Positions 1 through 64,000 of a stretch of 64,000 bases of DNA are shown here, in pieces (the stretch's first letter is position 1; the number at the start of each line of letters is the position of its first letter). The DNA is from Escherichia coli (GTDB lineage Bacteria > Pseudomonadota > Gammaproteobacteria > Enterobacterales > Enterobacteriaceae), in the NCBI RefSeq assembly GCF_030013205.1, contig NZ_CP122648.1, one strand, 5' to 3'. Made by a program: the position numbers and the translations under genes. The notes below the pieces were generated by a model. It did no database searches and was not told where the DNA came from. It saw only the letters and a list, made by a program, of their open reading frames with translations.

Positions 1-1
1 G

Positions 2-592
2 ATTGGTCTGCTGCTGGCAGGATTAGTCTACTGGGGCTGTACGGTAGTCGTCTTACACTTCGACGCCTATGGTGAACAAATGGCGGCAGCAGCATCGCTT
101 CCAAAAATTGTAGTGCAACTGTTCGGTGTAGGAGCGTTATGGATTGCCTGCGTGATTGGCTATCTGGCCTGCTTTGCCAGTCTCAACATTTATATACAGA
201 GCTTCGCCCGCCTGGTCTGGTCGCAGGCGCAACATAATCCTGACCACTACCTGGCACGCCTCTCTTCTCGTCATATCCCGAATAATGCCCTCAATGCGGT
301 GCTCGGCTGCTGCGTGGTGAGCACGTTGGTGATTCATGCTTTAGAGATCAATCTGGACGCACTTATCATCTATGCCAATGGCATCTTTATTATGATTTAT
401 CTGTTATGCATGCTGGCAGGCTGTAAATTATTGCAAGGACGTTATCGACTACTGGCGGTGGCTGGCGGGCTGTTATGCGTTCTGTTACTGGCAATGGTCG
501 GCTGGAAAAGTCTCTATGCGCTGATCATGCTGGCGGGGTTATGGCTGTTTCTGCCAAAACGAAAAACGCCGGAAAATGGCATAACCACATAA
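2..592 (+). CDS. yjeH: YjeH-family amino-acid exporter, C-terminal part (5' end lies outside window)
   Basis: Open frame from window edge with no stops; hydrophobic multi-TM sequence; position opposite fxsA and before aspA as in E. coli. Confidence 0.8.
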   Translation: MGLLLAGLVYWGCTVVVLHFDAYGEQMAAAASLPKIVVQLFGVGALWIACVIGYLACFASLNIYIQSFARLVWSQAQHNPDHYLARLSSRHIPNNALNAVLGCCVVSTLVIHALEINLDALIIYANGIFIMIYLLCMLAGCKLLQGRYRLLAVAGGLLCVLLLAMVGWKSLYALIMLAGLWLFLPKRKTPENGITT

Positions 593-607
593 TCCGGCGT
601 TTCGGCA

Positions 608-1084
608 TTAATCCTGGCGATCGTCTTTATGATCAAGGCGGTCGCGGTCATCATCCTTTCGCTGGTACTCACCATCAAAAGTATTACCGCCACCGGTCCC
701 GGCGCTAAAACCGCCGCCAGGCATACGGGAAAAACGCAAATGCGGCATCAACTTCACTGTCAGATGCTTTTGCACCGGCGGTAATAAAAGCAGAAGACCG
801 AGGAAGTCGGTGAAAAAGCCCGGTAATAAAAGCAGCAAACCGGCAATGATCAGCGAAACACTTTTAATCATCTCCGCCGCTGGGTTTTCACCTGCCGCCA
901 TTTTTTGCTGCATCAGCACGAAATTCTTAAAGCCCTGGTTACGTACCAGTGACATACCGATAACTGACGTGAATATAACCAGCACGAGGGTCAGCAATAC
1001 CCCCAATACATGGGCAACCTGAATAAAGATTGAAATCTCAATATAGACATAAAGGAAAATGGCAATAAAAGGTAACCAGCGCAA
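608..1084 (-). CDS. fxsA: FxsA inner-membrane protein
   Basis: 158-aa ORF, N-terminal TM helices plus acidic C-terminal tail; conserved position next to aspA. Confidence 0.88.
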   Translation of the reverse strand: MRWLPFIAIFLYVYIEISIFIQVAHVLGVLLTLVLVIFTSVIGMSLVRNQGFKNFVLMQQKMAAGENPAAEMIKSVSLIIAGLLLLLPGFFTDFLGLLLLLPPVQKHLTVKLMPHLRFSRMPGGGFSAGTGGGNTFDGEYQRKDDDRDRLDHKDDRQD

Positions 1085-1420
1085 AGGTTTCTCCTGTAAT
1101 AGCAGCCGGTTAAACCCGGCTACCTGAATGGGTTGCGAATCGCGTTCAGCTTATATTGTGGTCATTAGCAAAATTTCAAGATGTTTGCGCAACTATTTTT
1201 GGTAGTAATCCCAAAGCGGTGATCTATTTCACAAATTAATAATTAAGGGGTAAAAACCGACACTTAAAGTGATCCAGATTACGGTAGAAATCCTCAAGCA
1301 GCATATGATCTCGGGTATTCGGTCGATGCAGGGGATAATCGTCGGTCGAAAAACATTCGAAACCACATATATTCTGTGTGTTTAAAGCAAATCATTGGCA
1401 GCTTGAAAAAGAAGGTTCAC

Positions 1421-2857
1421 ATGTCAAACAACATTCGTATCGAAGAAGATCTGTTGGGTACCAGGGAAGTTCCAGCTGATGCCTACTATGGTGTTCACAC
1501 TCTGAGAGCGATTGAAAACTTCTATATCAGCAACAACAAAATCAGTGATATTCCTGAATTTGTTCGCGGTATGGTAATGGTTAAAAAAGCCGCAGCTATG
1601 GCAAACAAAGAGCTGCAAACCATTCCTAAAAGTGTAGCGAATGCCATCATTGCCGCATGTGATGAAGTCCTGAACAACGGAAAATGCATGGATCAGTTCC
1701 CGGTAGACGTCTACCAGGGCGGCGCAGGTACTTCCGTAAACATGAACACCAACGAAGTGCTGGCCAATATCGGTCTGGAACTGATGGGTCACCAGAAAGG
1801 TGAATATCAGTACCTGAACCCGAACGACCATGTTAACAAATGTCAGTCCACTAACGACGCCTACCCGACCGGTTTCCGTATCGCAGTTTACTCTTCCCTG
1901 ATTAAGCTGGTAGATGCGATTAACCAACTGCGTGAAGGCTTTGAACGTAAAGCTGTCGAATTCCAGGACATCCTGAAAATGGGTCGTACCCAGCTGCAGG
2001 ACGCAGTACCGATGACCCTCGGTCAGGAATTCCGCGCTTTCAGCATCCTGCTGAAAGAAGAAGTGAAAAATATCCAACGTACCGCTGAACTGCTGCTGGA
2101 AGTTAACCTTGGCGCAACAGCAATCGGTACTGGTCTGAACACGCCGAAAGAGTACTCTCCGCTGGCAGTGAAAAAACTGGCTGAAGTCACTGGCTTCCCA
2201 TGCGTACCGGCTGAAGACCTGATCGAAGCGACCTCTGACTGCGGCGCTTATGTAATGGTTCACGGCGCGCTGAAACGCCTGGCTGTGAAGATGTCCAAAA
2301 TCTGTAACGACCTGCGCTTGCTCTCTTCTGGTCCACGTGCCGGCCTGAACGAGATCAACCTGCCGGAACTGCAGGCGGGCTCTTCCATCATGCCAGCTAA
2401 AGTAAACCCGGTTGTTCCGGAAGTGGTTAACCAGGTATGCTTCAAAGTCATCGGTAACGACACCACTGTTACCATGGCAGCAGAAGCAGGTCAGCTGCAG
2501 TTGAACGTTATGGAGCCGGTCATTGGCCAGGCTATGTTCGAATCCGTTCACATTCTGACCAACGCTTGCTACAACCTGCTGGAAAAATGCATTAACGGCA
2601 TCACTGCTAACAAAGAAGTGTGCGAAGGTTACGTTTACAACTCTATCGGTATCGTTACTTACCTGAACCCGTTCATCGGTCACCACAACGGTGACATCGT
2701 GGGTAAAATCTGTGCCGAAACCGGTAAGAGTGTACGTGAAGTCGTTCTGGAACGCGGTCTGTTGACTGAAGCGGAACTTGACGATATTTTCTCCGTACAG
2801 AATCTGATGCACCCGGCTTACAAAGCAAAACGCTATACTGATGAAAGCGAACAGTAA
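1421..2857 (+). CDS. aspA: aspartate ammonia-lyase
   Basis: 478 aa from ATG at 1421 ([13 protein letters not shown]...), fumarase/aspartase family; track ORF begins 15 codons upstream. Confidence 0.97.
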
Positions 2858-2878
2858 TCGTACAGGGTAGTACAAATA

Positions 2879-2910
2879 AAAAAGGCACGTCAGATGACGT
2901 GCCTTTTTTC
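2879..2910 (+). terminator. rho-independent terminator after aspA
   Basis: GC hairpin ggcacgtc/gacgtgcc followed by T6. Confidence 0.6.
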
Positions 2911-2974
2911 TTGTGAGCAGTAACTTAAAAATAACAATCTAATATCAACTTGTTAAAAAACAAGGAAGGCTAAT

Positions 2975-4276
2975 ATGCTAGTTGTAGAACTCATCATAGT
3001 TTTGCTGGCGATCTTCTTGGGCGCCAGATTGGGGGGAATAGGTATTGGTTTTGCAGGCGGATTGGGGGTGCTGGTTCTTGCCGCTATTGGCGTTAAACCC
3101 GGTAACATCCCGTTCGATGTCATTTCCATTATCATGGCGGTTATCGCCGCTATTTCTGCCATGCAGGTTGCTGGCGGTCTGGACTATCTGGTTCATCAGA
3201 CAGAAAAGCTGCTGCGCCGTAACCCGAAATACATCACGATCCTCGCACCGATCGTGACCTATTTCCTGACTATCTTTGCTGGTACTGGCAACATCTCTCT
3301 GGCGACACTGCCAGTTATCGCTGAAGTTGCGAAGGAACAAGGCGTTAAACCTTGCCGTCCGCTGTCTACTGCAGTGGTATCCGCGCAGATTGCGATCACC
3401 GCATCGCCAATCTCAGCGGCAGTGGTTTACATGTCTTCCGTAATGGAAGGTCATGGCATCAGCTACCTCCATCTGCTCTCCGTGGTCATCCCGTCCACCC
3501 TGCTGGCGGTTCTGGTGATGTCCTTCCTGGTCACTATGCTGTTCAACTCCAAACTCTCTGACGATCCGATTTATCGCAAGCGTCTGGAAGAAGGCCTGGT
3601 TGAACTGCGCGGTGAAAAGCAGATTGAAATCAAATCCGGTGCAAAAACGTCCGTCTGGCTGTTCCTGCTGGGCGTAGTTGGCGTTGTTATCTATGCAATC
3701 ATCAACAGCCCAAGCATGGGTCTGGTTGAAAAACCGCTGATGAACACCACCAACGCAATCCTGATCATCATGCTCAGCGTTGCAACTCTGACCACCGTTA
3801 TCTGTAAAGTCGATACCGACAACATCCTCAACTCCAGCACCTTCAAAGCAGGTATGAGCGCCTGTATTTGTATCCTGGGTGTTGCATGGCTGGGCGATAC
3901 TTTCGTTTCCAACAACATCGACTGGATCAAAGATACCGCTGGTGAAGTGATTCAGGGTCATCCGTGGCTGCTGGCCGTCATCTTCTTCTTTGCTTCTGCT
4001 CTGCTGTACTCTCAGGCTGCAACCGCAAAAGCACTGATGCCGATGGCTCTGGCACTGAACGTTTCTCCGCTGACCGCTGTTGCTTCTTTCGCTGCGGTGT
4101 CTGGTCTGTTCATTCTGCCGACCTACCCGACGCTGGTTGCTGCGGTACAGATGGATGACACGGGTACTACCCGTATCGGTAAATTCGTCTTCAACCATCC
4201 GTTCTTCATCCCGGGTACTCTGGGTGTTGCCCTTGCCGTTTGCTTCGGCTTCGTGCTGGGTAGCTTCATGCTGTAA
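2975..4276 (+). CDS. dcuA: anaerobic C4-dicarboxylate transporter DcuA
   Basis: 433-aa polytopic membrane protein, paralogous to the DcuB ORF at 52105. Confidence 0.95.
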   Translation: MLVVELIIVLLAIFLGARLGGIGIGFAGGLGVLVLAAIGVKPGNIPFDVISIIMAVIAAISAMQVAGGLDYLVHQTEKLLRRNPKYITILAPIVTYFLTIFAGTGNISLATLPVIAEVAKEQGVKPCRPLSTAVVSAQIAITASPISAAVVYMSSVMEGHGISYLHLLSVVIPSTLLAVLVMSFLVTMLFNSKLSDDPIYRKRLEEGLVELRGEKQIEIKSGAKTSVWLFLLGVVGVVIYAIINSPSMGLVEKPLMNTTNAILIIMLSVATLTTVICKVDTDNILNSSTFKAGMSACICILGVAWLGDTFVSNNIDWIKDTAGEVIQGHPWLLAVIFFFASALLYSQAATAKALMPMALALNVSPLTAVASFAAVSGLFILPTYPTLVAAVQMDDTGTTRIGKFVFNHPFFIPGTLGVALAVCFGFVLGSFML

Positions 4277-4285
4277 TGACCAATC

Positions 4286-4311
4286 GCGGGGCTTCAGGCC
4301 CCGCTTTCTTT
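4286..4311 (+). terminator. rho-independent terminator after dcuA
   Basis: hairpin gcggggc-ttcag-gccccgc followed by T-rich tract. Confidence 0.55.
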
Positions 4312-4390
4312 CCCGCCGACTAACATCCTTCCCCCGTCCGTTGTATAGTGACCTCTCTCTTGCGGTTCCATCTGTTCTTGCGAGGTGTTT

Positions 4391-4729
4391 ATGCTTGATG
4401 AAAAAAGTTCGAATACCGCGTCTGTCGTGGTGCTATGTACGGCACCGGATGAAGCGACAGCCCAGGATTTAGCCGCCAAAGTGCTGGCGGAAAAACTGGC
4501 GGCCTGCGCGACCTTGATCCCCGGCGCTACCTCTCTCTATTACTGGGAAGGTAAGCTGGAGCAAGAATACGAAGTGCAGATGATTTTAAAAACTACCGTA
4601 TCTCACCAGCAGGCACTGCTGGAATGCCTGAAGTCTCATCATCCATATCAAACCCCGGAACTTCTGGTTTTACCTGTTACACACGGAGACACAGATTACC
4701 TCTCATGGCTCAACGCATCTTTACGCTGA
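4391..4729 (+). CDS. cutA: divalent-cation tolerance protein CutA
   Basis: 112 aa from ATG 4391 ([14 protein letters not shown]...), SD gcgaggtg upstream; 3' end overlaps dsbD start. Confidence 0.9.
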
Positions 4730-6402
4730 TCCTGCTACTTTGCAGCACTTCCGTTTTTGCCGGATTATTCGACGCGCCGGGACGTTCACAATTTGTCCCC
4801 GCGGATCAAGCCTTTGCTTTTGATTTTCAGCAAAACCAACATGACCTGAATCTGACCTGGCAGATCAAAGACGGTTACTACCTCTACCGTAAACAGATCC
4901 GCATTACGCCGGAACACGCGAAAATTGCCGACGTGCAGCTGCCGCAAGGCGTCTGGCATGAAGATGAGTTTTACGGCAAAAGCGAGATTTACCGCGATCG
5001 GCTGACGCTTCCCGTCACCATCAACCAGGCGAGTGCGGGAGCGACGTTAACTATCACCTACCAGGGCTGTGCTGATGCCGGTTTCTGTTATCCGCCAGAA
5101 ACCAAAACCGTTCCGTTAAGCGAAGTGGTCGCCAACAACGCAGCGTCACAGCCTGTGTCTGTTCCGCAGCAAGAGCAGCCCACCGCGCAATTGCCCTTTT
5201 CCGCGCTCTGGGCGTTGTTGATCGGTATTGGTATCGCCTTTACGCCATGCGTGCTGCCAATGTACCCACTGATTTCTGGTATCGTGCTGGGCGGTAAACA
5301 GCGGCTCTCCACTGCCAGAGCATTGTTGCTGACCTTTATTTATGTGCAGGGGATGGCGCTGACTTACACGGCACTGGGTCTGGTGGTTGCCGCCGCAGGG
5401 TTACAGTTCCAGGCGGCGCTACAGCACCCATACGTGCTCATTGGCCTCGCTATCGTCTTTACCTTGCTGGCGATGTCAATGTTTGGCTTGTTTACTCTGC
5501 AACTCCCCTCTTCGCTGCAAACACGTCTCACGCTGATGAGCAATCGCCAACAGGGCGGCTCACCTGGCGGTGTGTTTGTTATGGGGGCGATTGCCGGACT
5601 GATCTGTTCACCATGCACCACCGCACCGCTTAGCGCGATTCTGCTGTATATCGCCCAAAGCGGGAACATGTGGCTGGGGGGCGGCACGCTTTATCTCTAT
5701 GCGTTGGGCATGGGCCTGCCGCTGATGCTAATTACCGTCTTTGGTAACCGCTTGCTGCCGAAAAGCGGCCCGTGGATGGAACAAGTCAAAACCGCGTTTG
5801 GTTTTGTGATCCTCGCACTGCCGGTCTTCCTGCTGGAGCGAGTGATTGGTGATATATGGGGATTACGCTTGTGGTCGGCGCTTGGTGTCGCATTCTTTGG
5901 CTGGGCCTTTATCACCAGCCTACAGGCCAAACGCGGCTGGATGCGCGTGGTGCAAATAATCCTGCTGGCAGCGGCATTGGTTAGCGTGCGCCCACTTCAG
6001 GATTGGGCATTTGGTGCGACGCATACCGCGCAAACTCAGACGCATCTCAACTTTACACAAATCAAAACGGTAGATGAGTTAAATCAGGCGCTCGTTGAAG
6101 CCAAAGGCAAACCAGTGATGTTAGATCTCTATGCCGACTGGTGCGTCGCCTGTAAAGAGTTTGAGAAATACACCTTCAGCGACCCGCAGGTGCAAAAAGC
6201 GTTAGCAGACACGGTATTACTTCAGGCCAACGTCACTGCCAACGACGCACAAGATGTGGCGCTGTTAAAGCATCTTAATGTCCTTGGCCTACCGACAATT
6301 CTCTTTTTTGACGGACAAGGCCAGGAGCATCCACAAGCACGCGTCACGGGCTTTATGGATGCTGAAACCTTCAGCGCACATTTGCGCGATCGCCAACCGT
6401 GA
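4705..6402 (+). CDS. dsbD: thiol:disulfide interchange protein DsbD
   Basis: 565 aa from ATG 4705 ([13 protein letters not shown]...); CxxC thioredoxin-like C-terminal domain (WCVACK). Confidence 0.95.
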
Positions 6403-6438
6403 ACGACACTTGCAGTGGGAAAGACGGAGGAAAATAGC

Positions 6439-7014
6439 GTGCAACGTGAAGATGTACTGGGAGAAGCCCTGAAATTATTAGAATTACAAGGGATTGCCAA
6501 CACCACGCTGGAGATGGTTGCTGAACGTGTGGATTATCCACTGGACGAGCTACGCCGCTTCTGGCCAGACAAAGAGGCAATCCTCTACGATGCGCTGCGT
6601 TATCTTAGCCAACAGATAGATGTCTGGCGTCGTCAGCTGATGCTGGACGAAACGCAAACCGCCGAACAAAAGTTGCTGGCACGTTATCAGGCGTTATCGG
6701 AGTGCGTTAAAAACAACCGCTATCCGGGCTGTCTGTTTATCGCTGCCTGTACGTTTTATCCCGATCCTGGCCACCCTATTCATCAACTGGCCGATCAGCA
6801 AAAAAGCGCGGCCTACGATTTCACCCACGAACTGTTAACCACACTGGAAGTTGACGATCCGGCGATGGTAGCAAAGCAGATGGAACTGGTGCTGGAAGGC
6901 TGTTTAAGCCGAATGCTGGTGAATCGTAGCCAGGCGGATGTCGACACCGCACATCGGCTGGCGGAAGATATCCTGCGCTTCGCCCGCTGCCGCCAGGGTG
7001 GTGCTTTGACCTGA
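6439..7014 (+). CDS. yjdC: TetR-family transcriptional regulator YjdC
   Basis: 191 aa from GTG 6439 with SD ggagg; N-terminal HTH. Confidence 0.85.
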
Positions 7015-7120
7015 CAGAAACACAGAAAAGAAGCGATTTGCCGCAATCTTAAGCAGTTGAATCGCTTTTACTGAAATTAGGTTGACGAGATGTGCAGATT
7101 ACGGTTTAATGCGCCCCGTT

Positions 7121-7196
7121 GCCCGGATAGCTCAGTCGGTAGAGCAGGGGATTGAAAATCCCCGTGTCCTTGGTTCGATTCCGAGTCCGGGCACCA
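7121..7196 (+). tRNA. pheU: tRNA-Phe (anticodon GAA)
   Basis: 76-nt cloverleaf sequence GCCCGGATAGCTCAGTCGGTAGAGCAGGGGATTGAAAATCCCC...CCA; anticodon loop TTGAAAA. Confidence 0.95.
7174..7196 (+). repeat. attL core (3' end of pheU), duplicated at 38277-38298
   Basis: 23 nt ttcgattccgagtccgggcacca; 22 of these recur (one G fewer) at 38277. Confidence 0.75.
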
Positions 7197-7208
7197 AATT
7201 CATATCAA

Positions 7209-7236
7209 CGGACCTCCACGGAGGTCCGTTTTTCGT
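7209..7236 (+). terminator. terminator hairpin downstream of pheU
   Basis: ggacctcc-acg-gaggtcc followed by T5. Confidence 0.6.
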
Positions 7237-7393
7237 TTCAGAACACCATGATTTAAGTGTTCTTCCTCCAAATCAATTCTACCGAACTCAACCAAATTCT
7301 CCCCACATCAACCTCATTGTGTGGGTATAATTGCGGGTATACCCCAGTTCGACAGAATTTATACCCTCTTTAACGCATTCAGAAGGCTGAACT

Positions 7394-8656
7394 ATGGCAC
7401 TGACTGACGCAAAAATCCGGGCTGCAAAGCCCACTGACAAGGCTTATAAACTCACTGACGGGGCCGGCATGTTCCTGCTGGTTCATCCTAATGGTTCCCG
7501 TTACTGGCGTCTCCGCTATCGTATTCTGGGTAAGGAGAAGACTCTGGCACTTGGTGTGTATCCAGAAGTTTCTCTCTCCGAAGCTCGTACAAAACGGGAT
7601 GAGGCCCGAAAACTGATTTCAGAGGGGATTGACCCTTGCGAACAGAAAAGAGCTAAAAAAGTTGTCCCTGATTTACAGCTCTCTTTTGAACATATTGCAC
7701 GACGCTGGCATGCCAGTAATAAACAATGGGCACAATCACACAGCGATAAAGTACTCAAAAGCCTCGAGACACACGTTTTCCCCTTTATCGGCAACCGGGA
7801 TATCACAACACTCAGTACCCCGGACCTGCTTATCCCTGTTCGTGCTGCAGAAGCTAAACAAATTTATGAAATCGCCAGTCGTCTGCAGCAAAGAATATCT
7901 GCTGTAATGCGTTATGCCGTACAGTCTGGCATCATCAGATATAACCCGGCTCTGGATATGGCTGGTGCATTGACCACGGTAAAACGCCAGCATCGCCCTG
8001 CACTGGATCTTTCACGCCTGCCTGAACTTCTGTCGCGTATTGACGGTTATAAAGGCCAGCCTGTCACCCGACTGGCAGTTATGCTGAATTTACTGGTTTT
8101 TATTCGTTCCAGTGAACTCAGATACGCCCGCTGGTCTGAAATTGATATTGACAATGCCATGTGGACTATTCCAGCCGAACGCGAACCTCTGCCTGGCGTA
8201 AAATTCTCACACCGGGGCTCCAAGATGCGAACACCACATCTTGTGCCACTCAGCAAACAGGCTGTAGCCATACTGGCAGAACTACAGACATGGGCTGGTG
8301 AAAATGGTCTGATCTTTACGGGAGCACATGACCCGCATAAACCAATCAGTGAAAATACTGTAAATAAAGCCCTGAGGGTGATGGGGTATGACACAACCCA
8401 GGATGTCTGTGGCCATGGATTCCGTGCGATGGCATGTAGTGCGCTGATCGAATCAGGTTTGTGGTCCCGCGATGCTGTTGAACGTCAGATGAGCCATCAG
8501 GAACGTAACGGTGTACGCGCTGCGTATATCCATAAAGCCGAACATCTGGAAGAACGCCGGCTGATGCTACAGTGGTGGGCAGATTTTCTGAATGCGAACA
8601 GAGAGAAATGTATCAGTCCGTTTGATTATGCAAAGATCAACAATCCATTAAAATAG
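7394..8656 (+). CDS. int: P4-type tyrosine integrase
   Basis: 420 aa directly downstream of tRNA-Phe; N-terminal MALTDAKIRAAKP... and C-terminal HGFRAMA...RAAY tyrosine-recombinase signature. Confidence 0.9.
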   Translation: MALTDAKIRAAKPTDKAYKLTDGAGMFLLVHPNGSRYWRLRYRILGKEKTLALGVYPEVSLSEARTKRDEARKLISEGIDPCEQKRAKKVVPDLQLSFEHIARRWHASNKQWAQSHSDKVLKSLETHVFPFIGNRDITTLSTPDLLIPVRAAEAKQIYEIASRLQQRISAVMRYAVQSGIIRYNPALDMAGALTTVKRQHRPALDLSRLPELLSRIDGYKGQPVTRLAVMLNLLVFIRSSELRYARWSEIDIDNAMWTIPAEREPLPGVKFSHRGSKMRTPHLVPLSKQAVAILAELQTWAGENGLIFTGAHDPHKPISENTVNKALRVMGYDTTQDVCGHGFRAMACSALIESGLWSRDAVERQMSHQERNGVRAAYIHKAEHLEERRLMLQWWADFLNANREKCISPFDYAKINNPLK

Positions 8657-8819
8657 TAATAATCCCCGGGCAAAATGCCCGGGGTACTTTGAATGACTAT
8701 TTTTCTTTGGGCGTGATGAAGAAGATTGATGGTAAGACAAATTACTCCCGACTCTTACGTATTTTCATGGAAAGAAATCCCCCAATATCATCCATCGGGA
8801 TCGAGTAATAACCTGTAAT

Positions 8820-9005
8820 ATGCTGCAGGTTCCGACAGCGGCGGCAAATATGCAGCACATATTGTGCTCACTGATCGGCACCTGCCGTCTGAACAATGCG
8901 GAGTCAGAAAAATTGCTGCATTACGTCACAGATCATATGCAGGACTGGTCGGCAAACCGGGTACGCGATCTGTTGCCCTGGAAAGTTGATCTGACCTCTC
9001 AGTAA
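8820..9005 (+). pseudogene. IS66-family transposase C-terminal fragment
   Basis: 61-aa ORF ...LIGTCRLN...LLPWKVDL matches the C-terminus of the larger IS66-like fragment at 9730-10251. Confidence 0.5.
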
Positions 9006-9069
9006 ATATCAATACGGTTCTGGCGAGCCGCTTACAATCGAACTGGGATACAGGGAGATAAAACAGACG

Positions 9070-9429
9070 ATGCAACTGAGCAGGCTGACGCTGAGAAGTA
9101 AAAAGCCGGAGCTTGTGGAGCAAGAGCTGTGGGGTGTCTTACTGGCTTATAATCTGGTGAGATATCAGATGATTAAAATGGCGGAACATCTGAAAGGTTA
9201 CTGGCCGAATCAACTGAGTTTCTCAGAATCATGCGGAATGGTGATGAGAATGCTGATGACATTGCAGGGCGCTTCACCGGGACATATACCGGAGCTGATG
9301 CGCGATCTTGCAAGTATGGGACAACTTGTGAAATTACCGACAATAAGGGAAAGGGCCTTCCCGAGAGTGGTAAAGGAGAGGCCCTGGAAATACCCCACAG
9401 CCCCGAAAAAGAGCCAGTCAGTTGCTTAA
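9070..9429 (+). pseudogene. DDE transposase C-terminal fragment (IS4-like)
   Basis: 119-aa truncated ORF resembling a DDE transposase C-terminal region; no N-terminal catalytic part. Confidence 0.4.
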
Positions 9430-9753
9430 CTGACTGGCATTAGGCCGCCGGGGGCGTTTTTTTACCACCGGGACTTCGGACATAACGGTGTTTTCAGTAA
9501 GTACGACAGGTACTGTGGAGGCACTCCCGTAAAGACGGGCATCAAGTTCCCGCTCCGACATACCTGCGGGCAGAGGCCATGAAAGGCCAGCTTTTCGGAA
9601 GCGCACGAACATACCACAAACTGTTGATTTTGGTACGCCCAGGCGACGTCCGGCCACAATCCGTGGTAAATGTTCTTCAAAGTGAAGACGTAAAGCTTCA
9701 GTGATCCAGGTCCGGTATTCCATACGATAGTGTCCATTAAAAATGATGGACAT
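9418..9753 (-). pseudogene. transposase N-terminal HTH fragment (family uncertain)
   Basis: 111-aa ORF with HTH-like segment (RRLGVPKSTV), embedded among IS debris. Confidence 0.3.
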
Positions 9754-10251
9754 TATTTTTGTGGAGCCGGAGGAAACACACCAGACTGTTTAAATGAGCC
9801 GGTTACCGAAATACGCGGGTTGCCGGTGTCTGAACGCCTGGCGGTCAGGCAAATGCAGAGTAAACCGCTACTGACTTCCCTGTATAAGCTGATGCAGGAG
9901 AAAGAACACACATTATCGAAAAAATGCCGTCTGAGAGATGCGTTCCGGTATATCCGGAAGCACTGGGTTGCGTTGTGCAACTTCTGTGATGATGGTCTGG
10001 CGGAGGCGGATAATAATGCCGCGGAAAGAGCGCTTCGTGCAGTCTGTCTCGGAAAGAAAAACTTTATGTTCTTCGGCAGCGATCACGGCGGCGAGCGAGG
10101 AGCACTGTTGTACGGGCTGATCGGCACCTGCCGACTGAACGGTATCGATCCGGAAGCGTATCTGCGCCATATCCTGAGCGTACTGCCGGAATGGCCTTCC
10201 AACCGAGTTGACGAACTCCTGCCATGGAACGTAGTACTCACCAATAAATAA
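9730..10251 (+). pseudogene. IS66-family transposase (TnpC) C-terminal fragment
   Basis: 173-aa ORF ending ...GIDPEAYLRHILSVLPEWPSNRVDELLPWN; gtaagcg-type end motif about 40 bp downstream. Confidence 0.6.
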
Positions 10252-10385
10252 GCGTCAATACGGCACTCCGTTAACGCTTACGTTTAAGTCATAAAGCCAT
10301 GCAGAACGCTCACCTCCCAAGATCTTGGTTTTTATAAGGTGTAATGATAATGTAAGCTAATGTTTCACATGCCAAAGGAAACACC

Positions 10386-11714
10386 ATGAGCCACAGGGAA
10401 TTGTTCAGCGAATTTCTTGAAAATTTGAATCTTGACCTCAAACAGGCAAAAAAGATCAGCTATCACTATCGAAAAATAACCAAGTCATTAAATCTTGCGT
10501 TCAGAGGAACGAGTTCCCGGGTAGCAAACCGCTTGAAAGTGGGGTCAGTAGGCAGACATACCGCAATAAAAGGCATATCCGATCTGGATATGCTTTATAT
10601 TATGCCCCCCAATCAGTATGAATATTATAACCGTAAGGATAATGGTCAGTCTGCATTGCTTACAGATGTCAGAAACATTCTGGCGGAAGAATATCCTGAC
10701 CAGACTGTGAAAAAGGACAGACTGGTTGTTCAGATCATCTTTAAAAACTTTTATGTCGAGGTTCAACCTGTATTCAGACAGGATGATGACAGCTTTAAAT
10801 TCCCTGAAAGCTATAATGGAGGAGCATGGCGCATTACAAAACCTCTTCACGAAAAGGCGGCCATGACCGCATTTTCGCGAGATAAATCCAATAATCTGCG
10901 CAAGCTGTGTAAAATGATCAGAGCCTGGAAGAACCTGCATGGCGTCAATATGGGTGGCTTACTGATAGACACACTAGCGTATCGCTTTCTTTCATCAACA
11001 TCAGATTATGACAATACCGGAAATGGCAGCCTGGGAGCCCTCGCCAGAGACTTTTTTGAATATCTGTCAAATGAGGAGAGAAAGGAAAGGTATCTCGCGT
11101 TAGGCAGTAATCAGCATGTACGTGTTAAATCTCCCTGGTTTGGCCGGGCAGCGAAACACGCGTATGAATTATGTTGTGATGCCTTAGACGCTGAGGGGGC
11201 TGCCAGTGAAAATGACCGCTGGCGCAAAGTGTTCGGACGAGCCTTCCCCAGACGTAAAGTGGGTATTATGGAAGCCCGTCTTGGTCTGGAATCGCATGCG
11301 GCAGATGCTGTTCCCTGGACCGATACCGAAGAGTTTATAGAGGATAAATATCCGGTGGATATCAGGTACTCACTCAACCTTGACTGTACCGTAACCCAGG
11401 ATGGTTTCCCTCCCAGAAGCCTGAGGGAGATGCTTACCAGAAGATTCCGCCTCTCCGCTCGAAAATCTCTCCTTTTCCGGGCAGACTTGACAGAAATGGA
11501 GGCAGAGGAACCCTACACCGTTATGTGGAAGGTACTGAACGTGGGTGACGAAGCACGCAGAAGAAATATGATCCGGGGACAAATCGTTTCGGACGGCGGC
11601 TACTGTACGAAGAAAGAAACTACCGACTTCCGCGGAGATCACATGGTAGAATGCTATGTGATAAAAAATGAGGTTGTGGTTGCCCGGGCCCAGATTGAAG
11701 TTCCCATAAGCTGA
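10386..11714 (+). CDS. Pol-beta-fold nucleotidyltransferase with C-terminal extension (SMODS/CD-NTase-like plus AGS-C-like region)
   Basis: ATG with SD aaagga; GS-x10-SDLD nucleotidyltransferase signature (VGSVGRHTAIKGISDLD); about 150-aa C-terminal extension; AT-rich gene. Confidence 0.6.
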   Translation: MSHRELFSEFLENLNLDLKQAKKISYHYRKITKSLNLAFRGTSSRVANRLKVGSVGRHTAIKGISDLDMLYIMPPNQYEYYNRKDNGQSALLTDVRNILAEEYPDQTVKKDRLVVQIIFKNFYVEVQPVFRQDDDSFKFPESYNGGAWRITKPLHEKAAMTAFSRDKSNNLRKLCKMIRAWKNLHGVNMGGLLIDTLAYRFLSSTSDYDNTGNGSLGALARDFFEYLSNEERKERYLALGSNQHVRVKSPWFGRAAKHAYELCCDALDAEGAASENDRWRKVFGRAFPRRKVGIMEARLGLESHAADAVPWTDTEEFIEDKYPVDIRYSLNLDCTVTQDGFPPRSLREMLTRRFRLSARKSLLFRADLTEMEAEEPYTVMWKVLNVGDEARRRNMIRGQIVSDGGYCTKKETTDFRGDHMVECYVIKNEVVVARAQIEVPIS

Positions 11715-11721
11715 GGTTTTT

Positions 11722-12297
11722 ATGACGCAATCAGAGATGCTGAAATTAATCGCCCGACATGGTTATAACGTTGGATTTGGCGCTAAGAAAAACTTTGCCA
11801 CCTATGATCTGATTTGTAAGGCATCCGGTTGGATTAGCTTTATTTCTCTTGCTGTCGGTGTGTTCGCCCTTTTTATTCCTGAGCTGGCCACAAACGTCAT
11901 TTCCGCGATATTAATTATATTTGGTGTTGCTACAATGTACATTCAGTTTTATGACTCGGAAAAGCAGAGTTATGAAAGTGCGGGGATTGAGCAGACCAAA
12001 ATTTTTAATGAACTTGAAGTCATCTACCGCAACGTAAAAAGCGATGCAAACTTTGACTATCAGCGTACACAACAATCCATCGACGCTATCATGTCCCGGT
12101 TTTACGGCACGGTCATCAGCAAACAGATCTTCGGAAGTAACTGGTACGCACATTATAAATTTTACTGTGAATTTGAAAAAGCATGGGTTGAAGAAGAGCT
12201 GAACCTGACACTGAAGGACAAAATCCCGCTTTCGCTCTGCTTTCTCGCCGGTCTGGCGATCATTTTTACTATAGCTGTCATCTGGAAAACGCCCTGA
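11722..12297 (+). CDS. small multi-TM membrane protein (SLATT-like predicted effector)
   Basis: 191 aa, starts 8 nt after the nucleotidyltransferase stop with SD gagg; two adjacent N-proximal hydrophobic helices and one C-terminal helix. Confidence 0.55.
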   Translation: MTQSEMLKLIARHGYNVGFGAKKNFATYDLICKASGWISFISLAVGVFALFIPELATNVISAILIIFGVATMYIQFYDSEKQSYESAGIEQTKIFNELEVIYRNVKSDANFDYQRTQQSIDAIMSRFYGTVISKQIFGSNWYAHYKFYCEFEKAWVEEELNLTLKDKIPLSLCFLAGLAIIFTIAVIWKTP

Positions 12298-12848
12298 TGC
12301 TGCAGCCAATGAAAAATTCAGCAAGCTGACTGTCAAATATGCGATGTATAGCCGGTATCACCATCCAGTGTACGTTCTATAAGGGGGGCGCTTGGAAAAC
12401 GGGTAGAGTCAAGATGTGGCGCGGTAATTTTACAGGTCAGGCATATCTGTTGCCGCCTCTTTCGATTGGCGGTGCCTTACTGTCCTGACCATAAATCCTG
12501 TTTCCACACCCCGCTCATCGAAGCGGACATGCGCTTCTAACACATCCGGCTCTCGGACAGAATCATGCCTTCGCCCACGGAAACCTCTGCGGGAGCTTCG
12601 GTGCATATTTTCATGGAAGGGGATCACCCAATAACTTCCATCGAGATCGGGTCATAACGGCCAATCCGTGATCGAATAGAGCGGAATACGCACTCTGACG
12701 AACTGCTTACATTTAAACTAATTACAAACTATATAAATCCGCCTTGCTCATTCACAGGGTAGATATATTCTTACTTTTAATTTTATGTGTAATTAACTGA
12801 TGACGAAAAATGAATTGAACTGTAAATGCATATCTAAGTTTTTCATTC

Positions 12849-13574
12849 TTATGATGTACATAATACCTTAAAATTATCAACTAGCTGAGCATTAACCTCC
12901 ATCTGACTAATCCCCCATAATGCGGCTAACTGTTTCTCTGCAATCCCACTATCCCATGGCATTAGTGGGTCATTACGAAACTTAGCAAATGGCCCATCTG
13001 TTTCTGTAAGAATGCGTGATTTGGGTATTTTCAAAACTAAGGCCTTACCCTTTATTGTATCGAGCATAGCAGGCCCCACTGAGAACCAGCATCCTAAATC
13101 AATTGCCCTTTCAAGCTGCTTAGGTGTTCCAGTGAACCAATGCAATATTGCCACCCCATCGATATTTTCAATCTCATCAAGCACCGCTGATGCACTTCCC
13201 CGACTATGGATAGTCATAATCTTGCCACCAGCCCGATTTACACTGTTGAGAATGTGTCGGAACACTTTCAATTGAATATCCCAATGTTCTTTAAATCCCT
13301 GTCCACCATCAAGCCCTATTTCCCCTACATACTTAGTTTCCGAAAGCAATGAATCAAACAGGTCTAACTCATGCGATCTTTGATGCGCGATTTGAGGATG
13401 TAGCCCAAGAGCAGTTCGGATTCGTTGACTTTCTTTAGCCAATAAAGAAGTACCATGCCATGCTTTAGGTGTTGTTGTCACCGACAGAATATAAGTCCCT
13501 CGACGTTTACTTTCTTCAGCCACGAGGTCTGGCCGAGGATATAAGTCTAGATGACAGTGCATATCGATGCTCAT
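12849..13574 (-). CDS. qatD: TatD-family metal-dependent DNase (QatD)
   Basis: 241 aa; N-terminal HxH metal motif (MSIDMHCHLDLYP); start ATG overlaps qatC stop (ATGA). Confidence 0.8.
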   Translation of the reverse strand: MSIDMHCHLDLYPRPDLVAEESKRRGTYILSVTTTPKAWHGTSLLAKESQRIRTALGLHPQIAHQRSHELDLFDSLLSETKYVGEIGLDGGQGFKEHWDIQLKVFRHILNSVNRAGGKIMTIHSRGSASAVLDEIENIDGVAILHWFTGTPKQLERAIDLGCWFSVGPAMLDTIKGKALVLKIPKSRILTETDGPFAKFRNDPLMPWDSGIAEKQLAALWGISQMEVNAQLVDNFKVLCTS

Positions 13575-14890
13575 ACTATGTTCTCACTCAGTAAATAGCT
13601 TTCAACCTCATCCAGGCCATCCTTAAATACTTGCTTGAAATTATCAAATTCTGCCGTAGGCAAAGGGCCACTTTTGGCAATCCATGTACCTATTTTCAAA
13701 GTCGATTTCTGCGTGATCGCAATCCTAAGGGCGATCAGGTCGTCCCTGCGATCTATTTCATTCATTACTTTAGCTAAGGACTGGAAAATATATTCAACAT
13801 CTCTACTAATTCCCCCTGCATGAAGTGATGCTCGTCGAATGATACACGGTATACATACCCCACATTGCTGCCCCATTCGTTTCCAATGACTGCAGGATAC
13901 TGTACTTTCCACAATTTTAGATAAGAGCTGCTTATTTGAACATTCGGAGATCATTTTTCCTTTTGTCTTAAACTGATATGGATTGATTATTTGACAAGAA
14001 ATACCGAGCGCATCAAAGATCTTTTGTATGCTCGTAATAAAATGTGGATGTGTTGTTCGTGTGCTCAGCGAACCTATCCGCCGTGGAGTAAGTGGTGCAT
14101 TTAATGAGATAAATCCATTTTCAGGTACGAACAAATCAATCTTTTCTTGTTGAGATATCTCTTGTACGGCACAAGCACCTACGGCCGCAAAGGCAAGAAA
14201 ATTGAGGCTACGAGTTCGCATCGTAATATCAGTCACGCCTTGATAAATGTGTGGGTCAGCATTAATCTCAAAGCGCGAAAATTGGCCACTTAATTTTTCA
14301 GCAATCTGATCTTGACGAGACTTATCCCCCTTATAAGCATGACTAACCAAAAGTGGAGCGCGCCCTGCAGCCAGAAGATCTATTGCACCAATAGCTGAAT
14401 CCAGACCTCCTGAAAATAGGCTGACACAGTCAAGCCCTTTTAGCTTAATCAGACGATGCCTTGAATGCTGGCTATAAGGCTCTGGCGGTGCATAACCATC
14501 GTCACAAAATTCGAAATCCCAGATGTCTCCACTAAGAAAATGCAAAGCACTCTCAAGTTCTTTCTTTAGACTAATCCATCTGGATGGTTCATGAAGGGGG
14601 AGTCGTAACGACAATTGGCGGGTCCAACCATCCTCGGAACTTTCACGCTGAACGAAAGTATCTGCTGCAGTTACTGCTAATGCAACACTCAGAAAATCCA
14701 TGACCTTAGCTGGAAGCTGTACTCCCAAACGTCTGATCCGATCAATCGCAGGATTCCCGATAACAGATATATCTCCGCGCCTCTGACCACTTAATCCATA
14801 TAGCTGAACAGGTAACACTTTCTCACTTGCTGGCGGCAAATGGTGATGTTTATGATGGAAAACTAATTGTGTCACTGGTATGCCTCCCAT
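13571..14890 (-). CDS. qatC: QueC-like PP-loop ATPase (QatC)
   Basis: 439 aa; PP-loop SGGLDS; C-terminal Cys cluster CSHW...CGVCIPC as in QueC. Confidence 0.8.
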   Translation of the reverse strand: MGGIPVTQLVFHHKHHHLPPASEKVLPVQLYGLSGQRRGDISVIGNPAIDRIRRLGVQLPAKVMDFLSVALAVTAADTFVQRESSEDGWTRQLSLRLPLHEPSRWISLKKELESALHFLSGDIWDFEFCDDGYAPPEPYSQHSRHRLIKLKGLDCVSLFSGGLDSAIGAIDLLAAGRAPLLVSHAYKGDKSRQDQIAEKLSGQFSRFEINADPHIYQGVTDITMRTRSLNFLAFAAVGACAVQEISQQEKIDLFVPENGFISLNAPLTPRRIGSLSTRTTHPHFITSIQKIFDALGISCQIINPYQFKTKGKMISECSNKQLLSKIVESTVSCSHWKRMGQQCGVCIPCIIRRASLHAGGISRDVEYIFQSLAKVMNEIDRRDDLIALRIAITQKSTLKIGTWIAKSGPLPTAEFDNFKQVFKDGLDEVESYLLSENIV

Positions 14891-15624
14891 TCTTGCCAGG
14901 CCTCAATAATGGCCTGACGTTCAATTTTTACCATTTGGTTTCGTGTGAACGATCTTATGTTACCGGCAAGTTTTGGTGCCATATGTTTATCAACAACAAC
15001 TTTAATCAATTCCCGGAGTTCAATTTCTGCATGAATTGCCTTTGAAGGTGTATCTGCTTTGTTCCATGCCCTATTAGAATCCATTACCATCTGAAGGAAA
15101 ATACTTTCCGCTAGATAACCAATCATTGTGTCAACAATCACACCATCAGTTATTTTTTGAGGATCGAAAATTTCTACGCCATCAAGAGCCTCCACTAAAG
15201 CATGGTTCATGGCCGCACAGATCTTTTCTGAGTCACCATCCTGTGATGTTAAAGCTTGAGCAATAGTTGATATTGCTATTTCGCATGGAAGGCCTGCCAA
15301 ACTGCCCAAATCGATGCTTGGTTCTCCGGGAGCCGAAGGCATTCCCACTAAAGCCCCAAATAATTCGGCCCCAGCTTGCGTGACACTCCCTAATCGCCGA
15401 GCAGCGTTACTGCTCCCTCCGGAGGCTTTTCGCGCGTAGTGCCCTATGGCTTTTCTGAAATCTGCTCGATTTCCATTTGATACCGCATTTCCCAACGATT
15501 CTCGAAATGGCGCAAACCTCCTTTCTTGCGGCGAGGGTAACGGTTGCTGTGGCTGATCATCAGCCCATGGTGGAACCAGCGGAGAGCCACCTCCTGGACC
15601 TTTACTTGATTGTGATGTTCCCAT
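14872..15624 (-). CDS. qatB: QatB (function unknown)
   Basis: 250 aa Gly/Pro-rich protein between the KAP ATPase and QueC-like genes; start overlaps qatA stop by 1 nt, 3' end overlaps qatC by 19 nt. Confidence 0.65.
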   Translation of the reverse strand: MGTSQSSKGPGGGSPLVPPWADDQPQQPLPSPQERRFAPFRESLGNAVSNGNRADFRKAIGHYARKASGGSSNAARRLGSVTQAGAELFGALVGMPSAPGEPSIDLGSLAGLPCEIAISTIAQALTSQDGDSEKICAAMNHALVEALDGVEIFDPQKITDGVIVDTMIGYLAESIFLQMVMDSNRAWNKADTPSKAIHAEIELRELIKVVVDKHMAPKLAGNIRSFTRNQMVKIERQAIIEAWQEWEAYQ

Positions 15625-17408
15625 TAAGCGTCCTTATTCCATTGTTCATCTTTTAATGCTGCAGTCATCCACGCTGGTCGTTTCATCCCCAACTGTAATT
15701 CCTGTAGATAACGAATTAATATGCTGGCTGCATCTGTTGAGTAGCGGGCCAACAGACATGCGCCGGAAAAGCCTCTGGGCTTACGATCCCAATCTGATAC
15801 CTGCCGTAACTGGTTAATTAAACCTTCCATTACAGGTATTTGCTCCTCACGAGGAAGTGCTTTCAAAAGGTTTTCTGCTGTAGGAGAACTAGTGTTTTTC
15901 AATTCAATTAGTGCATTTAGTACTTCCCGTCCAGATGGCGATAAACCAACCACATATGCACCTATTGGCATAGTTTCTCGGGACAGATATATGGCGGCCC
16001 TTAAGTCAATCCCACCAAGACGAGGTTCAAGTTGGGCCCATTGACTGATGAAAGATTTAGTCGTTGGACTATCAGTCCATGTCTTTGGTGCATCAGTAGG
16101 TATTTGACCGCCATTATCGTCAAGCTGTTTAAGTATCTGGGGAACACCTTGTTCAATATCCACGAGATGATATAAATCAGCGGTGCCATCCACTCCAACA
16201 CAGCGTTCAAAAATTACTAGCTTAGTAATAATTGCTTCATCCAAAGGCATTGCTCGTCGCTTCGCAATTTGAGATCGCATTTTCACAACATTCAACAAGC
16301 GTTTAACGATCCTGGGATTACCATGAATAATTGGAGAGTTGGCTAAAATGGGAGCAATACGGTCAGCACGCGCAAACGCCAGCGCGAGGTTGCTATCATC
16401 CGCTTCACCAGTCATTTTTAAGGCCTCCTGACGTGAGATTGGTTCATCTTTCCAGGATTGCTGTAACGCCTTCTCTAAGCCCTCACGGAGCATAGTTATT
16501 TTTTCGCCTTCTAAGCCATGTTCAATGGCATAAAGCATGAACAGATACGAACGGATCTCACGGACCCCAGCCTTAGGCACCCGAATAGGAACCTGGATTA
16601 GCTTATCCAGATAATCTATTTGATGGCGCTGTGATGCCCCTTTGAAGTAATCAGCCACAGAAGAGCGAATCATGTCCTCATCTGCTGCAATAATAAAGGC
16701 TGTATTAGTCAAGAAAAGGAATAGCCTGATAGCTTCAAGTGTATGGATAGCATTGGCAGGGAGACAGCGGTCTAGGTTATCTATTACCACAATGAGTGGC
16801 TTTCCAAGTTCTTCTAGAATTTCCCCATATTCCTTACGAAAGGCATCAATCTGCTGAGGGGGGCTTTTTTTTGTTTGTGGTTTAATCAAACCACAAGCAG
16901 TTTCTTTACCTTCTTTAGCTATATTGCCTAAAGCCTCATACTCTTCCTGACTCTGGATGCCATCGGTGATATTTCTTAATGCACCAATCCCCCTAGAAAG
17001 CAAACCGCCAGTAGGTAATCCTGCCATTAAAGCTGTACCCTCAGCTAGTAATCCCATAGCTCTAAAACCATCAACTCGACTAAGGAGTCTCTTAGTTTTT
17101 GATATAAGGGTAGAATTACCTTCAGCAGCTTTTGTCAATTCTGTAGCGATGACTTCAAGAAGTGCGGCACGGGCGTCGTCGTACCCCTGATAGAGCCAAG
17201 AGTCAAAATTGATAACAATCCAATCTTTGTCGTCTTGCTCAAGTTTTTGCTCTATCAGTTTTAACAGAGAGGATTTACCTGCCCCCCAGTTTCCAAAAAT
17301 TCCGATAGATACTGGTAACATATCTTTCGTGGTAAGTACATCCACGGCTAACTGAGATACTTCACCAAAATTTAGGTAGTCTTCTGATGACTCTTTGTCT
17401 GACCACAT
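15624..17408 (-). CDS. qatA: KAP-family P-loop NTPase (QatA)
   Basis: 594 aa; Walker A GNWGAGKSS near N-terminus. Confidence 0.8.
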   Translation of the reverse strand: MWSDKESSEDYLNFGEVSQLAVDVLTTKDMLPVSIGIFGNWGAGKSSLLKLIEQKLEQDDKDWIVINFDSWLYQGYDDARAALLEVIATELTKAAEGNSTLISKTKRLLSRVDGFRAMGLLAEGTALMAGLPTGGLLSRGIGALRNITDGIQSQEEYEALGNIAKEGKETACGLIKPQTKKSPPQQIDAFRKEYGEILEELGKPLIVVIDNLDRCLPANAIHTLEAIRLFLFLTNTAFIIAADEDMIRSSVADYFKGASQRHQIDYLDKLIQVPIRVPKAGVREIRSYLFMLYAIEHGLEGEKITMLREGLEKALQQSWKDEPISRQEALKMTGEADDSNLALAFARADRIAPILANSPIIHGNPRIVKRLLNVVKMRSQIAKRRAMPLDEAIITKLVIFERCVGVDGTADLYHLVDIEQGVPQILKQLDDNGGQIPTDAPKTWTDSPTTKSFISQWAQLEPRLGGIDLRAAIYLSRETMPIGAYVVGLSPSGREVLNALIELKNTSSPTAENLLKALPREEQIPVMEGLINQLRQVSDWDRKPRGFSGACLLARYSTDAASILIRYLQELQLGMKRPAWMTAALKDEQWNKDA

Positions 17409-17539
17409 TTTTATATCCTTTACATCACCAATTTTTACGTCATTGAGTAAACTACAGGTTTGATAAAACCAACTCTGTTCAGGTGGGCAAATTCAGTGTA
17501 CCACTTCATCAATAATCCAATATGATGACTGCTATAGAT

Positions 17540-18742
17540 CTATTTTTTAAAGAATGAAATAAGCTTTCTTATCCCAGTCCATATTTTCCTATCAGAATCC
17601 GAAGGGTTAAATTCGCTCTTGTCAAAATCAGCAACCTCAGCAACCTCAGCAACCTCAGCAACCTCAGCAACCTCAGCAACCTCAGCAACCTCAGCAACCT
17701 CAGCAACCTCAGCAACCTCAGCAACCTCAGCAACCTCAGCAACCTCAGCAACCTCAGCAAGGTTTATTCTATTTTGATGAGCTGTCAAATGTTCTTTGTT
17801 AATTTCATCTCTAATTAGCTGTTCTTTTTCTATGCTGTAGTTTTTGTCATTATAAGTCACATCAAAATCATCTAAGAAAACGATATAAATCAATTTAAAA
17901 AAACTAGTCTTAAATAAAAAACTATCGCACTCATCAGGAAAACCAAAAAAGAAAACATTAAGATATTTGGTTGCTTTGCGCTTGTCTTTTAGTCCATTAT
18001 AATACTTATTTGCTTCTGCTCTTTGTTTTTCATACTCACTACAGAAAAAACTCTTTTTACTTTCATCCCATTCTGAAGCATCAATTTCAAGTTTATATGC
18101 TTGTTTGGTACCTTTCTTTCTGGCTAAAAAAGTAAGGTAATATCTATTCGAATTTATCTCCAGCCGTATATTAGATTGAATTTTACCAAAATAAATTGCT
18201 GGCTTATTATATCTAATTCCTTCTTTATAGATGATTAGTTGAAAAGTATCTTTATAAGTTCTAACTCCATAAGGGGGAATTGATAATGGTTCATAGAGAT
18301 TATCTCCATTAATGTAGTAGTCTACTACCGGTTTGATGCTTGAAGATGACACAGGGTGTACTTTACCTCCCAAATCTTTTTCATCATCTCGCGTCTGTTT
18401 GATAATTCTTCTGCCAGAAGAGTCGTAATTTCTTTCAGACACATCAAGTTTCAGAAGAGATATAGCTAATGCCGGTGGTGAATTATGCTTTTTATTATTC
18501 TTTGAGTTACACTTATTTTTACTCTTAGGATCATGAATCTTACATCCCGGCCTATGAGTCTCTTTATATCGAAAGTATGATTGATTTAAATTTATTTCTT
18601 TGAAGCTACATGGAGTAGCGGGTATCCTACATTTGTCATACGGGCATTCAAAAGTGGTTGTTCGTATATAAAGATCATCCATTTCCCGAAGATCATGACC
18701 ATGAACAATTTCACCACTAACAGAATCTCTTGCTATTGTCAC
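17540..18742 (-). CDS. hypothetical protein with N-terminal Cys cluster and C-terminal (Ala-Glu-Val)n repeat
   Basis: 400 aa; GTG start preceded by perfect SD AAGGAG at 5-nt spacing; C33/C38/C45/C67 with flanking His; AT-rich; co-directional with qatA 131 bp downstream. Confidence 0.6.
   Translation of the reverse strand: MTIARDSVSGEIVHGHDLREMDDLYIRTTTFECPYDKCRIPATPCSFKEINLNQSYFRYKETHRPGCKIHDPKSKNKCNSKNNKKHNSPPALAISLLKLDVSERNYDSSGRRIIKQTRDDEKDLGGKVHPVSSSSIKPVVDYYINGDNLYEPLSIPPYGVRTYKDTFQLIIYKEGIRYNKPAIYFGKIQSNIRLEINSNRYYLTFLARKKGTKQAYKLEIDASEWDESKKSFFCSEYEKQRAEANKYYNGLKDKRKATKYLNVFFFGFPDECDSFLFKTSFFKLIYIVFLDDFDVTYNDKNYSIEKEQLIRDEINKEHLTAHQNRINLAEVAEVAEVAEVAEVAEVAEVAEVAEVAEVAEVAEVAEVAEVADFDKSEFNPSDSDRKIWTGIRKLISFFKK
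17628..17760. repeat. perfect 9-bp tandem repeat (gcaacctca), about 14.8 copies, in-frame within the 400-aa CDS
   Basis: Direct reading of sequence; encodes the AEV repeat on the minus strand. Confidence 0.97.
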
Positions 18743-18980
18743 ACAATCTCCTTTGATAAAAATTAATAGATTCTAATTTCATACCAAGGCTAATTTAAAT
18801 AAAGGCTATTTAAGAGAAAAACAAGTCAGCCTGACAGACATATCCCCTCCCATGGCAATATGCCGCTATTTCGCGTTTTTTTTCACGCCATAATGCGTTT
18901 CAAGGTAGCGAATATCTTCGATTGCCCATGGTGTGCGCATTCTTTTGGGTTTATTTTCCATTACCATGTTTTATCAGCCA

Positions 18981-19190
18981 TCATGGCAGCCTCTCCGGTT
19001 TGCCAGCGTGTTCCACCTGATAACGATTAATCAGCTGATTCAGTGCCATTTCAGCCTGTTTTTGCTGCTGTTCACTGCCATTCTGGTTACGGGCTTCATC
19101 ATAGCGACGTAACTGCTCTTCCGCCGGGATATGCCGGTTAAAAGCCTGCATGATGCCAAACACCTCTGTTTTCAGTTCACTGACCGTCAT
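18981..19190 (-). CDS. small hypothetical protein
   Basis: 69 aa from internal ATG with SD gggga (track ORF 84 aa); Gln/Glu-rich helical sequence. Confidence 0.4.
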   Translation of the reverse strand: MTVSELKTEVFGIMQAFNRHIPAEEQLRRYDEARNQNGSEQQQKQAEMALNQLINRYQVEHAGKPERLP

Positions 19191-19950
19191 GTATTTTCCC
19201 CGCTGTTCATCCAGACGGTTCAGGCGCTCAGCCATCCGCGGCCTGAAGAGATAAAGGCGATAATAAAACAGACATCAGTGTCAGTGACAGCAAGGACGGA
19301 CAGCGCCGGAATAAGCTTTGTTCCTCAGCCCTCACGTTCCTGCAACATAATTTTCCAGCCAAACGAAAAACCTTTTATTCATGCCATACCAATAATCGCC
19401 AGCCTCCTGGCGATGCCTCCCACCATGTTTTGCAGTGGTACGCTACCGCCCTTCCGGTATTTACCCGCATCAACCGGTACCAGAATGCTGAGTAACAAAC
19501 CAGCTCAGAACTGACTGAATTTTGATCATTATAGAATAATGATCTGAACTGCAGCAATATAACAGATTTATCGATCGATATAACGCAAATGAACAGATCT
19601 TTATTCTGTCATATATCGCAAAAACAGCACATTACAAAATTTATAACCATAATTAATGGAAAAGTGCAGAAAATTATTCCACTGAATGCTTTTAATACAG
19701 TTAGTTAGCTAAAAAAATAGCAATTTTTGATTTCAGTCATTGAAAATTGCAATGCGTGACGATTCAACAGCATTTAAGTGAGTTTCAGGATATGGGAAGG
19801 ACATGAAAGGAGGAGCGCAATAAAATATACAGGAAGAAGGGGAAAATGTTTCGTAAAAACAGAAAATTAACAGCGCACATCAGGAAACTCAGTCTCCTGA
19901 TTCAGTGCTACCACATGAAAATTTAGTTAACTGTTACCGTACTAAAATTT

Positions 19951-20142
19951 ATGTCAGAAGATGTTCCATTACCGAAAGTCAATCAGCGATACAAAGACGA
20001 TCATGGTGCGCTTGTCACCGTGACCAGTGTTGAGGAAACCCGGGTGGTGTTTATGCGGGACGGCTATCCGCATCCCTGCATGCGACCGATGTACAACTTT
20101 CTGGGAAAATTCAAACCCGAACCCCGGGAAGAAACAGAATAA
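19951..20142 (+). CDS. small island protein (DUF4222-like)
   Basis: 63-aa ORF MSEDVPLPKVNQRYKDDHG...; family assignment from memory. Confidence 0.4.
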   Translation: MSEDVPLPKVNQRYKDDHGALVTVTSVEETRVVFMRDGYPHPCMRPMYNFLGKFKPEPREETE

Positions 20143-20194
20143 AACGAAATCCCTGCCGGCAATCACACTGCCTGATGGCAGCATAATCCACTTA

Positions 20195-20428
20195 TTAATT
20201 CTCATCCCCGGAGACAAGCCCAGAAAACCACTCCGGGTGTTCACTGTATGCCGTGTTCAGCGCATCCCAGGAAACGTTTATATAAAAGCTGTCCTGCAAT
20301 TTCCGGGTAACCACCTCTGCCAGGCGGTTCCGGTTATCCGCCAGTCCGGCATAACCTCTCTCTGTCAGCCACTCATTCAGTTCATGTTTCAGAGACAGAT
20401 TAATAATCTCATAATCGGACCTTGCCAT
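20195..20428 (-). CDS. small hypothetical protein
   Basis: 77 aa from ATG 20428 with SD aagga upstream. Confidence 0.4.
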   Translation of the reverse strand: MARSDYEIINLSLKHELNEWLTERGYAGLADNRNRLAEVVTRKLQDSFYINVSWDALNTAYSEHPEWFSGLVSGDEN

Positions 20429-20523
20429 TCCCGTTTCCTTAGCACATATTTTCAGGCACGGGGATAAAGTATAAAGAATGTCGTACTGCTGCTGCCAGAG
20501 CAATATTCCCCCTGATGGTTGTA

Positions 20524-21159
20524 TCAGAGATGGTATGCCGGTACTTTGCGGGTTGTTCCTGTCAGGTTATCGTGCACCTCCACGGTCGTGGTCACCACCG
20601 GCATTCCGGCCTTTCTCAGCCTCAGAACATCAGCCGCAATACGCTGACTGCCAAACCAGAACAGGCCGTCCAGTGCAGTCACCAGTAAACCCGCCTCCAG
20701 TGCATACTTCAGCCGTTCACGGGGCGCTTTCACTTCCCGGGCAACCTGCTGATATGGCAATGATGTGTTTTCATTCCCAACCACGCGACGAATACGGTGA
20801 GACAGATGATACCGGAATGTATCCGGCACACCAGAAAGGCTGGCCTTCAGGCTGTACACGCAACCAAACCGTTTATCGTTAAACACCACATTTTTCTGGC
20901 TGATGCCCCATTCTTCACGCAGCGCGGCAATCAGTTGTGGTGTCCGGGTAAGCAGCAAGCGAAAAGGCAGTTCAAAACTGGTGACGTAATCCACATTCAG
21001 CAGTGCAATACGCAGCCGTTCTTCTGGCCCGGCCTCTGTCTGCCGGCACTCCTCCAGAACATCCTGCCACTGCTGGCGAAGACGGGGCGATTCGCTCCGT
21101 TCTGTAAAACAGTATTTATCCGCCAGATAGTCAATTTGTGTACGCATACTGAAGAGCAT
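20524..21159 (-). CDS. hypothetical island protein
   Basis: Long ORF (219 aa from a TTG); first ATG at 21159; start uncertain. Confidence 0.4.
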   Translation of the reverse strand: MLFSMRTQIDYLADKYCFTERSESPRLRQQWQDVLEECRQTEAGPEERLRIALLNVDYVTSFELPFRLLLTRTPQLIAALREEWGISQKNVVFNDKRFGCVYSLKASLSGVPDTFRYHLSHRIRRVVGNENTSLPYQQVAREVKAPRERLKYALEAGLLVTALDGLFWFGSQRIAADVLRLRKAGMPVVTTTVEVHDNLTGTTRKVPAYHL

Positions 21160-21456
21160 TCCGTATAAAGATTCAGCTGACAAAACTTTATCAGTCCATA
21201 AGAATCAACGGAAGCACCGATGGTTCACTTGGTCATCGCCAAGTTTTGCCATAACCGGTAGCAATGATCATTCTGTGTAACTATTTGGCCCACAGATGAT
21301 GATGTTTATCGATGTCTCCTCTGTCTGAATGTCGCATAAAGAGGATCATCAGCAGACACAGCCAGTGAACCACCGTCCGCGGAACAAAGCGCCGGACCAC
21401 ATCCGGATCCGGCAGGGACATGACTGGCATGATCAAGTAATTATGTCGCATCTCCC

Positions 21457-21870
21457 TCACTCCTGGTCCCGGAGCAAATCTGGCTGGTATCTGTAAACAT
21501 ACTTCGTACATGCCGCTCTGCAATAAATCCCCGTATCACAGGTTTCACAGAACTTCTTCCCATGAAAAAGCCTCTCGCACATCACGCAATGCCACTCCAG
21601 CACGACAGGTAATGGCGATAAAAACATCGCCATATCATCAATGTAAGGATGGGATTTTTCCGGATTCAGCACCACGCAGGCCGCCTTCTGTTGCGCGCTC
21701 AGGGCATGTAAATCATGCTCAAACCACGCCCCCTGAGCATCTGTCTGCAAAATCAACCGGCCACGACAGGAAAGGCAGAAACACTGCCGGATATTTCTGC
21801 TGAGCGCAGAGTTGGCACTGATAATGTGCTCACCCGGCGTGATCCCCAGCCCCATTTTTATGCCGTTCAT
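21457..21870 (-). CDS. Cys/His-rich small protein (putative zinc-binding)
   Basis: 137 aa with multiple CxxC pairs; ATG overlaps upstream gene stop (ATGA). Confidence 0.5.
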   Translation of the reverse strand: MNGIKMGLGITPGEHIISANSALSRNIRQCFCLSCRGRLILQTDAQGAWFEHDLHALSAQQKAACVVLNPEKSHPYIDDMAMFLSPLPVVLEWHCVMCERLFHGKKFCETCDTGIYCRAACTKYVYRYQPDLLRDQE

Positions 21871-22256
21871 CCTGCTACCACCTCCTCACTGAAGCGCCCG
21901 GTCTGGCAGTGTGTGCAGTACTGCTCCCCATAATAATCGTGGTGACATTGTCTGCAGTACCAGCTGGCTTTACGTACTACGGGTAAGGCATCCGGTACGA
22001 ATTGCTGCAGACGTTTAATCAAACGTATTTCTCTGCGTTCCGGTCTGACATAAGGGCACTCATGACCGTGCTCAGTCAGCCCATCGTCAGTGTGTTCAAA
22101 CCAGGGACGTTCAGTGTCGTATTGCGGGTGGTATCTGAGTGCACTGCCACAAAGATGACAGGTATAACGATCATATGGCGCAGTCTGTGCGGTACGGGCA
22201 CCGGTCAGACGTCCGTTGCCATCAAATGCGAGAAAAGATTTTGCGTACATAGTCAT
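21867..22256 (-). CDS. Cys/His-rich small protein (putative zinc-binding)
   Basis: 129 aa; SD gagga; CHLCG...CPY...CRQCHH...CTHCQ motifs. Confidence 0.55.
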   Translation of the reverse strand: MTMYAKSFLAFDGNGRLTGARTAQTAPYDRYTCHLCGSALRYHPQYDTERPWFEHTDDGLTEHGHECPYVRPERREIRLIKRLQQFVPDALPVVRKASWYCRQCHHDYYGEQYCTHCQTGRFSEEVVAG

Positions 22257-22509
22257 ATTCCTCAGCCGCCAGACGACACGCAGGCAACAGCCGTCCCGGT
22301 ACGGGCAGCGTGGTCAGGGTGTGAATGGCGGTTCAGTTAAAATCTGGACTGGAGTTTGGGTAAAGCAGGCTGGTTGCTGTTACAGCACTGTGGTTGTCAC
22401 ACAATGGAACACTGACGTAAAAAACAGTCCGTGGGCGAGTGGATACATCGTTGCTGCCAGACAACAACCCATACTTTTGGTTTGCCGGGTATTGGCGCGC
22501 CAGTCGTGC

Positions 22510-23079
22510 TCAACTCCGGCTACAGCCAAAATTACGCTCACCGGTACCGTTGACTTTGGTGTACTCTTTCGCGAGATAGTCAGCACGGTTCAGCATATCC
22601 CGTAAACCAGCATCATCATCGCGTTCCAGCCACACCACCGGCCTGGCCGGAAAATGCACCAGCGTGGCATAGCATCCGGCATCCACCCCCAGGGCACTGC
22701 ACCACGCCTGTTTAATCATCCCGGCCAGTGACCCCGGATCGCGGTAATCGCCCGCACCACACCAGGTATCACGGTTGACCAGCAGTATCAGGTGATAGTG
22801 TTTTTTACCCCTGAGCACCCCGAATTCCCGGGCCCAGACGTAATGCAGCCTTGTGGTATGTACGCGTTTACCTTCACGGCGCTTACGCTTCTGGTAAGCA
22901 TCGATTCGGGCTTTCAGGGCATTGATGAAGCGGGATATCACTGCTGCGTCAGTTGCTGCCGGTACATCCGGGAGACGCAGGTCAACCCGCAATGCCGTCA
23001 GACGGGGATGAACATCAAGTGCGCGCAGCACCGTCTCACGGATACGTTGTTGCCAGAAGGGTTTGTACTCGTGTGTCAT
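22510..23079 (-). CDS. YagK/YfjJ-family (inovirus Gp2-like) protein
   Basis: 189 aa; SD ggag; resembles YfjJ-type proteins of CP4-57-like elements (from memory). Confidence 0.55.
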   Translation of the reverse strand: MTHEYKPFWQQRIRETVLRALDVHPRLTALRVDLRLPDVPAATDAAVISRFINALKARIDAYQKRKRREGKRVHTTRLHYVWAREFGVLRGKKHYHLILLVNRDTWCGAGDYRDPGSLAGMIKQAWCSALGVDAGCYATLVHFPARPVVWLERDDDAGLRDMLNRADYLAKEYTKVNGTGERNFGCSRS

Positions 23080-23282
23080 GGTTAAATCTCCGTATGGTTT
23101 CGTTCATACGGAATAACCACGCCGTTAAAAATGCGCAGAGTCCCTGAAGTGATCGCCAACCAGGCAATATCTCAGGCACCCGGTGATAACCCGACAGTCG
23201 TCTCCGGACTGACGGCTGAATTTTCAGCGTTGTTTTTTTAATGCAAAAAGCCGGTTACGGGGAAGGTTGTGAGGAGGACGTG

Positions 23283-23480
23283 ATGGTGATACGCCAAACG
23301 GTGTGCAGGGATTGTGATAACGCCATCCCTCATAATACGGAATGTTGCCCGAGCTGCGCGTCAACAGCTTCCTCAGGCTATTACCGAAATACCGATCGTC
23401 TGCTCTTTCTACTGACGTTACTGTCTGTGCTGATTCTGGCTGTCGTTTCAGGCGTCAGTGTATTTGTACTGTTGCGGTAG
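23283..23480 (+). CDS. small zinc-ribbon membrane protein
   Basis: 65 aa from ATG with strong SD gaggagg; CxxC...CCPSC followed by a C-terminal TM helix. Confidence 0.4.
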   Translation: MVIRQTVCRDCDNAIPHNTECCPSCASTASSGYYRNTDRLLFLLTLLSVLILAVVSGVSVFVLLR

Positions 23481-23818
23481 GTTACAGGGGAGGAATTATC
23501 CGGAATCAACGGGGCAGAACGCCCCGCCGCCTCTGCGTTTGCTGTGCCAGACAGTAACGCGCCGGATCCCCGGTAAATACGAGAAAACCTCAGCATATAC
23601 AGGCCGGTAATGCCCGAAAATCAGCCCATGACCACCCACACCTCCGGATACCATTCCCTTTTGATTTCGAATTCTTCGCTATACCGCTTAACGTTCCCGG
23701 TATTATCCTGGTTCCCGACAACAGGAACATATTCAGCTTTTAACAACCTGAGAAAACCCAAAAAGAATCACACAGAGCAGATAACACCTGGCGCAATACC
23801 GCTGTGATTGCCAAACGT

Positions 23819-24031
23819 TCAGGTGACATATTTCCAGACGGAAGCCGGCACGCGATCATAAAGTTTGTTCATCGTCAGTTCTGCCAGCCGGTGATCGACC
23901 GCAGAGTTGAAAGCTTCCAGCTCCGCAGGGGTAAGTTTATAACGCGTGTGGGAAATCACTTTTTCCAGTGTCTCCCGGGATGAACAACGACGGAACTGAT
24001 ACAGCCAGTCTTCTTTGGTTTTAACTTCCAT
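23819..24031 (-). CDS. small hypothetical protein
   Basis: 70 aa, SD gagagg upstream. Confidence 0.4.
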   Translation of the reverse strand: MEVKTKEDWLYQFRRCSSRETLEKVISHTRYKLTPAELEAFNSAVDHRLAELTMNKLYDRVPASVWKYVT

Positions 24032-24733
24032 TAGCCTCTCATTACTTTATGCTGCAATTAACGTGATACTGTCAGCATGCCGCACCAGACCGGCATTCTG
24101 GTACCCTCCCCAAACTTATTACTCCCGTGCCACCACTTAACCGGTATCTCAGACTGACACTCACCAGGTCGGATACGTTTACCGCTCAAATACACTCTGT
24201 TCACGTGTGTTGCAGGTACGTTTTATATACGCAGGTTATACGCCAGCTATCAGAGATAGCCCTGTGGGTACAACGCAATCTGTTGTTACTGCGTTCTCAT
24301 ACCCACTGATCACACTCACAGTGTTTATTTCACATATATGAACTCATGTATTTGATCTCATGTGTTTGCTCTCTCTTATATATTTAATACCAATCAGACA
24401 GTCTTATCCCATCGGTGATACCTGTCGCCTGCCCGCCGGACACGGGCTGCCCCACCGTAACCGCCCCGTAAATAACTCTGCAATTATCAGAACGACGGCT
24501 CTTCCCCTCATCCTCCCGAAAAGCATCCCTTCTCTGTCGTGCGTACGCGCGGGAAGCATCGTTTCGCGGTAGCCACCGGGTATCTCAGCATCATGCCCCC
24601 TGTTTATCTCTCGGCAGGAATATTCCCCTACTCATTTTTTACGTTTCTCCCCGGTTGTTATGCCGGTGAAGGTGGTGCGTTGTTTTTATCACCAATGCCG
24701 GTTGAGATTAACAACATCCGAAGGAACATTTTC

Positions 24734-24940
24734 ATGAATATCCCAGTTTCACTGATGGATGACCAGATGGTCGACATGGCGTTTATCACTCAACTGACCG
24801 GCTTAACCGATAAGTGGTTTTACAAGCTCATCAAGGATGGTGCCTTTCCAGCCCCCATCAAACTCGGCCGCAGCTCCCGATGGCTGAAAAGTGAAGTGGA
24901 AGCCTGGTTGCAGGCGCGTATTGCTCAGTCCCGTCCGTAA
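24734..24940 (+). CDS. alpA: AlpA-family phage transcriptional regulator
   Basis: 68 aa from ATG with SD aagga; HTH, ...RSSRWLKSEVEAWL... typical of AlpA/Vis. Confidence 0.7.
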   Translation: MNIPVSLMDDQMVDMAFITQLTGLTDKWFYKLIKDGAFPAPIKLGRSSRWLKSEVEAWLQARIAQSRP

Positions 24941-25025
24941 TTCCTGACCGTTATCCGTTCAACCGCAGCGAATACACTATCCGGCCTCCGGAGGCATTCT
25001 GCTGCGTGCTAAAGGAGAAAATATT

Positions 25026-25598
25026 ATGCAAAAACTTGAAAACCGGTGTGATCTGCTGCTCATCCAGCATCAGAAATGGATGGCAAGTGTAACCCGGTTT
25101 ATTGTCGCTCATGGAATGGGCTCTCCGCATCTTCATGGTTATCACCGCCTGACCCTGGCCCACTTTTTTCTGCCGGAAAAAGGCACCATTATCTCGGTGG
25201 CACCACAGGGACTCTATCAGGTCGTCAACCCGGGAACGCCACCGTTCCTTCCTGCCATTCAGGAAGGGTTAATGACCAGCATTCAGACGCATGAAATCAT
25301 GCTGCTTACACATTTTAACCTGGGTGGTGTTTTACTCAGTGAACTACATCGTCTGGGCGAAAGCCGGCTGGCAAACAGGCTGAACAGTCTGCTCCGGCGT
25401 TTTGACGATCGCGATCTCTACCACACCCTGATATGGCTGTGCTGGTATGATCTGATGTGCGCCCGCTCCATGCAGCCCTGGACTGAAGAGTTAAAGCATA
25501 AATCACACGCAGAACTTGAACGCTGGGCTGTGGCACGCAAACGGGAAAAGCGCGAGCTTGAACTGATGATTGACGAGTATCTGCTATACGCCTGTTGA
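25026..25598 (+). CDS. hypothetical island protein
   Basis: 190 aa, SD aaggag. Confidence 0.5.
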   Translation: MQKLENRCDLLLIQHQKWMASVTRFIVAHGMGSPHLHGYHRLTLAHFFLPEKGTIISVAPQGLYQVVNPGTPPFLPAIQEGLMTSIQTHEIMLLTHFNLGGVLLSELHRLGESRLANRLNSLLRRFDDRDLYHTLIWLCWYDLMCARSMQPWTEELKHKSHAELERWAVARKREKRELELMIDEYLLYAC

Positions 25599-25712
25599 TT
25601 CATAACATTCCCGGGCCTGCGCGCATTCACTTTTCTTCCGTCACCATCATACAAAAGCTGGTGGTGACGAACATACGGCAATACAGCCTGAATAATCAGT
25701 CTCAGTGAGGCA

Positions 25713-27218
25713 TTATGACCGAAAGAATTGCTCTTTCCATTCTCTCAGTTTCTGGCTGTGATAGCCCTGCTCGTAACACGCCTTCAACTCAGAGAACGTG
25801 ATATTGTTTACTCTGGAAAGCAGGACATAGGTTGTTTTACCTTCTCTCTCAAAGGAAAGCTTTAACTGAGACGCAAGAATGTTCAACAGTGCGTTCAGTT
25901 TTTTTCTGTTTCTGAAACGCCCCGGGCCACACTGGAGAATATAATTTTTCCTGACACGAGGCGGGCATTCTCCGCGGCACTCCTCAATGAGCCAGTCGAG
26001 CAGCTCCTGTGCGTCCTGCAGCTGCAGTTCAGATTCATCAGGTAACGCAAATAATTTTTTATATTCATCTGTGTACCACGAACTTATTACGACAGCAGAC
26101 GTCATGATATCGGCAGTAATTTTCCCTTCCCCCTGACTGAAATACTGCAATAATGCAGCAATTCTCGCAATGTTTTCTGTTTTTTTTGAAACATGTCCCC
26201 GAAACGCACTTAACGGACCGGAAGGAGATAAATCCTGCTCAAGAACATTATAGTGCTCAATAAATATTTTTTGCGCTTCAGGCGAAAAATGCAGACAATA
26301 CCGTTCATCCTTACTGGATTTTTCAATACTGGCTCTGGCCAGTTCCATTAATCGTTCATGAAATGCCGTTAACGATCCTCCCGGGGTCACAGCTCCGTTA
26401 ATAAAGCGTTTCCCCTGCGTGCTTGCAGGTTTACTGATAAGGCAACGGGCAAGAAAACCACTGTCTCTGGCAACAGCACCTTTTCGCTCCATATATCGGT
26501 CAAAAAGACCGGGTTGCACCATGAGGGATAACGTCATTCTGGCATTTTCAATCATCTGTTCGGGTTCATTCTTTCTGTCCACAGACAACACTGAGCCATC
26601 CCACATTTTGTTAATAAAAGGCAACTCAGACAGGGTATATCCATCAAATATAATACCAGCTTCATCTGACATAATACCAACTGAACGCCATTTACCACAA
26701 AGCTGATTCTTAATTGCCGCAGTCGTGGCATCATTAACAATGAATTTATACCTCACAGGTTCTTCCGCACTGTTTTTCTGAAGTACTTCCAGTTGTCTGA
26801 GGGTTTCTGACTCATCCGCGCCTTTGCGGAGTTCTTTATTCAGTTTTGACAACAATGCTTTTTTCTGAGCCTTTAAAAGCTCTTCCTTGTTTTTCCAGAC
26901 AGCCAGTTCACTTTTGTATCTGGAATATAACTGCATCTCCTGCTGGTACAGGGGCTTCATTAATAATTTGTCCACTGCGGTTTTTCGTTCTCCGGACTCG
27001 GCAAGCGTCAGGAAAAAAAGAGAAACCGGCCCCCGCAGTGTATTCAGTCTGCAGACATCAATCAGATTCTGGCAGACAAGTGAAACAGCGCCCAGTGCAG
27101 ATGCTGCCACAAGCCCAAGGGGAGCCTGCGTAATTTGCTGAGCTTCAATAACGGCATCACGAATGAGTGGAGGCAGCGAACTCAGGGGGAACTCATCACA
27201 AGGCTGACCGAATGACAT
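25713..27218 (-). CDS. DUF3987-like (YfjI-family) island protein
   Basis: 501 aa from ATG 27218 with SD tgaggt (track ORF starts at upstream TTG); follows alpA as in CP4-57-like elements. Confidence 0.5.
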   Translation of the reverse strand: MSFGQPCDEFPLSSLPPLIRDAVIEAQQITQAPLGLVAASALGAVSLVCQNLIDVCRLNTLRGPVSLFFLTLAESGERKTAVDKLLMKPLYQQEMQLYSRYKSELAVWKNKEELLKAQKKALLSKLNKELRKGADESETLRQLEVLQKNSAEEPVRYKFIVNDATTAAIKNQLCGKWRSVGIMSDEAGIIFDGYTLSELPFINKMWDGSVLSVDRKNEPEQMIENARMTLSLMVQPGLFDRYMERKGAVARDSGFLARCLISKPASTQGKRFINGAVTPGGSLTAFHERLMELARASIEKSSKDERYCLHFSPEAQKIFIEHYNVLEQDLSPSGPLSAFRGHVSKKTENIARIAALLQYFSQGEGKITADIMTSAVVISSWYTDEYKKLFALPDESELQLQDAQELLDWLIEECRGECPPRVRKNYILQCGPGRFRNRKKLNALLNILASQLKLSFEREGKTTYVLLSRVNNITFSELKACYEQGYHSQKLREWKEQFFRS

Positions 27219-28402
27219 AGTAACCTCACTACATACAGATATAAAAGCACTGCAATTTTGGCTATTAATAGCAAAAATAGCAGTCAAATCAATATGAGGT
27301 AAAAATTTTTGTTGATTTAATGGTTAAATAATAACCACAGTGTGTTTTGCTGCTGAAGAAAGACAAAATGAATCTGTGTGTCCCCTCCTTCCCTTCGGAG
27401 CATATCTACTGTTCAAATTTTACACAATCACGTACAAACAAAAAGCATCATCCCGGGTATTGCAGATACCGGTTTCCTGCCGGGAAGAATCATAAACAGA
27501 AAACCCGGAATAACACCTTCAGAAAGCGACTTCCCTCCTGAAGAATAATAAAGAAGACGATAATTCCTGTCCTGAATTCGATATTTCATGGATATGACGC
27601 CATTTTTATAAATGACAAAAAAGCATTTAATGCTGACACATCAGGAAAAACAAAATAATACCCCCCTGCCGATACAGATAAAACACACCAATTTTCTTTG
27701 AATGCTCCCGCATAATTGTCAGACAGTGATAAAAATGGGTTATGACAATCTTTCTTCAACAAAAACCTGTCTTCTGTTTTTTTACATCAGCATCCTGCTT
27801 AAATTAAACGTAAACGAGCACAGCATTTCTGTACCAGAACTAAAAATCAGCTATTATTCAGCACCCTCAATCAATAAAATCTCAACAATATTATCCGGAA
27901 CAGCATGGTACCTCTATCAAAGGTTTTTAACAGGACAATTAACATTACTGAACAGCCTTCCTGCAGAACCACTGCAAATATAAAACCAGGGCGCAGGATA
28001 AATAATCACACCCTGAAAAATGCTGTCACACAAAAAAAAATTAATCACTGCACATAATCCGGAAGCGAAATACCAAACAACCCGGTATCAACAGGTATCA
28101 TTGCGTGCGCCACTCTTATAAAAAACACACAGCAGAAGTAAGATAATTATAAACGTAATTTTAATATCTCTCTGCCCCCCACAAAAAAACACTGAAAAAA
28201 AAATACTCACATCAGTAAACATGAGCACACCTGATAATCAGGCTGTCAGAGGAATGATATTTCCCTTTTACGGGATAGTCAGCCCGCCATTGAACAATGT
28301 TCAAATCGATTCAAAATAATTTCAGACAGATATTATCGTTGTGAGTCCCCCGCCACCTTTCCGGTACGCGGGATTTTGTCTTTTTTCACCGGGAATACAT
28401 GT

Positions 28403-29275
28403 ATGAATCCGTCTGATGCCATTGAGGCAATTGAAAAACCGCTCTCCTCCCTGCCTTATTCGCTTTCCCGTCACATCCTGGAACATCTGCGTAAACTCAC
28501 CAGCCACGAACCCATGATTGGCATTATGGGGAAAAGCGGGGCCGGTAAATCCTCACTCTGTAATGCGCTGTTTCAGGGGGAGGTCACCCCGGTCAGTGAT
28601 GTTCACGCCGGCACCCGGGAAGTGCGGCGCTTCCGTCTGAGTGGCCACGGTCACAGCATGATTATCACTGACCTGCCCGGGGTGGGCGAGAGCCGGGACA
28701 GGGATGCAGAGTATGAAGCCCTGTACCGTGACATTCTGCCTGAACTTGACCTGGTACTGTGGCTGATTAAAGCCGATGACCGTGCCCTGTCTGTGGATGA
28801 GTATTTCTGGCGACACATCCTGCACCGGGGACATCAGCGGGTACTGTTTGTGGTGACGCAGGCCGATAAAACGGAGCCCTGCCATGAATGGGATATGGCC
28901 GGTATTCAGCCTTCTCCCGCACAGGCACAGAACATTCGCGAAAAAACGGAGGCGGTATTCCGTCTGTTCCGGCCCGTACATCCGGTTGTGGCCGTATCGG
29001 CCCGCACCGGCTGGGAACTGGATACGCTGGTCAGCGCGCTCATGACAGCACTTCCCGACCATGCCGCCAGTCCCCTGATGACCCGCCTGCAGGACGAGCT
29101 GTGCACGGAATCTGTCCGGGGGCAGGCCCGTGAACAGTTTACCGGTGCGGTGGACCGGATATTTGACACGGCGGAGAGCGTCTGTGTTGCCTCTGTTGCA
29201 CGCACGGTTCTGCGTGCCGTCCGTGACACGGTGGTCTCTGTTGCCCGCGCGGTATGGAACTGGATTTTCTTCTGA
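28403..29275 (+). CDS. yeeP: YeeP/YkfA-family GTPase
   Basis: P-loop GKSGAGKSS; placed immediately upstream of the antigen 43 gene as in CP4-44. Confidence 0.7.
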   Translation: MNPSDAIEAIEKPLSSLPYSLSRHILEHLRKLTSHEPMIGIMGKSGAGKSSLCNALFQGEVTPVSDVHAGTREVRRFRLSGHGHSMIITDLPGVGESRDRDAEYEALYRDILPELDLVLWLIKADDRALSVDEYFWRHILHRGHQRVLFVVTQADKTEPCHEWDMAGIQPSPAQAQNIREKTEAVFRLFRPVHPVVAVSARTGWELDTLVSALMTALPDHAASPLMTRLQDELCTESVRGQAREQFTGAVDRIFDTAESVCVASVARTVLRAVRDTVVSVARAVWNWIFF

Positions 29276-29389
29276 ACAGTCTGCCAGGGAAATGCCTGAT
29301 TACATTACGTTAACCAACTGAAAACATGACACAAACACCTCATACTCCTCCTGTTTCTCTTGCATGACTGCCTCGTCATTAATAGAATA

Positions 29390-29432
29390 AAACGATCGAT
29401 AAAACAGGTATCGATCGCCATCATCGATCGTT
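29390..29432. promoter_or_regulatory. three clustered GATC sites upstream of Ag43 (Dam/OxyR phase-variation switch)
   Basis: GATC at 29394, 29413 and 29426 within 36 bp, about 220 bp upstream of the Ag43 start. Confidence 0.6.
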
Positions 29433-29646
29433 TATAGTGGTTAATGACCTGCGAAAAGGCAGTTGATTCTCTTCATCATGCAGAACGGAATTGCACACAA
29501 CGGACTGATGCTTCTCTGGCGGATGAGAGAGGGGAAGCATTTATGTCCGAGAAAAACCACTTTATCTGACCATGCTGTTTTGTACCTGCCGGTATCCACA
29601 TTTGTGGGTACCGGCTTTTTTATTCACCCTCTGTAAGGAAAAGCTG

Positions 29647-32493
29647 ATGAAACGACATCTGAACACCAGCTACAGGCTGGTATGGAATCACATTACGGGC
29701 ACCCTGGTGGTGGCTTCCGAACTGGCCCGCTCACGGGGGAAACGTACTGGCGTGGCGCTGGCGCTGTCTCTTGCCACCGCCACTTCAGTCCCGGCCCTGG
29801 CTGCTGACAGTGTTGTACAGGCAGGGGAAATCGTGAACGGCGGGACACTGGTAAATCATGACAACCAGATTGTCTTCGGTACGACCAACGGAATGACCAT
29901 CAGTACCGGGCTGGAGTATGGGCCGGATAACGAGGCCAATACCGGCGGGCAATGGGTACAGGATGGCGGCACAGCCAGTAATACCACCATCAGCAACGGC
30001 GGGCTCCAGTTTGTAGGTGCCGGGGGAAAGGCTACAGACACAATAATCAATGAAGGAGGCGGACAAAGTCTGAAGGGACTGGCACTGAACACCACGCTGA
30101 ATGGTGGCGAGCAGTGGATGCATGAAGGTGCGATAGCCACAGGAACCGTCATTAATGATAAGGGCTGGCAGGTCGTCAAACCCGGCGCAGTGGCAACAGA
30201 CACCGTTGTGAATACCGGCGCAGAAGGAGGACCGGATGCAGAAAATGGTGATACCGGGCAGTTTGTTCGCGGAAATGCCGTACGTACCACTATCAATAAA
30301 AATGGTCGTCAGATTGTGGTAGCCACCGGAGTGGCAAACACCACGGTGGTTTATGCCGGCGGCGACCAGACGGTACATGGCCACGCACTGGATACCACGC
30401 TGAATGGCGGTAACCAGTATGTGCACAACGGCGGTACAACGTCTGACACTGTTGTGAACAGTGACGGCTGGCAGATTATCAAGGAAGGTGGTCTGGCGGA
30501 TTTCACCACCGTTAACCAGAAAGGCAAACTGCAGGTGAACGCCGGTGGTACAGCCACGAATGTCACCCTGAAGCAGGGCGGCGCACTGGTCACCAGTACT
30601 GCTGCAACGGTTCTTGGCAGCAACCGTCTGGGGAATTTCACGGTGGAAAACGGTAAGGCTGACGGCGTTGTTCTGGAGTCCGGCGGTCGCCTGGATGTAC
30701 TGGAGGGCCATTCAGCGCAGAATACCCTGGTGGATGACGGCGGTACCCTGGCAGTGTCTGCCGGTGGTAAGGCAACAGATGTCACCATGACATCCGGTGG
30801 TGCCCTGATTGCAGACAGTGGTGCCACTGTTGAGGGGACCAATGCCAGCGGTAAGTTCAGTATTGATGGCATATCCGGTCAGGCCAGCGGCCTGCTGCTG
30901 GAAAATGGCGGCAGCTTTACGGTTAATGCCGGGGGACAGGCCGGTAACACCACTGTCGGATATCGTGGAACACTGACGCTGGCTGCCGGGGGAAGTCTGA
31001 GTGGCAGAACACAGCTCAGTAAAGGTGCCAGCATGGTACTGAATGGCGATGTGGTCAGTACCGGCGATATTGTTAACGCAGGGGAGATTCGCTTTGATAA
31101 TCAGACAACACCGGATGCCGCGCTGAGCCGTGCTGTTGCAAAAAGTAACTCCCCGGTAACGTTCCATAAACTGACCACCAGTAACCTCACCGGCCAGGGC
31201 GGCACCATCAATATGCGTGTCAGCCTTGATGGCAGTAATGCCTCAGACCAGCTGGTAATTAATGGTGGTCAGGCAACCGGCAAAACCTGGCTTGCGTTCA
31301 CAAATGTCGGAAACAGCAATCTCGGGGTGGCAACCTCCGGACAGGGTATCAGGGTTGTGGATGCACAGAATGGCGCCACCACAGAAGAAGGTGCGTTTGC
31401 CCTGAGTCGCCCGCTTCAGGCCGGCGCCTTTAACTACACCCTGAACCGTGACAGCGATGAAGACTGGTACCTGCGCAGTGAAAATACTTATCGTGCTGAA
31501 GTCCCCCTGTATGCCTCCATGCTGACACAGGCAATGGACTATGACCGGATTCTGGCAGGCTCCCGCAGCCATCAGACCGGTGTAAGCGGTGAAAATAACA
31601 GCGTCCGTCTCAGCATTCAGGGCGGTCATCTCGGGCACGATAACAACGGTGGTATTGCCCGTGGGGCCACGCCGGAAAGCAGCGGCAGCTATGGCTTCGT
31701 CCGTCTGGAGGGTGACCTGCTCAGAACAGAGGTTGCCGGTATGTCTCTGACGACAGGGGTGTATGGTGCTGCAGGCCATTCTTCCGTTGAAGTTAAGGAT
31801 GATGACGGCTCCCGCGCCGGCACGGTCCGGGATGATGCCGGCAGCCTGGGCGGATACCTGAATCTGGTACACACATCCTCCGGCCTGTGGGCTGACATTG
31901 TGGCACAGGGAACCCGCCACAGCATGAAAGCGTCATCGGACAATAACGACTTCCGCGCCCGGGGCTGGGGCTGGCTGGGCTCACTGGAAACCGGTCTGCC
32001 CTTCAGTATCACTGACAATCTGATGCTGGAGCCACAACTGCAGTACACCTGGCAGGGACTTTCCCTGGATGACGGCCAGGATAACGCCGGTTATGTGAAG
32101 TTCGGGCATGGCAGTGCACAACATGTGCGTGCCGGCTTCCGTCTGGGCAGCCACAACGATATGACCTTTGGTGAAGGCACCTCATCCCGTGACACCCTGC
32201 GCGACAGTGCAAAACACAGTGTGCGTGAACTGCCGGTGAACTGGTGGGTACAGCCTTCTGTTATCCGCACCTTCAGTTCCCGGGGTGACATGAGCATGGG
32301 GACAGCCGCTGCCGGCAGTAACATGACGTTATCACCGTCACAGAATGGCACGTCACTGGACCTGCAGGCCGGACTGGAAGCCCGTGTCCGGGAAAATATC
32401 ACCCTGGGGGTACAGGCCGGTTATGCCCACAGCGTCAGCGGCAGCAGTGCTGAAGGTTATAACGGTCAGGCCACGCTGAATGTGACTTTCTGA
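29647..32493 (+). CDS. flu: antigen 43 self-associating autotransporter
   Basis: 949 aa from ATG 29647 (MKRHLNTSYRLVWNH...); long Gly/Thr-rich beta-helix passenger and C-terminal beta-barrel. Confidence 0.9.
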   Translation: MKRHLNTSYRLVWNHITGTLVVASELARSRGKRTGVALALSLATATSVPALAADSVVQAGEIVNGGTLVNHDNQIVFGTTNGMTISTGLEYGPDNEANTGGQWVQDGGTASNTTISNGGLQFVGAGGKATDTIINEGGGQSLKGLALNTTLNGGEQWMHEGAIATGTVINDKGWQVVKPGAVATDTVVNTGAEGGPDAENGDTGQFVRGNAVRTTINKNGRQIVVATGVANTTVVYAGGDQTVHGHALDTTLNGGNQYVHNGGTTSDTVVNSDGWQIIKEGGLADFTTVNQKGKLQVNAGGTATNVTLKQGGALVTSTAATVLGSNRLGNFTVENGKADGVVLESGGRLDVLEGHSAQNTLVDDGGTLAVSAGGKATDVTMTSGGALIADSGATVEGTNASGKFSIDGISGQASGLLLENGGSFTVNAGGQAGNTTVGYRGTLTLAAGGSLSGRTQLSKGASMVLNGDVVSTGDIVNAGEIRFDNQTTPDAALSRAVAKSNSPVTFHKLTTSNLTGQGGTINMRVSLDGSNASDQLVINGGQATGKTWLAFTNVGNSNLGVATSGQGIRVVDAQNGATTEEGAFALSRPLQAGAFNYTLNRDSDEDWYLRSENTYRAEVPLYASMLTQAMDYDRILAGSRSHQTGVSGENNSVRLSIQGGHLGHDNNGGIARGATPESSGSYGFVRLEGDLLRTEVAGMSLTTGVYGAAGHSSVEVKDDDGSRAGTVRDDAGSLGGYLNLVHTSSGLWADIVAQGTRHSMKASSDNNDFRARGWGWLGSLETGLPFSITDNLMLEPQLQYTWQGLSLDDGQDNAGYVKFGHGSAQHVRAGFRLGSHNDMTFGEGTSSRDTLRDSAKHSVRELPVNWWVQPSVIRTFSSRGDMSMGTAAAGSNMTLSPSQNGTSLDLQAGLEARVRENITLGVQAGYAHSVSGSSAEGYNGQATLNVTF

Positions 32494-32820
32494 TAATCAG
32501 GTCACTCCCCTTCAGGCCCCGGCCATCATGACCGGGGCTTTTTACTTTCAGGGAGCAACAGATATGCCTGGTTGTACATCACGTTTATTGCCCGAAGGCC
32601 CTTTTGCTGCCAAATGGCATCTGAATCGATCACAGTTTGACCGGTTATTACCCGATCCCGATGGGGTTATTGGGTGATCTCCTTCCATAAAAATACGCAG
32701 CTCGCCAGTGAAGGGCTTCTCAGACAATAAACGTCATTCATTTCATCGGTCAGGCCGCGTCTTCTCCGGGAGACGCGGCTTTTTCATTTATACCGCTAAC
32801 TCATTCATAAGGAGCAAATC

Positions 32821-33639
32821 ATGCGATTAGCAAGTCGTTTTGGTCATGTAAACCAGATACGCCGTGACCGTCCGCTGACACATGAAGAACTGATGCACTA
32901 TGTACCCAGTATTTTTGGGGAAGATCGGCATACCTCCCGCAGTGAACGCTATGCGTACATTCCCACCATCACCGTACTGGAAAGCCTGCAGCGGGAAGGT
33001 TTTCAGCCATTCTTCGCCTGCCAGACCCGCGTGCGCGATCCGGGCCGCCGGGGATACACCAGACACATGCTGCGTCTGCGGCGGGCCGGGGAGATAACCG
33101 GACAACATGTCCCTGAAATTATTCTGCTCAACTCCCATGACGGTACCTCCAGCTACCAGATGCTGCCGGGTTACTTCAGATTCGTCTGCCAGAACGGCTG
33201 CGTCTGCGGTCAGTCTCTGGGGGAAGTCCGTGTGCCCCACCGGGGAAATGTGGTGGACAGAGTCATTGAAGGGGCTTACGAGGTAGTGGGCGTTTTTGAC
33301 CGGATTGAGGAAAAGCGTGATGCCATGCAGTCTCTGGTCCTGCCGCCACCGGCACGTCAGGCGCTGGCACAGGCGGCACTGACTTACCGTTATGGTGACG
33401 AACATCAGCCGGTCACCACCGCCGACATTCTGACGCCACGACGCAGGGAGGATTACGGTAAGGACCTGTGGAGTGCATATCAGACCATCCAGGAGAATAT
33501 GCTGAAAGGCGGGATTTCCGGTCGCAGCGCTAAAGGAAAACGTATCCACACCCGTGCCATTCACAGCATCGACACGGACATTAGGCTCAACCGCGCATTG
33601 TGGGTGATGGCAGAAACGCTGCTGGAGAGCCTGCGCTGA
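32821..33639 (+). CDS. DUF945/YfjQ-family protein
   Basis: 272 aa, SD aaggag; CP4-type island protein. Confidence 0.65.
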   Translation: MRLASRFGHVNQIRRDRPLTHEELMHYVPSIFGEDRHTSRSERYAYIPTITVLESLQREGFQPFFACQTRVRDPGRRGYTRHMLRLRRAGEITGQHVPEIILLNSHDGTSSYQMLPGYFRFVCQNGCVCGQSLGEVRVPHRGNVVDRVIEGAYEVVGVFDRIEEKRDAMQSLVLPPPARQALAQAALTYRYGDEHQPVTTADILTPRRREDYGKDLWSAYQTIQENMLKGGISGRSAKGKRIHTRAIHSIDTDIRLNRALWVMAETLLESLR

Positions 33640-33730
33640 TGCTGTTTCCCTGAAAGTGCAGCCCTGACTCACGTCTGTACCAGTCCCCAGGCATTCTTCC
33701 ATTCATTTGCTTTTTATAAGGAATAATCTC

Positions 33731-34216
33731 ATGACAACCTCTTCGCATAATTCCACCACACCTTCTGTTTCCGTAACCGCTGCATCAGGGAATAACCAGT
33801 CTCAACTGGTTGCCACTCCCGTCCCTGATGAACAGCGCATCAGTTTCTGGCCGCAGCACTTTGGCCTCATTCCACAGTGGGTGACCCTGGAGCCCCGTAT
33901 CTTCGGCTGGATGGACCGTCTGTGTGAAGACTACTGCGGTGGTATCTGGAATCTGTATACCCTGAACAACGGCGGGGCATTTATGGCACCCGAACCGGAT
34001 GACGATGATGACGAAACATGGGTACTGTTCAATGCCATGAACGGTAACCGCGCTGAAATGAGCCCGGAAGCCGCCGGTATTGCCGCCTGTCTGATGACGT
34101 ACAGCCATCATGCCTGTCGTACGGAGTGTTATGCCATGACGGTCCATTATTACCGGCTGCGGGATTACGCCCTGCAGCATCCTGAATGCAGCGCCATTAT
34201 GCGCATCATCGACTGA
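33731..34216 (+). CDS. antirestriction protein (YfjX/KlcA-like)
   Basis: 161 aa from ATG with SD aagga; acidic DDDDDE patch. Confidence 0.65.
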   Translation: MTTSSHNSTTPSVSVTAASGNNQSQLVATPVPDEQRISFWPQHFGLIPQWVTLEPRIFGWMDRLCEDYCGGIWNLYTLNNGGAFMAPEPDDDDDETWVLFNAMNGNRAEMSPEAAGIAACLMTYSHHACRTECYAMTVHYYRLRDYALQHPECSAIMRIID

Positions 34217-34230
34217 GCCGGAGAAGCACA

Positions 34231-34707
34231 ATGCAACAACTTTCCTTTCTGCCCGGAGAGATGACAACCAGAGAGCGCAGTCTCATTCTGCGGGCCCTGA
34301 AAACCCTGGACCGCCATCTTCATGAACCCGGTGTGGCCTTCACCTCCACGCATGCGGCACGGGAATGGCTGATTCTGAACATGGCAGGACTGGAGCGGGA
34401 AGAGTTCCGGGTACTGTATCTGAACAACCAGAATCAGCTGATTGCGGGTGAAACCCTCTTCACCGGCACCATCAACCGCACGGAGGTCCATCCCCGGGAA
34501 GTGATTAAACGTGCCCTGTACCACAATGCCGCTGCCGTGATACTGGCACACAACCACCCGTCCGGTGAAGTCACTCCCAGTAAGGCAGACCGGCTTATTA
34601 CGGAACGTCTGGTACAGGCACTGGCCATGGTGGATATCCGGGTGCCGGACCATCTGATAGTCGGTGGCAGCCAGGTTTTCTCCTTTGCCGAACACGGTCT
34701 GCTTTAA
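34231..34707 (+). CDS. RadC-like JAB-domain protein (YeeS/YfjY family)
   Basis: 158 aa; JAMM motif HNHPSGE. Confidence 0.8.
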   Translation: MQQLSFLPGEMTTRERSLILRALKTLDRHLHEPGVAFTSTHAAREWLILNMAGLEREEFRVLYLNNQNQLIAGETLFTGTINRTEVHPREVIKRALYHNAAAVILAHNHPSGEVTPSKADRLITERLVQALAMVDIRVPDHLIVGGSQVFSFAEHGLL

Positions 34708-34775
34708 CCCGTCACCGTCACAACCACATCACACCTGTTTTCACTTTTATCTTCTGTCTTCAGAGGTATCCCACC

Positions 34776-34997
34776 ATGAAAATTATCACCCGTGGTGAAG
34801 CCATGCGCATTCACCGTCAGCATCCGGCATCCCGTCTTTTTCCGTTCTGCACCGGTAAGTACCGCTGGCACGGCAGCACTGAGGCATATACCGGTCGTGA
34901 AGTGCAGGATATTCCCGGTGTGCTGGCCGTGTTTGCTGAACGCCGTAAGGACAGTTTTGGCCCGTATGTCCGGCTGATGAGTGTAACCCTGAACTGA
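34776..34997 (+). CDS. YeeT/DUF987-family protein
   Basis: 73 aa, SD gagg. Confidence 0.6.
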   Translation: MKIITRGEAMRIHRQHPASRLFPFCTGKYRWHGSTEAYTGREVQDIPGVLAVFAERRKDSFGPYVRLMSVTLN

Positions 34998-35015
34998 GTC
35001 AGGAAGGGAATTCTG

Positions 35016-35660
35016 ATGAGCAGAATTATCACCACCACCGTGTATACGCTGGATGAACTTTCCTGCCCGGCACGGGAAAAAGCCCGCGACGGGTACCGTC
35101 AGCATCATGCTGACAGCAACTGGTATGAAAACGTGTATGAAGACTTCAGGGAGGTCTGTGACATTTTCGGGATTAACCTCCGCCAGCGTGTTATCCGGCT
35201 CAGCAGTGGCAGGTTTATGGAAGAGCCGTGCATCTGGTTCAGCGGATTCTGCAGCCAGGGGGACGGAGCCTGTTTTGAAGGACGCTGGCACTGGCAGTCA
35301 GCAACAGCCAGGAGAATCCGGGAGTATGCCCCACAGGACCGTGAAATTCATCGTATCGCGGATGCCCTGCAGTCGGTACAGAAGCGTAACTTCTGGCAGT
35401 TACAGGCTGAAATCAGTCACCGGGGACGTTACTGCCATCCGTACAGCATGGATATCACCGTCACCCGGAACAGTCCGACTGGTCAGGTAATGACAACCGA
35501 TGCGGAAGCCGCTGTCAGCGAAGCCCTGCGCGACCTGGCCTTCTGGTTGTACCGTCAGCTGGAAAACGAGTACGACTGGCTGACCTCAGACGCCGCTGTG
35601 GATGAGGCCCTTCTCATCAACGAATACACCTTCACCGAAGCCGGTCTGCGCGCCGGCTGA
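35016..35660 (+). CDS. hypothetical protein (Cys/Trp-rich)
   Basis: 214 aa, SD ggaaggg; sits between yeeT-like gene and cbeA. Confidence 0.5.
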   Translation: MSRIITTTVYTLDELSCPAREKARDGYRQHHADSNWYENVYEDFREVCDIFGINLRQRVIRLSSGRFMEEPCIWFSGFCSQGDGACFEGRWHWQSATARRIREYAPQDREIHRIADALQSVQKRNFWQLQAEISHRGRYCHPYSMDITVTRNSPTGQVMTTDAEAAVSEALRDLAFWLYRQLENEYDWLTSDAAVDEALLINEYTFTEAGLRAG

Positions 35661-35709
35661 CTCGTCATCGTTAAACTATCATTCACCGATTTTCTGTGAG
35701 GATTTTATC

Positions 35710-36078
35710 GTGTCAGACACACTCCATGAAACAAATTATCCCGACGACAACAACGACCGCTCCTGGTGGGGGCTACCCTGCACCGTGACGCCCTGTTTCA
35801 GGGCACGTCTGGTGCAGGAAGGGAACCGGTTGCATTACCTTGCAGACCGTGCCGGTATCAGAGGCCGGTTCAGCGACGCGGATGCGTACCATCTGGACCA
35901 GGCCTTTCCGCTGCTGATGAAACAACTGGAACTCATGCTCACCAGCGGTGAACTCAGTCCCCGCCATCAGCATACCGTCACGCTGTATGCAAAAGGGCTG
36001 ACCTGCGAAGCCGACACCCTCGGCAGTTGTGGCTACGTTTATATGGCTGTTTATCCGACGCCCGAAACGAAAAAGTAA
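35710..36078 (+). CDS. cbeA: CbeA/YeeU-family type IV antitoxin
   Basis: 122 aa from GTG 35710 with SD gagga (MSDTLHETNYPDD...WWGLPCTVTPCF...). Confidence 0.8.
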   Translation: MSDTLHETNYPDDNNDRSWWGLPCTVTPCFRARLVQEGNRLHYLADRAGIRGRFSDADAYHLDQAFPLLMKQLELMLTSGELSPRHQHTVTLYAKGLTCEADTLGSCGYVYMAVYPTPETKK

Positions 36079-36167
36079 ATAATCAGAATAACCTTCTGCT
36101 CCGGCCAGGTGCTTTCACCACACCACTTTCCCATTTCTCATCTCTGCATATCAGGAAAATCTTCAGT

Positions 36168-36545
36168 ATGAAAACATTACCTGTATTACCCGGGCAGGCG
36201 GCCGGTTTACGCCCGTCTCCGGTTGAAATCTGGCAGACACTGCTTACCAGACTGCTGGACCAGCATTACGGCCTCACGCTGAATGACACGCCGTTTGCCG
36301 ATGAACGTGTGATTGAGCAGCATATTGAGGCAGGCATATCACTGTGTGATGCGGTGAACTTTCTCGTGGAAAAATACGCGCTGGTGCGTACCGACAAGCC
36401 GGGATTCAACGCCTGTACCCACTCTCAGTTAATAAACAGCATCGATATCCTCCGGGCCCGCCGGGCAACAGGCCTGATGACCCGCGACAATTACAGAACG
36501 GTGAACAATATCACCCGGGGTAAACATTCGGAGGCGAAACGATGA
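36168..36545 (+). CDS. cbtA: CbtA/YeeV-family toxin
   Basis: 125 aa (MKTLPVLPGQAAGLRPSPVEIWQ...) directly downstream of the antitoxin. Confidence 0.8.
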   Translation: MKTLPVLPGQAAGLRPSPVEIWQTLLTRLLDQHYGLTLNDTPFADERVIEQHIEAGISLCDAVNFLVEKYALVRTDKPGFNACTHSQLINSIDILRARRATGLMTRDNYRTVNNITRGKHSEAKR

Positions 36546-37030
36546 AACTGACCCTGACACTGGAAGCCGACAGTATTAATGTGCAGGCACTGAACATGGA
36601 GCGAATTGTTGTTGACGTCGATGGTATTGAGCTCGCTGAACTGATTAATAAGGTCGCTGAAAACGGTTATTCACTCCGCGTGGTGGATGCTCCCGAACAG
36701 CAGACAACGGATTCTCCACCATCGTTTACGGCCCTTACCGGCATACGCTGCAGTACCGCACATATCACGGAAAAGGATAACGCCTGGCTGTACTCGCTGT
36801 CACACCAGACCAGTGACTTCGGTGAATCAGAATGGATTCATTTCACAGGTAGCGGATATCTGTTACGTACCGATGCGTGGTCATATCCGGTTCTGCGGCT
36901 TAAACGCCTGGGGCTGTCAAAAACGTTCCGTCGTCTGGTTGTCACACTCATCCAACGTTATGGCGTCAGTCTCATTCATCTGGATGCCAGCGCTGAATGT
37001 CTGCCGGACCTGCCCACTTTCGACTGGTAA
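36542..37030 (+). CDS. YeeW-like protein
   Basis: 162 aa, start overlaps cbtA stop (ATGA). Confidence 0.55.
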   Translation: MKLTLTLEADSINVQALNMERIVVDVDGIELAELINKVAENGYSLRVVDAPEQQTTDSPPSFTALTGIRCSTAHITEKDNAWLYSLSHQTSDFGESEWIHFTGSGYLLRTDAWSYPVLRLKRLGLSKTFRRLVVTLIQRYGVSLIHLDASAECLPDLPTFDW

Positions 37031-37031
37031 C

Positions 37032-37239
37032 CAGGAACAACATGAAATCATTAACCACAGAAACCGCACTGGATATTCTGATTGCGTGGCTACAAGACAA
37101 TATCGACTGCGAATCGGGAATTATCTTTGACAACGATGAGGATAGAACGGATTCGGCAGCACTGTTGCCCTGTATCGAACAGGCCAGAGAGGATGTCCGT
37201 ACCCTGCGTCAGCTGCAGTTTCTGCAACAGAACCGGTGA
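37032..37239 (+). CDS. small island protein (YpjJ-like)
   Basis: 68 aa from ATG with SD agga. Confidence 0.4.
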
Positions 37240-37323
37240 GTCTTACTCACCAGACTTCATTCCACTGACGCCAGCCTGAATACGGCTGGCGTTTTCGTTT
37301 ATCTGCAAAAAGGAATATCGATT

Positions 37324-38166
37324 ATGTCTGAAATCACAGCCTCTCGTCCGGAAGTGGTCAACGGGCATACGGACGTTATCTGCTCAACCAGTATCCGCCA
37401 CATTCTGGCTGTACGAAAGAGTACATTGCTGCAAATCGACACACTTATCCGGCAACTGGCTGAAATATCAGCAATGACAGAAAGTATTGGAGGTAAAACG
37501 GCTCTGGACTGGGCCATGAAACAGGATTTTCGCTGCGGTTGCTGGCTGATGGAGAAACCGGAAACCGCAATGAAAGCCATCACACGCAATCTTGATCGCG
37601 AACTCTGGCGTGATCTGATGCAACGTTCCGGGTTGCTGAGTCTGATGGATGCGCAGACCCGGGACACATGGTACAGGTCACTGGAATATGATAATTTTCC
37701 GGAAATCAGCGAAGCGAACATTCTGAGCACATTTGAACAACTGCACCAGAACAAAGATGAAGTGTTTGAACGGGGAGTGATCAACGTCTTCAAAGGGCTG
37801 AGCTGGGATTACAAAACCAACTCACCCTGTAAATTTGGCAGTAAAATTATCGTCAACAATCTGGTGAGGTGGGACCAGTGGGGATTTCATCTTATCAGTG
37901 GAATGCAGGCAGATCGCCTGGCTGACCTGGAAAGAATGTTGCATCTGCTCAGCGGTAAACCGATCCCCGACAACCGGGGGAATATCACCATTAATCTGGA
38001 TGACCACATACAGTCCGTTCAGGGTAAAGGACGCTATGAAGATGAGATGTTCATCATTAAATACTTTAAGAAGGGATCTGCACACATCACTTTCAAAAGG
38101 CTGGAGCTGATTGACAGAATTAACGATATAATAGCTAGGCACTTTCCTTCTGTGCTCTCAGCCTGA
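37324..38166 (+). CDS. DUF4942-like island protein
   Basis: 280 aa, SD aaagga; family assignment from memory. Confidence 0.5.
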   Translation: MSEITASRPEVVNGHTDVICSTSIRHILAVRKSTLLQIDTLIRQLAEISAMTESIGGKTALDWAMKQDFRCGCWLMEKPETAMKAITRNLDRELWRDLMQRSGLLSLMDAQTRDTWYRSLEYDNFPEISEANILSTFEQLHQNKDEVFERGVINVFKGLSWDYKTNSPCKFGSKIIVNNLVRWDQWGFHLISGMQADRLADLERMLHLLSGKPIPDNRGNITINLDDHIQSVQGKGRYEDEMFIIKYFKKGSAHITFKRLELIDRINDIIARHFPSVLSA

Positions 38167-38276
38167 CCCCGAGTTTGATTCCCTTTCGATATCAAAAGGG
38201 ACTGCGGGTACAAAAGAGGGTACATCTTTCACCAAACCAAACAAAATAAACTAATATCAACATGATAGAAGCATTC

Positions 38277-38298
38277 TTCGATTCCGAGTCCGGCACCA
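38277..38298 (+). repeat. attR: duplicate of pheU 3' end
   Basis: ttcgattccgagtccggcacca matches 7174-7196 with one G fewer; flanking about 150 bp also resembles the region downstream of pheU. Confidence 0.75.
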
Positions 38299-38463
38299 AA
38301 TTCATATAAACGGACCTCCACGGAGGTCCGTTTTTCGTTTCAGGACGCCACAATTTAAGCGTTCTGCCTAAAAATCATTTCTACCGAACTCAACCAAATT
38401 CTCCCCACAACACCAGCATTTTGCGGGTATATCCCAATTCGGGAAAATTTGTTCCTGAGCTAT

Positions 38464-38655
38464 AGCGCTGACTGACGTGAAATGTCGTGCGACCCCGTGA
38501 TGCTGTTGAATGTCAAATGACGTCATCAGGAGCGTAACGCATCCATAAAGCACAACACCGGTCTGAACGCCGACTGATGAGATTTTCTGAATGAGAACAA
38601 AGAGAAATGTATCAGTCCGCTTGCTCATGCAAAGACTAACAATCCATAAAAATAG
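38464..38655 (+). pseudogene. integrase remnant (first codons fused to 3' end; internal deletion)
   Basis: gctgactgacg matches int start at 7399; 38490-38655 parallels int 8460-8656 including the stop. Confidence 0.6.
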
Positions 38656-38914
38656 TAAGCGCGCCGGGCAATTTCCCATGGATTATTTTCTGAACATTTT
38701 TCTTTGGCAAAGATGATGAATTTTGATGATAAGGAATATTACTTCTGGTTCTCAGTAAAATCCTTTCGTAATACTATGTAATCAAGAAGTTTATGGCTGG
38801 TAAAAATAACGTCTTGCATTCACCAATAATATGTAAATAAAACCATCTATAGATGGTAAAAATAGGTTGTGGCAATTATCATTGCATCATTCCCTTTTCG
38901 AATGAGTTTCTATT

Positions 38915-40453
38915 ATGCAACAACCTGTAGTTCGCGTTGGCGAATGGCTTGTTACTCCGTCCATAAACCAAATTAGCCGCAATGGGCGTCAACTTACCCT
39001 TGAGCCGAGATTAATCGATCTTCTGGTTTTCTTTGCTCAACACAGTGGCGAAGTACTTAGCAGGGATGAACTTATCGATAATGTCTGGAAGAGAAGTATT
39101 GTCACCAATCACGTTGTGACGCAGAGTATCTCAGAACTACGTAAGTCATTAAAAGATAATGATGAAGATAGTCCTGTCTATATCGCTACTGTACCAAAGC
39201 GCGGCTATAAATTAATGGTGCCGGTTATCTGGTACAGCGAAGAAGAGGGAGAGGAAATAATGCTATCTTCGCCTCCCCCTATACCAGAGGCGGTTCCTGA
39301 CACAGATTCTCCCTCCCACAGTCTTAACATTCAAAACACCGCAACACCACCTGAACAATCCCCTGTTAAAAGCAAACGATTCACTACCTTTTGGGTATGG
39401 TTTTTTTTCCTGTTGTCGTTAGGTATCTGTGTAGCACTGGTAGCGTTTTCAAGTCTTGATACACGTCTTCCGATGAGCAAATCGCGTATTTTGCTCAATC
39501 CACGCGATATTGACATTAATATGGTAAATAAAAGTTGTAACAGCTGGAGTTCCCCGTATCAGCTCTCTTACGCGATAGGCGTGGGTGATTTGGTGGCGAC
39601 ATCACTTAACACCTTCTCCACCTTTATGGTGCATGACAAAATCAACTACAACATTGATGAACCGAGCAGTTCCGGTAAAACATTATCTATTGCGTTTGTT
39701 AATCAGCGCCAATACCGTGCTCAACAATGCTTTATGTCGGTAAAATTGGTAGACAATGCAGATGGTTCAACCATGCTGGATAAACGTTATGTCATCACTA
39801 ACGGTAATCAGCTGGCGATTCAAAATGATTTACTGGAGAGTTTATCAAAAGCGTTAAACCAACCGTGGCCACAACGAATGCAGGAGATGCTCCAGCAAAT
39901 TTTGCCTCATCGTGGTGCGTTATTAACTAATTTTTATCAGGCACATGATTATTTACTGCATGGCGATGATAAATCATTGAACCGTGCCAGTGAATTATTG
40001 GGTGAGATTGTTCAATCATCCCCAGAATTTACCTACGCGAGAGCAGAAAAAGCATTAGTTGATATCGTGCGCCATTCTCAACATCCTTTAGATGAAAAAC
40101 AATTAGCAGCACTGAACACAGAAATAGATAACATTGTTACACTACCGGAATTGAATAACCTGTCCATTATATATCAAATAAAAGCGGTCAGTGCTCTGGT
40201 AAAAGGTAAAACAGATGAGTCTTATCAGGCGATAAATACTGGCATTGATCTTGAAATGTCCTGGCTAAATTATGTATTGCTTGGCAAGGTTTATGAAATG
40301 AAGGGGATGAACCGGGAAGCAGCTGATGCATATCTCACCGCCTTTAATTTACGCCCAGGGGCAAACACCCTTTACTGGATTGAAAATGGTATATTCCAGA
40401 CTTCTGTTCCTTATGTTGTACCTTATCTCGACAAATTTCTCGCTTCAGAATAA
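38915..40453 (+). CDS. cadC: membrane-integrated transcriptional activator CadC
   Basis: 512 aa; N-terminal winged-helix, single TM (FTTFWVWFFFLLSLGICVALVAF), periplasmic sensor. Confidence 0.95.
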   Translation: MQQPVVRVGEWLVTPSINQISRNGRQLTLEPRLIDLLVFFAQHSGEVLSRDELIDNVWKRSIVTNHVVTQSISELRKSLKDNDEDSPVYIATVPKRGYKLMVPVIWYSEEEGEEIMLSSPPPIPEAVPDTDSPSHSLNIQNTATPPEQSPVKSKRFTTFWVWFFFLLSLGICVALVAFSSLDTRLPMSKSRILLNPRDIDINMVNKSCNSWSSPYQLSYAIGVGDLVATSLNTFSTFMVHDKINYNIDEPSSSGKTLSIAFVNQRQYRAQQCFMSVKLVDNADGSTMLDKRYVITNGNQLAIQNDLLESLSKALNQPWPQRMQEMLQQILPHRGALLTNFYQAHDYLLHGDDKSLNRASELLGEIVQSSPEFTYARAEKALVDIVRHSQHPLDEKQLAALNTEIDNIVTLPELNNLSIIYQIKAVSALVKGKTDESYQAINTGIDLEMSWLNYVLLGKVYEMKGMNREAADAYLTAFNLRPGANTLYWIENGIFQTSVPYVVPYLDKFLASE

Positions 40454-40818
40454 GTAACTCCCGGGTTGATTTATGCTCGGCAATATTTGTTGTTGAGTTT
40501 TTGTATGTTCCTGTTGGTATAATATGTTGCGGCAATTTATTTGCCGCATAATTTTTATTACATAAATTTAACCAGAAAATATCCCGCAATCCATTGTAAA
40601 CATTGAATGTTTATCTTTTCATGATATCAACTTGCGATCCTGATGTGTTAATAAAAAACCTCAAGTTCTCACTTACAGAAACTTTTGTGTTATTTCACCT
40701 AATCTTTAGGATTAATCCTTTTTTCGTGAGTATTCTTAGCACCAGTTTGGTCTGGTCAGGAAATAGTTATACATCATGACCCGGACTCCAAATTCAAAAA
40801 TGAAATTAGGAGAAGAGC

Positions 40819-42153
40819 ATGAGTTCTGCCAAGAAGATCGGGCTATTTGCCTGTACCGGTGTTGTTGCCGGTAATATGATGGGGAGCGGTATTGCATTAT
40901 TACCTGCGAACCTAGCAAGTATCGGTGGTATTGCTATCTGGGGTTGGATTATCTCTATTATTGGTGCAATGTCGCTGGCGTATGTATATGCCCGACTGGC
41001 AACAAAAAACCCGCAACAAGGTGGCCCAATTGCTTATGCCGGAGAAATTTCCCCTGCATTTGGTTTTCAGACAGGTGTTCTTTATTACCATGCTAACTGG
41101 ATTGGTAACCTGGCGATTGGTATTACCGCTGTATCTTATCTTTCCACCTTCTTCCCAGTATTAAATGATCCTGTTCCGGCGGGTATCGCCTGTATTGCTA
41201 TCGTCTGGGTATTTACCTTTGTAAATATGCTCGGCGGTACCTGGGTAAGCCGTTTAACCACTATTGGTCTGGTGCTGGTTCTTATTCCTGTGGTAATGAC
41301 AGCTATTGTTGGCTGGCATTGGTTTGATGCTGCGACTTATGCTGCTAACTGGAATACTGCGGATACCACTGATGGTCATGCGATCATTAAAAGTATTCTG
41401 CTCTGCCTGTGGGCCTTCGTGGGTGTTGAATCCGCAGCTGTAAGTACTGGTATGGTTAAAAACCCGAAACGTACCGTTCCGCTGGCAACCATGCTGGGTA
41501 CTGGTTTAGCAGGTATTGTTTATATCGCTGCGACTCAGGTGCTTTCCGGTATGTATCCGTCTTCTGTAATGGCAGCTTCCGGTGCTCCGTTTGCAATCAG
41601 TGCTTCAACTATCCTCGGTAACTGGGCTGCGCCGCTGGTTTCTGCATTCACCGCCTTTGCGTGCCTGACTTCTCTGGGCTCCTGGATGATGTTGGTAGGC
41701 CAGGCAGGTGTACGTGCCGCTAACGACGGTAACTTCCCGAAAGTTTATGGTGAAGTCGACAGCAACGGTATTCCGAAAAAAGGTCTGCTGCTGGCTGCAG
41801 TGAAAATGACTGCCCTGATGATCCTCATCACTCTGATGAACTCTGCCGGTGGTAAAGCATCTGACCTGTTCGGTGAACTGACCGGTATCGCAGTACTGCT
41901 GACTATGCTGCCGTACTTCTACTCTTGCGTTGACCTGATTCGTTTTGAAGGCGTTAACATCCGCAACTTTGTCAGCCTGATCTGCTCTGTACTGGGTTGC
42001 GTGTTCTGCTTCATCGCGCTGATGGGCGCAAGCTCCTTCGAGCTGGCAGGTACCTTCATCGTCAGCCTGATTATCCTGATGTTCTACGCTCGCAAAATGC
42101 ACGAGCGCCAGAGCCACTCAATGGATAACCACACAGCGTCTAACGCACATTAA
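40819..42153 (+). CDS. cadB: lysine/cadaverine antiporter CadB
   Basis: 444-aa APC-family transporter, paralogous to the AdiC ORF. Confidence 0.95.
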   Translation: MSSAKKIGLFACTGVVAGNMMGSGIALLPANLASIGGIAIWGWIISIIGAMSLAYVYARLATKNPQQGGPIAYAGEISPAFGFQTGVLYYHANWIGNLAIGITAVSYLSTFFPVLNDPVPAGIACIAIVWVFTFVNMLGGTWVSRLTTIGLVLVLIPVVMTAIVGWHWFDAATYAANWNTADTTDGHAIIKSILLCLWAFVGVESAAVSTGMVKNPKRTVPLATMLGTGLAGIVYIAATQVLSGMYPSSVMAASGAPFAISASTILGNWAAPLVSAFTAFACLTSLGSWMMLVGQAGVRAANDGNFPKVYGEVDSNGIPKKGLLLAAVKMTALMILITLMNSAGGKASDLFGELTGIAVLLTMLPYFYSCVDLIRFEGVNIRNFVSLICSVLGCVFCFIALMGASSFELAGTFIVSLIILMFYARKMHERQSHSMDNHTASNAH

Positions 42154-42232
42154 TTAAAAGTATTTTCCGAGGCTCCTCCTTTCATTTTGTCCCATGTGTT
42201 GGGAGGGGCCTTTTTTACCTGGAGATATGACT

Positions 42233-44380
42233 ATGAACGTTATTGCAATATTGAATCACATGGGGGTTTATTTTAAAGAAGAACCCATCCGTGAACTTCA
42301 TCGCGCGCTTGAACGTCTGAACTTCCAGATTGTTTACCCGAACGACCGTGACGACTTATTAAAACTGATCGAAAACAATGCGCGTCTGTGCGGCGTTATT
42401 TTTGACTGGGATAAATATAATCTCGAGCTGTGCGAAGAAATTAGCAAAATGAACGAGAACCTGCCGTTGTACGCGTTCGCTAATACGTATTCCACTCTCG
42501 ATGTAAGCCTGAATGACCTGCGTTTACAGATTAGCTTCTTTGAATATGCGCTGGGTGCTGCTGAAGATATTGCTAATAAGATCAAGCAGACCACTGACGA
42601 ATATATCAACACTATTCTGCCTCCGCTGACCAAAGCACTGTTTAAATATGTTCGTGAAGGTAAATATACTTTCTGTACTCCTGGTCACATGGGCGGTACT
42701 GCATTCCAGAAAAGCCCGGTAGGTAGCCTGTTCTATGATTTCTTTGGTCCGAACACCATGAAATCTGATATTTCCATTTCAGTATCTGAACTGGGTTCTC
42801 TGCTGGATCACAGTGGTCCACACAAAGAAGCAGAACAGTATATCGCTCGCGTCTTTAACGCAGACCGCAGCTACATGGTGACCAACGGTACTTCCACTGC
42901 GAACAAAATTGTTGGTATGTACTCTGCTCCGGCAGGCAGCACCATTCTGATTGACCGTAACTGCCACAAATCGCTGACCCACCTGATGATGATGAGCGAT
43001 GTTACGCCAATCTATTTCCGCCCGACCCGTAACGCTTACGGTATTCTTGGTGGTATCCCACAGAGTGAATTCCAGCACGCTACCATTGCTAAGCGTGTGA
43101 AAGAAACACCAAACGCAACCTGGCCGGTACATGCCGTAATTACTAACTCTACCTATGATGGTCTGCTGTACAACACCGACTTCATCAAGAAAACACTGGA
43201 TGTGAAATCCATCCACTTTGACTCCGCGTGGGTGCCTTACACCAACTTCTCACCGATTTACGAAGGTAAATGCGGTATGAGCGGTGGCCGTGTAGAAGGG
43301 AAAGTGATTTACGAAACCCAGTCCACTCACAAACTGCTGGCGGCGTTCTCTCAGGCTTCCATGATCCACGTTAAAGGTGACGTAAACGAAGAAACCTTTA
43401 ACGAAGCCTACATGATGCACACCACCACTTCTCCGCACTACGGTATCGTGGCGTCCACTGAAACCGCTGCGGCGATGATGAAAGGTAATGCTGGTAAGCG
43501 TCTGATCAACGGTTCCATTGAACGTGCGATCAAATTCCGTAAAGAGATCAAACGCCTGAGAACGGAATCTGATGGCTGGTTCTTTGATGTATGGCAGCCG
43601 GATCATATCGATACGACTGAATGCTGGCCGCTGCGTTCTGACAGCACCTGGCACGGCTTCAAAAACATCGATAACGAGCACATGTATCTTGACCCGATCA
43701 AAGTCACCCTGCTGACTCCGGGGATGGAAAAAGACGGCACCATGAGCGACTTTGGTATTCCGGCCAGCATCGTGGCGAAATACCTCGACGAACATGGCAT
43801 CGTTGTTGAGAAAACCGGTCCGTATAACCTGCTGTTCCTGTTCAGCATCGGTATCGATAAGACCAAAGCACTGAGCCTGCTGCGTGCTCTGACAGACTTC
43901 AAACGTGCGTTCGATCTGAACCTGCGTGTGAAAAACATGCTGCCGTCTCTGTATCGTGAAGATCCTGAATTCTATGAAAACATGCGTATTCAGGAACTGG
44001 CTCAGAATATCCACAAACTGATTGTTCACCACAATCTGCCGGATCTGATGTATCGCGCATTTGAAGTTCTGCCGACCATGGTAATGACTCCGTATGCTGC
44101 GTTCCAGAAAGAGCTGCACGGTATGACCGAAGAAGTTTACCTCGACGAAATGGTAGGTCGTATTAACGCCAATATGATCCTTCCGTATCCGCCGGGAGTT
44201 CCTCTGGTAATGCCGGGTGAAATGATCACCGAAGAAAGCCGTCCGGTTCTGGAGTTCCTGCAGATGCTGTGTGAAATCGGCGCTCACTATCCGGGCTTTG
44301 AAACCGATATTCACGGTGCATACCGTCAGGCTGATGGCCGCTATACCGTTAAGGTATTGAAAGAAGAAAGCAAAAAATAA
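42233..44380 (+). CDS. cadA: inducible lysine decarboxylase CadA
   Basis: 715 aa from ATG 42233 (MNVIAILNHMG...); fold-III PLP decarboxylase, paralogous to AdiA. Confidence 0.97.
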   Translation: MNVIAILNHMGVYFKEEPIRELHRALERLNFQIVYPNDRDDLLKLIENNARLCGVIFDWDKYNLELCEEISKMNENLPLYAFANTYSTLDVSLNDLRLQISFFEYALGAAEDIANKIKQTTDEYINTILPPLTKALFKYVREGKYTFCTPGHMGGTAFQKSPVGSLFYDFFGPNTMKSDISISVSELGSLLDHSGPHKEAEQYIARVFNADRSYMVTNGTSTANKIVGMYSAPAGSTILIDRNCHKSLTHLMMMSDVTPIYFRPTRNAYGILGGIPQSEFQHATIAKRVKETPNATWPVHAVITNSTYDGLLYNTDFIKKTLDVKSIHFDSAWVPYTNFSPIYEGKCGMSGGRVEGKVIYETQSTHKLLAAFSQASMIHVKGDVNEETFNEAYMMHTTTSPHYGIVASTETAAAMMKGNAGKRLINGSIERAIKFRKEIKRLRTESDGWFFDVWQPDHIDTTECWPLRSDSTWHGFKNIDNEHMYLDPIKVTLLTPGMEKDGTMSDFGIPASIVAKYLDEHGIVVEKTGPYNLLFLFSIGIDKTKALSLLRALTDFKRAFDLNLRVKNMLPSLYREDPEFYENMRIQELAQNIHKLIVHHNLPDLMYRAFEVLPTMVMTPYAAFQKELHGMTEEVYLDEMVGRINANMILPYPPGVPLVMPGEMITEESRPVLEFLQMLCEIGAHYPGFETDIHGAYRQADGRYTVKVLKEESKK

Positions 44381-44392
44381 TTAGCTCGTACA

Positions 44393-44422
44393 AGGGAAGT
44401 GGCTTGCCACTTCCCTTTTTTG
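44393..44422 (+). terminator. rho-independent terminator after cadA
   Basis: agggaagtgg-cttg-ccacttccct followed by T6. Confidence 0.6.
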
Positions 44423-44438
44423 CTCATAAGGAGAACAC

Positions 44439-45896
44439 ATGAAAACACCCTCACAGCCGCGCGCGATATACTATATCGTGGCGATCCAAATCTGGGAGTA
44501 CTTCAGTTTTTACGGCATGCGTGCCTTACTCATTCTCTATCTCACCCATCAGCTTGGTTTTGATGATAACCATGCCATCAGCCTGTTCAGCGCATATGCA
44601 TCTCTGGTTTACGTTACCCCTATTCTCGGCGGCTGGCTTGCCGACCGCCTGCTCGGCAACCGCACTGCAGTGATTGCCGGCGCGCTGTTAATGACCCTTG
44701 GCCATGTGGTGCTGGGCATTGATACAAATTCAACTTTTAGCCTGTATCTGGCGCTGGCAATCATTATTTGTGGCTACGGTTTATTCAAATCAAACATCAG
44801 CTGTTTGCTTGGCGAGCTCTACGACGAGAACGATCATCGACGTGATGGCGGTTTTTCGCTGCTGTATGCTGCGGGCAATATCGGTTCTATCGCAGCCCCA
44901 ATCGCCTGCGGCCTGGCTGCTCAGTGGTATGGATGGCATGTTGGCTTTGCCCTTGCGGGTGGCGGCATGTTTATCGGTTTGTTGATTTTCTTAAGCGGTC
45001 ATCGTCATTTCCAGTCCACGCGTAGTATGGATAAAAAAGCGCTAACAAGCGTTAAATTTGCCTTACCAGTATGGAGCTGGTTAGTGGTGATGCTCTGTTT
45101 AGCCCCTGTATTTTTTACCCTGCTGCTGGAGAACGACTGGTCAGGATATTTGCTGGCGATCGTTTGCCTCATTGCCGCACAAATCATTGCCCGCATGATG
45201 ATCAAATTCCCCGAACACCGCCGTGCTCTTTGGCAAATTGTATTGTTGATGTTTGTCGGGACATTGTTCTGGGTACTGGCACAACAGGGCGGCAGTACCA
45301 TCAGCCTGTTTATCGATCGATTTGTGAATCGTCAGGCATTCAATATTGAAGTACCTACTGCACTATTCCAGTCGGTGAACGCAATTGCGGTGATGCTCGC
45401 TGGGGTTGTACTTGCCTGGCTGGCATCGCCAGAAAGCCACGGTAACTCAACATTGCGCGTCTGGCTGAAGTTTGCCTTTGGTTTACTGCTGATGGCTTGT
45501 GGCTTTATGTTGCTGGCATTTGATGCCCGACATGCAGCGGCTGACGGTCAAGCGTCAATGGGCGTGATGATATCCGGGCTGGCGCTAATGGGCTTTGCCG
45601 AACTCTTTATTGACCCGGTGGCGATTGCGCAAATCACGCGTCTGAAAATGTCTGGCGTATTAACCGGTATTTATATGCTGGCAACAGGCGCGGTCGCCAA
45701 CTGGCTGGCAGGCGTCGTGGCACAGCAGACGACAGAGTCGCAAATTAGCGGTATGGCAATTGCCGCTTACCAGCGATTCTTTTCTCAAATGGGAGAGTGG
45801 ACGTTGGCTTGTGTCGCGATCATCGTCGTATTGGCCTTTGCTGCCCGTTTTCTGTTTAGCACGCCGACGAATATGATACAGGAGAGCAACGATTAA
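44439..45896 (+). CDS. dtpC: dipeptide/tripeptide permease DtpC (YjdL)
   Basis: 485-aa POT-family transporter ([31 protein letters not shown]...). Confidence 0.9.
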
Positions 45897-46132
45897 CTGT
45901 CGTAAAAACAATTGGTTATGAATAAATTAACTTTCAGTTTATCACACTAGTAAATTGAGATTAATAAGTCATTTAAACCATTTTTATGGTTATTTATTAG
46001 TGATATCAACTTGAGGTAAGCGTTAGTTTCGATAAGATAAACTGAGTTATTAATAGTCGAGGCAGATAATACAGTGTACCGATCTGTCTCTTTATCTACG
46101 CTAAATTGAAAGCTGGATTTAGAGGAACCAAA

Positions 46133-47650
46133 ATGTCTGAACAAGAAACACGGGGAGCCAATGAGGCTATTGATTTTAACGATGAACTGAGAAATCGCCG
46201 CGAAAAACTGGCGGCACTGCGTCAGCAAGGTGTGGCGTTTCCTAATGATTTTCGCCGCGACCATACCTCTGACCAGTTGCACGAAGAGTTTGATGCGAAG
46301 GATAACCAGGAACTGGAATCCTTAAACATTGAAGTCTCGGTTGCTGGCCGAATGATGACCCGTCGTATCATGGGGAAAGCCTCCTTTGTAACGTTGCAGG
46401 ATGTCGGTGGCCGTATTCAACTGTACGTTGCAAGAGATAGCCTGCCAGAAGGTGTTTATAACGATCAGTTTAAAAAATGGGATCTGGGTGACATTATCGG
46501 TGCCCGCGGTACGCTGTTTAAGACGCAAACCGGTGAGCTTTCCATTCACTGTACTGAGCTGCGCCTGCTGACTAAAGCACTACGTCCTTTACCAGATAAA
46601 TTCCATGGTCTGCAGGATCAGGAAGTCCGTTATCGTCAACGTTATCTGGACCTCATCGCTAACGATAAATCCCGTCAAACGTTTGTTGTCCGTTCAAAAA
46701 TTCTGGCCGCTATCCGTCAGTTCATGGTCGCGCGCGGCTTTATGGAAGTAGAAACCCCGATGATGCAGGTAATTCCAGGTGGGGCATCTGCTCGCCCGTT
46801 TATTACCCATCATAACGCTCTGGATTTAGATATGTACCTGCGTATCGCGCCGGAGCTGTATCTGAAACGTCTGGTTGTAGGCGGTTTTGAACGGGTATTC
46901 GAAATCAACCGTAACTTCCGTAATGAAGGTATTTCTGTTCGCCATAATCCTGAGTTCACAATGATGGAACTCTACATGGCGTATGCGGATTACCACGATT
47001 TGATTGAACTGACGGAGTCCCTGTTCCGCACCCTGGCACAAGAAGTTCTGGGTACCACTAAAGTCACTTATGGCGAGCATGTGTTTGATTTCGGCAAACC
47101 GTTTGAAAAACTCACCATGCGCGAAGCAATCAAAAAATATCGTCCAGAAACCGATATGGCCGACCTGGATAATTTTGATGCTGCTAAAGCATTAGCTGAA
47201 TCTATCGGAATTACGGTAGAGAAAAGCTGGGGGCTGGGACGTATTGTCACAGAGATCTTTGATGAAGTGGCAGAAGCACATCTGATTCAGCCAACCTTTA
47301 TTACGGAATATCCGGCAGAAGTGTCCCCGCTGGCGCGCCGTAATGATGTTAACCCGGAAATCACCGACCGTTTTGAATTCTTCATCGGTGGTCGTGAAAT
47401 CGGTAATGGTTTTAGCGAATTAAACGACGCAGAAGATCAGGCTGAACGTTTCCAGGAACAGGTTAACGCTAAAGCTGCAGGTGACGACGAAGCCATGTTC
47501 TATGACGAAGATTACGTGACTGCGCTGGAATATGGTCTGCCGCCAACCGCTGGTCTGGGTATTGGTATCGACCGAATGATTATGCTGTTTACAAACAGTC
47601 ATACTATTCGCGACGTTATTCTCTTCCCGGCGATGCGCCCACAGAAATAA
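46133..47650 (+). CDS. lysU: lysyl-tRNA synthetase, heat-inducible
   Basis: 505 aa from ATG 46133 ([11 protein letters not shown]...); class II aaRS. Confidence 0.93.
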
Positions 47651-47664
47651 ATTTCACTTAAATG

Positions 47665-47693
47665 AACGAAGCAGTCAGGCGACTGCTTCGTTC
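47665..47693. terminator. hairpin between convergent lysU and ghoT (possible bidirectional terminator)
   Basis: 13-bp stem gaacgaagcagtc/gactgcttcgttc with 3-nt loop ; no clean T-run. Confidence 0.4.
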
Positions 47694-47768
47694 GTCGTTC
47701 CGCAAATCCAGTTATGAGGAGAGACGCTTCGTTTCAAGATAACCAGCGGGTCCACTCAACTACAGCTC

Positions 47769-47942
47769 CTAAAAGAGAGAAAAAAGTAATGCCACAGGCA
47801 GACTCATTGGCCAGGTTATTCCGACCAGGAATGCACTAAGTAAACGAATATGTGTTTTCTCATGTGAGATAAACCAGATAATGACAAAGGATATGTTCAC
47901 ACCAATCACATAAAAAATTAATATTTTAGAGAATAGTGCCAT
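47769..47942 (-). CDS. ghoT: GhoT membrane-lytic toxin
   Basis: 57 aa read manually (MALFSKILIFYVIGVNISFVIIWFISHEKTHIRLLSAFLVGITWPMSLPVALLFSLF); below ORF-track length cutoff. Confidence 0.85.
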   Translation of the reverse strand: MALFSKILIFYVIGVNISFVIIWFISHEKTHIRLLSAFLVGITWPMSLPVALLFSLF

Positions 47943-47969
47943 TTTTTATGTTCTTCTTATCCTTCCTGG

Positions 47970-48266
47970 CTACTTGTAAAACTGACGGAAATAATCATCA
48001 ACTGTCATAATGTTGAGGTCAAAGTCAATATCCGGTAAGTCTAAGCATTTAAGCCTGATTAAATCTTCGATTTCACTTGCGGCTAACGATGTCGTTATTG
48101 CGAAGGAGTTTTCATTCAATTGTCGTGGTATCCCATATTCATCAGCCACGATAGAGGAGAAATTCATATCATACATCAATGATCTTAACCTTAAGAACAC
48201 TGAGGAATAAGATGATGGATAATCAAAAGAAACAACATAAGTATTGAACTTGTTTTTACCTTCCAT
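47970..48266 (-). CDS. ghoS: GhoS antitoxin (type V, RNase)
   Basis: 98 aa directly upstream of ghoT on same strand. Confidence 0.85.
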   Translation of the reverse strand: MEGKNKFNTYVVSFDYPSSYSSVFLRLRSLMYDMNFSSIVADEYGIPRQLNENSFAITTSLAASEIEDLIRLKCLDLPDIDFDLNIMTVDDYFRQFYK

Positions 48267-48492
48267 AATATGACTCCTATCAATATTGAACGCTCTGGGG
48301 ACGCAAAACTTATTAACCCCGATCGATGATTTTCATATAGGAGATATTCTTTTTTTTGCTCAGTAAAGGGGATGACTTGGGACAAAAAAACGCTCTCTCT
48401 GCCCATTCTTTGTGCATCCCCCTACCCTTCAGATGCTCTCCTGCATCACACCGCGGAGAGCATGAAAAATATCGTGACTCTGTACTCTCCCA

Positions 48493-48765
48493 TCAACTGC
48501 GAATATCATCATACTCCCGCGTTTTATCAAATTCGTGTTTCGCAAATGGGCATAGTGGGATAATTTTTCGTTTTTCCCGACGCATTTTTTCCACGACTTT
48601 CGCAACCAGCTGTTTACCAATCCCCTGCCCTTTCAGGCTTTCATCGACATCGGTATGTTCGATAATCGCTAAATTCTCTCCGGTCGGCACAAAGACAATT
48701 TCAGCGATTTGCTTGCCTTGTTCGTCATTAATGTAAAATTTATTGTGGCCTTCGCGTATTTCCAT
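48493..48765 (-). CDS. yjdJ: GNAT-family acetyltransferase YjdJ
   Basis: 90 aa; conserved position between ghoS and yjdI. Confidence 0.8.
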
Positions 48766-48776
48766 TTTACCCTCGC

Positions 48777-49007
48777 TTATTTATGACGGTATTTCAGCGC
48801 GCCGCTCGGGCACGTATCAATCACTTTAACCACAGTGGTGACGTCAACTTCATCCGGCATGATCCACGGCTTTCGTTTGAGATTAAATAACTTGCCGTTG
48901 CCACGTACGCAATTGCCAGAATGCTGACATATCGCAGTGTTGAACCAGACATCGATCTTTTCGCCGGTATAGCAGCGATAACCACCGTCCAGTAGATCCT
49001 GATCCAT
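48777..49007 (-). CDS. yjdI: YjdI (small Cys-containing protein)
   Basis: 76 aa from ATG 49007 ([16 protein letters not shown]...); track ORF extends 19 codons upstream. Confidence 0.75.
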
Positions 49008-49186
49008 GACCTTCCCCCTCTCATCAGTATGGTTTTCGCAATAAGCATAGCCCGGAATCTTCATACCGCACCGGCAGTTTCAGTTTCCAGAGCCTCTTCC
49101 CCTATATAGCCAATCATTCTTACTCCCTTTGAATTACCCGCCTCATCAGAGATAATGCTTAAGAAATTTGTCACACAAGGAAGCTG

Positions 49187-50818
49187 ATGAGACATTCATT
49201 GCCCTACCGCATGTTACGCAAACGTCCGATGAAATTGAGTACCACAGTGATCTTAATGGTCAGCGCGGTACTGTTCTCGGTGCTATTGGTGGTGCATCTG
49301 ATTTACTTCTCGCAAATCAGTGATATGACGCGAGACGGGCTAGCCAACAAGGCACTGGCGGTGGCGCGTACCCTCGCCGACTCGCCGGAAATCCGTCAGG
49401 GCTTGCAGAAAAAACCGCAGGAGAGTGGAATCCAGGCCATCGCGGAAGCCGTACGCAAACGCAACGATCTGCTGTTTATTGTCGTTACCGATATGCAAAG
49501 TCTTCGCTACTCGCACCCTGAAGCCCAGCGTATTGGTCAGCCATTTAAAGGTGATGACATCCTTAAGGCGCTGAATGGCGAAGAAAATGTCGCTATCAAT
49601 CGCGGTTTTCTGGCGCAGGCTTTACGCGTATTTACCCCCATCTACGATGAAAATCATAAACAAATTGGCGTGGTGGCGATCGGCCTTGAGTTAAGTCGCG
49701 TGACCCAACAGATCAATGACAGTCGCTGGAGCATTATCTGGTCGGTATTATTTGGCATGCTGGTCGGACTGATTGGCACCTGCATTCTGGTTAACGTACT
49801 GAAAAAAATTCTTTTTGGCCTGGAACCCTACGAAATCTCCACGCTGTTTGAGCAGCGCCAGGCCATGTTGCAGTCCATCAAAGAAGGCGTCGTTGCCGTG
49901 GACGATCGCGGCGAGGTCACGCTGATCAACGATGCCGCACAAGAATTGCTGAATTACCGTAAGTCGCAGGACGATGAGAAACTGTCGACGCTAAGCCACT
50001 CGTGGTCACAGGTGGTAGATGTCTCGGAAGTGTTACGCGACGGTACCCCGCGCCGCGACGAAGAGATTACGATTAAAGATCGGCTATTACTGATCAACAC
50101 CGTTCCGGTGCGCAGTAATGGCGTTATCATCGGTGCCATTTCAACCTTCAGGGACAAAACTGAAGTACGTAAACTGATGCAGCGACTCGATGGTCTGGTC
50201 AACTATGCTGACGCACTTCGTGAACGATCCCACGAATTTATGAATAAATTGCATGTGATTCTCGGATTATTGCATCTGAAGAGTTATAAGCAGTTGGAAG
50301 ATTACATTCTCAAAACAGCCAATAACTATCAGGAAGAGATTGGCTCTCTGCTGGGTAAGATCAAATCTCCGGTTATCGCTGGTTTTTTAATCAGCAAGAT
50401 TAACCGCGCGACCGATTTAGGCCATACGCTGATTTTAAACAGTGAAAGCCAGCTGCCAGACAGCGGTAGTGAGGATCAGGTCGCGACGCTGATTACCACG
50501 TTGGGAAATCTGATAGAAAACGCGCTGGAGGCATTAGGACCGGAACCCGGTGGCGAAATTAGCGTAACATTGCACTACCGTCACGGCTGGCTGCACTGCG
50601 AAGTTAACGATGATGGACCGGGGATCGCACCCGACAAAATCGATCACATTTTTGACAAAGGTGTCTCGACAAAAGGAAGCGAGCGAGGCGTCGGTTTAGC
50701 ACTTGTCAAACAACAGGTAGAAAATCTCGGCGGCAGCATCGCCGTGGAATCGGAACCCGGGATTTTCACACAATTTTTTGTCCAGATACCCTGGGACGGG
50801 GAGAGGTCGAACAGATGA
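49187..50818 (+). CDS. dcuS: C4-dicarboxylate sensor histidine kinase DcuS
   Basis: 543 aa; two TM segments, periplasmic sensing domain, kinase core. Confidence 0.95.
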   Translation: MRHSLPYRMLRKRPMKLSTTVILMVSAVLFSVLLVVHLIYFSQISDMTRDGLANKALAVARTLADSPEIRQGLQKKPQESGIQAIAEAVRKRNDLLFIVVTDMQSLRYSHPEAQRIGQPFKGDDILKALNGEENVAINRGFLAQALRVFTPIYDENHKQIGVVAIGLELSRVTQQINDSRWSIIWSVLFGMLVGLIGTCILVNVLKKILFGLEPYEISTLFEQRQAMLQSIKEGVVAVDDRGEVTLINDAAQELLNYRKSQDDEKLSTLSHSWSQVVDVSEVLRDGTPRRDEEITIKDRLLLINTVPVRSNGVIIGAISTFRDKTEVRKLMQRLDGLVNYADALRERSHEFMNKLHVILGLLHLKSYKQLEDYILKTANNYQEEIGSLLGKIKSPVIAGFLISKINRATDLGHTLILNSESQLPDSGSEDQVATLITTLGNLIENALEALGPEPGGEISVTLHYRHGWLHCEVNDDGPGIAPDKIDHIFDKGVSTKGSERGVGLALVKQQVENLGGSIAVESEPGIFTQFFVQIPWDGERSNR

Positions 50819-51534
50819 TCAATGTATTAATTATCGATGACGACGCAATGGTCGCGGAGCTGAATCGCCGATACGTGGCACAAATCCCGGGCTTTCAATG
50901 CTGTGGAACGGCTTCGACGCTGGAGAAAGCCAAAGAGATTATCTTCAATAGCGATACGCCTATCGACCTGATATTGCTAGATATCTATATGCAAAAAGAG
51001 AACGGGCTCGATTTACTGCCTGTCCTGCATAACGCGCGTTGCAAAAGTGATGTGATTGTCATCTCCTCCGCAGCCGATGCGGCAACCATTAAAGATTCGC
51101 TGCATTACGGTGTCGTGGATTACCTGATCAAACCCTTCCAGGCTTCCCGCTTTGAAGAGGCGCTCACCGGCTGGCGGCAAAAGAAAATGGCGCTGGAAAA
51201 ACATCAGTATTATGACCAGGCCGAGCTTGATCAGCTAATCCACGGCAGCAGCTCCAACGAGCAGGATCCTCGTCGCTTGCCAAAAGGCTTAACGCCGCAG
51301 ACGTTACGCACGCTGTGCCAGTGGATTGACGCGCATCAGGACTATGAGTTTTCAACCGACGAGCTGGCTAACGAGGTTAACATTTCGCGTGTTTCCTGCC
51401 GTAAATACCTCATCTGGCTGGTCAACTGCCACATCTTGTTCACCAGTATCCATTATGGCGTCACGGGGCGTCCGGTTTACCGTTACCGTATTCAGGCAGA
51501 ACACTACTCACTGCTGAAACAATATTGCCAATAA
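50815..51534 (+). CDS. dcuR: response regulator DcuR
   Basis: 239 aa; start overlaps dcuS stop (ATGA); receiver domain plus HTH. Confidence 0.95.
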   Translation: MINVLIIDDDAMVAELNRRYVAQIPGFQCCGTASTLEKAKEIIFNSDTPIDLILLDIYMQKENGLDLLPVLHNARCKSDVIVISSAADAATIKDSLHYGVVDYLIKPFQASRFEEALTGWRQKKMALEKHQYYDQAELDQLIHGSSSNEQDPRRLPKGLTPQTLRTLCQWIDAHQDYEFSTDELANEVNISRVSCRKYLIWLVNCHILFTSIHYGVTGRPVYRYRIQAEHYSLLKQYCQ

Positions 51535-52104
51535 CGGATCGCTGGTTATCTGTAAGTAATAATTATTACTGTAATGCAAAATATTCCTGGCACAAGTTAC
51601 ATTCTTCATCAGTAAAACTTGTGCCAGATCAAATATAATTATCCCTCCATCATCGTTAAAAATTAATATCTCTTCAGATGAACGGTGTTTTTAATTTCAA
51701 AACGCTAACAAAAGTTAATTAACTATTATGTCACCCGCATTATGTGTATTTTTACCCACAAATGGGTAGATCAGATTAATCTATAAACCTAATGATATCT
51801 GCCCTGAGAACAAAAAATAGACCGATAAATATCAATAAGATAACAGCAAACAAAACATTAACATCTGCGCAGTACAAACTATAAACCCATCGCCAGAGAG
51901 TTTTTCTCTCTGAAAAAGCCGCTTATCACAGTGCATAAATTTGCCGCTGCTTTAATCAGCCAATATTCACTGTGAGGTATTTGCTAAAGCCGGTAACGAC
52001 CAAACGGATATTTAGTCAGGCTCTGAAAACAGTTCATACAAAACAGAACGTGACTGTGATCTATTCAGCAAAAATTTAAATAGGATTATCGCGAGGGTTC
52101 ACAC

Positions 52105-53445
52105 ATGTTATTTACTATCCAACTTATCATAATACTGATATGTCTGTTTTATGGTGCCAGAAAGGGTGGTATCGCGCTGGGTTTATTAGGCGGTATCGGT
52201 CTGGTCATTCTGGTCTTCGTCTTCCACCTTCAGCCAGGTAAACCACCGGTTGATGTCATGCTGGTTATCATTGCGGTAGTGGCGGCATCGGCGACCTTGC
52301 AAGCTTCGGGCGGTCTTGATGTCATGCTGCAAATTGCCGAGAAGCTGCTGCGCCGCAACCCGAAATATGTCTCAATTGTCGCGCCGTTTGTGACCTGTAC
52401 GCTGACCATTCTTTGCGGTACGGGTCATGTGGTTTACACCATTCTGCCGATCATCTACGACGTCGCCATTAAGAACAACATCCGTCCGGAACGCCCGATG
52501 GCGGCAAGTTCTATCGGTGCACAGATGGGGATTATCGCCAGTCCGGTGTCGGTTGCAGTCGTGTCTCTGGTTGCGATGCTGGGTAATGTCACCTTTGATG
52601 GTCGCCATCTTGAGTTCCTCGACCTGCTGGCAATCACCATTCCATCGACGTTAATCGGTATCCTGGCGATCGGTATCTTCAGCTGGTTCCGCGGTAAAGA
52701 TCTGGATAAAGACGAAGAGTTCCAGAAATTCATCTCCGTACCGGAAAACCGTGAGTATGTTTACGGTGATACTGCGACGCTGCTGGATAAAAAACTGCCG
52801 AAAAGCAACTGGCTGGCAATGTGGATCTTCCTCGGGGCAATCGCTGTAGTCGCCCTTCTTGGTGCTGATTCGGACCTGCGTCCATCCTTCGGTGGCAAAC
52901 CGCTGTCGATGGTACTGGTTATTCAGATGTTTATGCTGCTGACCGGGGCGCTGATTATTATCCTGACCAAAACCAATCCCGCGTCTATCTCAAAAAACGA
53001 AGTCTTCCGTTCCGGTATGATCGCCATCGTGGCGGTGTACGGTATCGCATGGATGGCAGAAACCATGTTCGGTGCGCATATGTCTGAAATTCAGGGCGTA
53101 CTGGGCGAAATGGTGAAAGAGTATCCGTGGGCCTATGCCATTGTTCTGCTGCTGGTTTCCAAGTTTGTAAACTCTCAGGCTGCGGCGCTGGCGGCGATTG
53201 TTCCGGTCGCGCTGGCGATCGGCGTTGATCCGGCATACATCGTGGCTTCAGCACCGGCTTGCTACGGTTATTACATCCTGCCGACTTATCCGAGCGATCT
53301 GGCAGCGATTCAGTTTGACCGTTCCGGCACCACCCACATCGGTCGCTTCGTCATCAACCACAGCTTTATTCTGCCGGGGTTGATTGGTGTGAGCGTATCG
53401 TGCGTCTTCGGCTGGATCTTCGCCGCGATGTACGGGTTCTTATAA
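52105..53445 (+). CDS. dcuB: anaerobic C4-dicarboxylate transporter DcuB
   Basis: 446 aa, DcuA paralogue; long AT-rich regulatory region upstream (51535-52104). Confidence 0.95.
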
Positions 53446-53522
53446 ATGCACTTTGCGTGCCGCCCGTGACTACGCGGCACGCCATTTTCGAATAACAAAT
53501 ACAGAGTTACAGGCTGGAAGCT

Positions 53523-55169
53523 ATGTCAAACAAACCCTTTATCTACCAGGCACCTTTCCCGATGGGGAAAGACAATACCGAATACTATCTACTCACTTCC
53601 GATTACGTTAGCGTTGCCGACTTCGACGGCGAAACCATTCTGAAAGTGGAACCAGAAGCCCTGACCCTGCTGGCGCAGCAAGCCTTTCACGACGCTTCTT
53701 TCATGCTCCGCCCGGCCCACCAGAAACAGGTCGCGGCTATTCTTCACGATCCAGAAGCCAGCGAAAACGACAAGTACGTGGCGCTGCAATTCTTAAGAAA
53801 CTCCGAAATCGCCGCCAAAGGCGTGCTGCCGACCTGCCAGGACACCGGCACTGCGATCATCGTCGGTAAAAAAGGCCAGCGCGTGTGGACCGGTGGCGGT
53901 GATGAAGAAGCGCTGTCGAAAGGCGTCTATAACACCTATATCGAAGATAACCTGCGCTATTCACAGAACGCGCCGCTGGACATGTATAAAGAGGTCAACA
54001 CCGGCACGAACCTGCCTGCGCAAATCGACCTGTACGCGGTAGATGGCGATGAGTACAAATTCCTTTGCGTTGCGAAAGGCGGCGGCTCTGCCAACAAAAC
54101 GTATCTCTACCAGGAAACCAAAGCCCTGCTGACTCCCGGCAAACTGAAAAACTTCCTCGTCGAGAAAATGCGTACCCTCGGTACTGCAGCCTGCCCGCCG
54201 TACCATATCGCGTTTGTGATTGGCGGTACGTCTGCGGAAACCAACCTGAAAACCGTCAAGTTAGCAAGCGCTCACTATTACGATGAACTGCCGACGGAAG
54301 GGAACGAACATGGTCAGGCGTTCCGCGATGTCCAGCTGGAACAGGAACTGCTGGAAGAGGCCCAGAAACTCGGTCTTGGCGCGCAGTTTGGTGGTAAATA
54401 CTTCGCGCACGACATTCGCGTTATCCGTCTGCCGCGTCACGGTGCATCCTGCCCGGTAGGCATGGGCGTCTCCTGCTCCGCTGACCGTAACATTAAAGCG
54501 AAAATCAACCGCGAAGGTATCTGGATCGAAAAACTGGAACACAATCCAGGCCAGTACATTCCACAAGAACTGCGTCAGGCCGGTGAAGGCGAAGCGGTGA
54601 AAGTCGACCTTAACCGCCCGATGAAAGAGATCCTCGCCCAGCTTTCGCAATATCCGGTTTCCACTCGTTTGTCGCTCACCGGCACCATTATTGTGGGTCG
54701 AGATATTGCACACGCCAAGCTGAAAGAGCTGATTGACTCCGGTAAAGAACTTCCGCAGTACATCAAAGATCACCCGATCTACTACGCGGGTCCGGCGAAA
54801 ACGCCTGCCGGTTATCCATCAGGTTCACTTGGCCCAACCACCGCAGGTCGTATGGACTCCTACGTGGATCTGCTGCAATCCCACGGCGGCAGCATGATCA
54901 TGCTGGCGAAAGGTAACCGCAGTCAGCAGGTTACCGACGCGTGTCATAAACACGGCGGCTTCTACCTCGGTAGCATCGGCGGTCCGGCGGCGGTACTGGC
55001 GCAGCAGAGCATCAAGCATCTGGAATGCGTCGCTTATCCGGAGCTGGGTATGGAAGCTATCTGGAAAATCGAAGTAGAAGATTTCCCGGCGTTTATCCTG
55101 GTCGATGACAAAGGCAACGACTTCTTCCAGCAAATCGTCAACAAACAGTGCGCGAACTGCACTAAGTAA
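53523..55169 (+). CDS. fumB: class I (Fe-S) fumarate hydratase, anaerobic
   Basis: 548 aa; conserved Cys ligands; ends ...CANCTK. Confidence 0.95.
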
Positions 55170-55291
55170 CCTCTTCGGCCCAGCGCCTGGCAGCATGCTG
55201 CCAGGTGATCCCCCTGGGCCACCTCTTTTGCGATTGTAATTTCACGCTTGCTGGTGAATAGTCAGTATTTTCCCTGACTTGCGAACTCACC

Positions 55292-55942
55292 ATGACCCGC
55301 ACACTCAAGCCGTTAATTCTTAACACCGGCGCACTGGCGCTAACGTTAATCCTGATTTATACCGGCATTTCGGCCCGTGACAAACTCACCTGGCTGATGG
55401 AAGTGACACCGGTGATTATTGTCGTGCCGCTACTGCTTGCCACCGCTAAACGTTATCCGTTAACGCCGCTGCTCTATACGCTCATTTTCTTTCACGCCAT
55501 CATCCTGATGGTCGGCGGACAATACACCTACGCGAAAGTCCCCGTTGGTTTTGAGGTGCAGGAATGGCTGGGGTTGAGCCGTAATCCGTATGACAAACTG
55601 GGGCATTTTTTCCAGGGGCTGGTGCCTGCACTGGTGGCACGAGAGATCCTTGTGCGCGGGATGTACGTTCGCGGACATAAGATGGTGGTGTTTCTGGTCT
55701 GCTGCGTGGCGCTGGCGATAAGCGCGATGTATGAATTAATCGAGTGGTGGGCGGCGCTGGCAATGGGCCAGGGAGCGGATGATTTTCTCGGCACCCAGGG
55801 CGACCAGTGGGACACGCAATCCGATATGTTCTGCGCGCTGCTTGGCGCATTAACGACGGTGATATTCCTCGCTCGCTTTCATTGCCGCCAGCTACGGCGC
55901 TTTGGCTTAATCACCAGAGCGCCGGAAGCGATTACCCCTTAA
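55292..55942 (+). CDS. yjdF: inner-membrane protein YjdF
   Basis: 216-aa multi-TM ORF; stop overlaps melA stop on opposite strand. Confidence 0.8.
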   Translation: MTRTLKPLILNTGALALTLILIYTGISARDKLTWLMEVTPVIIVVPLLLATAKRYPLTPLLYTLIFFHAIILMVGGQYTYAKVPVGFEVQEWLGLSRNPYDKLGHFFQGLVPALVAREILVRGMYVRGHKMVVFLVCCVALAISAMYELIEWWAALAMGQGADDFLGTQGDQWDTQSDMFCALLGALTTVIFLARFHCRQLRRFGLITRAPEAITP

Positions 55943-57294
55943 CGGTGCAACCAGCCAGGCAGCCAGTCGCCGTGGGCAGCAATCAAGTCGTCAACAAGAG
56001 CATATATTTCGTCAATGCCCAGCACGGCGGCAGTATGCGGGTCCATCATCGCGGCGTGGTAAACACGGTCGCGATTTTCCGTAAGAATGGCTTCGGTCAG
56101 CAGCGTCTGTACGTTGATGTTGGTTTGCATCAGGGCGGCCAGATGCGAAGGTAGCGTACCGACTTTGGTCGGCTGAATGCCATTAGCATCAACCAGACAG
56201 GCCACTTCCACACAACATCCTTGTGGCAGGTTATCAATCAATCCATCGTTACGGACGTTGCCGTAAATCACACTCGGCTCGCCAGTCCAGATAGCGTTCA
56301 TGATTGTGCTGGCATATTCCCGTGACGGTTTAATATCAATCCGGGAGGCGTTTTTATACTCCTCCAGCTCTTTATGCCAGTTCGCCAGCTGCTCGACGCA
56401 GCGTTTCGGGTACTCATCCAGCGGTACTTTATAACGCTCAATCAAATCCTCACGACCTGGCTTAATAAACCACGGTGTGTACTCAGCAAAATGTTCTGAC
56501 GATTCCGTGACGAAGTAGCCCAGCTTTTTGAACATTTCGTAGCGCACAATATTCTGGCAGCGAGTATTGCCATGAATATTCGGCTTCGGTGCCTGCCCTG
56601 CTTCATAAGCCGCCAGCAGTTCCGGGTAGAGATTCACGTAACTGCCGTCGGCGGTTTTGCGCTCCAGTTCCAGGTAAAACGCCATATGGTTGATACCTGC
56701 ACAACGGTAACGCAGCGTAGACGGGTCGATATTGAGGTCACGCGCCAGCTCTTCCGCCGTTCCCTGCACCGAATGGCACAGCCCTACCTGTTTGATATGC
56801 GGATAGCGGGCATACATCGCCCAGGTATTCATCGCCATTGGGTTAACATAGTTGAGCATGGTGGCATCGGGGCAGACTTCCGTCATGTCCTCGCAAATTT
56901 GCCACAGATGCGGAATGGTACGTAGCGCGCGCATAATACCGCCCGGCCCCAACGTATCGGCAATGGTTTGTTCCAGACCATGCCGCTTACAGACCTCGAA
57001 ATCAGTCACCGTGCAAGGTTCATAACCGCCAATCTGAAATGCCACCACGACAAAATCAGCATCCTGTAAGGCTTCTTTCTGTTGGGTGTGGCAGGTGATT
57101 TTGCCGCTGGCCCCTGCTGAATCCATCAGCTTACGCACCACAATGTGCGACTCTTCCAGGCGGGTGGGATCAATGTCCATCAGGGCAATATGCGCCGTTT
57201 TCAGCGCCTCGCGATGGAACACATCACCAAGAATATTTTTAACGAAAATCGTCGAACCAGCGCCGATAAATGTAATTTTGGGTGCAGACATCAT
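55939..57294 (-). CDS. melA: alpha-galactosidase (NAD/Mn-dependent, GH4)
   Basis: 451 aa; N-terminal Rossmann motif GAGSTIF. Confidence 0.95.
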   Translation of the reverse strand: MMSAPKITFIGAGSTIFVKNILGDVFHREALKTAHIALMDIDPTRLEESHIVVRKLMDSAGASGKITCHTQQKEALQDADFVVVAFQIGGYEPCTVTDFEVCKRHGLEQTIADTLGPGGIMRALRTIPHLWQICEDMTEVCPDATMLNYVNPMAMNTWAMYARYPHIKQVGLCHSVQGTAEELARDLNIDPSTLRYRCAGINHMAFYLELERKTADGSYVNLYPELLAAYEAGQAPKPNIHGNTRCQNIVRYEMFKKLGYFVTESSEHFAEYTPWFIKPGREDLIERYKVPLDEYPKRCVEQLANWHKELEEYKNASRIDIKPSREYASTIMNAIWTGEPSVIYGNVRNDGLIDNLPQGCCVEVACLVDANGIQPTKVGTLPSHLAALMQTNINVQTLLTEAILTENRDRVYHAAMMDPHTAAVLGIDEIYALVDDLIAAHGDWLPGWLHR

Positions 57295-57372
57295 GCAGAT
57301 CTCCTGGCTTGCTTGAATAACTTCATCATGGCAGGCGAATCTGCAGAAAACCTCCGGCTTCCAGGTTGAGCA

Positions 57373-57426
57373 TTCCCATAAACTCAGATCCTACGTGAAG
57401 CAGCAGTAAATCTGAGTTTATGGGAA
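57373..57426. promoter_or_regulatory. 17-bp perfect inverted repeat in melA-melR divergent intergenic region (candidate operator)
   Basis: ttcccataaactcagat ... atctgagtttatgggaa separated by 20 bp. Confidence 0.4.
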
Positions 57427-57576
57427 TAAATTACCTGAAAAGCAGAGTTTTCGGCCTCAGAATGCTCGGACGGTCCCCTCGCCTCTCTGGGAAGAGAGTG
57501 AAAACCGTGCTCCCACTCGCAGTCATCCTCCCTCACTCCTGCCATAATTCTGATATTCCAGGAAAGAGAGCCATCC

Positions 57577-58485
57577 ATGAATAAAGATACGTTTATGTGC
57601 AGTAGCGACGAAAAACAGACCCGCAGCCCGCTATCGCTGTATTCGGAATACCAGCGGATGGAGATTGAGTTTCGCGCACCGCATATCATGCCCACCAGCC
57701 ACTGGCATGGTCAGGTCGAAGTGAATGTGCCTTTCGATGGCGATGTGGAATACCTGATCAACAATGAAAAAGTGAATATCAATCAGGGTCATATCACGCT
57801 GTTCTGGGCCTGTACACCGCACCAACTAACAGATACCGGAACCTGTCAGAGCATGGCGATTTTTAATCTGCCGATGCATCTGTTTCTCTCCTGGCCGCTG
57901 GATAAAGACCTGATTAACCACGTCACTCACGGTATGGTGATCAAATCACTGGCGACACAGCAACTTAGCCCGTTTGAAGTGCGCCGCTGGCAGCAGGAAT
58001 TGAACAGTCCGAACGAGCAAATTCGCCAGCTCGCCATTGATGAAATTGGCCTGATGCTCAAGCGATTTAGCCTCTCTGGCTGGGAACCGATTCTGGTCAA
58101 TAAAACCTCGCGCACACACAAAAACAGCGTCTCGCGCCATGCGCAATTTTATGTCAGCCAGATGCTGGGCTTTATTGCCGAAAACTATGATCAGGCGCTG
58201 ACCATCAACGATGTGGCTGAGCACGTCAAACTTAACGCCAACTATGCAATGGGGATATTCCAGCGGGTCATGCAATTGACGATGAAACAGTACATAACCG
58301 CGATGCGCATCAACCACGTTCGCGCGTTACTGAGCGATACCGATAAAAGTATTCTCGATATTGCCCTGACGGCAGGCTTTCGTTCAAGTAGTCGTTTTTA
58401 CAGCACGTTCGGCAAATATGTCGGCATGTCGCCGCAACAATACCGCAAACTTAGCCAACAGCGCCGCCAGACGTTTCCCGGCTAA
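57577..58485 (+). CDS. melR: AraC-family melibiose operon regulator MelR
   Basis: 302 aa; C-terminal AraC-type HTH. Confidence 0.95.
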   Translation: MNKDTFMCSSDEKQTRSPLSLYSEYQRMEIEFRAPHIMPTSHWHGQVEVNVPFDGDVEYLINNEKVNINQGHITLFWACTPHQLTDTGTCQSMAIFNLPMHLFLSWPLDKDLINHVTHGMVIKSLATQQLSPFEVRRWQQELNSPNEQIRQLAIDEIGLMLKRFSLSGWEPILVNKTSRTHKNSVSRHAQFYVSQMLGFIAENYDQALTINDVAEHVKLNANYAMGIFQRVMQLTMKQYITAMRINHVRALLSDTDKSILDIALTAGFRSSSRFYSTFGKYVGMSPQQYRKLSQQRRQTFPG

Positions 58486-58683
58486 AGACGATATCAGTAT
58501 CAGCCAAAAAAATAGTTTAGCCGTCGATAATAAGCAGTGAGAATAATTTAAAATAATCACATAACCTATTGTTTATAAAAACAAATATTTTAAAAATGTT
58601 TGTTTTTCACGCGCTTTACAGCCCGAAAAGGCCGGAAGATACTTGCCCGCAACGAAGATTCCTTCATAACCGGGTAAGCAATG

Positions 58684-60951
58684 ATGAAAGTATTAATTGT
58701 TGAAAGCGAGTTTCTCCATCAAGACACCTGGGTCGGTAACGCCGTTGAGCGTCTGGCTGATGCTTTAAGCCAGCAAAATGTTACCGTGATTAAATCCACC
58801 TCCTTTGATGATGGTTTTGCCATTCTCTCTTCAAACGAAGCCATTGACTGCCTGATGTTCAGCTATCAAATGGAACATCCGGACGAACATCAAAACGTCA
58901 GACAATTGATCGGTAAGCTTCATGAGCGCCAACAAAACGTGCCGGTCTTCCTGTTGGGCGATCGGGAAAAAGCCCTCGCCGCAATGGACCGGGATCTGCT
59001 GGAGCTTGTCGATGAATTCGCCTGGATTCTGGAAGATACCGCCGACTTTATCGCCGGACGCGCCGTTGCCGCGATGACCCGCTACCGCCAGCAACTGTTA
59101 CCGCCACTGTTCAGCGCGCTGATGAAATATAGCGACATCCATGAATATTCCTGGGCAGCGCCAGGCCACCAGGGTGGCGTTGGTTTTACCAAAACACCCG
59201 CCGGACGTTTCTACCATGACTACTATGGTGAAAACCTGTTCCGCACCGACATGGGCATCGAACGAACTTCCCTCGGTTCTTTGCTTGACCATACTGGCGC
59301 ATTTGGCGAAAGCGAAAAATATGCCGCACGCGTATTTGGTGCCGATCGCTCCTGGTCGGTAGTCGTCGGTACTTCCGGCTCTAACCGCACCATCATGCAG
59401 GCTTGCATGACCGATAACGATGTCGTGGTCGTTGACCGTAACTGCCATAAATCCATCGAACAAGGCTTGATGCTGACAGGCGCGAAACCGGTCTACATGG
59501 TGCCAAGCCGCAACCGCTACGGCATTATCGGGCCAATCTATCCGCAGGAAATGCAACCTGAAACCTTGCAGAAGAAAATCAGTGAAAGCCCGCTGACCAA
59601 AGACAAAGCCGGGCAAAAACCGTCTTACTGCGTGGTGACCAACTGTACCTATGACGGCGTGTGTTATAACGCGAAAGAAGCGCAGGATCTGCTGAAAAAA
59701 ACCTCCGATCGTCTGCACTTTGACGAAGCCTGGTACGGCTATGCACGTTTCAACCCGATCTATGCCGATCACTATGCCATGCGCGGCGAACCTGGCGATC
59801 ACAACGGTCCTACCGTTTTCGCCACCCACTCCACCCACAAACTGCTGAATGCACTGTCACAGGCCTCTTATATTCATGTACGTGAAGGTCGTGGGGCGAT
59901 TAACTTCTCCCGCTTCAACCAGGCCTACATGATGCATGCCACCACCTCCCCGCTGTATGCCATCTGCGCATCCAACGACGTGGCAGTGTCGATGATGGAC
60001 GGCAACAGCGGCCTGTCACTGACGCAGGAAGTGATCGACGAAGCGGTTGATTTCCGTCAGGCGATGGCGCGGCTGTATAAAGAGTTCACCGCTGACGGTA
60101 GCTGGTTCTTCAAACCGTGGAACAAAGAAGTCGTCACCGACCCACAAACCGGCAAAACCTATGACTTTGCTGACGCACCAACTAAACTGCTGACCACCGT
60201 TCAGGACTGCTGGGTCATGCATCCGGGCGAAAGCTGGCACGGCTTCAAAGATATTCCGGATAACTGGAGTATGCTCGACCCGATTAAAGTCAGCATCCTT
60301 GCTCCGGGAATGGGTGAAGATGGTGAACTGGAAGAAACCGGTGTTCCGGCGGCGCTGGTCACAGCCTGGCTTGGTCGCCACGGCATTGTGCCTACCCGTA
60401 CCACTGACTTCCAGATTATGTTCCTGTTCTCTATGGGCGTGACCCGTGGGAAATGGGGGACTCTGGTTAACACCCTTTGCTCCTTCAAACGCCACTATGA
60501 CGCCAACACCCCGCTGGCGCAGGTGATGCCGGAACTTGTTGAACAATATCCTGACACTTACGCGAACATGGGGATTCACGATCTGGGTGACACCATGTTT
60601 GCCTGGCTGAAAGAAAACAACCCTGGCGCACGGTTGAACGAAGCCTATTCCGGCCTGCCGGTGGCGGAAATCACCCCACGTGAAGCGTACAACGCGATTG
60701 TCGACAACAATGTCGAACTGGTATCCATTGAAAATCTGCCAGGACGCATCGCGGCAAACTCAGTTATCCCGTATCCGCCAGGAATCCCGATGCTGCTGTC
60801 TGGTGAAAACTTCGGCGATAAAAACAGTCCGCAAGTAAGTTATTTACGCTCGCTGCAATCCTGGGACCATCATTTCCCTGGGTTTGAACACGAAACAGAA
60901 GGGACAGAAATTATTGACGGTATTTACCACGTTATGTGTGTGAAAGCGTAA
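58684..60951 (+). CDS. adiA: biodegradative arginine decarboxylase AdiA
   Basis: 755 aa from second ATG (MKVLIVESEF...); CadA paralogue. Confidence 0.95.
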   Translation: MKVLIVESEFLHQDTWVGNAVERLADALSQQNVTVIKSTSFDDGFAILSSNEAIDCLMFSYQMEHPDEHQNVRQLIGKLHERQQNVPVFLLGDREKALAAMDRDLLELVDEFAWILEDTADFIAGRAVAAMTRYRQQLLPPLFSALMKYSDIHEYSWAAPGHQGGVGFTKTPAGRFYHDYYGENLFRTDMGIERTSLGSLLDHTGAFGESEKYAARVFGADRSWSVVVGTSGSNRTIMQACMTDNDVVVVDRNCHKSIEQGLMLTGAKPVYMVPSRNRYGIIGPIYPQEMQPETLQKKISESPLTKDKAGQKPSYCVVTNCTYDGVCYNAKEAQDLLKKTSDRLHFDEAWYGYARFNPIYADHYAMRGEPGDHNGPTVFATHSTHKLLNALSQASYIHVREGRGAINFSRFNQAYMMHATTSPLYAICASNDVAVSMMDGNSGLSLTQEVIDEAVDFRQAMARLYKEFTADGSWFFKPWNKEVVTDPQTGKTYDFADAPTKLLTTVQDCWVMHPGESWHGFKDIPDNWSMLDPIKVSILAPGMGEDGELEETGVPAALVTAWLGRHGIVPTRTTDFQIMFLFSMGVTRGKWGTLVNTLCSFKRHYDANTPLAQVMPELVEQYPDTYANMGIHDLGDTMFAWLKENNPGARLNEAYSGLPVAEITPREAYNAIVDNNVELVSIENLPGRIAANSVIPYPPGIPMLLSGENFGDKNSPQVSYLRSLQSWDHHFPGFEHETEGTEIIDGIYHVMCVKA

Positions 60952-61068
60952 CCACTATTCCGCTGAAGGCGTAATTGTTAAATAACATTACGCCGCCTGG
61001 CTTAAGGCCTTTTAAGTATGGCAACGTTTTCATAAAAATTGCTGCAAACAAAAAATGTCATGCTTTTT

Positions 61069-61096
61069 GCGCGGTCCCACCCCGCGCTTTTTTTTG
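61069..61096 (+). terminator. rho-independent terminator after adiA
   Basis: gcgcgg-tcccacc-ccgcgc followed by T9. Confidence 0.55.
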
Positions 61097-61286
61097 CCTG
61101 TTATTTATCCTTTTTTTAGCCTGTAAAAAAATATGTACATGAGAAATTACTATAAAAATTTGTAATATTAGTAAAACTCGTTATTTTTATGCATGTTTAT
61201 ATTCATCATACAATTATATAACCATTTCCCGGTATCGCTTTGCTTTAGCGAGAACTGGTCTTTTATTCGCACTCAGGAGTACATGT

Positions 61287-62048
61287 ATGAGGATTTGCAG
61301 CGACCAACCTTGTATTGTTTTATTGACTGAAAAAGATGTCTGGATAAGGGTGAATGGGAAAGAACCTATTAGCCTTAAAGCTAACCATATGGCGTTATTA
61401 AATTGTGAAAATAATATTATCGACGTCTCCTCTCTTAATAACACTTTGGTTGCTCATATTAGTCACGACATCATCAAAGATTACCTCCGGTTTCTGAATA
61501 AAGATCTCTCGCAAATACCAGTATGGCAACGTAGCGCTACGCCCATCCTCACTCTGCCATGCCTGACGCCAGACGTCTTTCGCGTTGCCGCGCAACACAG
61601 CATGATGCCCGCTGAAACTGAGTCAGAAAAGGAACGAACACGTGCATTATTATTCACTGTGCTATCCCGTTTTCTCGACAGTAAAAAATTCCTTTCACTA
61701 ATGATGTATATGTTACGTAATTGTGTAAGTGACAGCGTTTATCAAATTATTGAAAGCGATATCCACAAAGACTGGAATCTTAGTATGGTAGCCAGTTGTT
61801 TATGTCTTAGCCCGAGTCTGTTAAAGAAAAAGCTGAAAAGCGAAAACACCAGTTATAGCCAAATAATCACCACCTGCCGCATGCGTTATGCCGTAAATGA
61901 ATTAATGATGGACGGTAAAAATATCTCTCAGGTATCACAGTCCTGCGGCTACAACAGTACGTCGTACTTTATTTCTGTCTTTAAAGACTTCTACGGTATG
62001 ACGCCTCTGCATTATGTTAGTCAGCACAGAGAACGCACTGTCGCCTGA
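61287..62048 (+). CDS. adiY: AraC-family regulator AdiY
   Basis: 253 aa; AT-rich gene; C-terminal AraC HTH. Confidence 0.9.
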   Translation: MRICSDQPCIVLLTEKDVWIRVNGKEPISLKANHMALLNCENNIIDVSSLNNTLVAHISHDIIKDYLRFLNKDLSQIPVWQRSATPILTLPCLTPDVFRVAAQHSMMPAETESEKERTRALLFTVLSRFLDSKKFLSLMMYMLRNCVSDSVYQIIESDIHKDWNLSMVASCLCLSPSLLKKKLKSENTSYSQIITTCRMRYAVNELMMDGKNISQVSQSCGYNSTSYFISVFKDFYGMTPLHYVSQHRERTVA

Positions 62049-62184
62049 TTTTTAACCTTAACGAAGAGCTATATTAATAACGGCATCAGCGATAACCTGG
62101 TCGATAATAATTCAACTATCGAATGCAGGCGTATGATATGACGTAATTTATTGTCACGAAGCTCGCCTTCGCAGGAGTTTAATT

Positions 62185-63522
62185 ATGTCTTCGGATGCTG
62201 ATGCTCACAAAGTGGGCTTAATCCCCGTCACCCTGATGGTGTCGGGGAATATTATGGGGTCAGGTGTTTTTCTGTTACCTGCAAACCTGGCCTCCACTGG
62301 CGGGATTGCCATTTATGGATGGTTGGTGACGATTATCGGTGCGCTGGGGCTCTCGATGGTATACGCCAAAATGTCGTTCCTCGACCCAAGTCCTGGTGGT
62401 TCTTACGCTTACGCCCGCCGCTGCTTTGGCCCGTTTCTCGGTTATCAAACCAACGTCCTCTATTGGCTGGCCTGCTGGATCGGCAATATCGCCATGGTGG
62501 TCATTGGCGTAGGTTATTTAAGTTACTTCTTCCCGATTCTGAAAGATCCATTGGTATTAACCATCACCTGCGTCGTGGTGCTGTGGATCTTCGTCCTGCT
62601 GAATATTGTCGGTCCGAAAATGATCACCCGCGTGCAGGCCGTTGCCACCGTGCTGGCGCTGATCCCCATCGTCGGGATTGCCGTATTTGGCTGGTTCTGG
62701 TTCCGTGGTGAAACCTATATGGCGGCATGGAACGTCAGCGGCCTGGGCACCTTCGGCGCGATTCAAAGTACCCTTAACGTTACGCTGTGGTCGTTCATCG
62801 GTGTGGAAAGTGCCTCCGTTGCCGCAGGTGTGGTGAAAAACCCGAAACGCAACGTCCCTATAGCCACCATTGGTGGGGTATTGATTGCCGCCGTTTGCTA
62901 TGTGCTCTCCACCACCGCGATTATGGGGATGATCCCTAATGCCGCACTGCGCGTTTCTGCCTCGCCATTCGGTGATGCCGCACGGATGGCGTTGGGTGAC
63001 ACCGCCGGGGCCATTGTTTCCTTCTGCGCAGCTGCGGGTTGCTTAGGTTCACTGGGCGGCTGGACATTGCTGGCGGGTCAAACGGCGAAAGCCGCTGCCG
63101 ATGACGGACTGTTCCCACCAATTTTTGCCCGTGTTAATAAAGCGGGTACACCAGTGGCGGGGCTGATTATCGTCGGTATTTTGATGACCATCTTCCAGCT
63201 CAGCAGCATTTCACCAAACGCGACCAAAGAGTTCGGTCTGGTTTCTTCCGTCTCGGTCATCTTTACACTGGTGCCATATCTTTACACCTGTGCGGCGTTA
63301 CTGCTGCTCGGCCACGGTCACTTTGGTAAAGCACGCCCGGCATATCTGGCAGTTACTACCATTGCCTTCCTCTACTGCATCTGGGCCGTGGTGGGGTCCG
63401 GGGCGAAAGAGGTTATGTGGTCATTTGTCACCCTGATGGTCATCACCGCCATGTATGCGCTGAATTACAACCGGCTGCATAAAAACCCGTATCCCTTAGA
63501 TGCACCAATAAGCAAAGATTAA
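62185..63522 (+). CDS. adiC: arginine:agmatine antiporter AdiC
   Basis: 445-aa APC transporter, paralogous to CadB. Confidence 0.95.
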
Positions 63523-63546
63523 TTCCCCTTAATCCAGCAAACATAA

Positions 63547-63585
63547 AAGCCAACCTTAAGAACTTAAGGTTGGCTTAATTTTGCT
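63547..63585 (+). terminator. rho-independent terminator after adiC
   Basis: 14-bp stem aagccaaccttaag/cttaaggttggctt followed by T-rich tract. Confidence 0.55.
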
Positions 63586-63625
63586 TTGCGAGCATATGCG
63601 CACTTTGTTCGATGGAAACACCGTG

Positions 63626-64000
63626 ATGTTGAAGCGCCTACTAAAAAGACCCTCTTTGAATTTACTCGCCTGGCTATTGTTGGCCGCTTTTTATATCTCT
63701 ATCTGCCTGAATATTGCCTTTTTTAAACAGGTGTTACAGGCGCTGCCGCTGGACTCGCTGCATAACGTACTGGTTTTCTTGTCGATGCCGGTCGTCGCTT
63801 TCAGCGTGATTAATATTGTCCTGACACTAAGCTCTTTCTTATGGCTTAATCGACCGCTGGCCTGCCTGTTTATTCTGGTCGGCGCGGCTGCACAATATTT
63901 CATAATGACTTACGGCATCGTCATCGACCGCTCGATGATTGCCAATATTATTGATACCACTCCGGCAGAAAGTTATGCGTTGATGACGCCACAAATGTTA
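63626..64000 (+). CDS. eptA: phosphoethanolamine transferase EptA, N-terminal part (3' end outside window)
   Basis: ATG 63626 (MLKRLLKRPSLNLLAWLLLAAFYISICL...), N-terminal TM helices; open to window end. Confidence 0.85.
   Translation, partial: MLKRLLKRPSLNLLAWLLLAAFYISICLNIAFFKQVLQALPLDSLHNVLVFLSMPVVAFSVINIVLTLSSFLWLNRPLACLFILVGAAAQYFIMTYGIVIDRSMIANIIDTTPAESYALMTPQML

Follow-up and report, generated by a model that had tools for sequence, protein, structure and literature searches.

The question raised by this locus is what kind of element lies behind the tRNA gene pheU in the window, the stretch of 64,000 nucleotides analysed here, and whether it is still mobile. A preliminary description had proposed an integrative island of about 31 kb, bounded by the 3' end of the tRNA gene and a 22-nt duplicate of it, with a P4-type integrase beside the tRNA gene. 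ARAGORN identified a single tRNA-Phe(GAA), pheU, and its last 23 nt (TTCGATTCCGAGTCCGGGCACCA, 7174-7196) constitute the attL core. The insert between pheU and the copy of its 3' end is 31,102 bp long (7197-38298), confirming the proposed island. The duplicate is indeed present at 38277-38298 (TTCGATTCCGAGTCCGGCACCA), but it is imperfect, matching 22 of the 23 nt with one G missing, and the similarity extends past it. The left end and the borders are composed as follows.

7121 to 7196, plus strand: pheU, tRNA-Phe(GAA) (ARAGORN; Rfam tRNA, 68 bits)
7197 to 7393, plus strand: island leader upstream of int
7394 to 8656, plus strand: P4-type tyrosine integrase, intact, 420 aa (Pfam; PHROG 1 integrase)
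8825 to 10251: IS debris, with fragments of an IS4-family transposase, IS66 TnpA and an IS66 transposase (PGAP on the identical locus L001)
38277 to 38298, plus strand: attR, imperfect copy of the tRNA 3' end, TTCGATTCCGAGTCCGG-CACCA
38299 to 38743, plus strand: relic of an earlier, related island, beyond the end of the present one (blastn, tblastn)

The Pfam architecture of the integrase (Arm-DNA-bind_3, Phage_int_M and Phage_integrase) fits the P4 type. The protein shares 36% identity with IntA of CP4-57, and in strain 200112 the same int allele (96.7%) is located at pheV. Taken together with the gene content described below, we consider it probable (about 0.8) that 7197-38298 is a 31.1-kb integrative island of the CP4-57/CP4-44 (GI-pheU/pheV) family, inserted at the 3' end of pheU and not self-transferable.

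A synthetic empty site, constructed by joining 600 nt to the left of 7196 to 600 nt to the right of 38298, was used as a query against 5,426 complete E. coli genomes. The comparison with uninserted genomes, which the preliminary description had set as a test, yielded plentiful empty-site alleles and did not refute the island: the junction is contiguous in 3,715 of the genomes, and in the near relative E21 the match spans 1,041 nt at 100% identity. In empty-site genomes, the match to the right end begins exactly at 38277 (query position 378). Only 20 genomes contain the island itself at a coverage of at least 80%; most of them are porcine ETEC/STEC, and the copy in ETEC4079 is 100% identical to the one in the window. 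A synthetic attP junction, with the island's right end placed before its left end, had no circular or tandem counterpart in the 5,426 genomes, an observation that speaks against current mobility.

The "empty" site is in fact already occupied by the relic of an older island, the pseudogene yjdQ in the K-12 annotation, which PGAP annotates as an 'integrase' pseudogene in empty-site genomes. Its leader (38299-38431) shares 89% identity with the island leader (7197-7329), and its integrase 3'-end remnant (38494-38743) shares about 71% with the corresponding end of int. This relic explains why the similarity continues for about 130 nt beyond the 22-nt repeat. Tandem accretion at this site is further illustrated by other strains, in which islands of this kind have LEE after their attR. 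Such accretion, with the relic lying directly after attR, could suggest that 7197-38298 consists of two or more independent elements in tandem. We regard this as very improbable: the relic lies outside 7197-38298, there is only one integrase, and the gene order from int to the DUF4942 gene matches the single-element order of CP4-57. Moreover, the 15-nt att core occurs only twice in the island region (checked on the identical locus L001), at the two ends, and therefore there is no internal att site; neither an internal att copy nor a second integrase remnant was found inside 8700-38200.

The region next to the integrase had been described as defence cargo (10386-18742), and PADLOC and NCBIfam bear this out, detecting CBASS and QatABCD.

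10386 to 11714, plus strand: CBASS oligonucleotide cyclase (CD-NTase/SMODS), 442 aa (PADLOC Cyclase PDLC00796)
11722 to 12297, plus strand: SLATT/2TM membrane effector of type I CBASS, 191 aa (PADLOC; NCBIfam)
12849 to 13574, minus strand: qatD (PADLOC full length, E 6e-97; NCBIfam above cut-off)
13571 to 14890, minus strand: qatC (PADLOC full length, E 2e-140; NCBIfam above cut-off)
14872 to 15624, minus strand: qatB (PADLOC full length, E 9e-131; NCBIfam below cut-off)
15624 to 17408, minus strand: qatA (PADLOC full length, 1133 bits; NCBIfam below cut-off)
17540 to 18742, minus strand: ORF400, a gene of 400 aa
17628 to 17760: tandem repeat in ORF400, a perfect, in-frame 9-nt unit in 14.8 copies encoding (AEV)n (TRF)
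18981 to 19238, minus strand: T6SS VasL-domain gene fragment (PGAP)

The cyclase matches PDLC00796 over its full length (E 9e-177) and NCBIfam CBASS_cyclase_b with 100 bits, under the 200-bit cut-off; the effector matches PADLOC Effector 2TM (E 2e-82) and NCBIfam SLATT_6 with 224 bits, over the cut-off. The pair is a type I CBASS, and 12849-17408 a QatABCD anti-phage system. In ORF400, a distant relative of PD-Lambda-4_B, a Cys/His motif at the N terminus is accompanied by an OB-like domain, the (AEV)n linker and a short helix at the C terminus. The repeat length is hypervariable between strains: in the genomes for which the span was computed, it deviates by -54 to +450 nt, in every case by a multiple of 9. 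Position 19234/19235 is a deletion junction with respect to related islands, which contain an additional 219 nt (L003) or 5.4 kb (L007) there.

The remainder of the island comprises a core (19951-27218), identified by PGAP, Pfam, PHROG and tblastn against CP4-57, and a right arm.

19951 to 20142, plus strand: DUF4222 (PGAP)
20195 to 20428, 20524 to 21147 and 21281 to 21451, all minus strand: hypotheticals (PGAP)
21457 to 21870 and 21867 to 22250, both minus strand: two zinc-ribbon proteins (PGAP)
22510 to 23079, minus strand: inovirus-Gp2/YfjJ-family protein (PGAP)
23819 to 24031, minus strand: Hha homologue (PGAP)
24734 to 24940, plus strand: AlpA-type excisionase/regulator (PGAP; PHROG excisionase)
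25026 to 25598, plus strand: hypothetical (PGAP)
25713 to 27218, minus strand: YfjI/DUF3987 helicase-like protein (Pfam DUF3987, E 3e-96; PHROG DNA helicase)
27219 to 28402: AT-rich non-coding spacer between yfjI and the GTPase gene, about 38% GC
28403 to 29275, plus strand: YeeP/YfjP-family GTPase (PGAP)
29392 to 29628, plus strand: IsrC/IS102 RNA region (Rfam RF00124, 68 bits)
29647 to 32493, plus strand: Ag43/Cah autotransporter adhesin, 948 aa (PGAP)
32821 to 33639, plus strand: 'yee' arm, DUF932 (PGAP)
33731 to 34216, plus strand: 'yee' arm, antirestriction (PGAP)
34231 to 34707, plus strand: 'yee' arm, RadC (PGAP; NCBIfam RadC)
34776 to 34997, plus strand: 'yee' arm, DUF987 (PGAP)
35016 to 35660, plus strand: 'yee' arm, 214-aa protein (PGAP)
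35710 to 36078, plus strand: 'yee' arm, YeeU/CbeA-family antitoxin (PGAP)
36168 to 36545, plus strand: 'yee' arm, CbtA-family toxin (PGAP)
36542 to 37030, plus strand: 'yee' arm, DUF5983 (PGAP)
37042 to 37239, plus strand: 'yee' arm, DUF957 (PGAP)
37324 to 38166, plus strand: 'yee' arm, DUF4942 (PGAP)

A 36-nt palindrome (27249-27284) adjoins the start of yfjI, and the spacer is conserved at 87% in an island at argW. The Dam/OxyR phase switch of agn43, with three GATC sites at 29394-29430, lies at the 5' end of the IsrC/IS102 region. The GTPase shares 97% identity with the K-12 yeeP fragment and 49% with YfjP, the adhesin is 73% identical to K-12 Flu, and the 'yee' arm (32821-38166) is 63-78% identical to its CP4-57 and 87-96% to its CP4-44 homologues.

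The preliminary description had divided the island into three modules: the defence cargo, a P4/CP4-57-like core (AlpA, DUF3987, Gp2/YfjJ and zinc-ribbon genes) and a CP4-44-like block (YeeP, Ag43, antirestriction, RadC and CbeA/CbtA). All these genes are present as listed and the blocks are real, but the core and the CP4-44-like block form one backbone, the same as that of K-12 CP4-57. CP4-57 carries int, alpA, yfjI and yfjJ as well as yfjP, yfjQ, antirestriction, RadC-like, DUF987, antitoxin and toxin genes, and the two blocks are therefore not separate sources. Homologues of the backbone comprise 10 CP4-57 proteins at 36-78% identity and CP4-44 proteins at 73-97%, the latter element being a truncated copy of this backbone. 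Between the pheU and argW islands, the cargo block (10066-19234) agrees at 99.7%, against only 83-95% for the backbone; this identity jump marks the cargo block as the mosaic piece proper, which has moved recently between islands with different integrases. In another strain, this front part of the island is found fused to LEE. The AT-richness noted earlier holds only for sub-segments, namely ORF400 (34.6% GC), the intergenic region 27288-28402 (37.6%) and Qat (43.8%); the island overall (48.4%) equals its flanks, its value being that of the right flank; the Ag43 arm has 56.4%.

CP4-57 resembles the pheU island in having a P4-type integrase beside an RNA gene, alpA, yfjI (DUF3987), yfjJ (Gp2 family), a defence cargo slot (abpAB and rnlAB in K-12), the YfjP GTPase, YfjQ (DUF932), antirestriction, RadC-like and DUF987 genes and an antitoxin/toxin pair. 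It differs in its target (ssrA instead of pheU), in its integrase, which is only 36% identical, and in the location of its cargo, after yfjJ instead of between int and the core, which is partly inverted; the pheU island additionally carries Ag43, zinc-ribbon genes, Hha and DUF4942, and its cargo is CBASS and Qat. The right arm is 73-97% identical to the K-12 remnant CP4-44.

The P4-type integrase and the AlpA-like regulator, together with the match of YfjI to a phage helicase family and weakly to a primase family (PHROG), would also suit a P4-like phage satellite (or PICI) packaged by a helper through dedicated capsid-redirecting or packaging genes. This is highly unlikely, however, since the backbone matches CP4-57/CP4-44 and not P4, and no psu, sid, delta, P4 alpha primase, capsid, terminase or cos-related genes were detected among the 37 island genes (PGAP) or in the core (PHROG). 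At 31 kb, the island is also nearly three times the size of P4. P4-like satellites with defence hotspots (Rousset et al. 2022, PMC9122126) share with it an integrase of the P4 family, a tRNA target and defence cargo that varies, its integrase-adjacent cargo resembling the P4 hotspot, and differ in having the hallmarks psu, sid, delta and alpha and in being much smaller.

The island is an ordinary one, of the well-known CP4-57/CP4-44 type with two known anti-phage systems, and its site, imperfect attR, flu/yee modules and both defence systems have already been published. The GI-pheV/GI-pheU islands (PMC11537424) share the tRNA-Phe target, intP4, flu and yee modules, an IS-separated module mosaic and the imperfect 23-bp right repeat, which is tabulated for many GI-pheV islands; these mostly carry virulence/fitness modules (iuc, sat, nan, pap, LEE-associated), whereas the pheU island is small (31 kb) and carries phage-defence cargo. 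Its chromosomal site, yjdC-cadC/tRNA-Phe, is E. coli defence-island hotspot #38 (Hochhauser et al. 2023, PMC10121019 supplement), a catalogue entry without dissection of the island or its backbone. The same authors described 'integrase-only' defence islands, whose means of mobilisation was left unexplained; the pheU island belongs to this class, having an integrase and defence systems and no recognisable transfer genes.

It is possible, although we think it the less likely reading, that the island is a fixed, decaying 'cryptic' one that has lost excision. Its presence or absence would then reflect one old insertion, spread or removed as the core genes on either side recombined homologously, and its cargo would have been exchanged among related backbones through homologous or IS-mediated recombination. 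Signs of decay are the IS debris, the deleted T6SS fragment and the internal deletion at 19234. On its left side, the exchangeable cargo block starts (10066) within an IS66 fragment, and the lack of an attP-type junction agrees with lost excision. The imperfect attR is unchanged in four other, diverged pheU islands, and 710 genomes share this right junction together with the imperfect attR, which could reflect one ancient insertion plus homologous exchange instead of repeated site-specific integration. According to the discussion in PMC11537424, an indel-type defect in attR can cut excision frequency by orders of magnitude. On the other hand, int, alpA, yfjI and the gene for the Gp2-family protein all have intact ORFs, the empty site in E21 is base-exact, and the related CP4-57 excises in K-12, according to a reference within PMC12595487. 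The same imperfect attR is also found at pheV islands of unrelated lineages (PMC11537424), which fits an imperfect core borne on attP better than a single post-insertion mutation.

For an integrative island of the CP4-57/CP4-44 family, CP4-57/P4 biology suggests that Int would have recombined the island attP with the 3' end of pheU, restoring the tRNA at attL and leaving the attP-derived imperfect copy at attR, and that AlpA would switch on int and excision to a circle. Replication or nicking of the excised form may fall to YfjI and the Gp2-family protein. The island contains no capsid, packaging, relaxase or T4SS genes, and therefore cell-to-cell transfer would need a helper, which may be a transducing phage or a conjugative element. 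Helper-phage transduction has been demonstrated for IntY-AlpA-Gp2-RadC islands at tmRNA/tRNA genes, transduced by a jumbo phage (PMC12595487), which, like the Vibrio 'phage defence elements', share with the pheU island a terminal tyrosine integrase, AlpA, an inovirus-Gp2-like protein, RadC, defence cargo, flanking direct repeats and a lack of autonomous transfer genes, but differ in genus, target site and sequences. The antirestriction and RadC genes would shield the incoming DNA and CbeA/CbtA would stabilise the island, while the CBASS/Qat cargo would confer abortive-infection-type phage resistance on the host.

The window is a stretch of E. coli chromosome with the gene order aspA-dcuA-cutA-dsbD-dicD(yjdC)-pheU, followed by the island, by cadCBA and onward to adiC. 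It matches the porcine ETEC strain ETEC4079 (NZ_CP122643.1) throughout, save for a single mismatch and a 9-nt repeat with seven fewer copies. The preliminary description placed an island between the 3' end of the tRNA gene and its duplicate, with a P4-type integrase at the tRNA-proximal end. The features at issue are the following.

7121-7196, tRNA-Phe(GAA) gene pheU, the sole tRNA found by ARAGORN
7394-8656, P4-type integrase of 420 aa, an intact ORF starting 198 nt past the tRNA
38277-38298, attR, the copy of the tRNA 3' end

The last 23 nt of the tRNA gene, TTCGATTCCGAGTCCGGGCACCA (7174-7196), are copied in attR at 22 of 23 positions, with one G absent, so that the bounds proposed earlier hold with an imperfect duplicate; the 15-nt core of the repeat occurs only at these two places. 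A synthetic empty site was composed by fusing the 600 nt left of 7196 to the 600 nt right of 38298, and 3,715 of 5,426 complete E. coli genomes carry this junction uninterrupted. Strain E21, the closest empty-site genome, is 100% identical over 1,041 nt spanning the junction, up to an unrelated IS1, and the similarity at the right end starts in empty-site genomes precisely at 38277. The island itself was found at a coverage of at least 80% in only 20 genomes, nearly all of them porcine ETEC/STEC. The segment is thus not shared by all close relatives and the repeat is present at 38277-38298, the two points on which the preliminary description had made its island depend. These results confirm the boundaries of the island, the att duplication and the variability of its occurrence. 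Two pairs of short direct repeats outside the island (3203-3288 and 52339-52424; 43619-43668 and 60205-60254) correspond to the paralogous core genes dcuA/dcuB and to the paralogous decarboxylases cadA/adiA, respectively.

The preliminary description missed that the similarity between the island ends extends well beyond 22 nt. The leader of the island (7197-7329) recurs with 89% identity at 38299-38431, and the final ~190 nt of int, together with the sequence downstream of it, recur with about 71% identity at 38494-38743. This leader and integrase 3'-end remnant (38299-38743) is found in both occupied and unoccupied genomes; in empty-site genomes it is labelled by PGAP as an integrase pseudogene, and the K-12 annotation names it pseudogene yjdQ. 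It is what remains of an older, related island, so that the "empty" pheU site is not truly empty and has been used at least twice. The IS1 of E21 lies within this relic, about 440 nt after pheU, and is flanked by a 9-bp target duplication.

An attR lacking one G, and identical to that of the window, is also present in four other, diverged pheU islands (L010-L013), and the same right repeat, "TTCGATTCCGAGTCCGG-CACCA", has been tabulated for many pheV islands (PMC11537424). This distribution suggests that the imperfect core is borne by attP, i.e., that the attP of this island family carries the 22-nt version. Strand exchange would then occur 3' of the indel, keeping the tRNA intact at attL.

The integrase has the domain set Arm-DNA-bind_3, Phage_int_M and Phage_integrase, which together with its position bears out the type and place assigned to it earlier; a 96.7% identical allele is located at pheV in another strain. 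The element shows the features of the GI-pheU/pheV type, namely insertion at the 3' end of tRNA-Phe with a repeat, an adjoining P4-type integrase and an exact empty site elsewhere. No internal att sites and no second integrase were found within the island. Two other classes of elements were rejected on the basis of the PGAP annotation of an identical locus and PHROG searches with the core ORFs: there is no alpha primase-helicase, psu, sid or delta/ash as in a P4-like satellite, and no capsid-morphogenesis, packaging or small-terminase gene as in a PICI. The annotation also shows no relaxase, T4CP or T4SS gene, which makes an ICE improbable. An IME, which has a relaxase or an oriT, is conceivable, as the Gp2-family protein may have a relaxase-like nicking activity or an oriT may be present; when four non-coding stretches were scanned for inverted repeats resembling an oriT, one palindrome only was detected, beside yfjI.

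The site, the repeat, the intact int and alpA genes, the exact empty site and the cargo identities are all directly seen in the genomes. By analogy with CP4-57, P4 and GI-pheV, Int would recombine the island attP with pheU and AlpA would induce excision, YfjI and the Gp2-family protein may replicate or nick the element, antirestriction and RadC would act as establishment functions, CbeA/CbtA would stabilise the island, and CBASS and Qat would give phage defence. Transfer between cells would depend on a helper, since capsid, packaging, relaxase and T4SS genes are absent. Helper-phage transduction has been described for islands with Int, AlpA, Gp2 and RadC in Pseudomonas (PMC12595487), and a survey of E. 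coli defence islands lists the yjdC-cadC tRNA-Phe site as hotspot #38 and also reports integrase-only defence islands whose mobilisation is unknown (PMC10121019). A query with the synthetic attP junction, which would be formed in a circle or tandem, had no counterpart among the 5,426 complete genomes; the three matches that reached at least 80% coverage were accounted for by a pheV int fragment and by islands that carry LEE and have a longer leader past attR. The activity of the island therefore remains putative, and we retain the possibility, which we regard as unlikely although worth keeping in mind, that it is a fixed remnant that is no longer active.

The preliminary description divided the remainder of the island into a P4/CP4-57-like core and a separate CP4-44-like accessory block, besides the defence cargo. 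The core and the right arm contain the following.

19951-27218, backbone core: DUF4222, hypothetical proteins, two zinc-ribbon proteins, an inovirus-Gp2/YfjJ-family protein, Hha homologue, AlpA and YfjI
23819-24031, minus strand, Hha/YmoA-family nucleoid-associated regulator within the backbone core
27219-28402, non-coding spacer of 1.2 kb and ~38% GC between yfjI and the GTPase gene, 87% conserved in the argW island
27249-27284, 36-nt palindrome beside the yfjI start
Right arm, in order: YeeP-type GTPase, IsrC/IS102 RNA, Ag43, DUF932, antirestriction, RadC, DUF987, 214-aa ORF, YeeU/CbtA, DUF5983, DUF957, DUF4942
29392-29628, IsrC/IS102 RNA (Rfam RF00124, 68 bits)
35016-35660, plus strand, 214-aa ORF between the DUF987 and YeeU-family antitoxin genes

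In tblastn searches, 10 island proteins matched CP4-57 at 36-78% identity and eight matched CP4-44 at 60-97%, with the order of the right arm conserved; the AlpA-type excisionase/regulator was missed by tblastn and recognised by PHROG, which classed YfjI (DUF3987) as "DNA helicase". The right arm resembles CP4-44, a truncated K-12 element, at 73-97% identity. The gene content of the modules was correctly described, whereas their separation does not hold: K-12 CP4-57 unites int, alpA, yfjI and yfjJ with a slot for defence genes (abpAB, rnlAB), yfjP and yfjQ in one element and continues after yfjQ with antirestriction, RadC-like, DUF987, antitoxin and toxin genes. Core and accessory block are thus one backbone, and the island has the set typical of the CP4-57/CP4-44/CP4-6 family (int, alpA, yfjI, yfjJ, yfjP/yeeP, yfjQ, antirestriction, RadC, DUF987, YeeU/CbtA). 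Three GATC sites (29394-29430) are located upstream of the Ag43 gene and constitute the classic Dam/OxyR phase-variation switch of agn43. In GI-pheV, the same right-arm pieces have been named the "flu" and "yee" modules (PMC11537424). The 214-aa ORF has no Pfam, NCBIfam or PADLOC match and no counterpart in CP4-44 or CP4-57, and Rfam detected nothing in the island beyond the tRNA and the IsrC/IS102 RNA. The spacer could serve in regulation or as an origin, and the Hha/YmoA-family protein could influence how H-NS silences the AT-rich island segments.

The cargo lies between the integrase and this backbone.

8825-10251, IS4- and IS66-family fragments (PGAP)
10386-11714, CBASS cyclase (PADLOC E 9e-177, full length)
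11722-12297, SLATT/2TM effector (PADLOC 2TM E 2e-82, full length)
12849-17408, minus strand, QatDCBA (PADLOC, full length for all four, contiguous)
17540-18742, minus strand, ORF400, 400 aa
17628-17760, within ORF400, perfect 9-nt in-frame tandem repeat of 14.8 copies encoding (AEV)n
18981-19238, T6SS VasL gene fragment

A type I CBASS pairs a CD-NTase cyclase with one effector and lacks Cap2/Cap3 and HORMA/TRIP13 genes. Here, the cyclase and effector genes are adjacent, and no ancillary gene is present between 10251 and 12849. The four genes of a QatABCD operon, encoding the KAP NTPase QatA, QatB, the QueC-like QatC and the TatD-like QatD, are contiguous on one strand. NCBIfam results were consistent with both assignments, yet the cyclase, QatA and QatB scored below the curated cut-offs, and QatC and QatD above them.

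The segment 10066-19234, from the IS66 fragment through CBASS, Qat and ORF400 to the VasL fragment, is shared at 99.7% identity with an argW island that has a different integrase (strain EC361; L003, 8001-17251), whereas the backbone to the right of it is only 83-95% identical, which points to a recent exchange of the cassette between islands. The block is also present in a larger island of MSI001. Its left edge falls within the IS66 fragment, and its right edge (19234/19235) is a deletion point at which other islands are longer by 219 nt or 5.4 kb. The extra 5.4 kb (L007, another island, 21289-26751) includes genes for two nucleases, a 3'-5' exonuclease and a GIY-YIG enzyme, along with more T6SS (ImpA/VasL) fragments; the window lacks these nucleases, which may form an additional defence pair. 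The GC content is 48.4% for the island, 48.4% for the right flank and 50.7% for the left flank, with extremes within the island of 34.6% (ORF400), 37.6% (spacer) and 56.4% (GTPase-Ag43). The AT-richness noted earlier is thus a property of sub-segments, ORF400 and the spacer, and not of the whole island, for which it is ruled out as a sign of foreign origin because island and flank GC are equal. The heterogeneity supports a mosaic origin.

ORF400 had no match in Pfam and NCBIfam searches, and its homologues form just 19 clusters, in Enterobacterales and Vibrio. Its domain is OB/HIN-like and putatively nucleic-acid-binding, and ORF400 has many uncharacterised structural relatives of ~300 aa spread across phyla. 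A weak match to the PADLOC profile PD-Lambda-4_B (E 4e-6 over 80 residues), which a Vibrio homologue matches over the whole profile, is consistent with ORF400 being a very distant relative of that protein. PD-Lambda-4 comprises two genes, A and B; PADLOC detected nothing A-like in the island cargo or in the small number of homologue neighbours that were scanned, and the main text of the Vassallo preprint contains no description of the system.

Relative to the window, the length of the locus varies from -54 to +450 nt, always by a multiple of 9 in the genomes with computed spans and even among near-identical porcine ETEC; (AEV)n ranges from roughly 9 to 65 copies, also between near-identical strains. 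Other linkers, such as (PE)n, occur in homologues. Many ORF400 proteins in the databases are "partial" and stop at or just short of the repeat region, which suggests that contigs break there. ORF400 and Qat co-occur in E. coli (277 versus 258 genomes). We rejected ORF400 as a fifth Qat component: the co-occurrence is linkage on a block that the majority of these genomes share at 99% identity or more, and no Qat genes adjoin the homologues in Xenorhabdus, Providencia, Vibrio, Klebsiella, Citrobacter, Enterobacter and Yersinia. Outside E. coli, ORF400 adjoins type I R-M genes or is placed with the VasL end of a T6SS cluster on one side and a P4-type integrase on the other, which accounts for the VasL fragment beside it here. 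It is a speculative and rather unlikely idea that ORF400 is an uncharacterised anti-phage DNA-sensing protein in which (AEV)n could be a fast-evolving spacer tuning reach or specificity.

The island adds one more example to a well-documented type, as an ordinary member of a known family carrying known defence systems; it leaves current understanding unaltered, and its value is mostly bookkeeping. It is a marker of a porcine ETEC/STEC lineage and a clean, well-bounded case of the CP4-57-family tRNA-Phe islands of E. coli carrying phage-defence cassettes, in which a 9-kb cassette (CBASS-I, Qat and ORF400) has moved nearly unchanged between pheU and argW islands with different integrases.

What the first reader, a model, noticed from the sequence alone, without database searches (positions are those of the whole stretch)
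8759..12659. Imperfect direct repeats bracket the IS debris plus nucleotidyltransferase/multi-TM cassette
A roughly 55-bp segment at 8759-8813 recurs at 12605-12659 at about 75-80 percent identity. The two copies enclose the IS fragments and the two-gene defence pair but not Qat. These could be recombination scars or site remnants marking the cassette as a separately acquired unit.
Basis: seen in the sequence. Interest (0 to 1): 0.35.

Follow-up and report, generated by a model that had tools for sequence, protein, structure and literature searches.

The report
Leftover IS21-family insertion-sequence ends
The two similar ~55-bp stretches are real, but they are leftover left-end repeats of a common E. 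coli insertion sequence (IS21 family, ISEc12-like) at junctions of a patchwork genomic island, not a matched pair of sites delimiting the defence cassette, so the finding is ordinary.

Summary
Chance expectation is about 1e-7. A third copy lies inverted at 32644-32699.

All three copies match the first 57 bp of the IS21-family element ISEc12, that is its complete left terminal inverted repeat with two transposase-binding repeats. ISEc12 is present in thousands of places in E. coli. No copy has istA/istB behind it.

Copy A abuts the pheU-island integrase module and is followed by an IS66 fragment. Copy B truncates a group II intron fragment (12383-12601, minus strand) and is fused to the last 33 bp of another IS21-family element, ISSso4 (12660-12692).

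The "nucleotidyltransferase/multi-TM pair" is a type I CBASS (CD-NTase plus SLATT 2TM effector). Comparison with IncX-type plasmids puts its module limits at 10282-12396. The left limit is an IS66 right end and the right limit is the intron's 3' end, not the repeats.

CBASS, copy B and Qat travel together in about 238 E. coli genomes; only about 46-61 of them carry copy A.

The repeats are therefore IS scars at module joints, both left ends in the same orientation, and not a functional pair. One oddity is unexplained: B and C share the same back-to-back hybrid architecture.

The parts
8756..8812 (+). Copy A: solo left terminal inverted repeat (L-TIR, 57 bp) of an ISEc12-like IS21-family element. 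The tip is degenerate (TA instead of TG). There is no istA/istB behind it.
   Evidence: 47/57 identical to the ISEc12 L-TIR, 50/57 to a C-type copy (L008), 46/57 to copy B. Homology of the integrase module to another island (L009) stops at 8750, a few bp before the tip.
8813..8824 (.). 12 nt of unassigned sequence between copy A and the IS66 fragment.
   Evidence: ISEc12 similarity ends at 8812. IS66 (ISCro1-like) similarity starts at 8824/8825.
8825..9035 (+). 3' fragment (about 211 bp) of an ISCro1-like IS66-family element, including its right terminus ...GCTTAC.
   Evidence: 82-91% identity to the 3' ends of many annotated IS66/ISCro1 transposase genes. Annotated as a transposase pseudogene. 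Terminus read.
9037..10281 (.). Further IS debris: IS4-family transposase fragment 9037-9429 (+), IS66 tnpA fragment 9439-9753 (-), and IS66 transposase 3' fragment 9808-10251 with its right terminus at 10281 (+).
   Evidence: RefSeq annotation of the identical locus L001 (window = locus - 501). Terminus ...AACGCTTAC at 10281.
10282..12396 (+). Type I CBASS module: CD-NTase (SMODS + AGS-C) 10386-11714 and SLATT_6 2TM effector 11722-12297, with their own flanks.
   Evidence: 96.6% identical over exactly 10282-12396 to plasmid p54 (L011), and also present on pVE-V11-M (L014). On both plasmids it has neither the IS21 ends nor Qat. PADLOC cyclase E=9e-177 and 2TM effector E=2e-82; Pfam SMODS, AGS_C, SLATT_6.
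12383..12601 (-). Decayed 3' fragment of a group II intron: the last 39 bp of the ltrA reading frame plus domains V-VI. The intron's 3' end lies at about 12397 and its 5' side is cut off by copy B.
   Evidence: 95.9% identical to the intron of Buttiauxella plasmid pBTX_57. In that plasmid Rfam finds Intron_gpII and group-II-D1D4-4. In the window there is only a weak Intron_gpII match at 12403-12554 (17.3 bits, E=0.49).
12602..12658 (+). Copy B: solo L-TIR (57 bp, tip TG) of an ISEc12-like IS21-family element, containing two GATCN5ATAAC repeats (L1, L2).
   Evidence: 52/57 identical to the ISEc12 L-TIR. Motif scan.
12660..12692 (+). Terminal 33 bp (outermost repeat R1, tip ...ACGCA) of the right end of the IS21-family element ISSso4, joined to copy B through a single G at 12659.
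   Evidence: 33/33 identical to the right terminus of an intact ISSso4 that carries a 5-bp target duplication CTTAT (L010).
32608..32699 (-). Copy C: third ISEc12-like L-TIR (56 bp) + CG + 34 bp of an inverted ISSso4-like left-end repeat. It lies between the Ag43 and DUF932 genes and replaces the middle of a DUF905 gene.
   Evidence: Alignment with intact DUF905 alleles.
7121..8656 (+). Island anchor: tRNA-Phe (7121-7196) and a P4-type tyrosine integrase (7394-8656).
   Evidence: ARAGORN. Pfam Arm-DNA-bind_3, Phage_int_M, Phage_integrase. Annotation.
12849..17408 (-). Qat defence operon (qatD 12849-13574, qatC, qatB, and the KAP NTPase qatA ending at 17408), outside the repeat pair.
   Evidence: Annotation. 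PADLOC QatD E=6e-97.

Best explanation
The two copies, and a third at 32644-32699, are orphaned left terminal inverted repeats of ISEc12-like IS21-family insertion sequences. Each is the complete ~57-bp transposase (IstA) binding module, made of the tip plus the two direct repeats L1 and L2. Different but related elements once inserted (i) just downstream of the pheU-island integrase module (copy A) and (ii) into a group II intron that had itself invaded the 3' flank of a CBASS module (copy B). Their bodies were later lost through further IS insertions and IS-mediated deletions or recombination (IS66 and IS4 at A; ISSso4 at B), leaving only the outer ends. They therefore mark joints where blocks of this mosaic island were fused: A joins the integrase module to the IS debris, and B joins CBASS plus the intron fragment to the Qat block. 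They have no present function and do not act together. Shown here: identity with the IS end, the flank breakpoints, the module limits, and the distribution across genomes. Inferred: the order of events and the deletion mechanism.
For: 1. Both copies match only the first 57 bp of intact ISEc12 elements that carry istA/istB and a 5-bp target duplication. These elements are inserted in unrelated genes (lom, rhsB, plasmid backbones).
2. Identities are B 52/57, C 51/57 and A 47/57 to ISEc12, and A-B 46/57.
3. The motif GATCN5ATAAC occurs 5 times in the window, all within A, B and C, against 0.42 expected. This fits the two-repeat TIR architecture of the IS21 family: 55-bp TIRs with L1/L2, both repeats needed by IstA (PMC10122671).
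4. The left flanks break exactly at the tips. Integrase-module homology ends at 8750 and the group II intron homology ends at 12601.
5. To the right of A an IS66 3' fragment starts at 8825. To the right of B lies the exact 33-bp terminus of ISSso4.
6. The CBASS module limits of 10282-12396 come from plasmid comparison.
7. The block 10064-14000 is 99.8% identical in a different left context that lacks A (APEC O1, KFu014, ECO13). About 238 genomes carry CBASS-B-Qat, against 46-61 that also carry A.
Against: All three remnants are left ends, and all lose ISEc12 similarity at the same position (after ...ATAAC). Random decay of three independent insertions does not predict this. A has TA rather than TG at its tip. 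No parent element more than 91% identical to any copy was identified. No target-site duplications are available to prove the insertion events.
Confidence: 0.9

Rival explanations
1. Remnant of a composite transposon: two directly oriented ISEc12-like copies once flanked and mobilised the CBASS cassette, and A and B are their surviving left ends.
For: The two copies are in the same orientation and enclose the cassette. Composite transposons with direct IS copies exist (established knowledge, e.g. Tn9).
Against: A and B are only 46/57 identical, and each is closer to other sequences than to its partner. No right ends are present. Between A and the cassette lie four unrelated IS fragments, and between the cassette and B lies an intron fragment. 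CBASS-B-Qat occurs without A in roughly 180 or more genomes, and CBASS occurs alone on plasmids without either copy.
Confidence: 0.04
2. Site-specific recombination sites (attL/attR of a nested element, or integron attC sites) used to capture the cassette.
For: Direct repeats lie near a tyrosine integrase gene.
Against: The sequence is an IS21-family end present in thousands of unrelated contexts. The integrase is a P4-type enzyme next to tRNA-Phe, and such enzymes use the tRNA 3' end as their site (established knowledge). Neither copy folds into an attC-like hairpin as single-stranded DNA (z = +0.8 and -1.5). No IntI is present.
Confidence: 0.01
3. B and C, and perhaps A, are copies of a small non-autonomous IS21-family derivative of about 91 bp (a MITE-like element). 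It would have one ISEc12-type end and one ISSso4-type end, would have transposed to these sites, and could still be mobilised in trans.
For: Both B and C have two outward-facing tips (TG...CA) and the same architecture: 57-bp L-TIR, 1-2 nt of filler, then a 33-34-bp single terminal repeat. All three copies have distinct left flanks that begin exactly at the tip. IstA can pair two like or unlike ends in vitro (PMC10122671).
Against: There is no target-site duplication at B or C, and C replaces about 170 bp of its target rather than simply inserting. Only two or three genomic contexts exist among 5,426 E. coli genomes. The junction pattern is absent from 100,044 species-representative genomes. 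The right end carries only one repeat, whereas IstA needs two for integration. The right parts of B and C derive from different ISSso4 ends (24/35 identical).
Confidence: 0.07

Closest known systems
ISEc12 (IS21 family) left terminal inverted repeat
   Same: Positions 1-57 match: the tip TGCGTATTTTCATG..., the two GATCN5ATAAC repeats, and the end ...GGGTAATAAC. B is 91% identical, C 89% and A 82%.
   Different: No istA/istB, no right end and no target duplication. The sequences are 9-18% diverged, so the parents were relatives of ISEc12 rather than ISEc12 itself. A has a mutated tip (TA).
ISSso4 (IS21 family) right terminus
   Same: 12660-12692 is identical (33/33) to the last 33 bp of intact ISSso4.
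   Different: Only the outermost repeat is present. It is fused tail-to-tail to the ISEc12-like L-TIR and is not attached to an ISSso4 body.
Solo IS ends / IS scars in tRNA-associated genomic islands of E. coli
   Same: Truncated IS fragments of several families (IS66, IS4, IS21, IS911, IS3) sit at the joints between island modules.
   Different: Nothing essential; this is the ordinary case.
MITEs (non-autonomous derivatives with both IS ends)
   Same: B and C have two outward-facing IS21-family tips within 91-92 bp.
   Different: The ends come from two different IS21 subgroups. There is no TSD, very few contexts, one end has a single repeat, and nothing was found outside E. coli.

Membership tests
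IS21-family terminal inverted repeat (ISEc12-like) | Sequence similarity to the terminus of a curated IS21-family element that encodes istA and istB | tested here: met
   B 52/57, C 51/57 and A 47/57 to the left end of intact ISEc12 copies with annotated istA/istB.
IS21-family terminal inverted repeat (ISEc12-like) | TIR of about 55 bp built from two direct repeats (L1, L2) that bind IstA | tested here: met
   GATCN5ATAAC is present twice in B and C. In A it occurs once exactly and once in degenerate form. There are 5 hits in the window against 0.42 expected. The architecture is as described in PMC10122671.
IS21-family terminal inverted repeat (ISEc12-like) | Terminal dinucleotide 5'-TG (complement of the reactive CA) | tested here: inconclusive
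   B and C start with TG. A starts with TA, a degenerate tip.
Intact IS21-family insertion sequence | istA-istB genes between left and right TIRs, flanked by a 4-8 bp target duplication | tested here: not met
   No other ISEc12 homology exists in the window. Downstream of the copies lie an IS66 fragment, an ISSso4 tip and DUF905 DNA. No TSD is present. These are remnants, not elements.
Integron attC site | Imperfect palindrome that folds into a hairpin as single-stranded DNA, next to cassette ORFs and an IntI integrase | tested here: not met
   DNA folding z-scores are +0.83 and -1.52, so there is no hairpin. The integrase is P4-type (Arm-DNA-bind_3 / Phage_int_M / Phage_integrase).
Genomic-island att site of the tRNA-Phe integrase | Direct repeat of the 3' end of the tRNA gene | tested here: not met
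   The repeat is unrelated to the tRNA. The 23-nt tRNA-Phe 3' end occurs only once in the window, even allowing 3 mismatches.
MITE / mini-IS | Both element ends, a target-site duplication, and many copies in unrelated contexts with empty sites | tested here: not met
   Two outward tips are present in B and C, but there is no TSD. C replaces about 170 bp of target. Only 2-3 contexts exist in E. coli, and there were 0 hits in species-representative genomes.
Type I CBASS (the enclosed 'defence pair') | CD-NTase cyclase plus an effector, without ancillary Cap genes | tested here: met
   PADLOC cyclase PDLC00796 E=9e-177 and 2TM effector PDLC00695 E=2e-82. Pfam SMODS + AGS_C and SLATT_6. No further genes lie within 10282-12396.
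Group II intron (fragment 12383-12601) | Domain V/VI RNA structure and an intron-encoded reverse transcriptase | tested here: inconclusive
   95.9% identity to the 3' end of an annotated intron whose D1-D4 and D5-D6 are detected by Rfam. In the window itself the Intron_gpII match is only 17.3 bits (gathering score 40), and only 39 bp of ltrA remain.

The most novel reading that the evidence does not exclude
The shared back-to-back architecture of B and C may reflect a specific, undescribed reaction or product of IS21-family transposition, rather than coincidental decay. Each consists of a complete ISEc12-type L-TIR joined, after 1-2 filler nt, to exactly one terminal repeat of an ISSso4-type end. 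The junction falls at the same repeat boundaries on both partners, although the ISSso4-type parts derive from different ends. Possible sources are cross-family end pairing or a defined abortive-repair product.
Probability: 0.08. Interest if true: 0.35.

Novelty: already known. Interest (0 to 1): 0.1.

Why it matters
It matters little for biology in general. It shows that the apparent "cassette-bracketing repeats" are debris of a very common insertion sequence. It corrects the cassette boundaries: the CBASS module is 10282-12396, bounded by an IS66 end and a group II intron end. It also documents how this pheU island was assembled from modules (integrase, IS debris, a plasmid-type CBASS, intron remnant, Qat) by successive mobile-element insertions and deletions. 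For annotation, short imperfect direct repeats in defence islands should be checked against IS termini before being read as recombination sites.

Tried and rejected
1. attC/att reading: rejected by DNA folding, integrase typing and the tRNA 3'-end scan.
2. Rfam over 8600-12900 at E<=1 returned nothing. A narrower search recovered only a weak Intron_gpII hit, so the intron assignment rests on DNA homology.
3. A scan of 100,044 species-representative genomes for the L-TIR/ISSso4 junction pattern gave 0 hits. This gives no support for a dispersed MITE family.
4. I looked for E. coli genomes with this Qat but no CBASS and found none. CBASS without Qat occurs only on plasmids and as one chromosomal fragment.
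5. I looked for other contexts of A-like copies. All better-matching hits were C-type copies next to Ag43 or intact ISEc12 insertions.
6. I tried to explain the common junction position by microhomology or crossover within GATCGG. The sequences do not fit (read by eye).
7. Literature search on ISEc12 found nothing about solo ends.
8. Whether the 12 nt after copy A (8813-8824) are a remnant of an ISSso4-like repeat could not be decided: about 5-7 of 12 match, which is not significant.
Full report
**Observation**

They are the top direct repeat found in 7000-14000 (8760-8812 / 12606-12658, 83%). Placed in register with the element they derive from, the copies span 8756-8812 (A) and 12602-12658 (B), with 46/57 identical. 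The match cannot be chance. The binomial probability at one offset is 1.9e-17, about 8e-8 over all position pairs. Copy A never matched more than 33/56 positions in 200 shuffles of the window.

**Setting**

The window is identical to a chromosomal region of many porcine ETEC and other E. coli strains. The RefSeq annotation of one of them (window = locus - 501) and my own checks give the following layout:

| Coordinates | Strand | Feature |
|---|---|---|
| 7121-7196 | + | tRNA-Phe |
| 7394-8656 | + | P4-type tyrosine integrase |
| 8825-9035 | + | IS66-family 3' fragment |
| 9037-9429 | + | IS4 fragment |
| 9439-9753 | - | IS66 tnpA fragment |
| 9808-10281 | + | second IS66 3' fragment with its right terminus |
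| 10386-11714 | + | CD-NTase (SMODS + AGS-C) |
| 11722-12297 | + | SLATT_6 2TM effector |
| 12849-17408 | - | qatDCBA |

The CD-NTase and the SLATT effector together form a type I CBASS.

**What the repeat is**

Searching the region around B against 5,426 complete E. coli genomes gave thousands of roughly 57-bp hits at about 91% identity, on chromosomes and plasmids. They lie next to or inside unrelated genes (lom, gpJ, rhsB, repA regions and others). The region around A behaved the same way at 83-89%.

In three sampled cases the hit is the outer 57 bp of an intact ISEc12 (IS21 family). There it sits 193 bp upstream of istA-istB, and the element interrupts a gene. From one of these I delimited ISEc12 as 2,581 bp, TGCGTATTTT...AATACGCA, with a 5-bp target duplication.

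Only positions 1-57 of ISEc12 match the window, and they match three times: B (52/57), C (51/57) and A (47/57). Each copy carries the motif GATCN5ATAAC twice, though one occurrence in A is degenerate. The motif is found nowhere else in the window (5 hits against 0.42 expected).

This is the architecture described for IS21-family ends. A TIR of about 55 bp is made of two direct repeats (L1/L2 or R1/R2), and both repeats are required by the IstA transposase (PMC10122671). The shared sequence is therefore one complete left TIR of ISEc12-like elements.

None of the copies has istA/istB or a right end. They do not fold like attC sites, and they are unrelated to the tRNA-derived att site of the integrase.

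**What lies at each copy**

*Copy A.* Homology of the integrase module to another island stops at 8750, a few bp before A's tip. In that other island an IS911 end follows instead. After A come 12 unassigned nt and then the last ~211 bp of an ISCro1-like IS66 element. Sixty of the 61 genomes that have A carry this same junction.

*Copy B.* The 219 bp to its left (12383-12601, minus strand) are 95.9% identical to the 3' end of a group II intron on a Buttiauxella plasmid. This covers the last 39 bp of ltrA plus domains V-VI. In the window itself Rfam gives only a weak Intron_gpII hit (missed by the broader search). The homology ends exactly at B's tip, so an ISEc12-like element cut the intron. 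To the right of B there is one G and then 33 bp identical to the right terminus of ISSso4, another IS21-family element. A 156-bp AT-rich spacer and the end of qatD follow.

*Copy C.* This copy has the analogous structure: L-TIR + CG + 34 bp resembling the inverted left terminal repeat of ISSso4 (31/34). It replaces about 170 bp in the middle of a DUF905 gene between Ag43 and DUF932. Intact alleles of that gene exist in other strains.

**Do the repeats delimit the cassette?**

They do not, for four reasons.

- The CBASS pair occurs on IncX-type plasmids at 96.6% identity over exactly 10282-12396. There it is flanked by dqlB and HEPN genes, without IS21 ends or Qat.
- In the window, its left limit coincides with the right terminus of an IS66 fragment (10281). 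Its right limit coincides with the 3' end of the intron (about 12397).
- The block from 10064 through CBASS, the intron fragment, B, the ISSso4 tip and Qat is 99.8% identical in strains such as APEC O1, KFu014 and ECO13. In those strains the left neighbour is an IS3 element, and there is no integrase or copy A nearby.
- About 238 genomes carry CBASS-B-Qat. Only 46 carry the whole 7500-14000 arrangement and 61 carry copy A. No E. coli genome in the collection has this Qat without the CBASS.

A and B are both left ends in the same orientation, and they resemble each other less than B resembles ISEc12. They cannot form a transposable pair. A composite-transposon origin is unsupported.

**Most likely history (inferred)**

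1. A plasmid-type CBASS module acquired a group II intron about 100 bp downstream of its effector gene.
2. An ISEc12-like element inserted into the intron's ltrA.
3. Subsequent events involving an ISSso4 removed the IS body and the rest of the intron, and fused this block to the Qat block.
4. Independently, another ISEc12-like element inserted next to the integrase module. IS66/IS4 activity later removed all but its left TIR.

The copies are thus scars at module joints.

**Unexplained residue**

All three remnants are left TIRs that lose ISEc12 similarity at the same position. B and C share the same tail-to-tail junction positions, even though their ISSso4-type halves derive from different ends (24/35 identical to each other).

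I found no target duplications. The junction pattern gave no hits in 100,044 species-representative genomes. Only two or three contexts exist within E. coli. The ISSso4-type half has one repeat, whereas IstA needs two.

A mini-IS or a specific transposition by-product is therefore possible but unlikely. I record it as the most novel reading that is not excluded.

**Verdict**

The feature is ordinary IS debris of a known family, and interest is low.

Noticed in passing
window 12602-12692 and 32608-32699 (minus strand): Two 91-92-bp back-to-back hybrids. Each is a complete ISEc12-like L-TIR (57 bp) plus G or CG plus exactly one terminal repeat (33-34 bp) of an ISSso4-type end, with both tips facing outward. 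The junction is at the same positions in both, although the ISSso4-type halves come from different ends (R1 in B, inverted L1 in C). There is no target duplication.
   Followed up: partly
window 32494-32820: The C-type hybrid replaces about 170 bp of a DUF905 gene between Ag43 and DUF932. About 1,040 E. coli genomes have the hybrid allele over its full length, and many others keep an intact or frameshifted DUF905.
   Followed up: partly
window 12383-12601 (minus strand): Decayed 3' fragment of a group II intron (end of ltrA plus domains V-VI). It is 95.9% identical to an intron on Buttiauxella plasmid pBTX_57 and is inserted about 100 bp downstream of the CBASS effector gene. Plasmid p54 shows the intron-less site.
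   Followed up: yes
window 10282-17408; loci L005, L006, L020: In complete E. coli genomes this Qat operon is always physically linked to the type I CBASS through the same IS/intron scar (about 238 genomes). The CBASS alone occurs on IncX-type plasmids next to two HEPN-domain genes and dqlB type I toxins.
   Followed up: partly
window 7174-7196 versus the whole window: The 3' end of tRNA-Phe (the expected att core of the P4-type integrase) is not repeated anywhere in the 64-kb window, even with 3 mismatches. The island's far boundary is therefore either beyond the window or degenerate.
   Followed up: partly
window 8600-12900: A broad Rfam search at E<=1 missed the Intron_gpII match, which a narrower search then found at 17.3 bits. 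The intact Buttiauxella copy scores 38.8 bits, just under the gathering score of 40.
   Followed up: yes
window about 17540-19240 and beyond (from L001 annotation): Downstream of Qat, the annotation shows a hypothetical gene and a truncated VasL-domain (T6SS) pseudogene, followed by DUF4222 and zinc-ribbon genes. This is further evidence that the island is a mosaic of fragments.
   Followed up: no

Follow-up and report, generated by a model that had tools for sequence, protein, structure and literature searches.

Four abutting insertion sequence remnants between the integrase and the defence genes of an Escherichia coli tRNA-Phe island

Between positions 8825 and 10281 of the window, the 64,000-nucleotide stretch of Escherichia coli DNA (NZ_CP122648.1) analysed here, the sequence is insertion sequence (IS) debris throughout: four fragments, together 1.46 kb, abut one another with no foreign DNA between them. 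The block is very probably an inert stack of IS remnants that arose by transposition of one element into another and was afterwards reduced by deletion. The anatomy of the junctions points to nested insertions followed by few deletions, possibly by one. As such the block is an ordinary IS scar built from known elements, and its mobile-element debris is already annotated in RefSeq. The initial annotation had described a cluster of at least three transposase fragments with no intact IS; the absence of an intact element holds, but the fragments number four, the one on the minus strand (fragment C) having been missed.

The island and the four fragments

The cluster lies in an island whose attachment site is a tRNA-Phe gene (7121–7196, plus strand; found by ARAGORN and by the Rfam tRNA model at 68.3 bits). 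The gene is assigned to pheU from its position 3' of dsbD-dicD/yjdC, and positions 5061–7200 are 99.5% identical to a dsbD-dicD-tRNA-Phe locus in another genome (L010). An apparently intact P4-type tyrosine integrase of 420 amino acids follows at 7394–8656 (plus strand; Pfam Arm-DNA-bind_3, Phage_int_M and Phage_integrase), and is described in RefSeq as a tyrosine-type recombinase/integrase. With cadC at 38915 as the marker of the right chromosomal flank, the island measures ∼31 kb; a search of the rest of the window for attR, as an exact repeat of at least 14 nt of the tRNA-Phe 3' end, found none.

The integrase is separated from the debris by a non-IS spacer (8657–8824, no strand assigned) that holds the terminator-like hairpin of the integrase gene (8664–8684), backbone common to related islands up to ∼8748, where the match to the related island in L010 stops, and a repeated motif of ∼55 bp (8758–8816) with further copies at 12606–12658 and 32640–32697. 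The right edge of this spacer, 8824|8825, is the point at which the first IS fragment is truncated. On the other side, a 104-bp spacer (10282–10385, plus strand) runs from the last terminal repeat of the debris to the start of a CBASS-type cyclase and is conserved with the cargo. The cyclase (10386–11714; SMODS and AGS_C domains) and a SLATT_6 membrane effector (11722–12297), both on the plus strand and identified by Pfam and NCBIfam models, lie outside the debris and provide its context, and a Qat system is located beyond SLATT on the opposite strand (qatD/qatC and a QatA-like gene in RefSeq). The earlier placement of the cluster at the integrase-proximal end of the island, directly 5' of the defence cargo, is thus borne out.

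The fragments were mapped on intact reference elements from public plasmids and genomes, delimited by their terminal repeats, and the IS names follow the RefSeq/PGAP products of the nearest intact copies. Fragment A (8825–9035, plus strand) comprises the last 211 bp of an ISCro1-like element of the IS66 family, with 90.0% identity to positions 2495–2704 of a 2,704-bp copy (L006) and one indel. The indel frameshifts the end of tnpC, of which ∼60 last codons are kept up to a stop at 9003–9005, while the right terminal repeat (...CCGCTTAC, ending at 9035) is intact. The open reading frame at 8820–9005 matches Pfam DDE_Tnp_IS66_C (E 1.3e-8), and PGAP annotates a frameshifted, N-terminally incomplete transposase. 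Fragment B (9036–9442, plus strand) is the last 407 bp of IS4, 99.0% identical to positions 1020–1426 of the 1,426-bp element (L004 and L005). It encodes the C-terminus of the transposase, beginning within the ...IELGYREIKQ... region, and its right terminal repeat (...CTGGCATTA, ending at 9442) is intact. The translated stretch of 130 amino acids at 9037–9429 matches positions 290–332 of the 332 in NCBIfam transpos_IS4_1, and PGAP calls an IS4 family transposase lacking its N-terminus.

Fragment C (9443–9806) is on the minus strand and represents the first 364 bp of an ISCro1-like IS66-family element, corresponding to positions 364–1 of a 2,699-bp copy (L003) at 89.9% identity. Its left terminal repeat is intact (GTAACCGGCTCATTTAAAC..., outermost base 9806), and tnpA runs from a start codon at 9753 through codon ∼103 before it is interrupted by the IS4 end. 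The minus-strand frame 9418–9753 matches NCBIfam IS66_access_TnpA over positions 1–90 of 190 (E 5.8e-29), and is annotated by PGAP as a TnpA lacking its C-terminus; the NCBIfam assignment to IS66 TnpA rules out an identification of this frame as the N-terminus of an IS21-type IstA. Fragment D (9807–10281, plus strand) is the last 475 bp of an ISEc43-like IS66-family element, 95.6% identical to positions 2067–2541 of a 2,541-bp copy (L011) and 85% identical to ISEc23. What it keeps of tnpC is the final ∼148 codons, and its right terminal repeat (...AACGCTTAC, ending at 10281) is intact. Its open reading frame, 9730–10251, matches Pfam DDE_Tnp_IS66 at positions 194–283 of 284 (1.2e-24), an IS66 C-terminal element (8.7e-17) and NCBIfam transpos_IS66 at positions 262–385 of 387; PGAP describes an IS66 family transposase without an N-terminus. 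Retained in fragment D is the ...NNAAER... stretch of TnpC, the putative site of the catalytic glutamate in this family; everything upstream of the fragment is gone.

Protein profiles and the DNA map, with matches much stronger than chance would give, together confirm that the cluster includes two independent IS66-family 3' ends and one IS4 3' end, as initially proposed, and show that the two IS66-family ends come from different members of the family, ISCro1-like in A and ISEc43-like in D. The two share only a conserved IS66 C-terminal stretch of 24–33 bp in an internal repeat search. The earlier view that each piece lacks the catalytic N-terminal part is correct in that no active transposase is possible, but fragment C is itself an N-terminal part, that of the accessory gene tnpA. 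RefSeq/PGAP records exactly four incomplete pseudogenes (transposase domain protein, IS4 family transposase, IS66 TnpA and IS66 family transposase), and the translated stretches of A, B, C and D (61, 130, 111 and 173 amino acids, respectively) match their family models only at N- or C-terminal ends. Three open frames, at 9070–9429 (119 codons), 9418–9753 (111 codons) and 9730–10251 (173 codons), are pieces of transposase and accessory genes, and should not be annotated as genes.

A single intact IS is ruled out, as each fragment maps to 8–29% of its reference element. IS66-type terminal repeats (GTAAGCG/GTAACCG start) are present in A (ending at 9035), D (...ACGCTTAC, 10281) and, on the minus strand, C (GTAACCGGCTC..., 9806), and match those of the intact elements in L003, L006, L011 and L012, with one end per fragment. 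The full tnpA-tnpB-tnpC set with a DDE TnpC is absent from A, C and D, tnpB being missing altogether. A complete IS4 has 1,426 bp bounded by TAATGCC... and ...GGCATTA and encodes a DDE transposase of ∼440 amino acids, whereas fragment B has the right repeat only. No matching inverted ends enclosing a complete transposase gene occur in 8657–10385, no inverted repeats of at least 14 nt were detected in the debris, and no further copies or intact IS of these types were found in the 64-kb window.

Junctions between the fragments and their complete counterparts

Each of the three internal joints brings the terminus of one element against the interior of the next. The right end of A (9035) meets position 1020 of IS4; the right end of IS4 (9442) meets position 364 of the ISCro1-like element C, within tnpA; and the left end of C (9806) meets position 2067 of the ISEc43-like element D, within tnpC. 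There is no non-IS base at any of these joints. An intact terminus set against an internal position of the next element is the signature of insertion of one IS into another. A and C might be thought to be the two ends of a single ISCro1-like element split by IS4, but they are in opposite orientations and the right end of A abuts an internal IS4 position.

Complete counterparts of the joints are found in other replicons, and 8-bp target-site duplications flank intact IS66 relatives in L003, L011, L012, L004 and L002. A Shigella dysenteriae plasmid (L005) carries a complete 1,426-bp IS4 at the identical site in an ISCro1-like tnpA, flanked by a 12-bp duplication (AGGCCGCCGGGG), and in this plasmid the equivalent of fragment C is contiguous with IS4 at 96.8% identity. 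The same IS4/ISCro1-like junction is present, at 96.5–96.8%, on large plasmids of S. sonnei, S. dysenteriae, S. boydii, S. flexneri and E. coli. IS4 has strong target site specificity. The site shared by the window and Shigella could consequently be convergent rather than a product of common descent, a reading suggested by the identity of C to intact ISCro1 copies, which is only ∼90%, and to the Shigella copy, which is ∼94%. As for the joint between A and IS4, another plasmid (L004) contains an intact ISEc23 within IS4, bordered by an 8-bp duplication (CGATTCTC).

The joint between C and D has two counterparts. A chromosomal locus (L012) harbours an intact ISCro1 inverted in an ISEc43-like tnpC, with an 8-bp duplication (CGCCATTG) at reference positions 2055–2062, 12 bp away from the C|D junction of the window, and a plasmid (L003) has an intact ISCro1, likewise inverted in an ISEc43-like tnpC, with an 8-bp duplication (GATCGGCT) 158 bp upstream of the window junction. 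ISCro1-like elements thus occupy three positions within 160 bp of the ISEc43-like tnpC, inverted in every case. Given the offsets of 12 and 158 bp, the C|D junction of the window reflects either an independent insertion or the same insertion followed by a small adjacent deletion.

The main competitor to nesting is that the elements inserted independently as neighbours and that each was trimmed by its own deletion. Further separate IS insertions are seen at this spot in other strains, and the offset of the C|D junction from both duplication-bearing analogues calls in any case for at least one additional small deletion or a distinct event. Without nesting, however, four deletions would be required, three of which would have to end exactly at the outermost base of a neighbour's terminus and leave no non-IS DNA, while nesting accounts for these termini at no cost; moreover, each of the three junction types has a complete nested analogue with a target-site duplication. 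Independent insertion is therefore improbable.

Under the preferred reading, nested insertion and subsequent deletion, the ISEc43-like element D would have been present first, its right end 104 bp 5' of the CBASS cyclase. An ISCro1-like element (C) would then have entered the tnpC of D in inverse orientation, followed by IS4 (B), which entered the tnpA of C, and by a second ISCro1-like element (A), which entered the IS4 transposase gene. Finally one deletion, or a few, would have run from the island backbone shortly after the integrase gene (8824) up to position 2494 of element A, so that A, IS4 and D lost their left parts, and C its tnpB/tnpC side, all at once. A single deletion is enough because the elements are nested. 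We infer both the order of events and the single-deletion step. Searches of complete E. coli genomes with the integrase-A junction, the C|D junction and the CBASS flank returned only the same block or further-decayed variants, and the undeleted nested ancestor was absent from the genomes so searched. A fifth, unrecognised element could have cut A, as the edge of the fragment at 8824|8825 joins a 76-bp stretch.

Distribution of the scar, mobility and possible roles

At least 80% of positions 8650–10390 is present in one collinear match in 50 complete E. coli genomes and, among the matches listed, 30 of 30 cover 100% of this interval at 99.9–100% identity. The integrase-A junction is carried by ∼60 genomes. 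The presence of the cluster in complete genomes and the RefSeq pseudogene annotation show that it is not an assembly artefact. The integrase and scar occur together at pheV in three genomes (L001, O157:H16 98-3133; L013, TUM9757; L014, STEC384); in the window, and in porcine ETEC/O139:H1 genomes with a 100% match to it, the site is pheU. As the same integrase-plus-scar unit is found at both sites, the scar would be older than the spread of the island between the two tRNA-Phe genes.

The leader side of the CBASS-Qat module (window 10282–11000) is more widespread, being present in 261 E. coli genomes. In two sampled genomes lacking the cluster (L007 and L008) the module is at a different locus, and the final 218 bp of D, cut at window position 10064 by an IS3-family element, still stand ahead of its spacer. 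This persistence of the D end beside the module at another locus indicates that no part of the block is older than the D|CBASS junction. Overall, comparison of these sequences indicates that the block was not built in this genome but inherited, and that it is common to many strains and in part to plasmids.

Turnover has continued in relatives. In TUM9757, IS100 follows D and the cyclase gene carries IS1; in STEC384, C is interrupted by an IS3-family element and IS2 separates D from the cyclase. The repeated IS activity invoked in the initial annotation is supported by the extra IS100, IS1, IS2 and IS3-family insertions in or beside the cluster in other strains, but the fragments themselves are probably not separately trimmed side-by-side insertions. 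In APEC20/16 (L009) a crossover within 17 bp of identity (CTGATCGGCACCTGCCG; window 8871–8887 and 10117–10133) has generated an A/D chimera, and the cargo to the right of the D terminus is wholly different from that of the window.

An IncF plasmid from a goat STEC (L002) matches window positions 9192–10281 at 100% identity over 1,090 bp. There, an intact ISEc23-like element lies ahead of the block, and its right end is joined to IS4 at the window equivalent of 9192 (9036 in the window), so that the joint lies 156 bp deeper into IS4 than that of the window. The resulting 3.6-kb unit is located between traT and traD and flanked by an 8-bp duplication (AAACACTG). The plasmid illustrates the same route of decay independently. 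Two histories are possible: the composite moved whole, using an ISEc23-type left end and the right end of D, or a D-type element inserted and acquired the same nest, the middle of which was then lost by recombination with the nested ISEc23. The first ∼250 bp of the plasmid element are 66% identical to ISEc23 and 59% identical to ISEc43, which is compatible with recombination; no intact reference of the D lineage exists.

The plasmid raises the question of whether the block, or part of it, is still mobile as a composite with a functional IS66-family right end, that of D, mobilized in trans by ISEc23 or ISEc43 relatives. This would account for its occurrence both on a plasmid and in chromosomes, and would be in line with the perfect duplication around the ISEc23-like element, IS4', C' and D' in L002, the complete identity of window positions 9192–10281 to that plasmid, and the intact right terminal repeat of D, to the right of which four different sequences are found (in L002, L003, L009 and the window). 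The duplication is, however, equally explained by insertion of a D-type element followed by recombination of its 5' part with a nested ISEc23. In addition, the window has no correctly oriented left repeat for D or A, as the sole left end, that of C, faces the wrong way, and the 8-bp repeat GTTTAAGT was not found in the spacer; the window copy thus lacks a pair of ends. It is very unlikely that the block is still mobile.

Almost no weight can be given to the co-option of a truncated frame, such as use of the 111-amino-acid TnpA fragment (9753–9418) as a repressor of ISCro1-type elements or read-through from D driving CBASS. In its favour, the tnpA fragment has its native start codon, the left-end region upstream of it and an uninterrupted frame of 111 codons, Shigella plasmids maintain this truncated form as well, and the 3' end of D accompanies the CBASS module in other genomic settings. 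Against it, PGAP calls all four fragments pseudogenes, A is frameshifted, IS2 separates D from CBASS in STEC384, where an IS3-family element also interrupts C without apparent consequence, and no plus-strand promoter-like site was found between D and the cyclase.

No function is expected from the remnants, which encode no functional transposase and should be unable to move by themselves: none of them has both ends or a full transposase gene, the tnpC end in A is frameshifted, and Rfam and promoter scans were empty. Apart from the tRNA, no structured RNA matched an Rfam model at E ≤ 1 in 7000–13000, and a simple promoter scan of the plus strand upstream of the cyclase gave nothing convincing. 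Only passive roles can be suggested, and these are speculative: the remnants provide homology for recombination, as seen in APEC20/16, and a harmless landing pad for other IS, as in TUM9757 and STEC384. Fragment D is possibly also usable as an IS66-type right end, as in the IncF plasmid. A broader and doubtful proposal is that the right ends of A and D serve as portable homology or usable transposon ends for the exchange of defence cargo, both at the integrase-proximal end of pheV/pheU islands and between islands and IncF plasmids. The four sequence contexts to the right of D, the A/D chimera, the 1,090-bp plasmid identity with its duplication, and the three inverted ISCro1-like insertion sites are the observations behind this proposal, and targeted IS-in-IS insertion together with module swapping mediated by IS ends might be involved.

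Truncated IS beside island integrases are commonplace and of little importance alone. The four-fragment scar is of use as a marker of one island lineage across unrelated E. coli strains, exemplified by porcine ETEC/O139:H1 at pheU, and O157:H16 and others at pheV. It also places the IS events before the spread of the island, and ties the island to the IS pools of IncF and Shigella plasmids. Furthermore, it reveals that the CBASS-Qat module travels with the last ∼220–475 bp of an ISEc43-like element.

Relation to known elements

A literature search on ISCro1, ISEc43 and the IS66 family found nothing specific to this cluster. Fragment B is 99.0% identical to IS4 over 407 bp including the right terminal repeat, although it keeps only the last 29% of the element and lacks the left repeat and ∼310 transposase codons. 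Target duplications of IS4 are 11–13 bp long, and the 12-bp duplication in the Shigella plasmid is in line with this behaviour. Fragments A and C resemble the last 210 bp and the first 364 bp of ISCro1, respectively, and keep its right (...CGCTTAC) and left (GTAACCG...) repeats, but their identity of merely 88–90% indicates that they derive from relatives and not from ISCro1 proper. Both have lost tnpB and nearly all of tnpC, and they lie in opposite orientations with IS4 between them. In Citrobacter rodentium ICC168, ISCro1 itself has undergone an expansion to 24 copies (PMC3072379).

Fragment D is 95.6% identical to the intact ISEc43-family element in L011, of which it represents only the last 19%. 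With ISEc23 it has the right repeat in common, and its last ∼290 bp are ∼98% identical to that element by eye; the 5' portion of D is only ∼75% identical to ISEc23, and D is therefore assigned to the ISEc43 branch. No intact copy of the exact lineage of D was recovered.

As a whole, the block resembles the IS remnants of other E. coli genomic islands, in which truncated IS pieces likewise lie beside a tRNA-linked integrase, and it has the IS4-in-ISCro1-like junction, at 96.5–96.8% identity, in common with the IS graveyards of Shigella virulence plasmids. It differs from the latter in that the Shigella plasmid (L005) contains a complete IS4, whereas the remnants in the window have been trimmed to 1.46 kb and are fixed in a pheV/pheU defence island.

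Cargo behind the integrase at pheU and pheV

The same P4-type integrase, followed by the IS scar formed by the abutting remnants A to D, occupies two tRNA-Phe loci. It is located at pheU (dicD-tRNA-Phe) in the window (7121-8656) and in porcine ETEC/O139:H1 genomes, and at pheV (yqgA-tRNA-Phe) in E. coli O157:H16 98-3133, TUM9757, STEC384 and APEC20/16. As regards attR, no stretch of 14 nt or more within the window repeats the 3' end of the tRNA exactly. The cargo behind the integrase and scar in O157:H16 98-3133, TUM9757 and STEC384 is the same as in the window, but differs in APEC20/16 (NZ_CP127297.1). In the latter genome the integrase and the same spacer are followed by a chimeric A/D remnant (6260-6480), in which the crossover falls within a 17-bp identity, CTGATCGGCACCTGCCG. 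Past the right end of D the cargo is wholly unlike that of the window, comprising a 3.4-kb hypothetical gene, a DUF6375 protein and a radical SAM protein. The combination of a chimeric remnant with different cargo beyond D suggests that cargo was exchanged in APEC20/16 and that the break occurred at the IS66-type end.

The CBASS (SMODS/AGS_C and SLATT_6) and Qat genes are also found in a different chromosomal context in NZ_CP023834.1 and NZ_CP126944.1 (6783-14128), where the neighbours are an Orn/Lys/Arg decarboxylase, an antiporter, IS1 and an IS3-family element. In both chromosomes the module still has the final 218 bp of fragment D; the ISEc43-like right end thus moves along with the defence genes.

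IS66-family insertions and a possible plasmid composite

Intact copies of ISCro1, the element that fragments A and C resemble, lie repeatedly, in inverse orientation, within the tnpC genes of other IS66-family elements, at 2230-5629 and 7080-10302 of a chromosome (NZ_CP135712.1) and at 1168-4026 of plasmid L003. Three of the sites in ISEc43-like tnpC fall within about 160 bp (reference positions ~1909, 2055 and 2067, the last being that of the window), and one further insertion is in the tnpC of another IS66-family element. This clustering may represent a target preference; it may also be no more than ascertainment bias, as the search was made with the C|D junction.

Plasmid CP101982.1 has, at 941-4564, an intact ISEc23-like element and, directly after it, an IS4'-C'-D' block that is 100% identical to window positions 9192-10281. 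The whole unit sits between traT and traD of this IncF plasmid, flanked on both sides by the 8-bp direct repeat AAACACTG. It is either a composite that transposed whole, or the product of recombination that collapsed an earlier D-type insertion.

A repeated motif in the island

A motif of ~55 bp (CGTATTTTCATGGAAAGAAATCCCCCAATATCATCCATCGGGATCGAGTAATAAC and variants) is present in three copies in the island, 83-85% identical. The first (8758-8816) lies 3' of the integrase, while the others are 3' of the SLATT gene and 3' of a large ORF (29572-32493), at 12606-12658 and 32640-32697 (minus orientation), respectively. An Rfam scan of 7000-13000, which takes in the first two copies only, returned no match at either. 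A small ORF (12430-12627, minus) ending in HVRFDERGVETGFMVRTVRHRQSKEAATDMPDL lies downstream of the second copy, in the SLATT-qatD intergenic region, and is possibly what is left of another mobile element. Plasmid L003 carries a further copy of the motif (4981-5035) upstream of a truncated ORF, MSRSMAKQKFRITNW..., presumably the beginning of a transposase of the IS5 family (IS903 group). An IS-end remnant and a small island-specific repeat are both possible readings of the motif and, judging from it, fragment A might be bordered by a fifth remnant.

Follow-up and report, generated by a model that had tools for sequence, protein, structure and literature searches.

A probable Type I CBASS anti-phage operon pairing an AGS-C-fused CD-NTase with a SLATT6 membrane protein in an Escherichia coli defence island

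Two genes on a mobile cassette

The window considered here, a 64,000-nucleotide stretch of the Escherichia coli contig NZ_CP122648.1, carries two adjacent genes on the + strand at positions 10386-12297. The first (ORF1; 10386-11714, 442 aa) encodes a CD-NTase (SMODS) catalytic core (residues 1-290; 10386-11255), a variable linker (residues 291-312; 11256-11321) and a beta-rich, Ig-like AGS-C domain (residues 313-442), which together with the stop codon occupies 11322-11714. The second (ORF2; 11722-12297, 191 aa) encodes a SLATT_6 inner-membrane effector, identified by Pfam, NCBIfam and PADLOC searches, a hydropathy scan and an AlphaFold model. PADLOC labels the pair as a CBASS cyclase and a 2TM effector; the corresponding NCBI names, “nucleotide-binding domain-containing protein” and “SLATT domain-containing protein”, denote the cyclase and the effector, respectively.

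The genes are preceded by a leader on the same strand (10282-10385) which, from plasmid homology and its own sequence, probably holds the promoter region and contains a ribosome-binding site, AAGGAA (10375-10380), 5 nt before the ORF1 ATG. A sigma-70 consensus scan of the + strand of this leader returned no strong or convincing site; read by eye, TTGGTT (10326-10331) and TAATGT (10348-10353), separated by a 16-nt spacer and accompanied by a TG at 10345-10346, may represent promoter elements. ORF1 terminates at a TGA codon (11712-11714), and a spacer of 7 nt (11715-11721) leads to the ORF2 ATG at 11722, in agreement with the sequence-only reading of this DNA, which had placed the second gene 8 nt after the stop of the first. 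A GAGG Shine-Dalgarno sequence (11713-11716) overlaps the ORF1 stop codon, which suggests translational coupling of the two genes. A scan of the downstream tail (12298-12396, + strand) found no terminator-like site, and the sole + strand terminator-like hairpin around the operon lies inside the SLATT6 coding region, in the segment of the third transmembrane helix.

The outer limits of this region are set by homology to the IncX1 plasmid p54, which extends over 10282-12396 only (96.6% identity) and ends with the tail. As this homology starts at 10282, 104 bp of upstream DNA belong to the cassette itself, and the restriction of the homology to these positions marks the cassette as a unit separate from the neighbouring genes. 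Of 5426 complete E. coli genomes, 271 contain it, with an identity over the region of at least 99% in 254 records. It also occurs on 63 plasmids of enterobacteria, of which 42 are conjugative, and the plasmid copies are about 97% identical. The 2.1-kb cassette travels in this way across the Enterobacteriaceae on conjugative IncX1-type plasmids. At least two alleles occur in E. coli, the main one and another (P0127) at 83% identity. Between chromosomal and plasmid alleles, the ratio of synonymous to non-synonymous substitutions is 23:16 in the cyclase and 15:4 in SLATT6, a pattern indicating that the cassette is under purifying selection; with thousands of homologues of the genes, this synonymous excess shows that both ORFs are real genes and not chance reading frames. 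An IS2 element interrupts the operon in two STEC strains, and an IS5 element does so on a Morganella plasmid.

On the chromosome, truncated transposase genes (IS4/IS66 fragments; 8825-10251) lie directly upstream of the cassette. A complete QatABCD system, with full-length PADLOC matches to QatA-D, adjoins it in convergent orientation, and this confirms the defence-island setting. The tRNA-Phe island is thus a stacked one, with Type I CBASS beside QatABCD. An Rfam scan of 7000-20000 found tRNA only, and a search allowing at most 3 mismatches for a directly repeated tRNA-Phe 3' end, which would place the island's other boundary, found none. A nearby QueC-like gene was considered as an indication of type IV CBASS and rejected: the gene is QatC, part of this complete QatABCD set, and stands beyond the limits of the mobile cassette. 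The annotation of p54 lists no QatC at distances of up to 4 kb from the cassette.

The association of the two genes is also retained in distant bacteria. SLATT_6 lies directly downstream of the cyclase in Brevundimonas, Acinetobacter, Vibrio, Methylomonas and one 6.8-Mb genome, and two further cyclases (P0157 and P0160), 53-55% identical to ORF1, have SLATT_4 as their downstream partner. A SLATT protein is therefore the partner in all seven relatives examined, with a spacer of 2-7 nt in six, and several of these seven loci sit among restriction-modification, Abi_2, TIR, BrxR or HipA genes. An hhalign comparison of the SLATT_6 and SLATT_4 partners, aimed at shared motifs that might define a common ligand site, revealed no detectable similarity (probability <2%). 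A search of phage genomes for close homologues of the cyclase was negative.

The CD-NTase and its AGS-C domain

ORF1 belongs to the CD-NTases, and its Pol-beta active site is intact. The Pfam SMODS family matches residues 1-161 (E 1.3e-39), and the PADLOC Cyclase profile PDLC00796 matches the protein over its full length (E 9.4e-177). Besides AGS_C, the sole further Pfam match is to the generic NTP_transf_2 family and is marginal (E 0.032); the AbiEii, KNTase and antibiotic nucleotidyltransferase families gave no Pfam match. Against the NCBIfam model CBASS_cyclase_b, ORF1 scores 100 bits, below the equivalog cut-off of 200, and is therefore not that particular equivalog. The fold assignment agrees with the profiles: in a Foldseek search with the AlphaFold model of ORF1, each of the 50 top-ranked PDB matches is a CD-NTase, the best being Pseudomonas aeruginosa CdnD (PaCdnD; 6p82; E 5e-13, TM 0.79-0.80, target-normalised). 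By sequence, PaCdnD is a weak match, and identity to the solved structures of clades A, B, C, D, E and G is 11-23%. The host species, the AGS-C fusion and the SLATT6 partner together suggest that ORF1 belongs to clade F (CdnF04/F05).

The nucleotidyltransferase motif consists of G53-S54 (10542-10547), followed after 10 residues by S65-D66-L67-D68, of which D66-x-D68 is encoded at 10581-10589. The third acidic residue is E125 (10758-10760), which aligns with the Asp of the ‘VDAVPAF’ segment in PaCdnD. None of the residues G53, S54, D66, D68 and E125 varies among 28 homologues, the most distant at 51% identity. The GS-x10-SDLD signature and the C-terminal extension of roughly 150 aa that had been noticed from sequence are thus both real, the extension resolving into a linker of about 22 aa (residues 291-312) and a 130-aa AGS_C domain (residues 313-442). 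The same reading had held that a profile match to a non-signalling nucleotidyltransferase family would overturn it; SMODS and AGS_C were assigned instead, with AbiEii and antibiotic nucleotidyltransferases unmatched.

The two parts of this extension differ markedly in conservation. Within the linker, pLDDT falls below 50 for residues 292-311, identity to homologues ranges over 5-59%, and column entropy is 2.37 versus 0.99 in the core. In the AGS-C domain column entropy is 1.21, conservation being near that of the core, and many residues are invariant (e.g. W381, K382, N385, R397, G398, H419, E422 and C423). The features that define an AGS-C domain are all present, namely a full-length match to PF18134 (residues 313-442, model positions 2-129 of 129, E 7.2e-45), a location at the C-terminus of a cyclase and a beta-sandwich fold, with seven predicted beta strands between residues 331 and 441 and block-mean pLDDT values mostly of 72-89. 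A hydropathy scan of ORF1 detected no segment as hydrophobic as the helices of ORF2.

The SLATT6 membrane protein

ORF2 is matched by Pfam SLATT_6 (PF18169), with 1-173 of 176 covered (E 5.6e-63), by NCBIfam SLATT_6 (NF033630; 223.8 bits, cut-off 100) and by the PADLOC Effector 2TM profile PDLC00695 (E 1.8e-82). The only other Pfam family above threshold is SLATT_5, and this match is weak (E 8e-4). Together with the Pfam SMODS and AGS_C matches of ORF1, these assignments bear out the SMODS/AGS-C and SLATT pairing proposed from the sequence.

The hydropathy scan delineates a cytosolic N-terminal helix (residues 1-33), TM1 (residues ~35-53; 11824-11880, + strand), TM2 (residues ~58-76; 11893-11949, + strand), a cytosolic helical region (residues 77-167) and a C-terminal TM3 (residues ~169-188; 12226-12285, + strand). 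The two adjacent hydrophobic helices and the C-terminal helix of the sequence-only reading, which had made the presence of predicted transmembrane helices a condition of its own validity, are thereby recovered. The net charge of +3 before TM1, the 6-residue loop between TM1 and TM2 (PELATN) and the ~90 residues after TM2 make this the likely topology, with the segments before TM1 and after TM2 facing the cytosol. The two-TM hairpin and the association with SMODS, here and in five relatives, are those of the SLATT superfamily, to which the C-terminal helix is an addition. The AlphaFold model is all-alpha, with a mean pLDDT of 89, and a search for a solved structural relative of SLATT6 found none.

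Two motifs are invariant in SLATT6, one spanning I10 to D29 (I10-A-x-x-G-Y-N-V-G-F-G-A-K-K-x-F-A-T-Y-D29) and the other S133 to F148 (S133-K-Q-I-F-G-S-N-W-Y-A-H-Y-K-F-F148). It had been stated earlier that the system has no receptor domain. This stands for named domains, none of which was found in ORF2 by the Pfam search; it does not extend to the protein as a whole, as the ~120 cytosolic residues, with their invariant aromatic and basic motifs, are the obvious candidate sensor.

The operon as Type I CBASS

Taken together, 10386-12297 is very probably a two-gene Type I CBASS anti-phage operon that acts by abortive infection. The effector expected of this type is present, a SLATT_6 gene on the same strand 7 nt past the cyclase stop, and 10282-12396 holds these two genes only, with none of the ancillary genes of type II (Cap2/Cap3), type III (HORMA/TRIP13) or type IV (QueC/TGT/OGG-like). 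The earlier description of the locus as “CBASS-like” was right as to CBASS, given the PADLOC cyclase and effector assignments, with the adjustment that the locus is no oddity but standard Type I CBASS. The class is already known and catalogued, and the operon is an ordinary two-gene system in an E. coli defence island, of a sub-type that has already been tested by experiment as EcCdnF04/05-SLATT6. For annotation, the consequence is a routine cbass_type_I call.

Cyclic-oligonucleotide synthesis that activates the effector would be expected of a CBASS, and a mechanism may be outlined from established CBASS and from the tests on closely related E. coli operons. In uninfected cells the cyclase would be inactive; a late-infection cue would switch it on, for which escape mutants of Type I systems point to virion-assembly proteins (e.g. 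the prohead protease/scaffold, the capsid or tail-fibre proteins), and the AGS-C domain would tune which phages are sensed. Once active, it would produce a cyclic oligonucleotide that binds the cytosolic face of SLATT6, likely in a predicted pocket formed by the motifs I10-D29 and S133-F148. Binding could then make SLATT6 oligomerise, or make its TM hairpin open as a pore, and the resulting collapse of membrane potential would kill the cell before phage progeny mature. The second-messenger step is drawn by analogy because clade F CD-NTases have no known product; in vitro synthesis has been observed for none of them (bioRxiv 10.1101/2023.05.21.541620). Likewise, pore formation or membrane disruption by SLATT proteins on activation is a prediction (bioRxiv 10.64898/2026.04.29.721553).

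A more specific proposal, possible if somewhat doubtful, is that the cytosolic motifs of SLATT6 (GYNVGFGAKK...FATYD, and SNWYAHYKF before TM3) form an undescribed all-helical receptor for the clade F cyclic oligonucleotide and gate a three-TM pore directly; the AGS-C domain, conserved rather than hypervariable, would in that case act as a fixed sensor for an intermediate of virion assembly. If true, this would define a new structural class among nucleotide-gated membrane effectors, one without a solved relative. The locus presents no new kind of system; it adds candidate residues for signal reading by a SLATT protein without a known receptor domain.

Other accounts of the two genes can be weighed against this evidence. 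That ORF1 is a non-signalling enzyme (AbiEii, an MNT-type toxin-antitoxin nucleotidyltransferase or an antibiotic nucleotidyltransferase), and the membrane protein an unrelated neighbour or toxin partner, might be argued from the GS...DxD motif, which is common to all Pol-beta nucleotidyltransferases, and from the marginal generic NTP_transf_2 match noted above. The probability of this is next to negligible, the profile and fold assignments having already refuted it: the SMODS, full-length AGS_C and CBASS cyclase matches, the want of any AbiEii or KNTase match, the uniformly CD-NTase structural matches and the SLATT gene directly downstream in every relative examined all stand against it. It is very unlikely, too, that the cyclase dispenses with a diffusible messenger and acts on SLATT6 by contact, for instance through AGS-C, or by nucleotidylylation. 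Direct action would account for the absent in vitro product of clade F and for a SLATT6 without a receptor domain, and the tight translational coupling of the genes is in keeping with it. However, Cap15 and Cap5 effectors, too, are found with AGS-C cyclases, so that AGS-C is not a SLATT-specific adaptor; cyclases ~53-55% identical to ORF1 use a SLATT_4 effector without detectable sequence similarity to SLATT_6, which a shared small-molecule signal fits more easily than a conserved protein interface; and the catalytic and substrate-binding core of the CD-NTase is conserved.

An inverted logic is conceivable as well, in which a constitutively made nucleotide keeps SLATT6 closed and its depletion by a phage sponge or nuclease opens the pore, as in Panoptes (PMC12657218). 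The layout of a synthase with a 2TM effector is superficially like that of Panoptes, but the Panoptes enzyme is a minimal CRISPR polymerase (PMC12657218), whereas ORF1 is a CD-NTase. Escape from Type I CBASS arises by mutation of virion-assembly proteins (bioRxiv 10.1101/2023.05.21.541620), and these escape mutants, including those with partial cross-resistance to the F04/05 operons, do not point to sponge loss; the inverted scheme is extremely improbable. In E. coli, 15 of 17 Type I operons were well tolerated, and both CdnF-SLATT6 operons went through the phage screen (bioRxiv 10.1101/2023.05.21.541620), a tolerance that fits the standard and inverted models alike. Finally, the cassette could be a silent or decaying remnant in the present strain, its regulation perhaps removed by the IS4/IS66 fragments. 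The truncated transposase genes directly upstream, the lack of a strong promoter in the scan and the IS2 and IS5 interruptions elsewhere speak for decay; against it, both ORFs are intact, identity of at least 99% is maintained among the 254 records, the 104-bp leader also carried by the plasmid copies is kept and the substitutions bear the mark of purifying selection, which makes it a highly unlikely account.

Several known systems share parts of this design. Pycsar (PycC and PycTM) likewise joins a nucleotide signal to a TM effector in two genes. PycC, a cyclic-mononucleotide cyclase, has a fold different from that of the CD-NTases, and ORF1, a SMODS/CD-NTase protein, differs from it accordingly. 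AGS-C is nonetheless also fused to some PycC enzymes (bioRxiv 10.1101/2023.05.21.541620). In DRT10 (UG17) with SLATT_5, a SLATT TM effector is likewise coupled to an enzyme that synthesises nucleic acid or nucleotides; unlike ORF1, that enzyme is a reverse transcriptase accompanied by an ncRNA, and its presumed signal is tandem-repeat cDNA (bioRxiv 10.64898/2026.04.29.721553).

Closer in kind are the other membrane effectors of CBASS. Type I systems with Cap15 (e.g. PspCdnB06-Cap15) likewise consist of a minimal cyclase, often AGS-C-fused, and a membrane effector, which kills by inner-membrane disruption. Cap15, a two-TM protein, senses its nucleotide by a C-terminal beta-barrel, whereas SLATT6 is all-alpha and without such a domain. 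Cap14 carries a SAVED receptor domain, whereas the Pfam search with SLATT6 gave no match to a named receptor domain. In Cap14-type CBASS the effector is likewise a membrane protein gated by a nucleotide, an ion channel that 2',3'-cGAMP activates and that restricts phage (PMC10402079). The Type I CBASS of the lactococcal plasmid pUCCL631 (PMC11381338) and loci L010 and L012 combine SLATT_4 with an NTase/AGS-C protein, and thus have the same cyclase architecture and an effector of the SLATT superfamily; the cyclases of L010 and L012 are 53-55% identical to ORF1, although their SLATT_4 effector has no detectable similarity to SLATT_6.

The nearest comparison is with EcCdnF04-SLATT6 and EcCdnF05-SLATT6, which share with the present operon the species, the two-gene layout, the CD-NTase-AGS-C fusion and the SLATT6 effector. 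A literature search that also covered the accessions WP_000019626 and WP_000194394 found the names CdnF04, CdnF05 and SLATT6 used only in the study by Richmond-Buccola et al. (bioRxiv 10.1101/2023.05.21.541620). There, the AGS-C fusion is common to the clade F04/05 operons, and operons with AGS-C gave wider protection against T1-like phages; EcCdnF04-SLATT6 restricted phages of all five families tested at least 10,000-fold, and EcCdnF05-SLATT6 also restricted the Bas04/Bas05 escape mutants (bioRxiv 10.1101/2023.05.21.541620). On this likeness of species and architecture, the operon described here may be one of the two tested operons or a close variant, and the phage protection that the literature shows for the E. 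coli CdnF04/05-SLATT6 operons would be expected of this allele as well.

The cyclase and its membrane partner

The locus is a Type I CBASS with a SLATT_6 effector, in which every testable defining feature was found: an intact CD-NTase, a conserved AGS-C domain and a membrane SLATT6 partner, all tightly coupled. The two plus-strand reading frames lie exactly where the sequence-only reading had placed them, with the cyclase gene (ORF1) at 10386-11714 (442 aa) and the effector gene (ORF2) at 11722-12297 (191 aa). ORF1 is preceded by a ribosome-binding site (AAGGAA, 5 nt upstream of the ATG) and closes with a TGA at 11712-11714, leaving a 7-nt spacer in keeping with the close succession noted earlier; the Shine-Dalgarno sequence of ORF2 (GAGG, 11713-11716) overlaps this stop codon.

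Residues 1-161 of ORF1 match Pfam SMODS (E 1.3e-39) and residues 313-442 cover the whole AGS_C model (E 7.2e-45), with generic NTP_transf_2 as the sole further, marginal Pfam match, and the PADLOC CBASS cyclase model PDLC00796 spans the protein end to end (E 9.4e-177). The Pol-beta motif recognised beforehand is present as G53-S54, followed after ten residues by S65-D66-L67-D68. A Kyte-Doolittle scan of the whole protein revealed no membrane-like segment. The AlphaFold model, derived from an alignment of 28 homologues (mean pLDDT 80.6), consists of a CD-NTase core, a disordered linker (292-311) and a seven-strand β domain. When this model was compared with the PDB using Foldseek, all 50 of the 50 best matches were bacterial CD-NTases, led by Pseudomonas aeruginosa CdnD (target-normalised TM-score 0.79-0.80; 21-23% identity), which is also the sole PDB match at the sequence level. 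Among homologues down to 51% identity, G53, S54, D66, D68 and E125 are invariant, the last aligning with the third catalytic Asp of CdnD (VEVQPVF vs VDAVPAF). Column entropy is 1.21 in AGS-C, 0.99 in the catalytic core and 2.37 in the linker. By this measure AGS-C is not hypervariable, its conservation being near that of the core, a pattern that favours a fixed ligand or interface over diversification of the antibody kind.

ORF2 is assigned to SLATT_6 by Pfam (E 5.6e-63) and NCBIfam (223.8 bits; cut-off 100), and matches the PADLOC "2TM" CBASS effector model (E 1.8e-82). The proposed membrane character was borne out by hydropathy, with two adjacent hydrophobic segments at approximately residues 35-53 and 58-76, connected through a PELATN loop, and a C-terminal third at 169-188. 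The confident, all-helical AlphaFold model (pLDDT 89) has a long N-terminal helix (3-49) that continues into TM1, and a TM2 that extends into a cytosolic helix (78-107), followed by three short helices and TM3. Given the net charge of +3 before TM1 and the six residues that separate TM1 from TM2, a cytosolic location is predicted for the N-terminus as well as for residues 77-167. It is in these predicted cytosolic parts that conservation is concentrated, with invariant residues near the N-terminus (I10, A11, Y15, G18, F19, G20, K23, F25, A26, T27, D29, K33) and after TM2 (K81, Y84, I136, S139, W141, Y142, A143, H144, Y145, K146, F147, W155, D166); in TM3, hydrophobicity alone is conserved. The resulting aromatic- and lysine-rich surface would resemble an expected nucleotide pocket. 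No resembling structure was found among solved structures. The family is small and uniform: clustering at 50% identity gives 244 groups among 1.84 billion representatives, and its complete members are mostly ~180-240 aa.

A mobile cassette and its genomic setting

The gene pair is one mobile unit. Of 5426 complete E. coli genomes, 271 contain the 2.1-kb CBASS region, which is at least 99% identical in 254 E. coli records and is also carried by 63 plasmids (42 conjugative, e.g., an IncX1 plasmid) from hosts that include Klebsiella, Salmonella and Escherichia. The chromosomal and plasmid copies are homologous between 10282 and 12396, so the cassette comprises the two genes with 104 bp of upstream and 99 bp of downstream sequence. 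The chromosomal and plasmid alleles differ by 23 synonymous and 16 non-synonymous codons in the cyclase, and by 15 and 4, respectively, in SLATT6; this excess of synonymous differences indicates that both genes are kept by purifying selection. On the IncX1 plasmid p54 (6119-8286), two HEPN-domain genes follow the cassette and a DinQ-like type I toxin gene precedes it, so that the same CBASS is here part of another small cluster of defence/addiction genes. An IS2 element interrupts the region in the E. coli STEC384 and STEC379 chromosomes, as does an IS5-family element on the Morganella plasmid NC_016036, which suggests occasional inactivation.

The pairing also extends to distant relatives. 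Seven cyclase homologues, ~52-55% identical and from unrelated bacteria (Brevundimonas, Acinetobacter, Vibrio vulnificus, Methylomonas, a 6.8-Mb genome, a Thiocystis-type contig and a Chitinophagaceae MAG), were examined for their downstream gene. A SLATT gene lies directly 3' on the same strand in all seven, separated by 2-7 nt in six and by 68 nt in one; the partner belongs to SLATT_6 at five loci and to SLATT_4 at the other two. Several are surrounded by restriction-modification, Abi_2, TIR, BrxR or HipA genes. In V. vulnificus (L006, L007 and L008; 4758-4991), a 77-aa DUF2188 gene ends 10 nt before the cyclase start and is kept in three different genomic contexts; it may represent a third component or a regulator, and the E. 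coli cassette does not carry it.

The window corresponds to the tRNA-Phe region of porcine ETEC strains, between dsbD/dicD and cadC. The tRNA-Phe gene (7121-7196) and an integrase (7394-8656) are followed by a patchwork of truncated transposases (IS4 family, IS66 TnpA and IS66 transposase fragments; 8820-10251), which ends 31 bp before the cassette homology begins at 10282. Convergent to the CBASS on the minus strand is a complete QatABCD system (12849-17408), with four full-length PADLOC matches: TatD-like QatD (12849-13574), QueC-like QatC (13571-14890), QatB (14872-15624; "hypothetical protein" in RefSeq) and QatA, a KAP NTPase (15624-17408; "KAP family P-loop NTPase fold protein" in RefSeq). 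A type IV CBASS involving the QueC-like neighbour was rejected, as this gene is QatC and lies outside the plasmid-shared cassette. The 450 bp between the cassette and qatD (12397-12848) hold no annotated gene and gave no match in an Rfam scan; a minus-strand 65-aa ORF lies there (12430-12627), whose translation includes HVRFDERGVETG.

Beyond Qat, a low-GC stretch (35-38%) encodes a 400-aa hypothetical protein (17540-18742, minus strand) containing a perfect 9-bp tandem repeat (17628-17760) that codes for (AEV)n, with 14.8 copies in the window, 21.8 in ETEC4079 and 20.8 in O157:H16 98-3133. Its sole PADLOC match is weak (PD-Lambda-4_B, E 1e-5), and its location beside Qat and CBASS hints at a further defence or phase-variable gene. 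Feature coordinates agree with the ETEC reference up to this array (17628), beyond which the reference is 63 bp longer. The right part of the island, before cadC, is a CP4-57-like module (YfjI, a GTPase, an Ag43/Cah autotransporter, an antirestriction protein, RadC, YeeU/CbtA toxin-antitoxin and DUF-family genes) at ~25.7-38.3 kb in ETEC4079 coordinates, which run ~63 bp ahead of the window there. The island is integrated at tRNA-Phe (relevant stretches 7121-8656 and ~38.3-39 kb); a search of the window for a direct repeat of the tRNA-Phe 3' end that would mark its right-hand boundary (three or fewer mismatches) found none. In O157:H16 98-3133, the same integrase-IS debris-CBASS-Qat block occupies the other tRNA-Phe gene, beside yqgA.

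Signalling logic and relation to tested systems

A late-infection cue would most likely switch on the cyclase, with AGS-C tuning specificity; the activated enzyme would then make a cyclic oligonucleotide that binds the cytosolic face of SLATT6, and the ligand-bound effector would permeabilise the inner membrane, aborting infection. That ORF1 is instead a non-signalling nucleotidyltransferase, an outcome against which the sequence-only reading had asked to be checked, is excluded by the SMODS and AGS_C profiles and by the fold. That the cyclase acts on SLATT6 directly, with no diffusible signal, is improbable: it would accord with the finding that no clade F enzyme had yielded an in vitro product (bioRxiv 10.1101/2023.05.21.541620), but it fits poorly with AGS-C cyclases also serving Cap15 and Cap5 effectors (bioRxiv 10.1101/2023.05.21.541620), and with related cyclases pairing with SLATT_4, which has no detectable sequence similarity to SLATT_6.

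An inverted logic like that of Panoptes is unlikely, since the enzyme is of a different class and the escape mutations fall in prohead protease/scaffold, capsid and tail-fibre proteins (bioRxiv 10.1101/2023.05.21.541620). It is likewise unlikely that the operon is a silent remnant: a scan around it detected no clear promoter and some strains carry IS insertions within it, but the reading frames are intact, the leader is retained and selection is purifying.

A signalling CBASS of this kind belongs to a class already known and recognised by PADLOC, NCBIfam and Pfam. Burroughs et al. (2015, as represented in citing papers) described the class by computational means, as SMODS/AGS-C paired with SLATT. 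The product, the AGS-C ligand and SLATT sensing are questions of the whole class rather than of this locus; for SLATT in DRT10, sensing has been called "a central open question" (bioRxiv 10.64898/2026.04.29.721553). The class has also been tested experimentally in E. coli, where gammaproteobacterial Type I operons were challenged with a large phage panel (bioRxiv 10.1101/2023.05.21.541620). ORF1 probably belongs to clade F, and the locus may be one of the EcCdnF04/F05 operons tested there or a close variant. In that study, the AGS-C fusion was common to clade F04/05 operons, AGS-C operons gave broader protection from T1-like phages, EcCdnF04-SLATT6 acted on phages from each of the five families, with restriction of 10,000-fold or more, and EcCdnF05-SLATT6 was active against the tested escape mutants as well (bioRxiv 10.1101/2023.05.21.541620).
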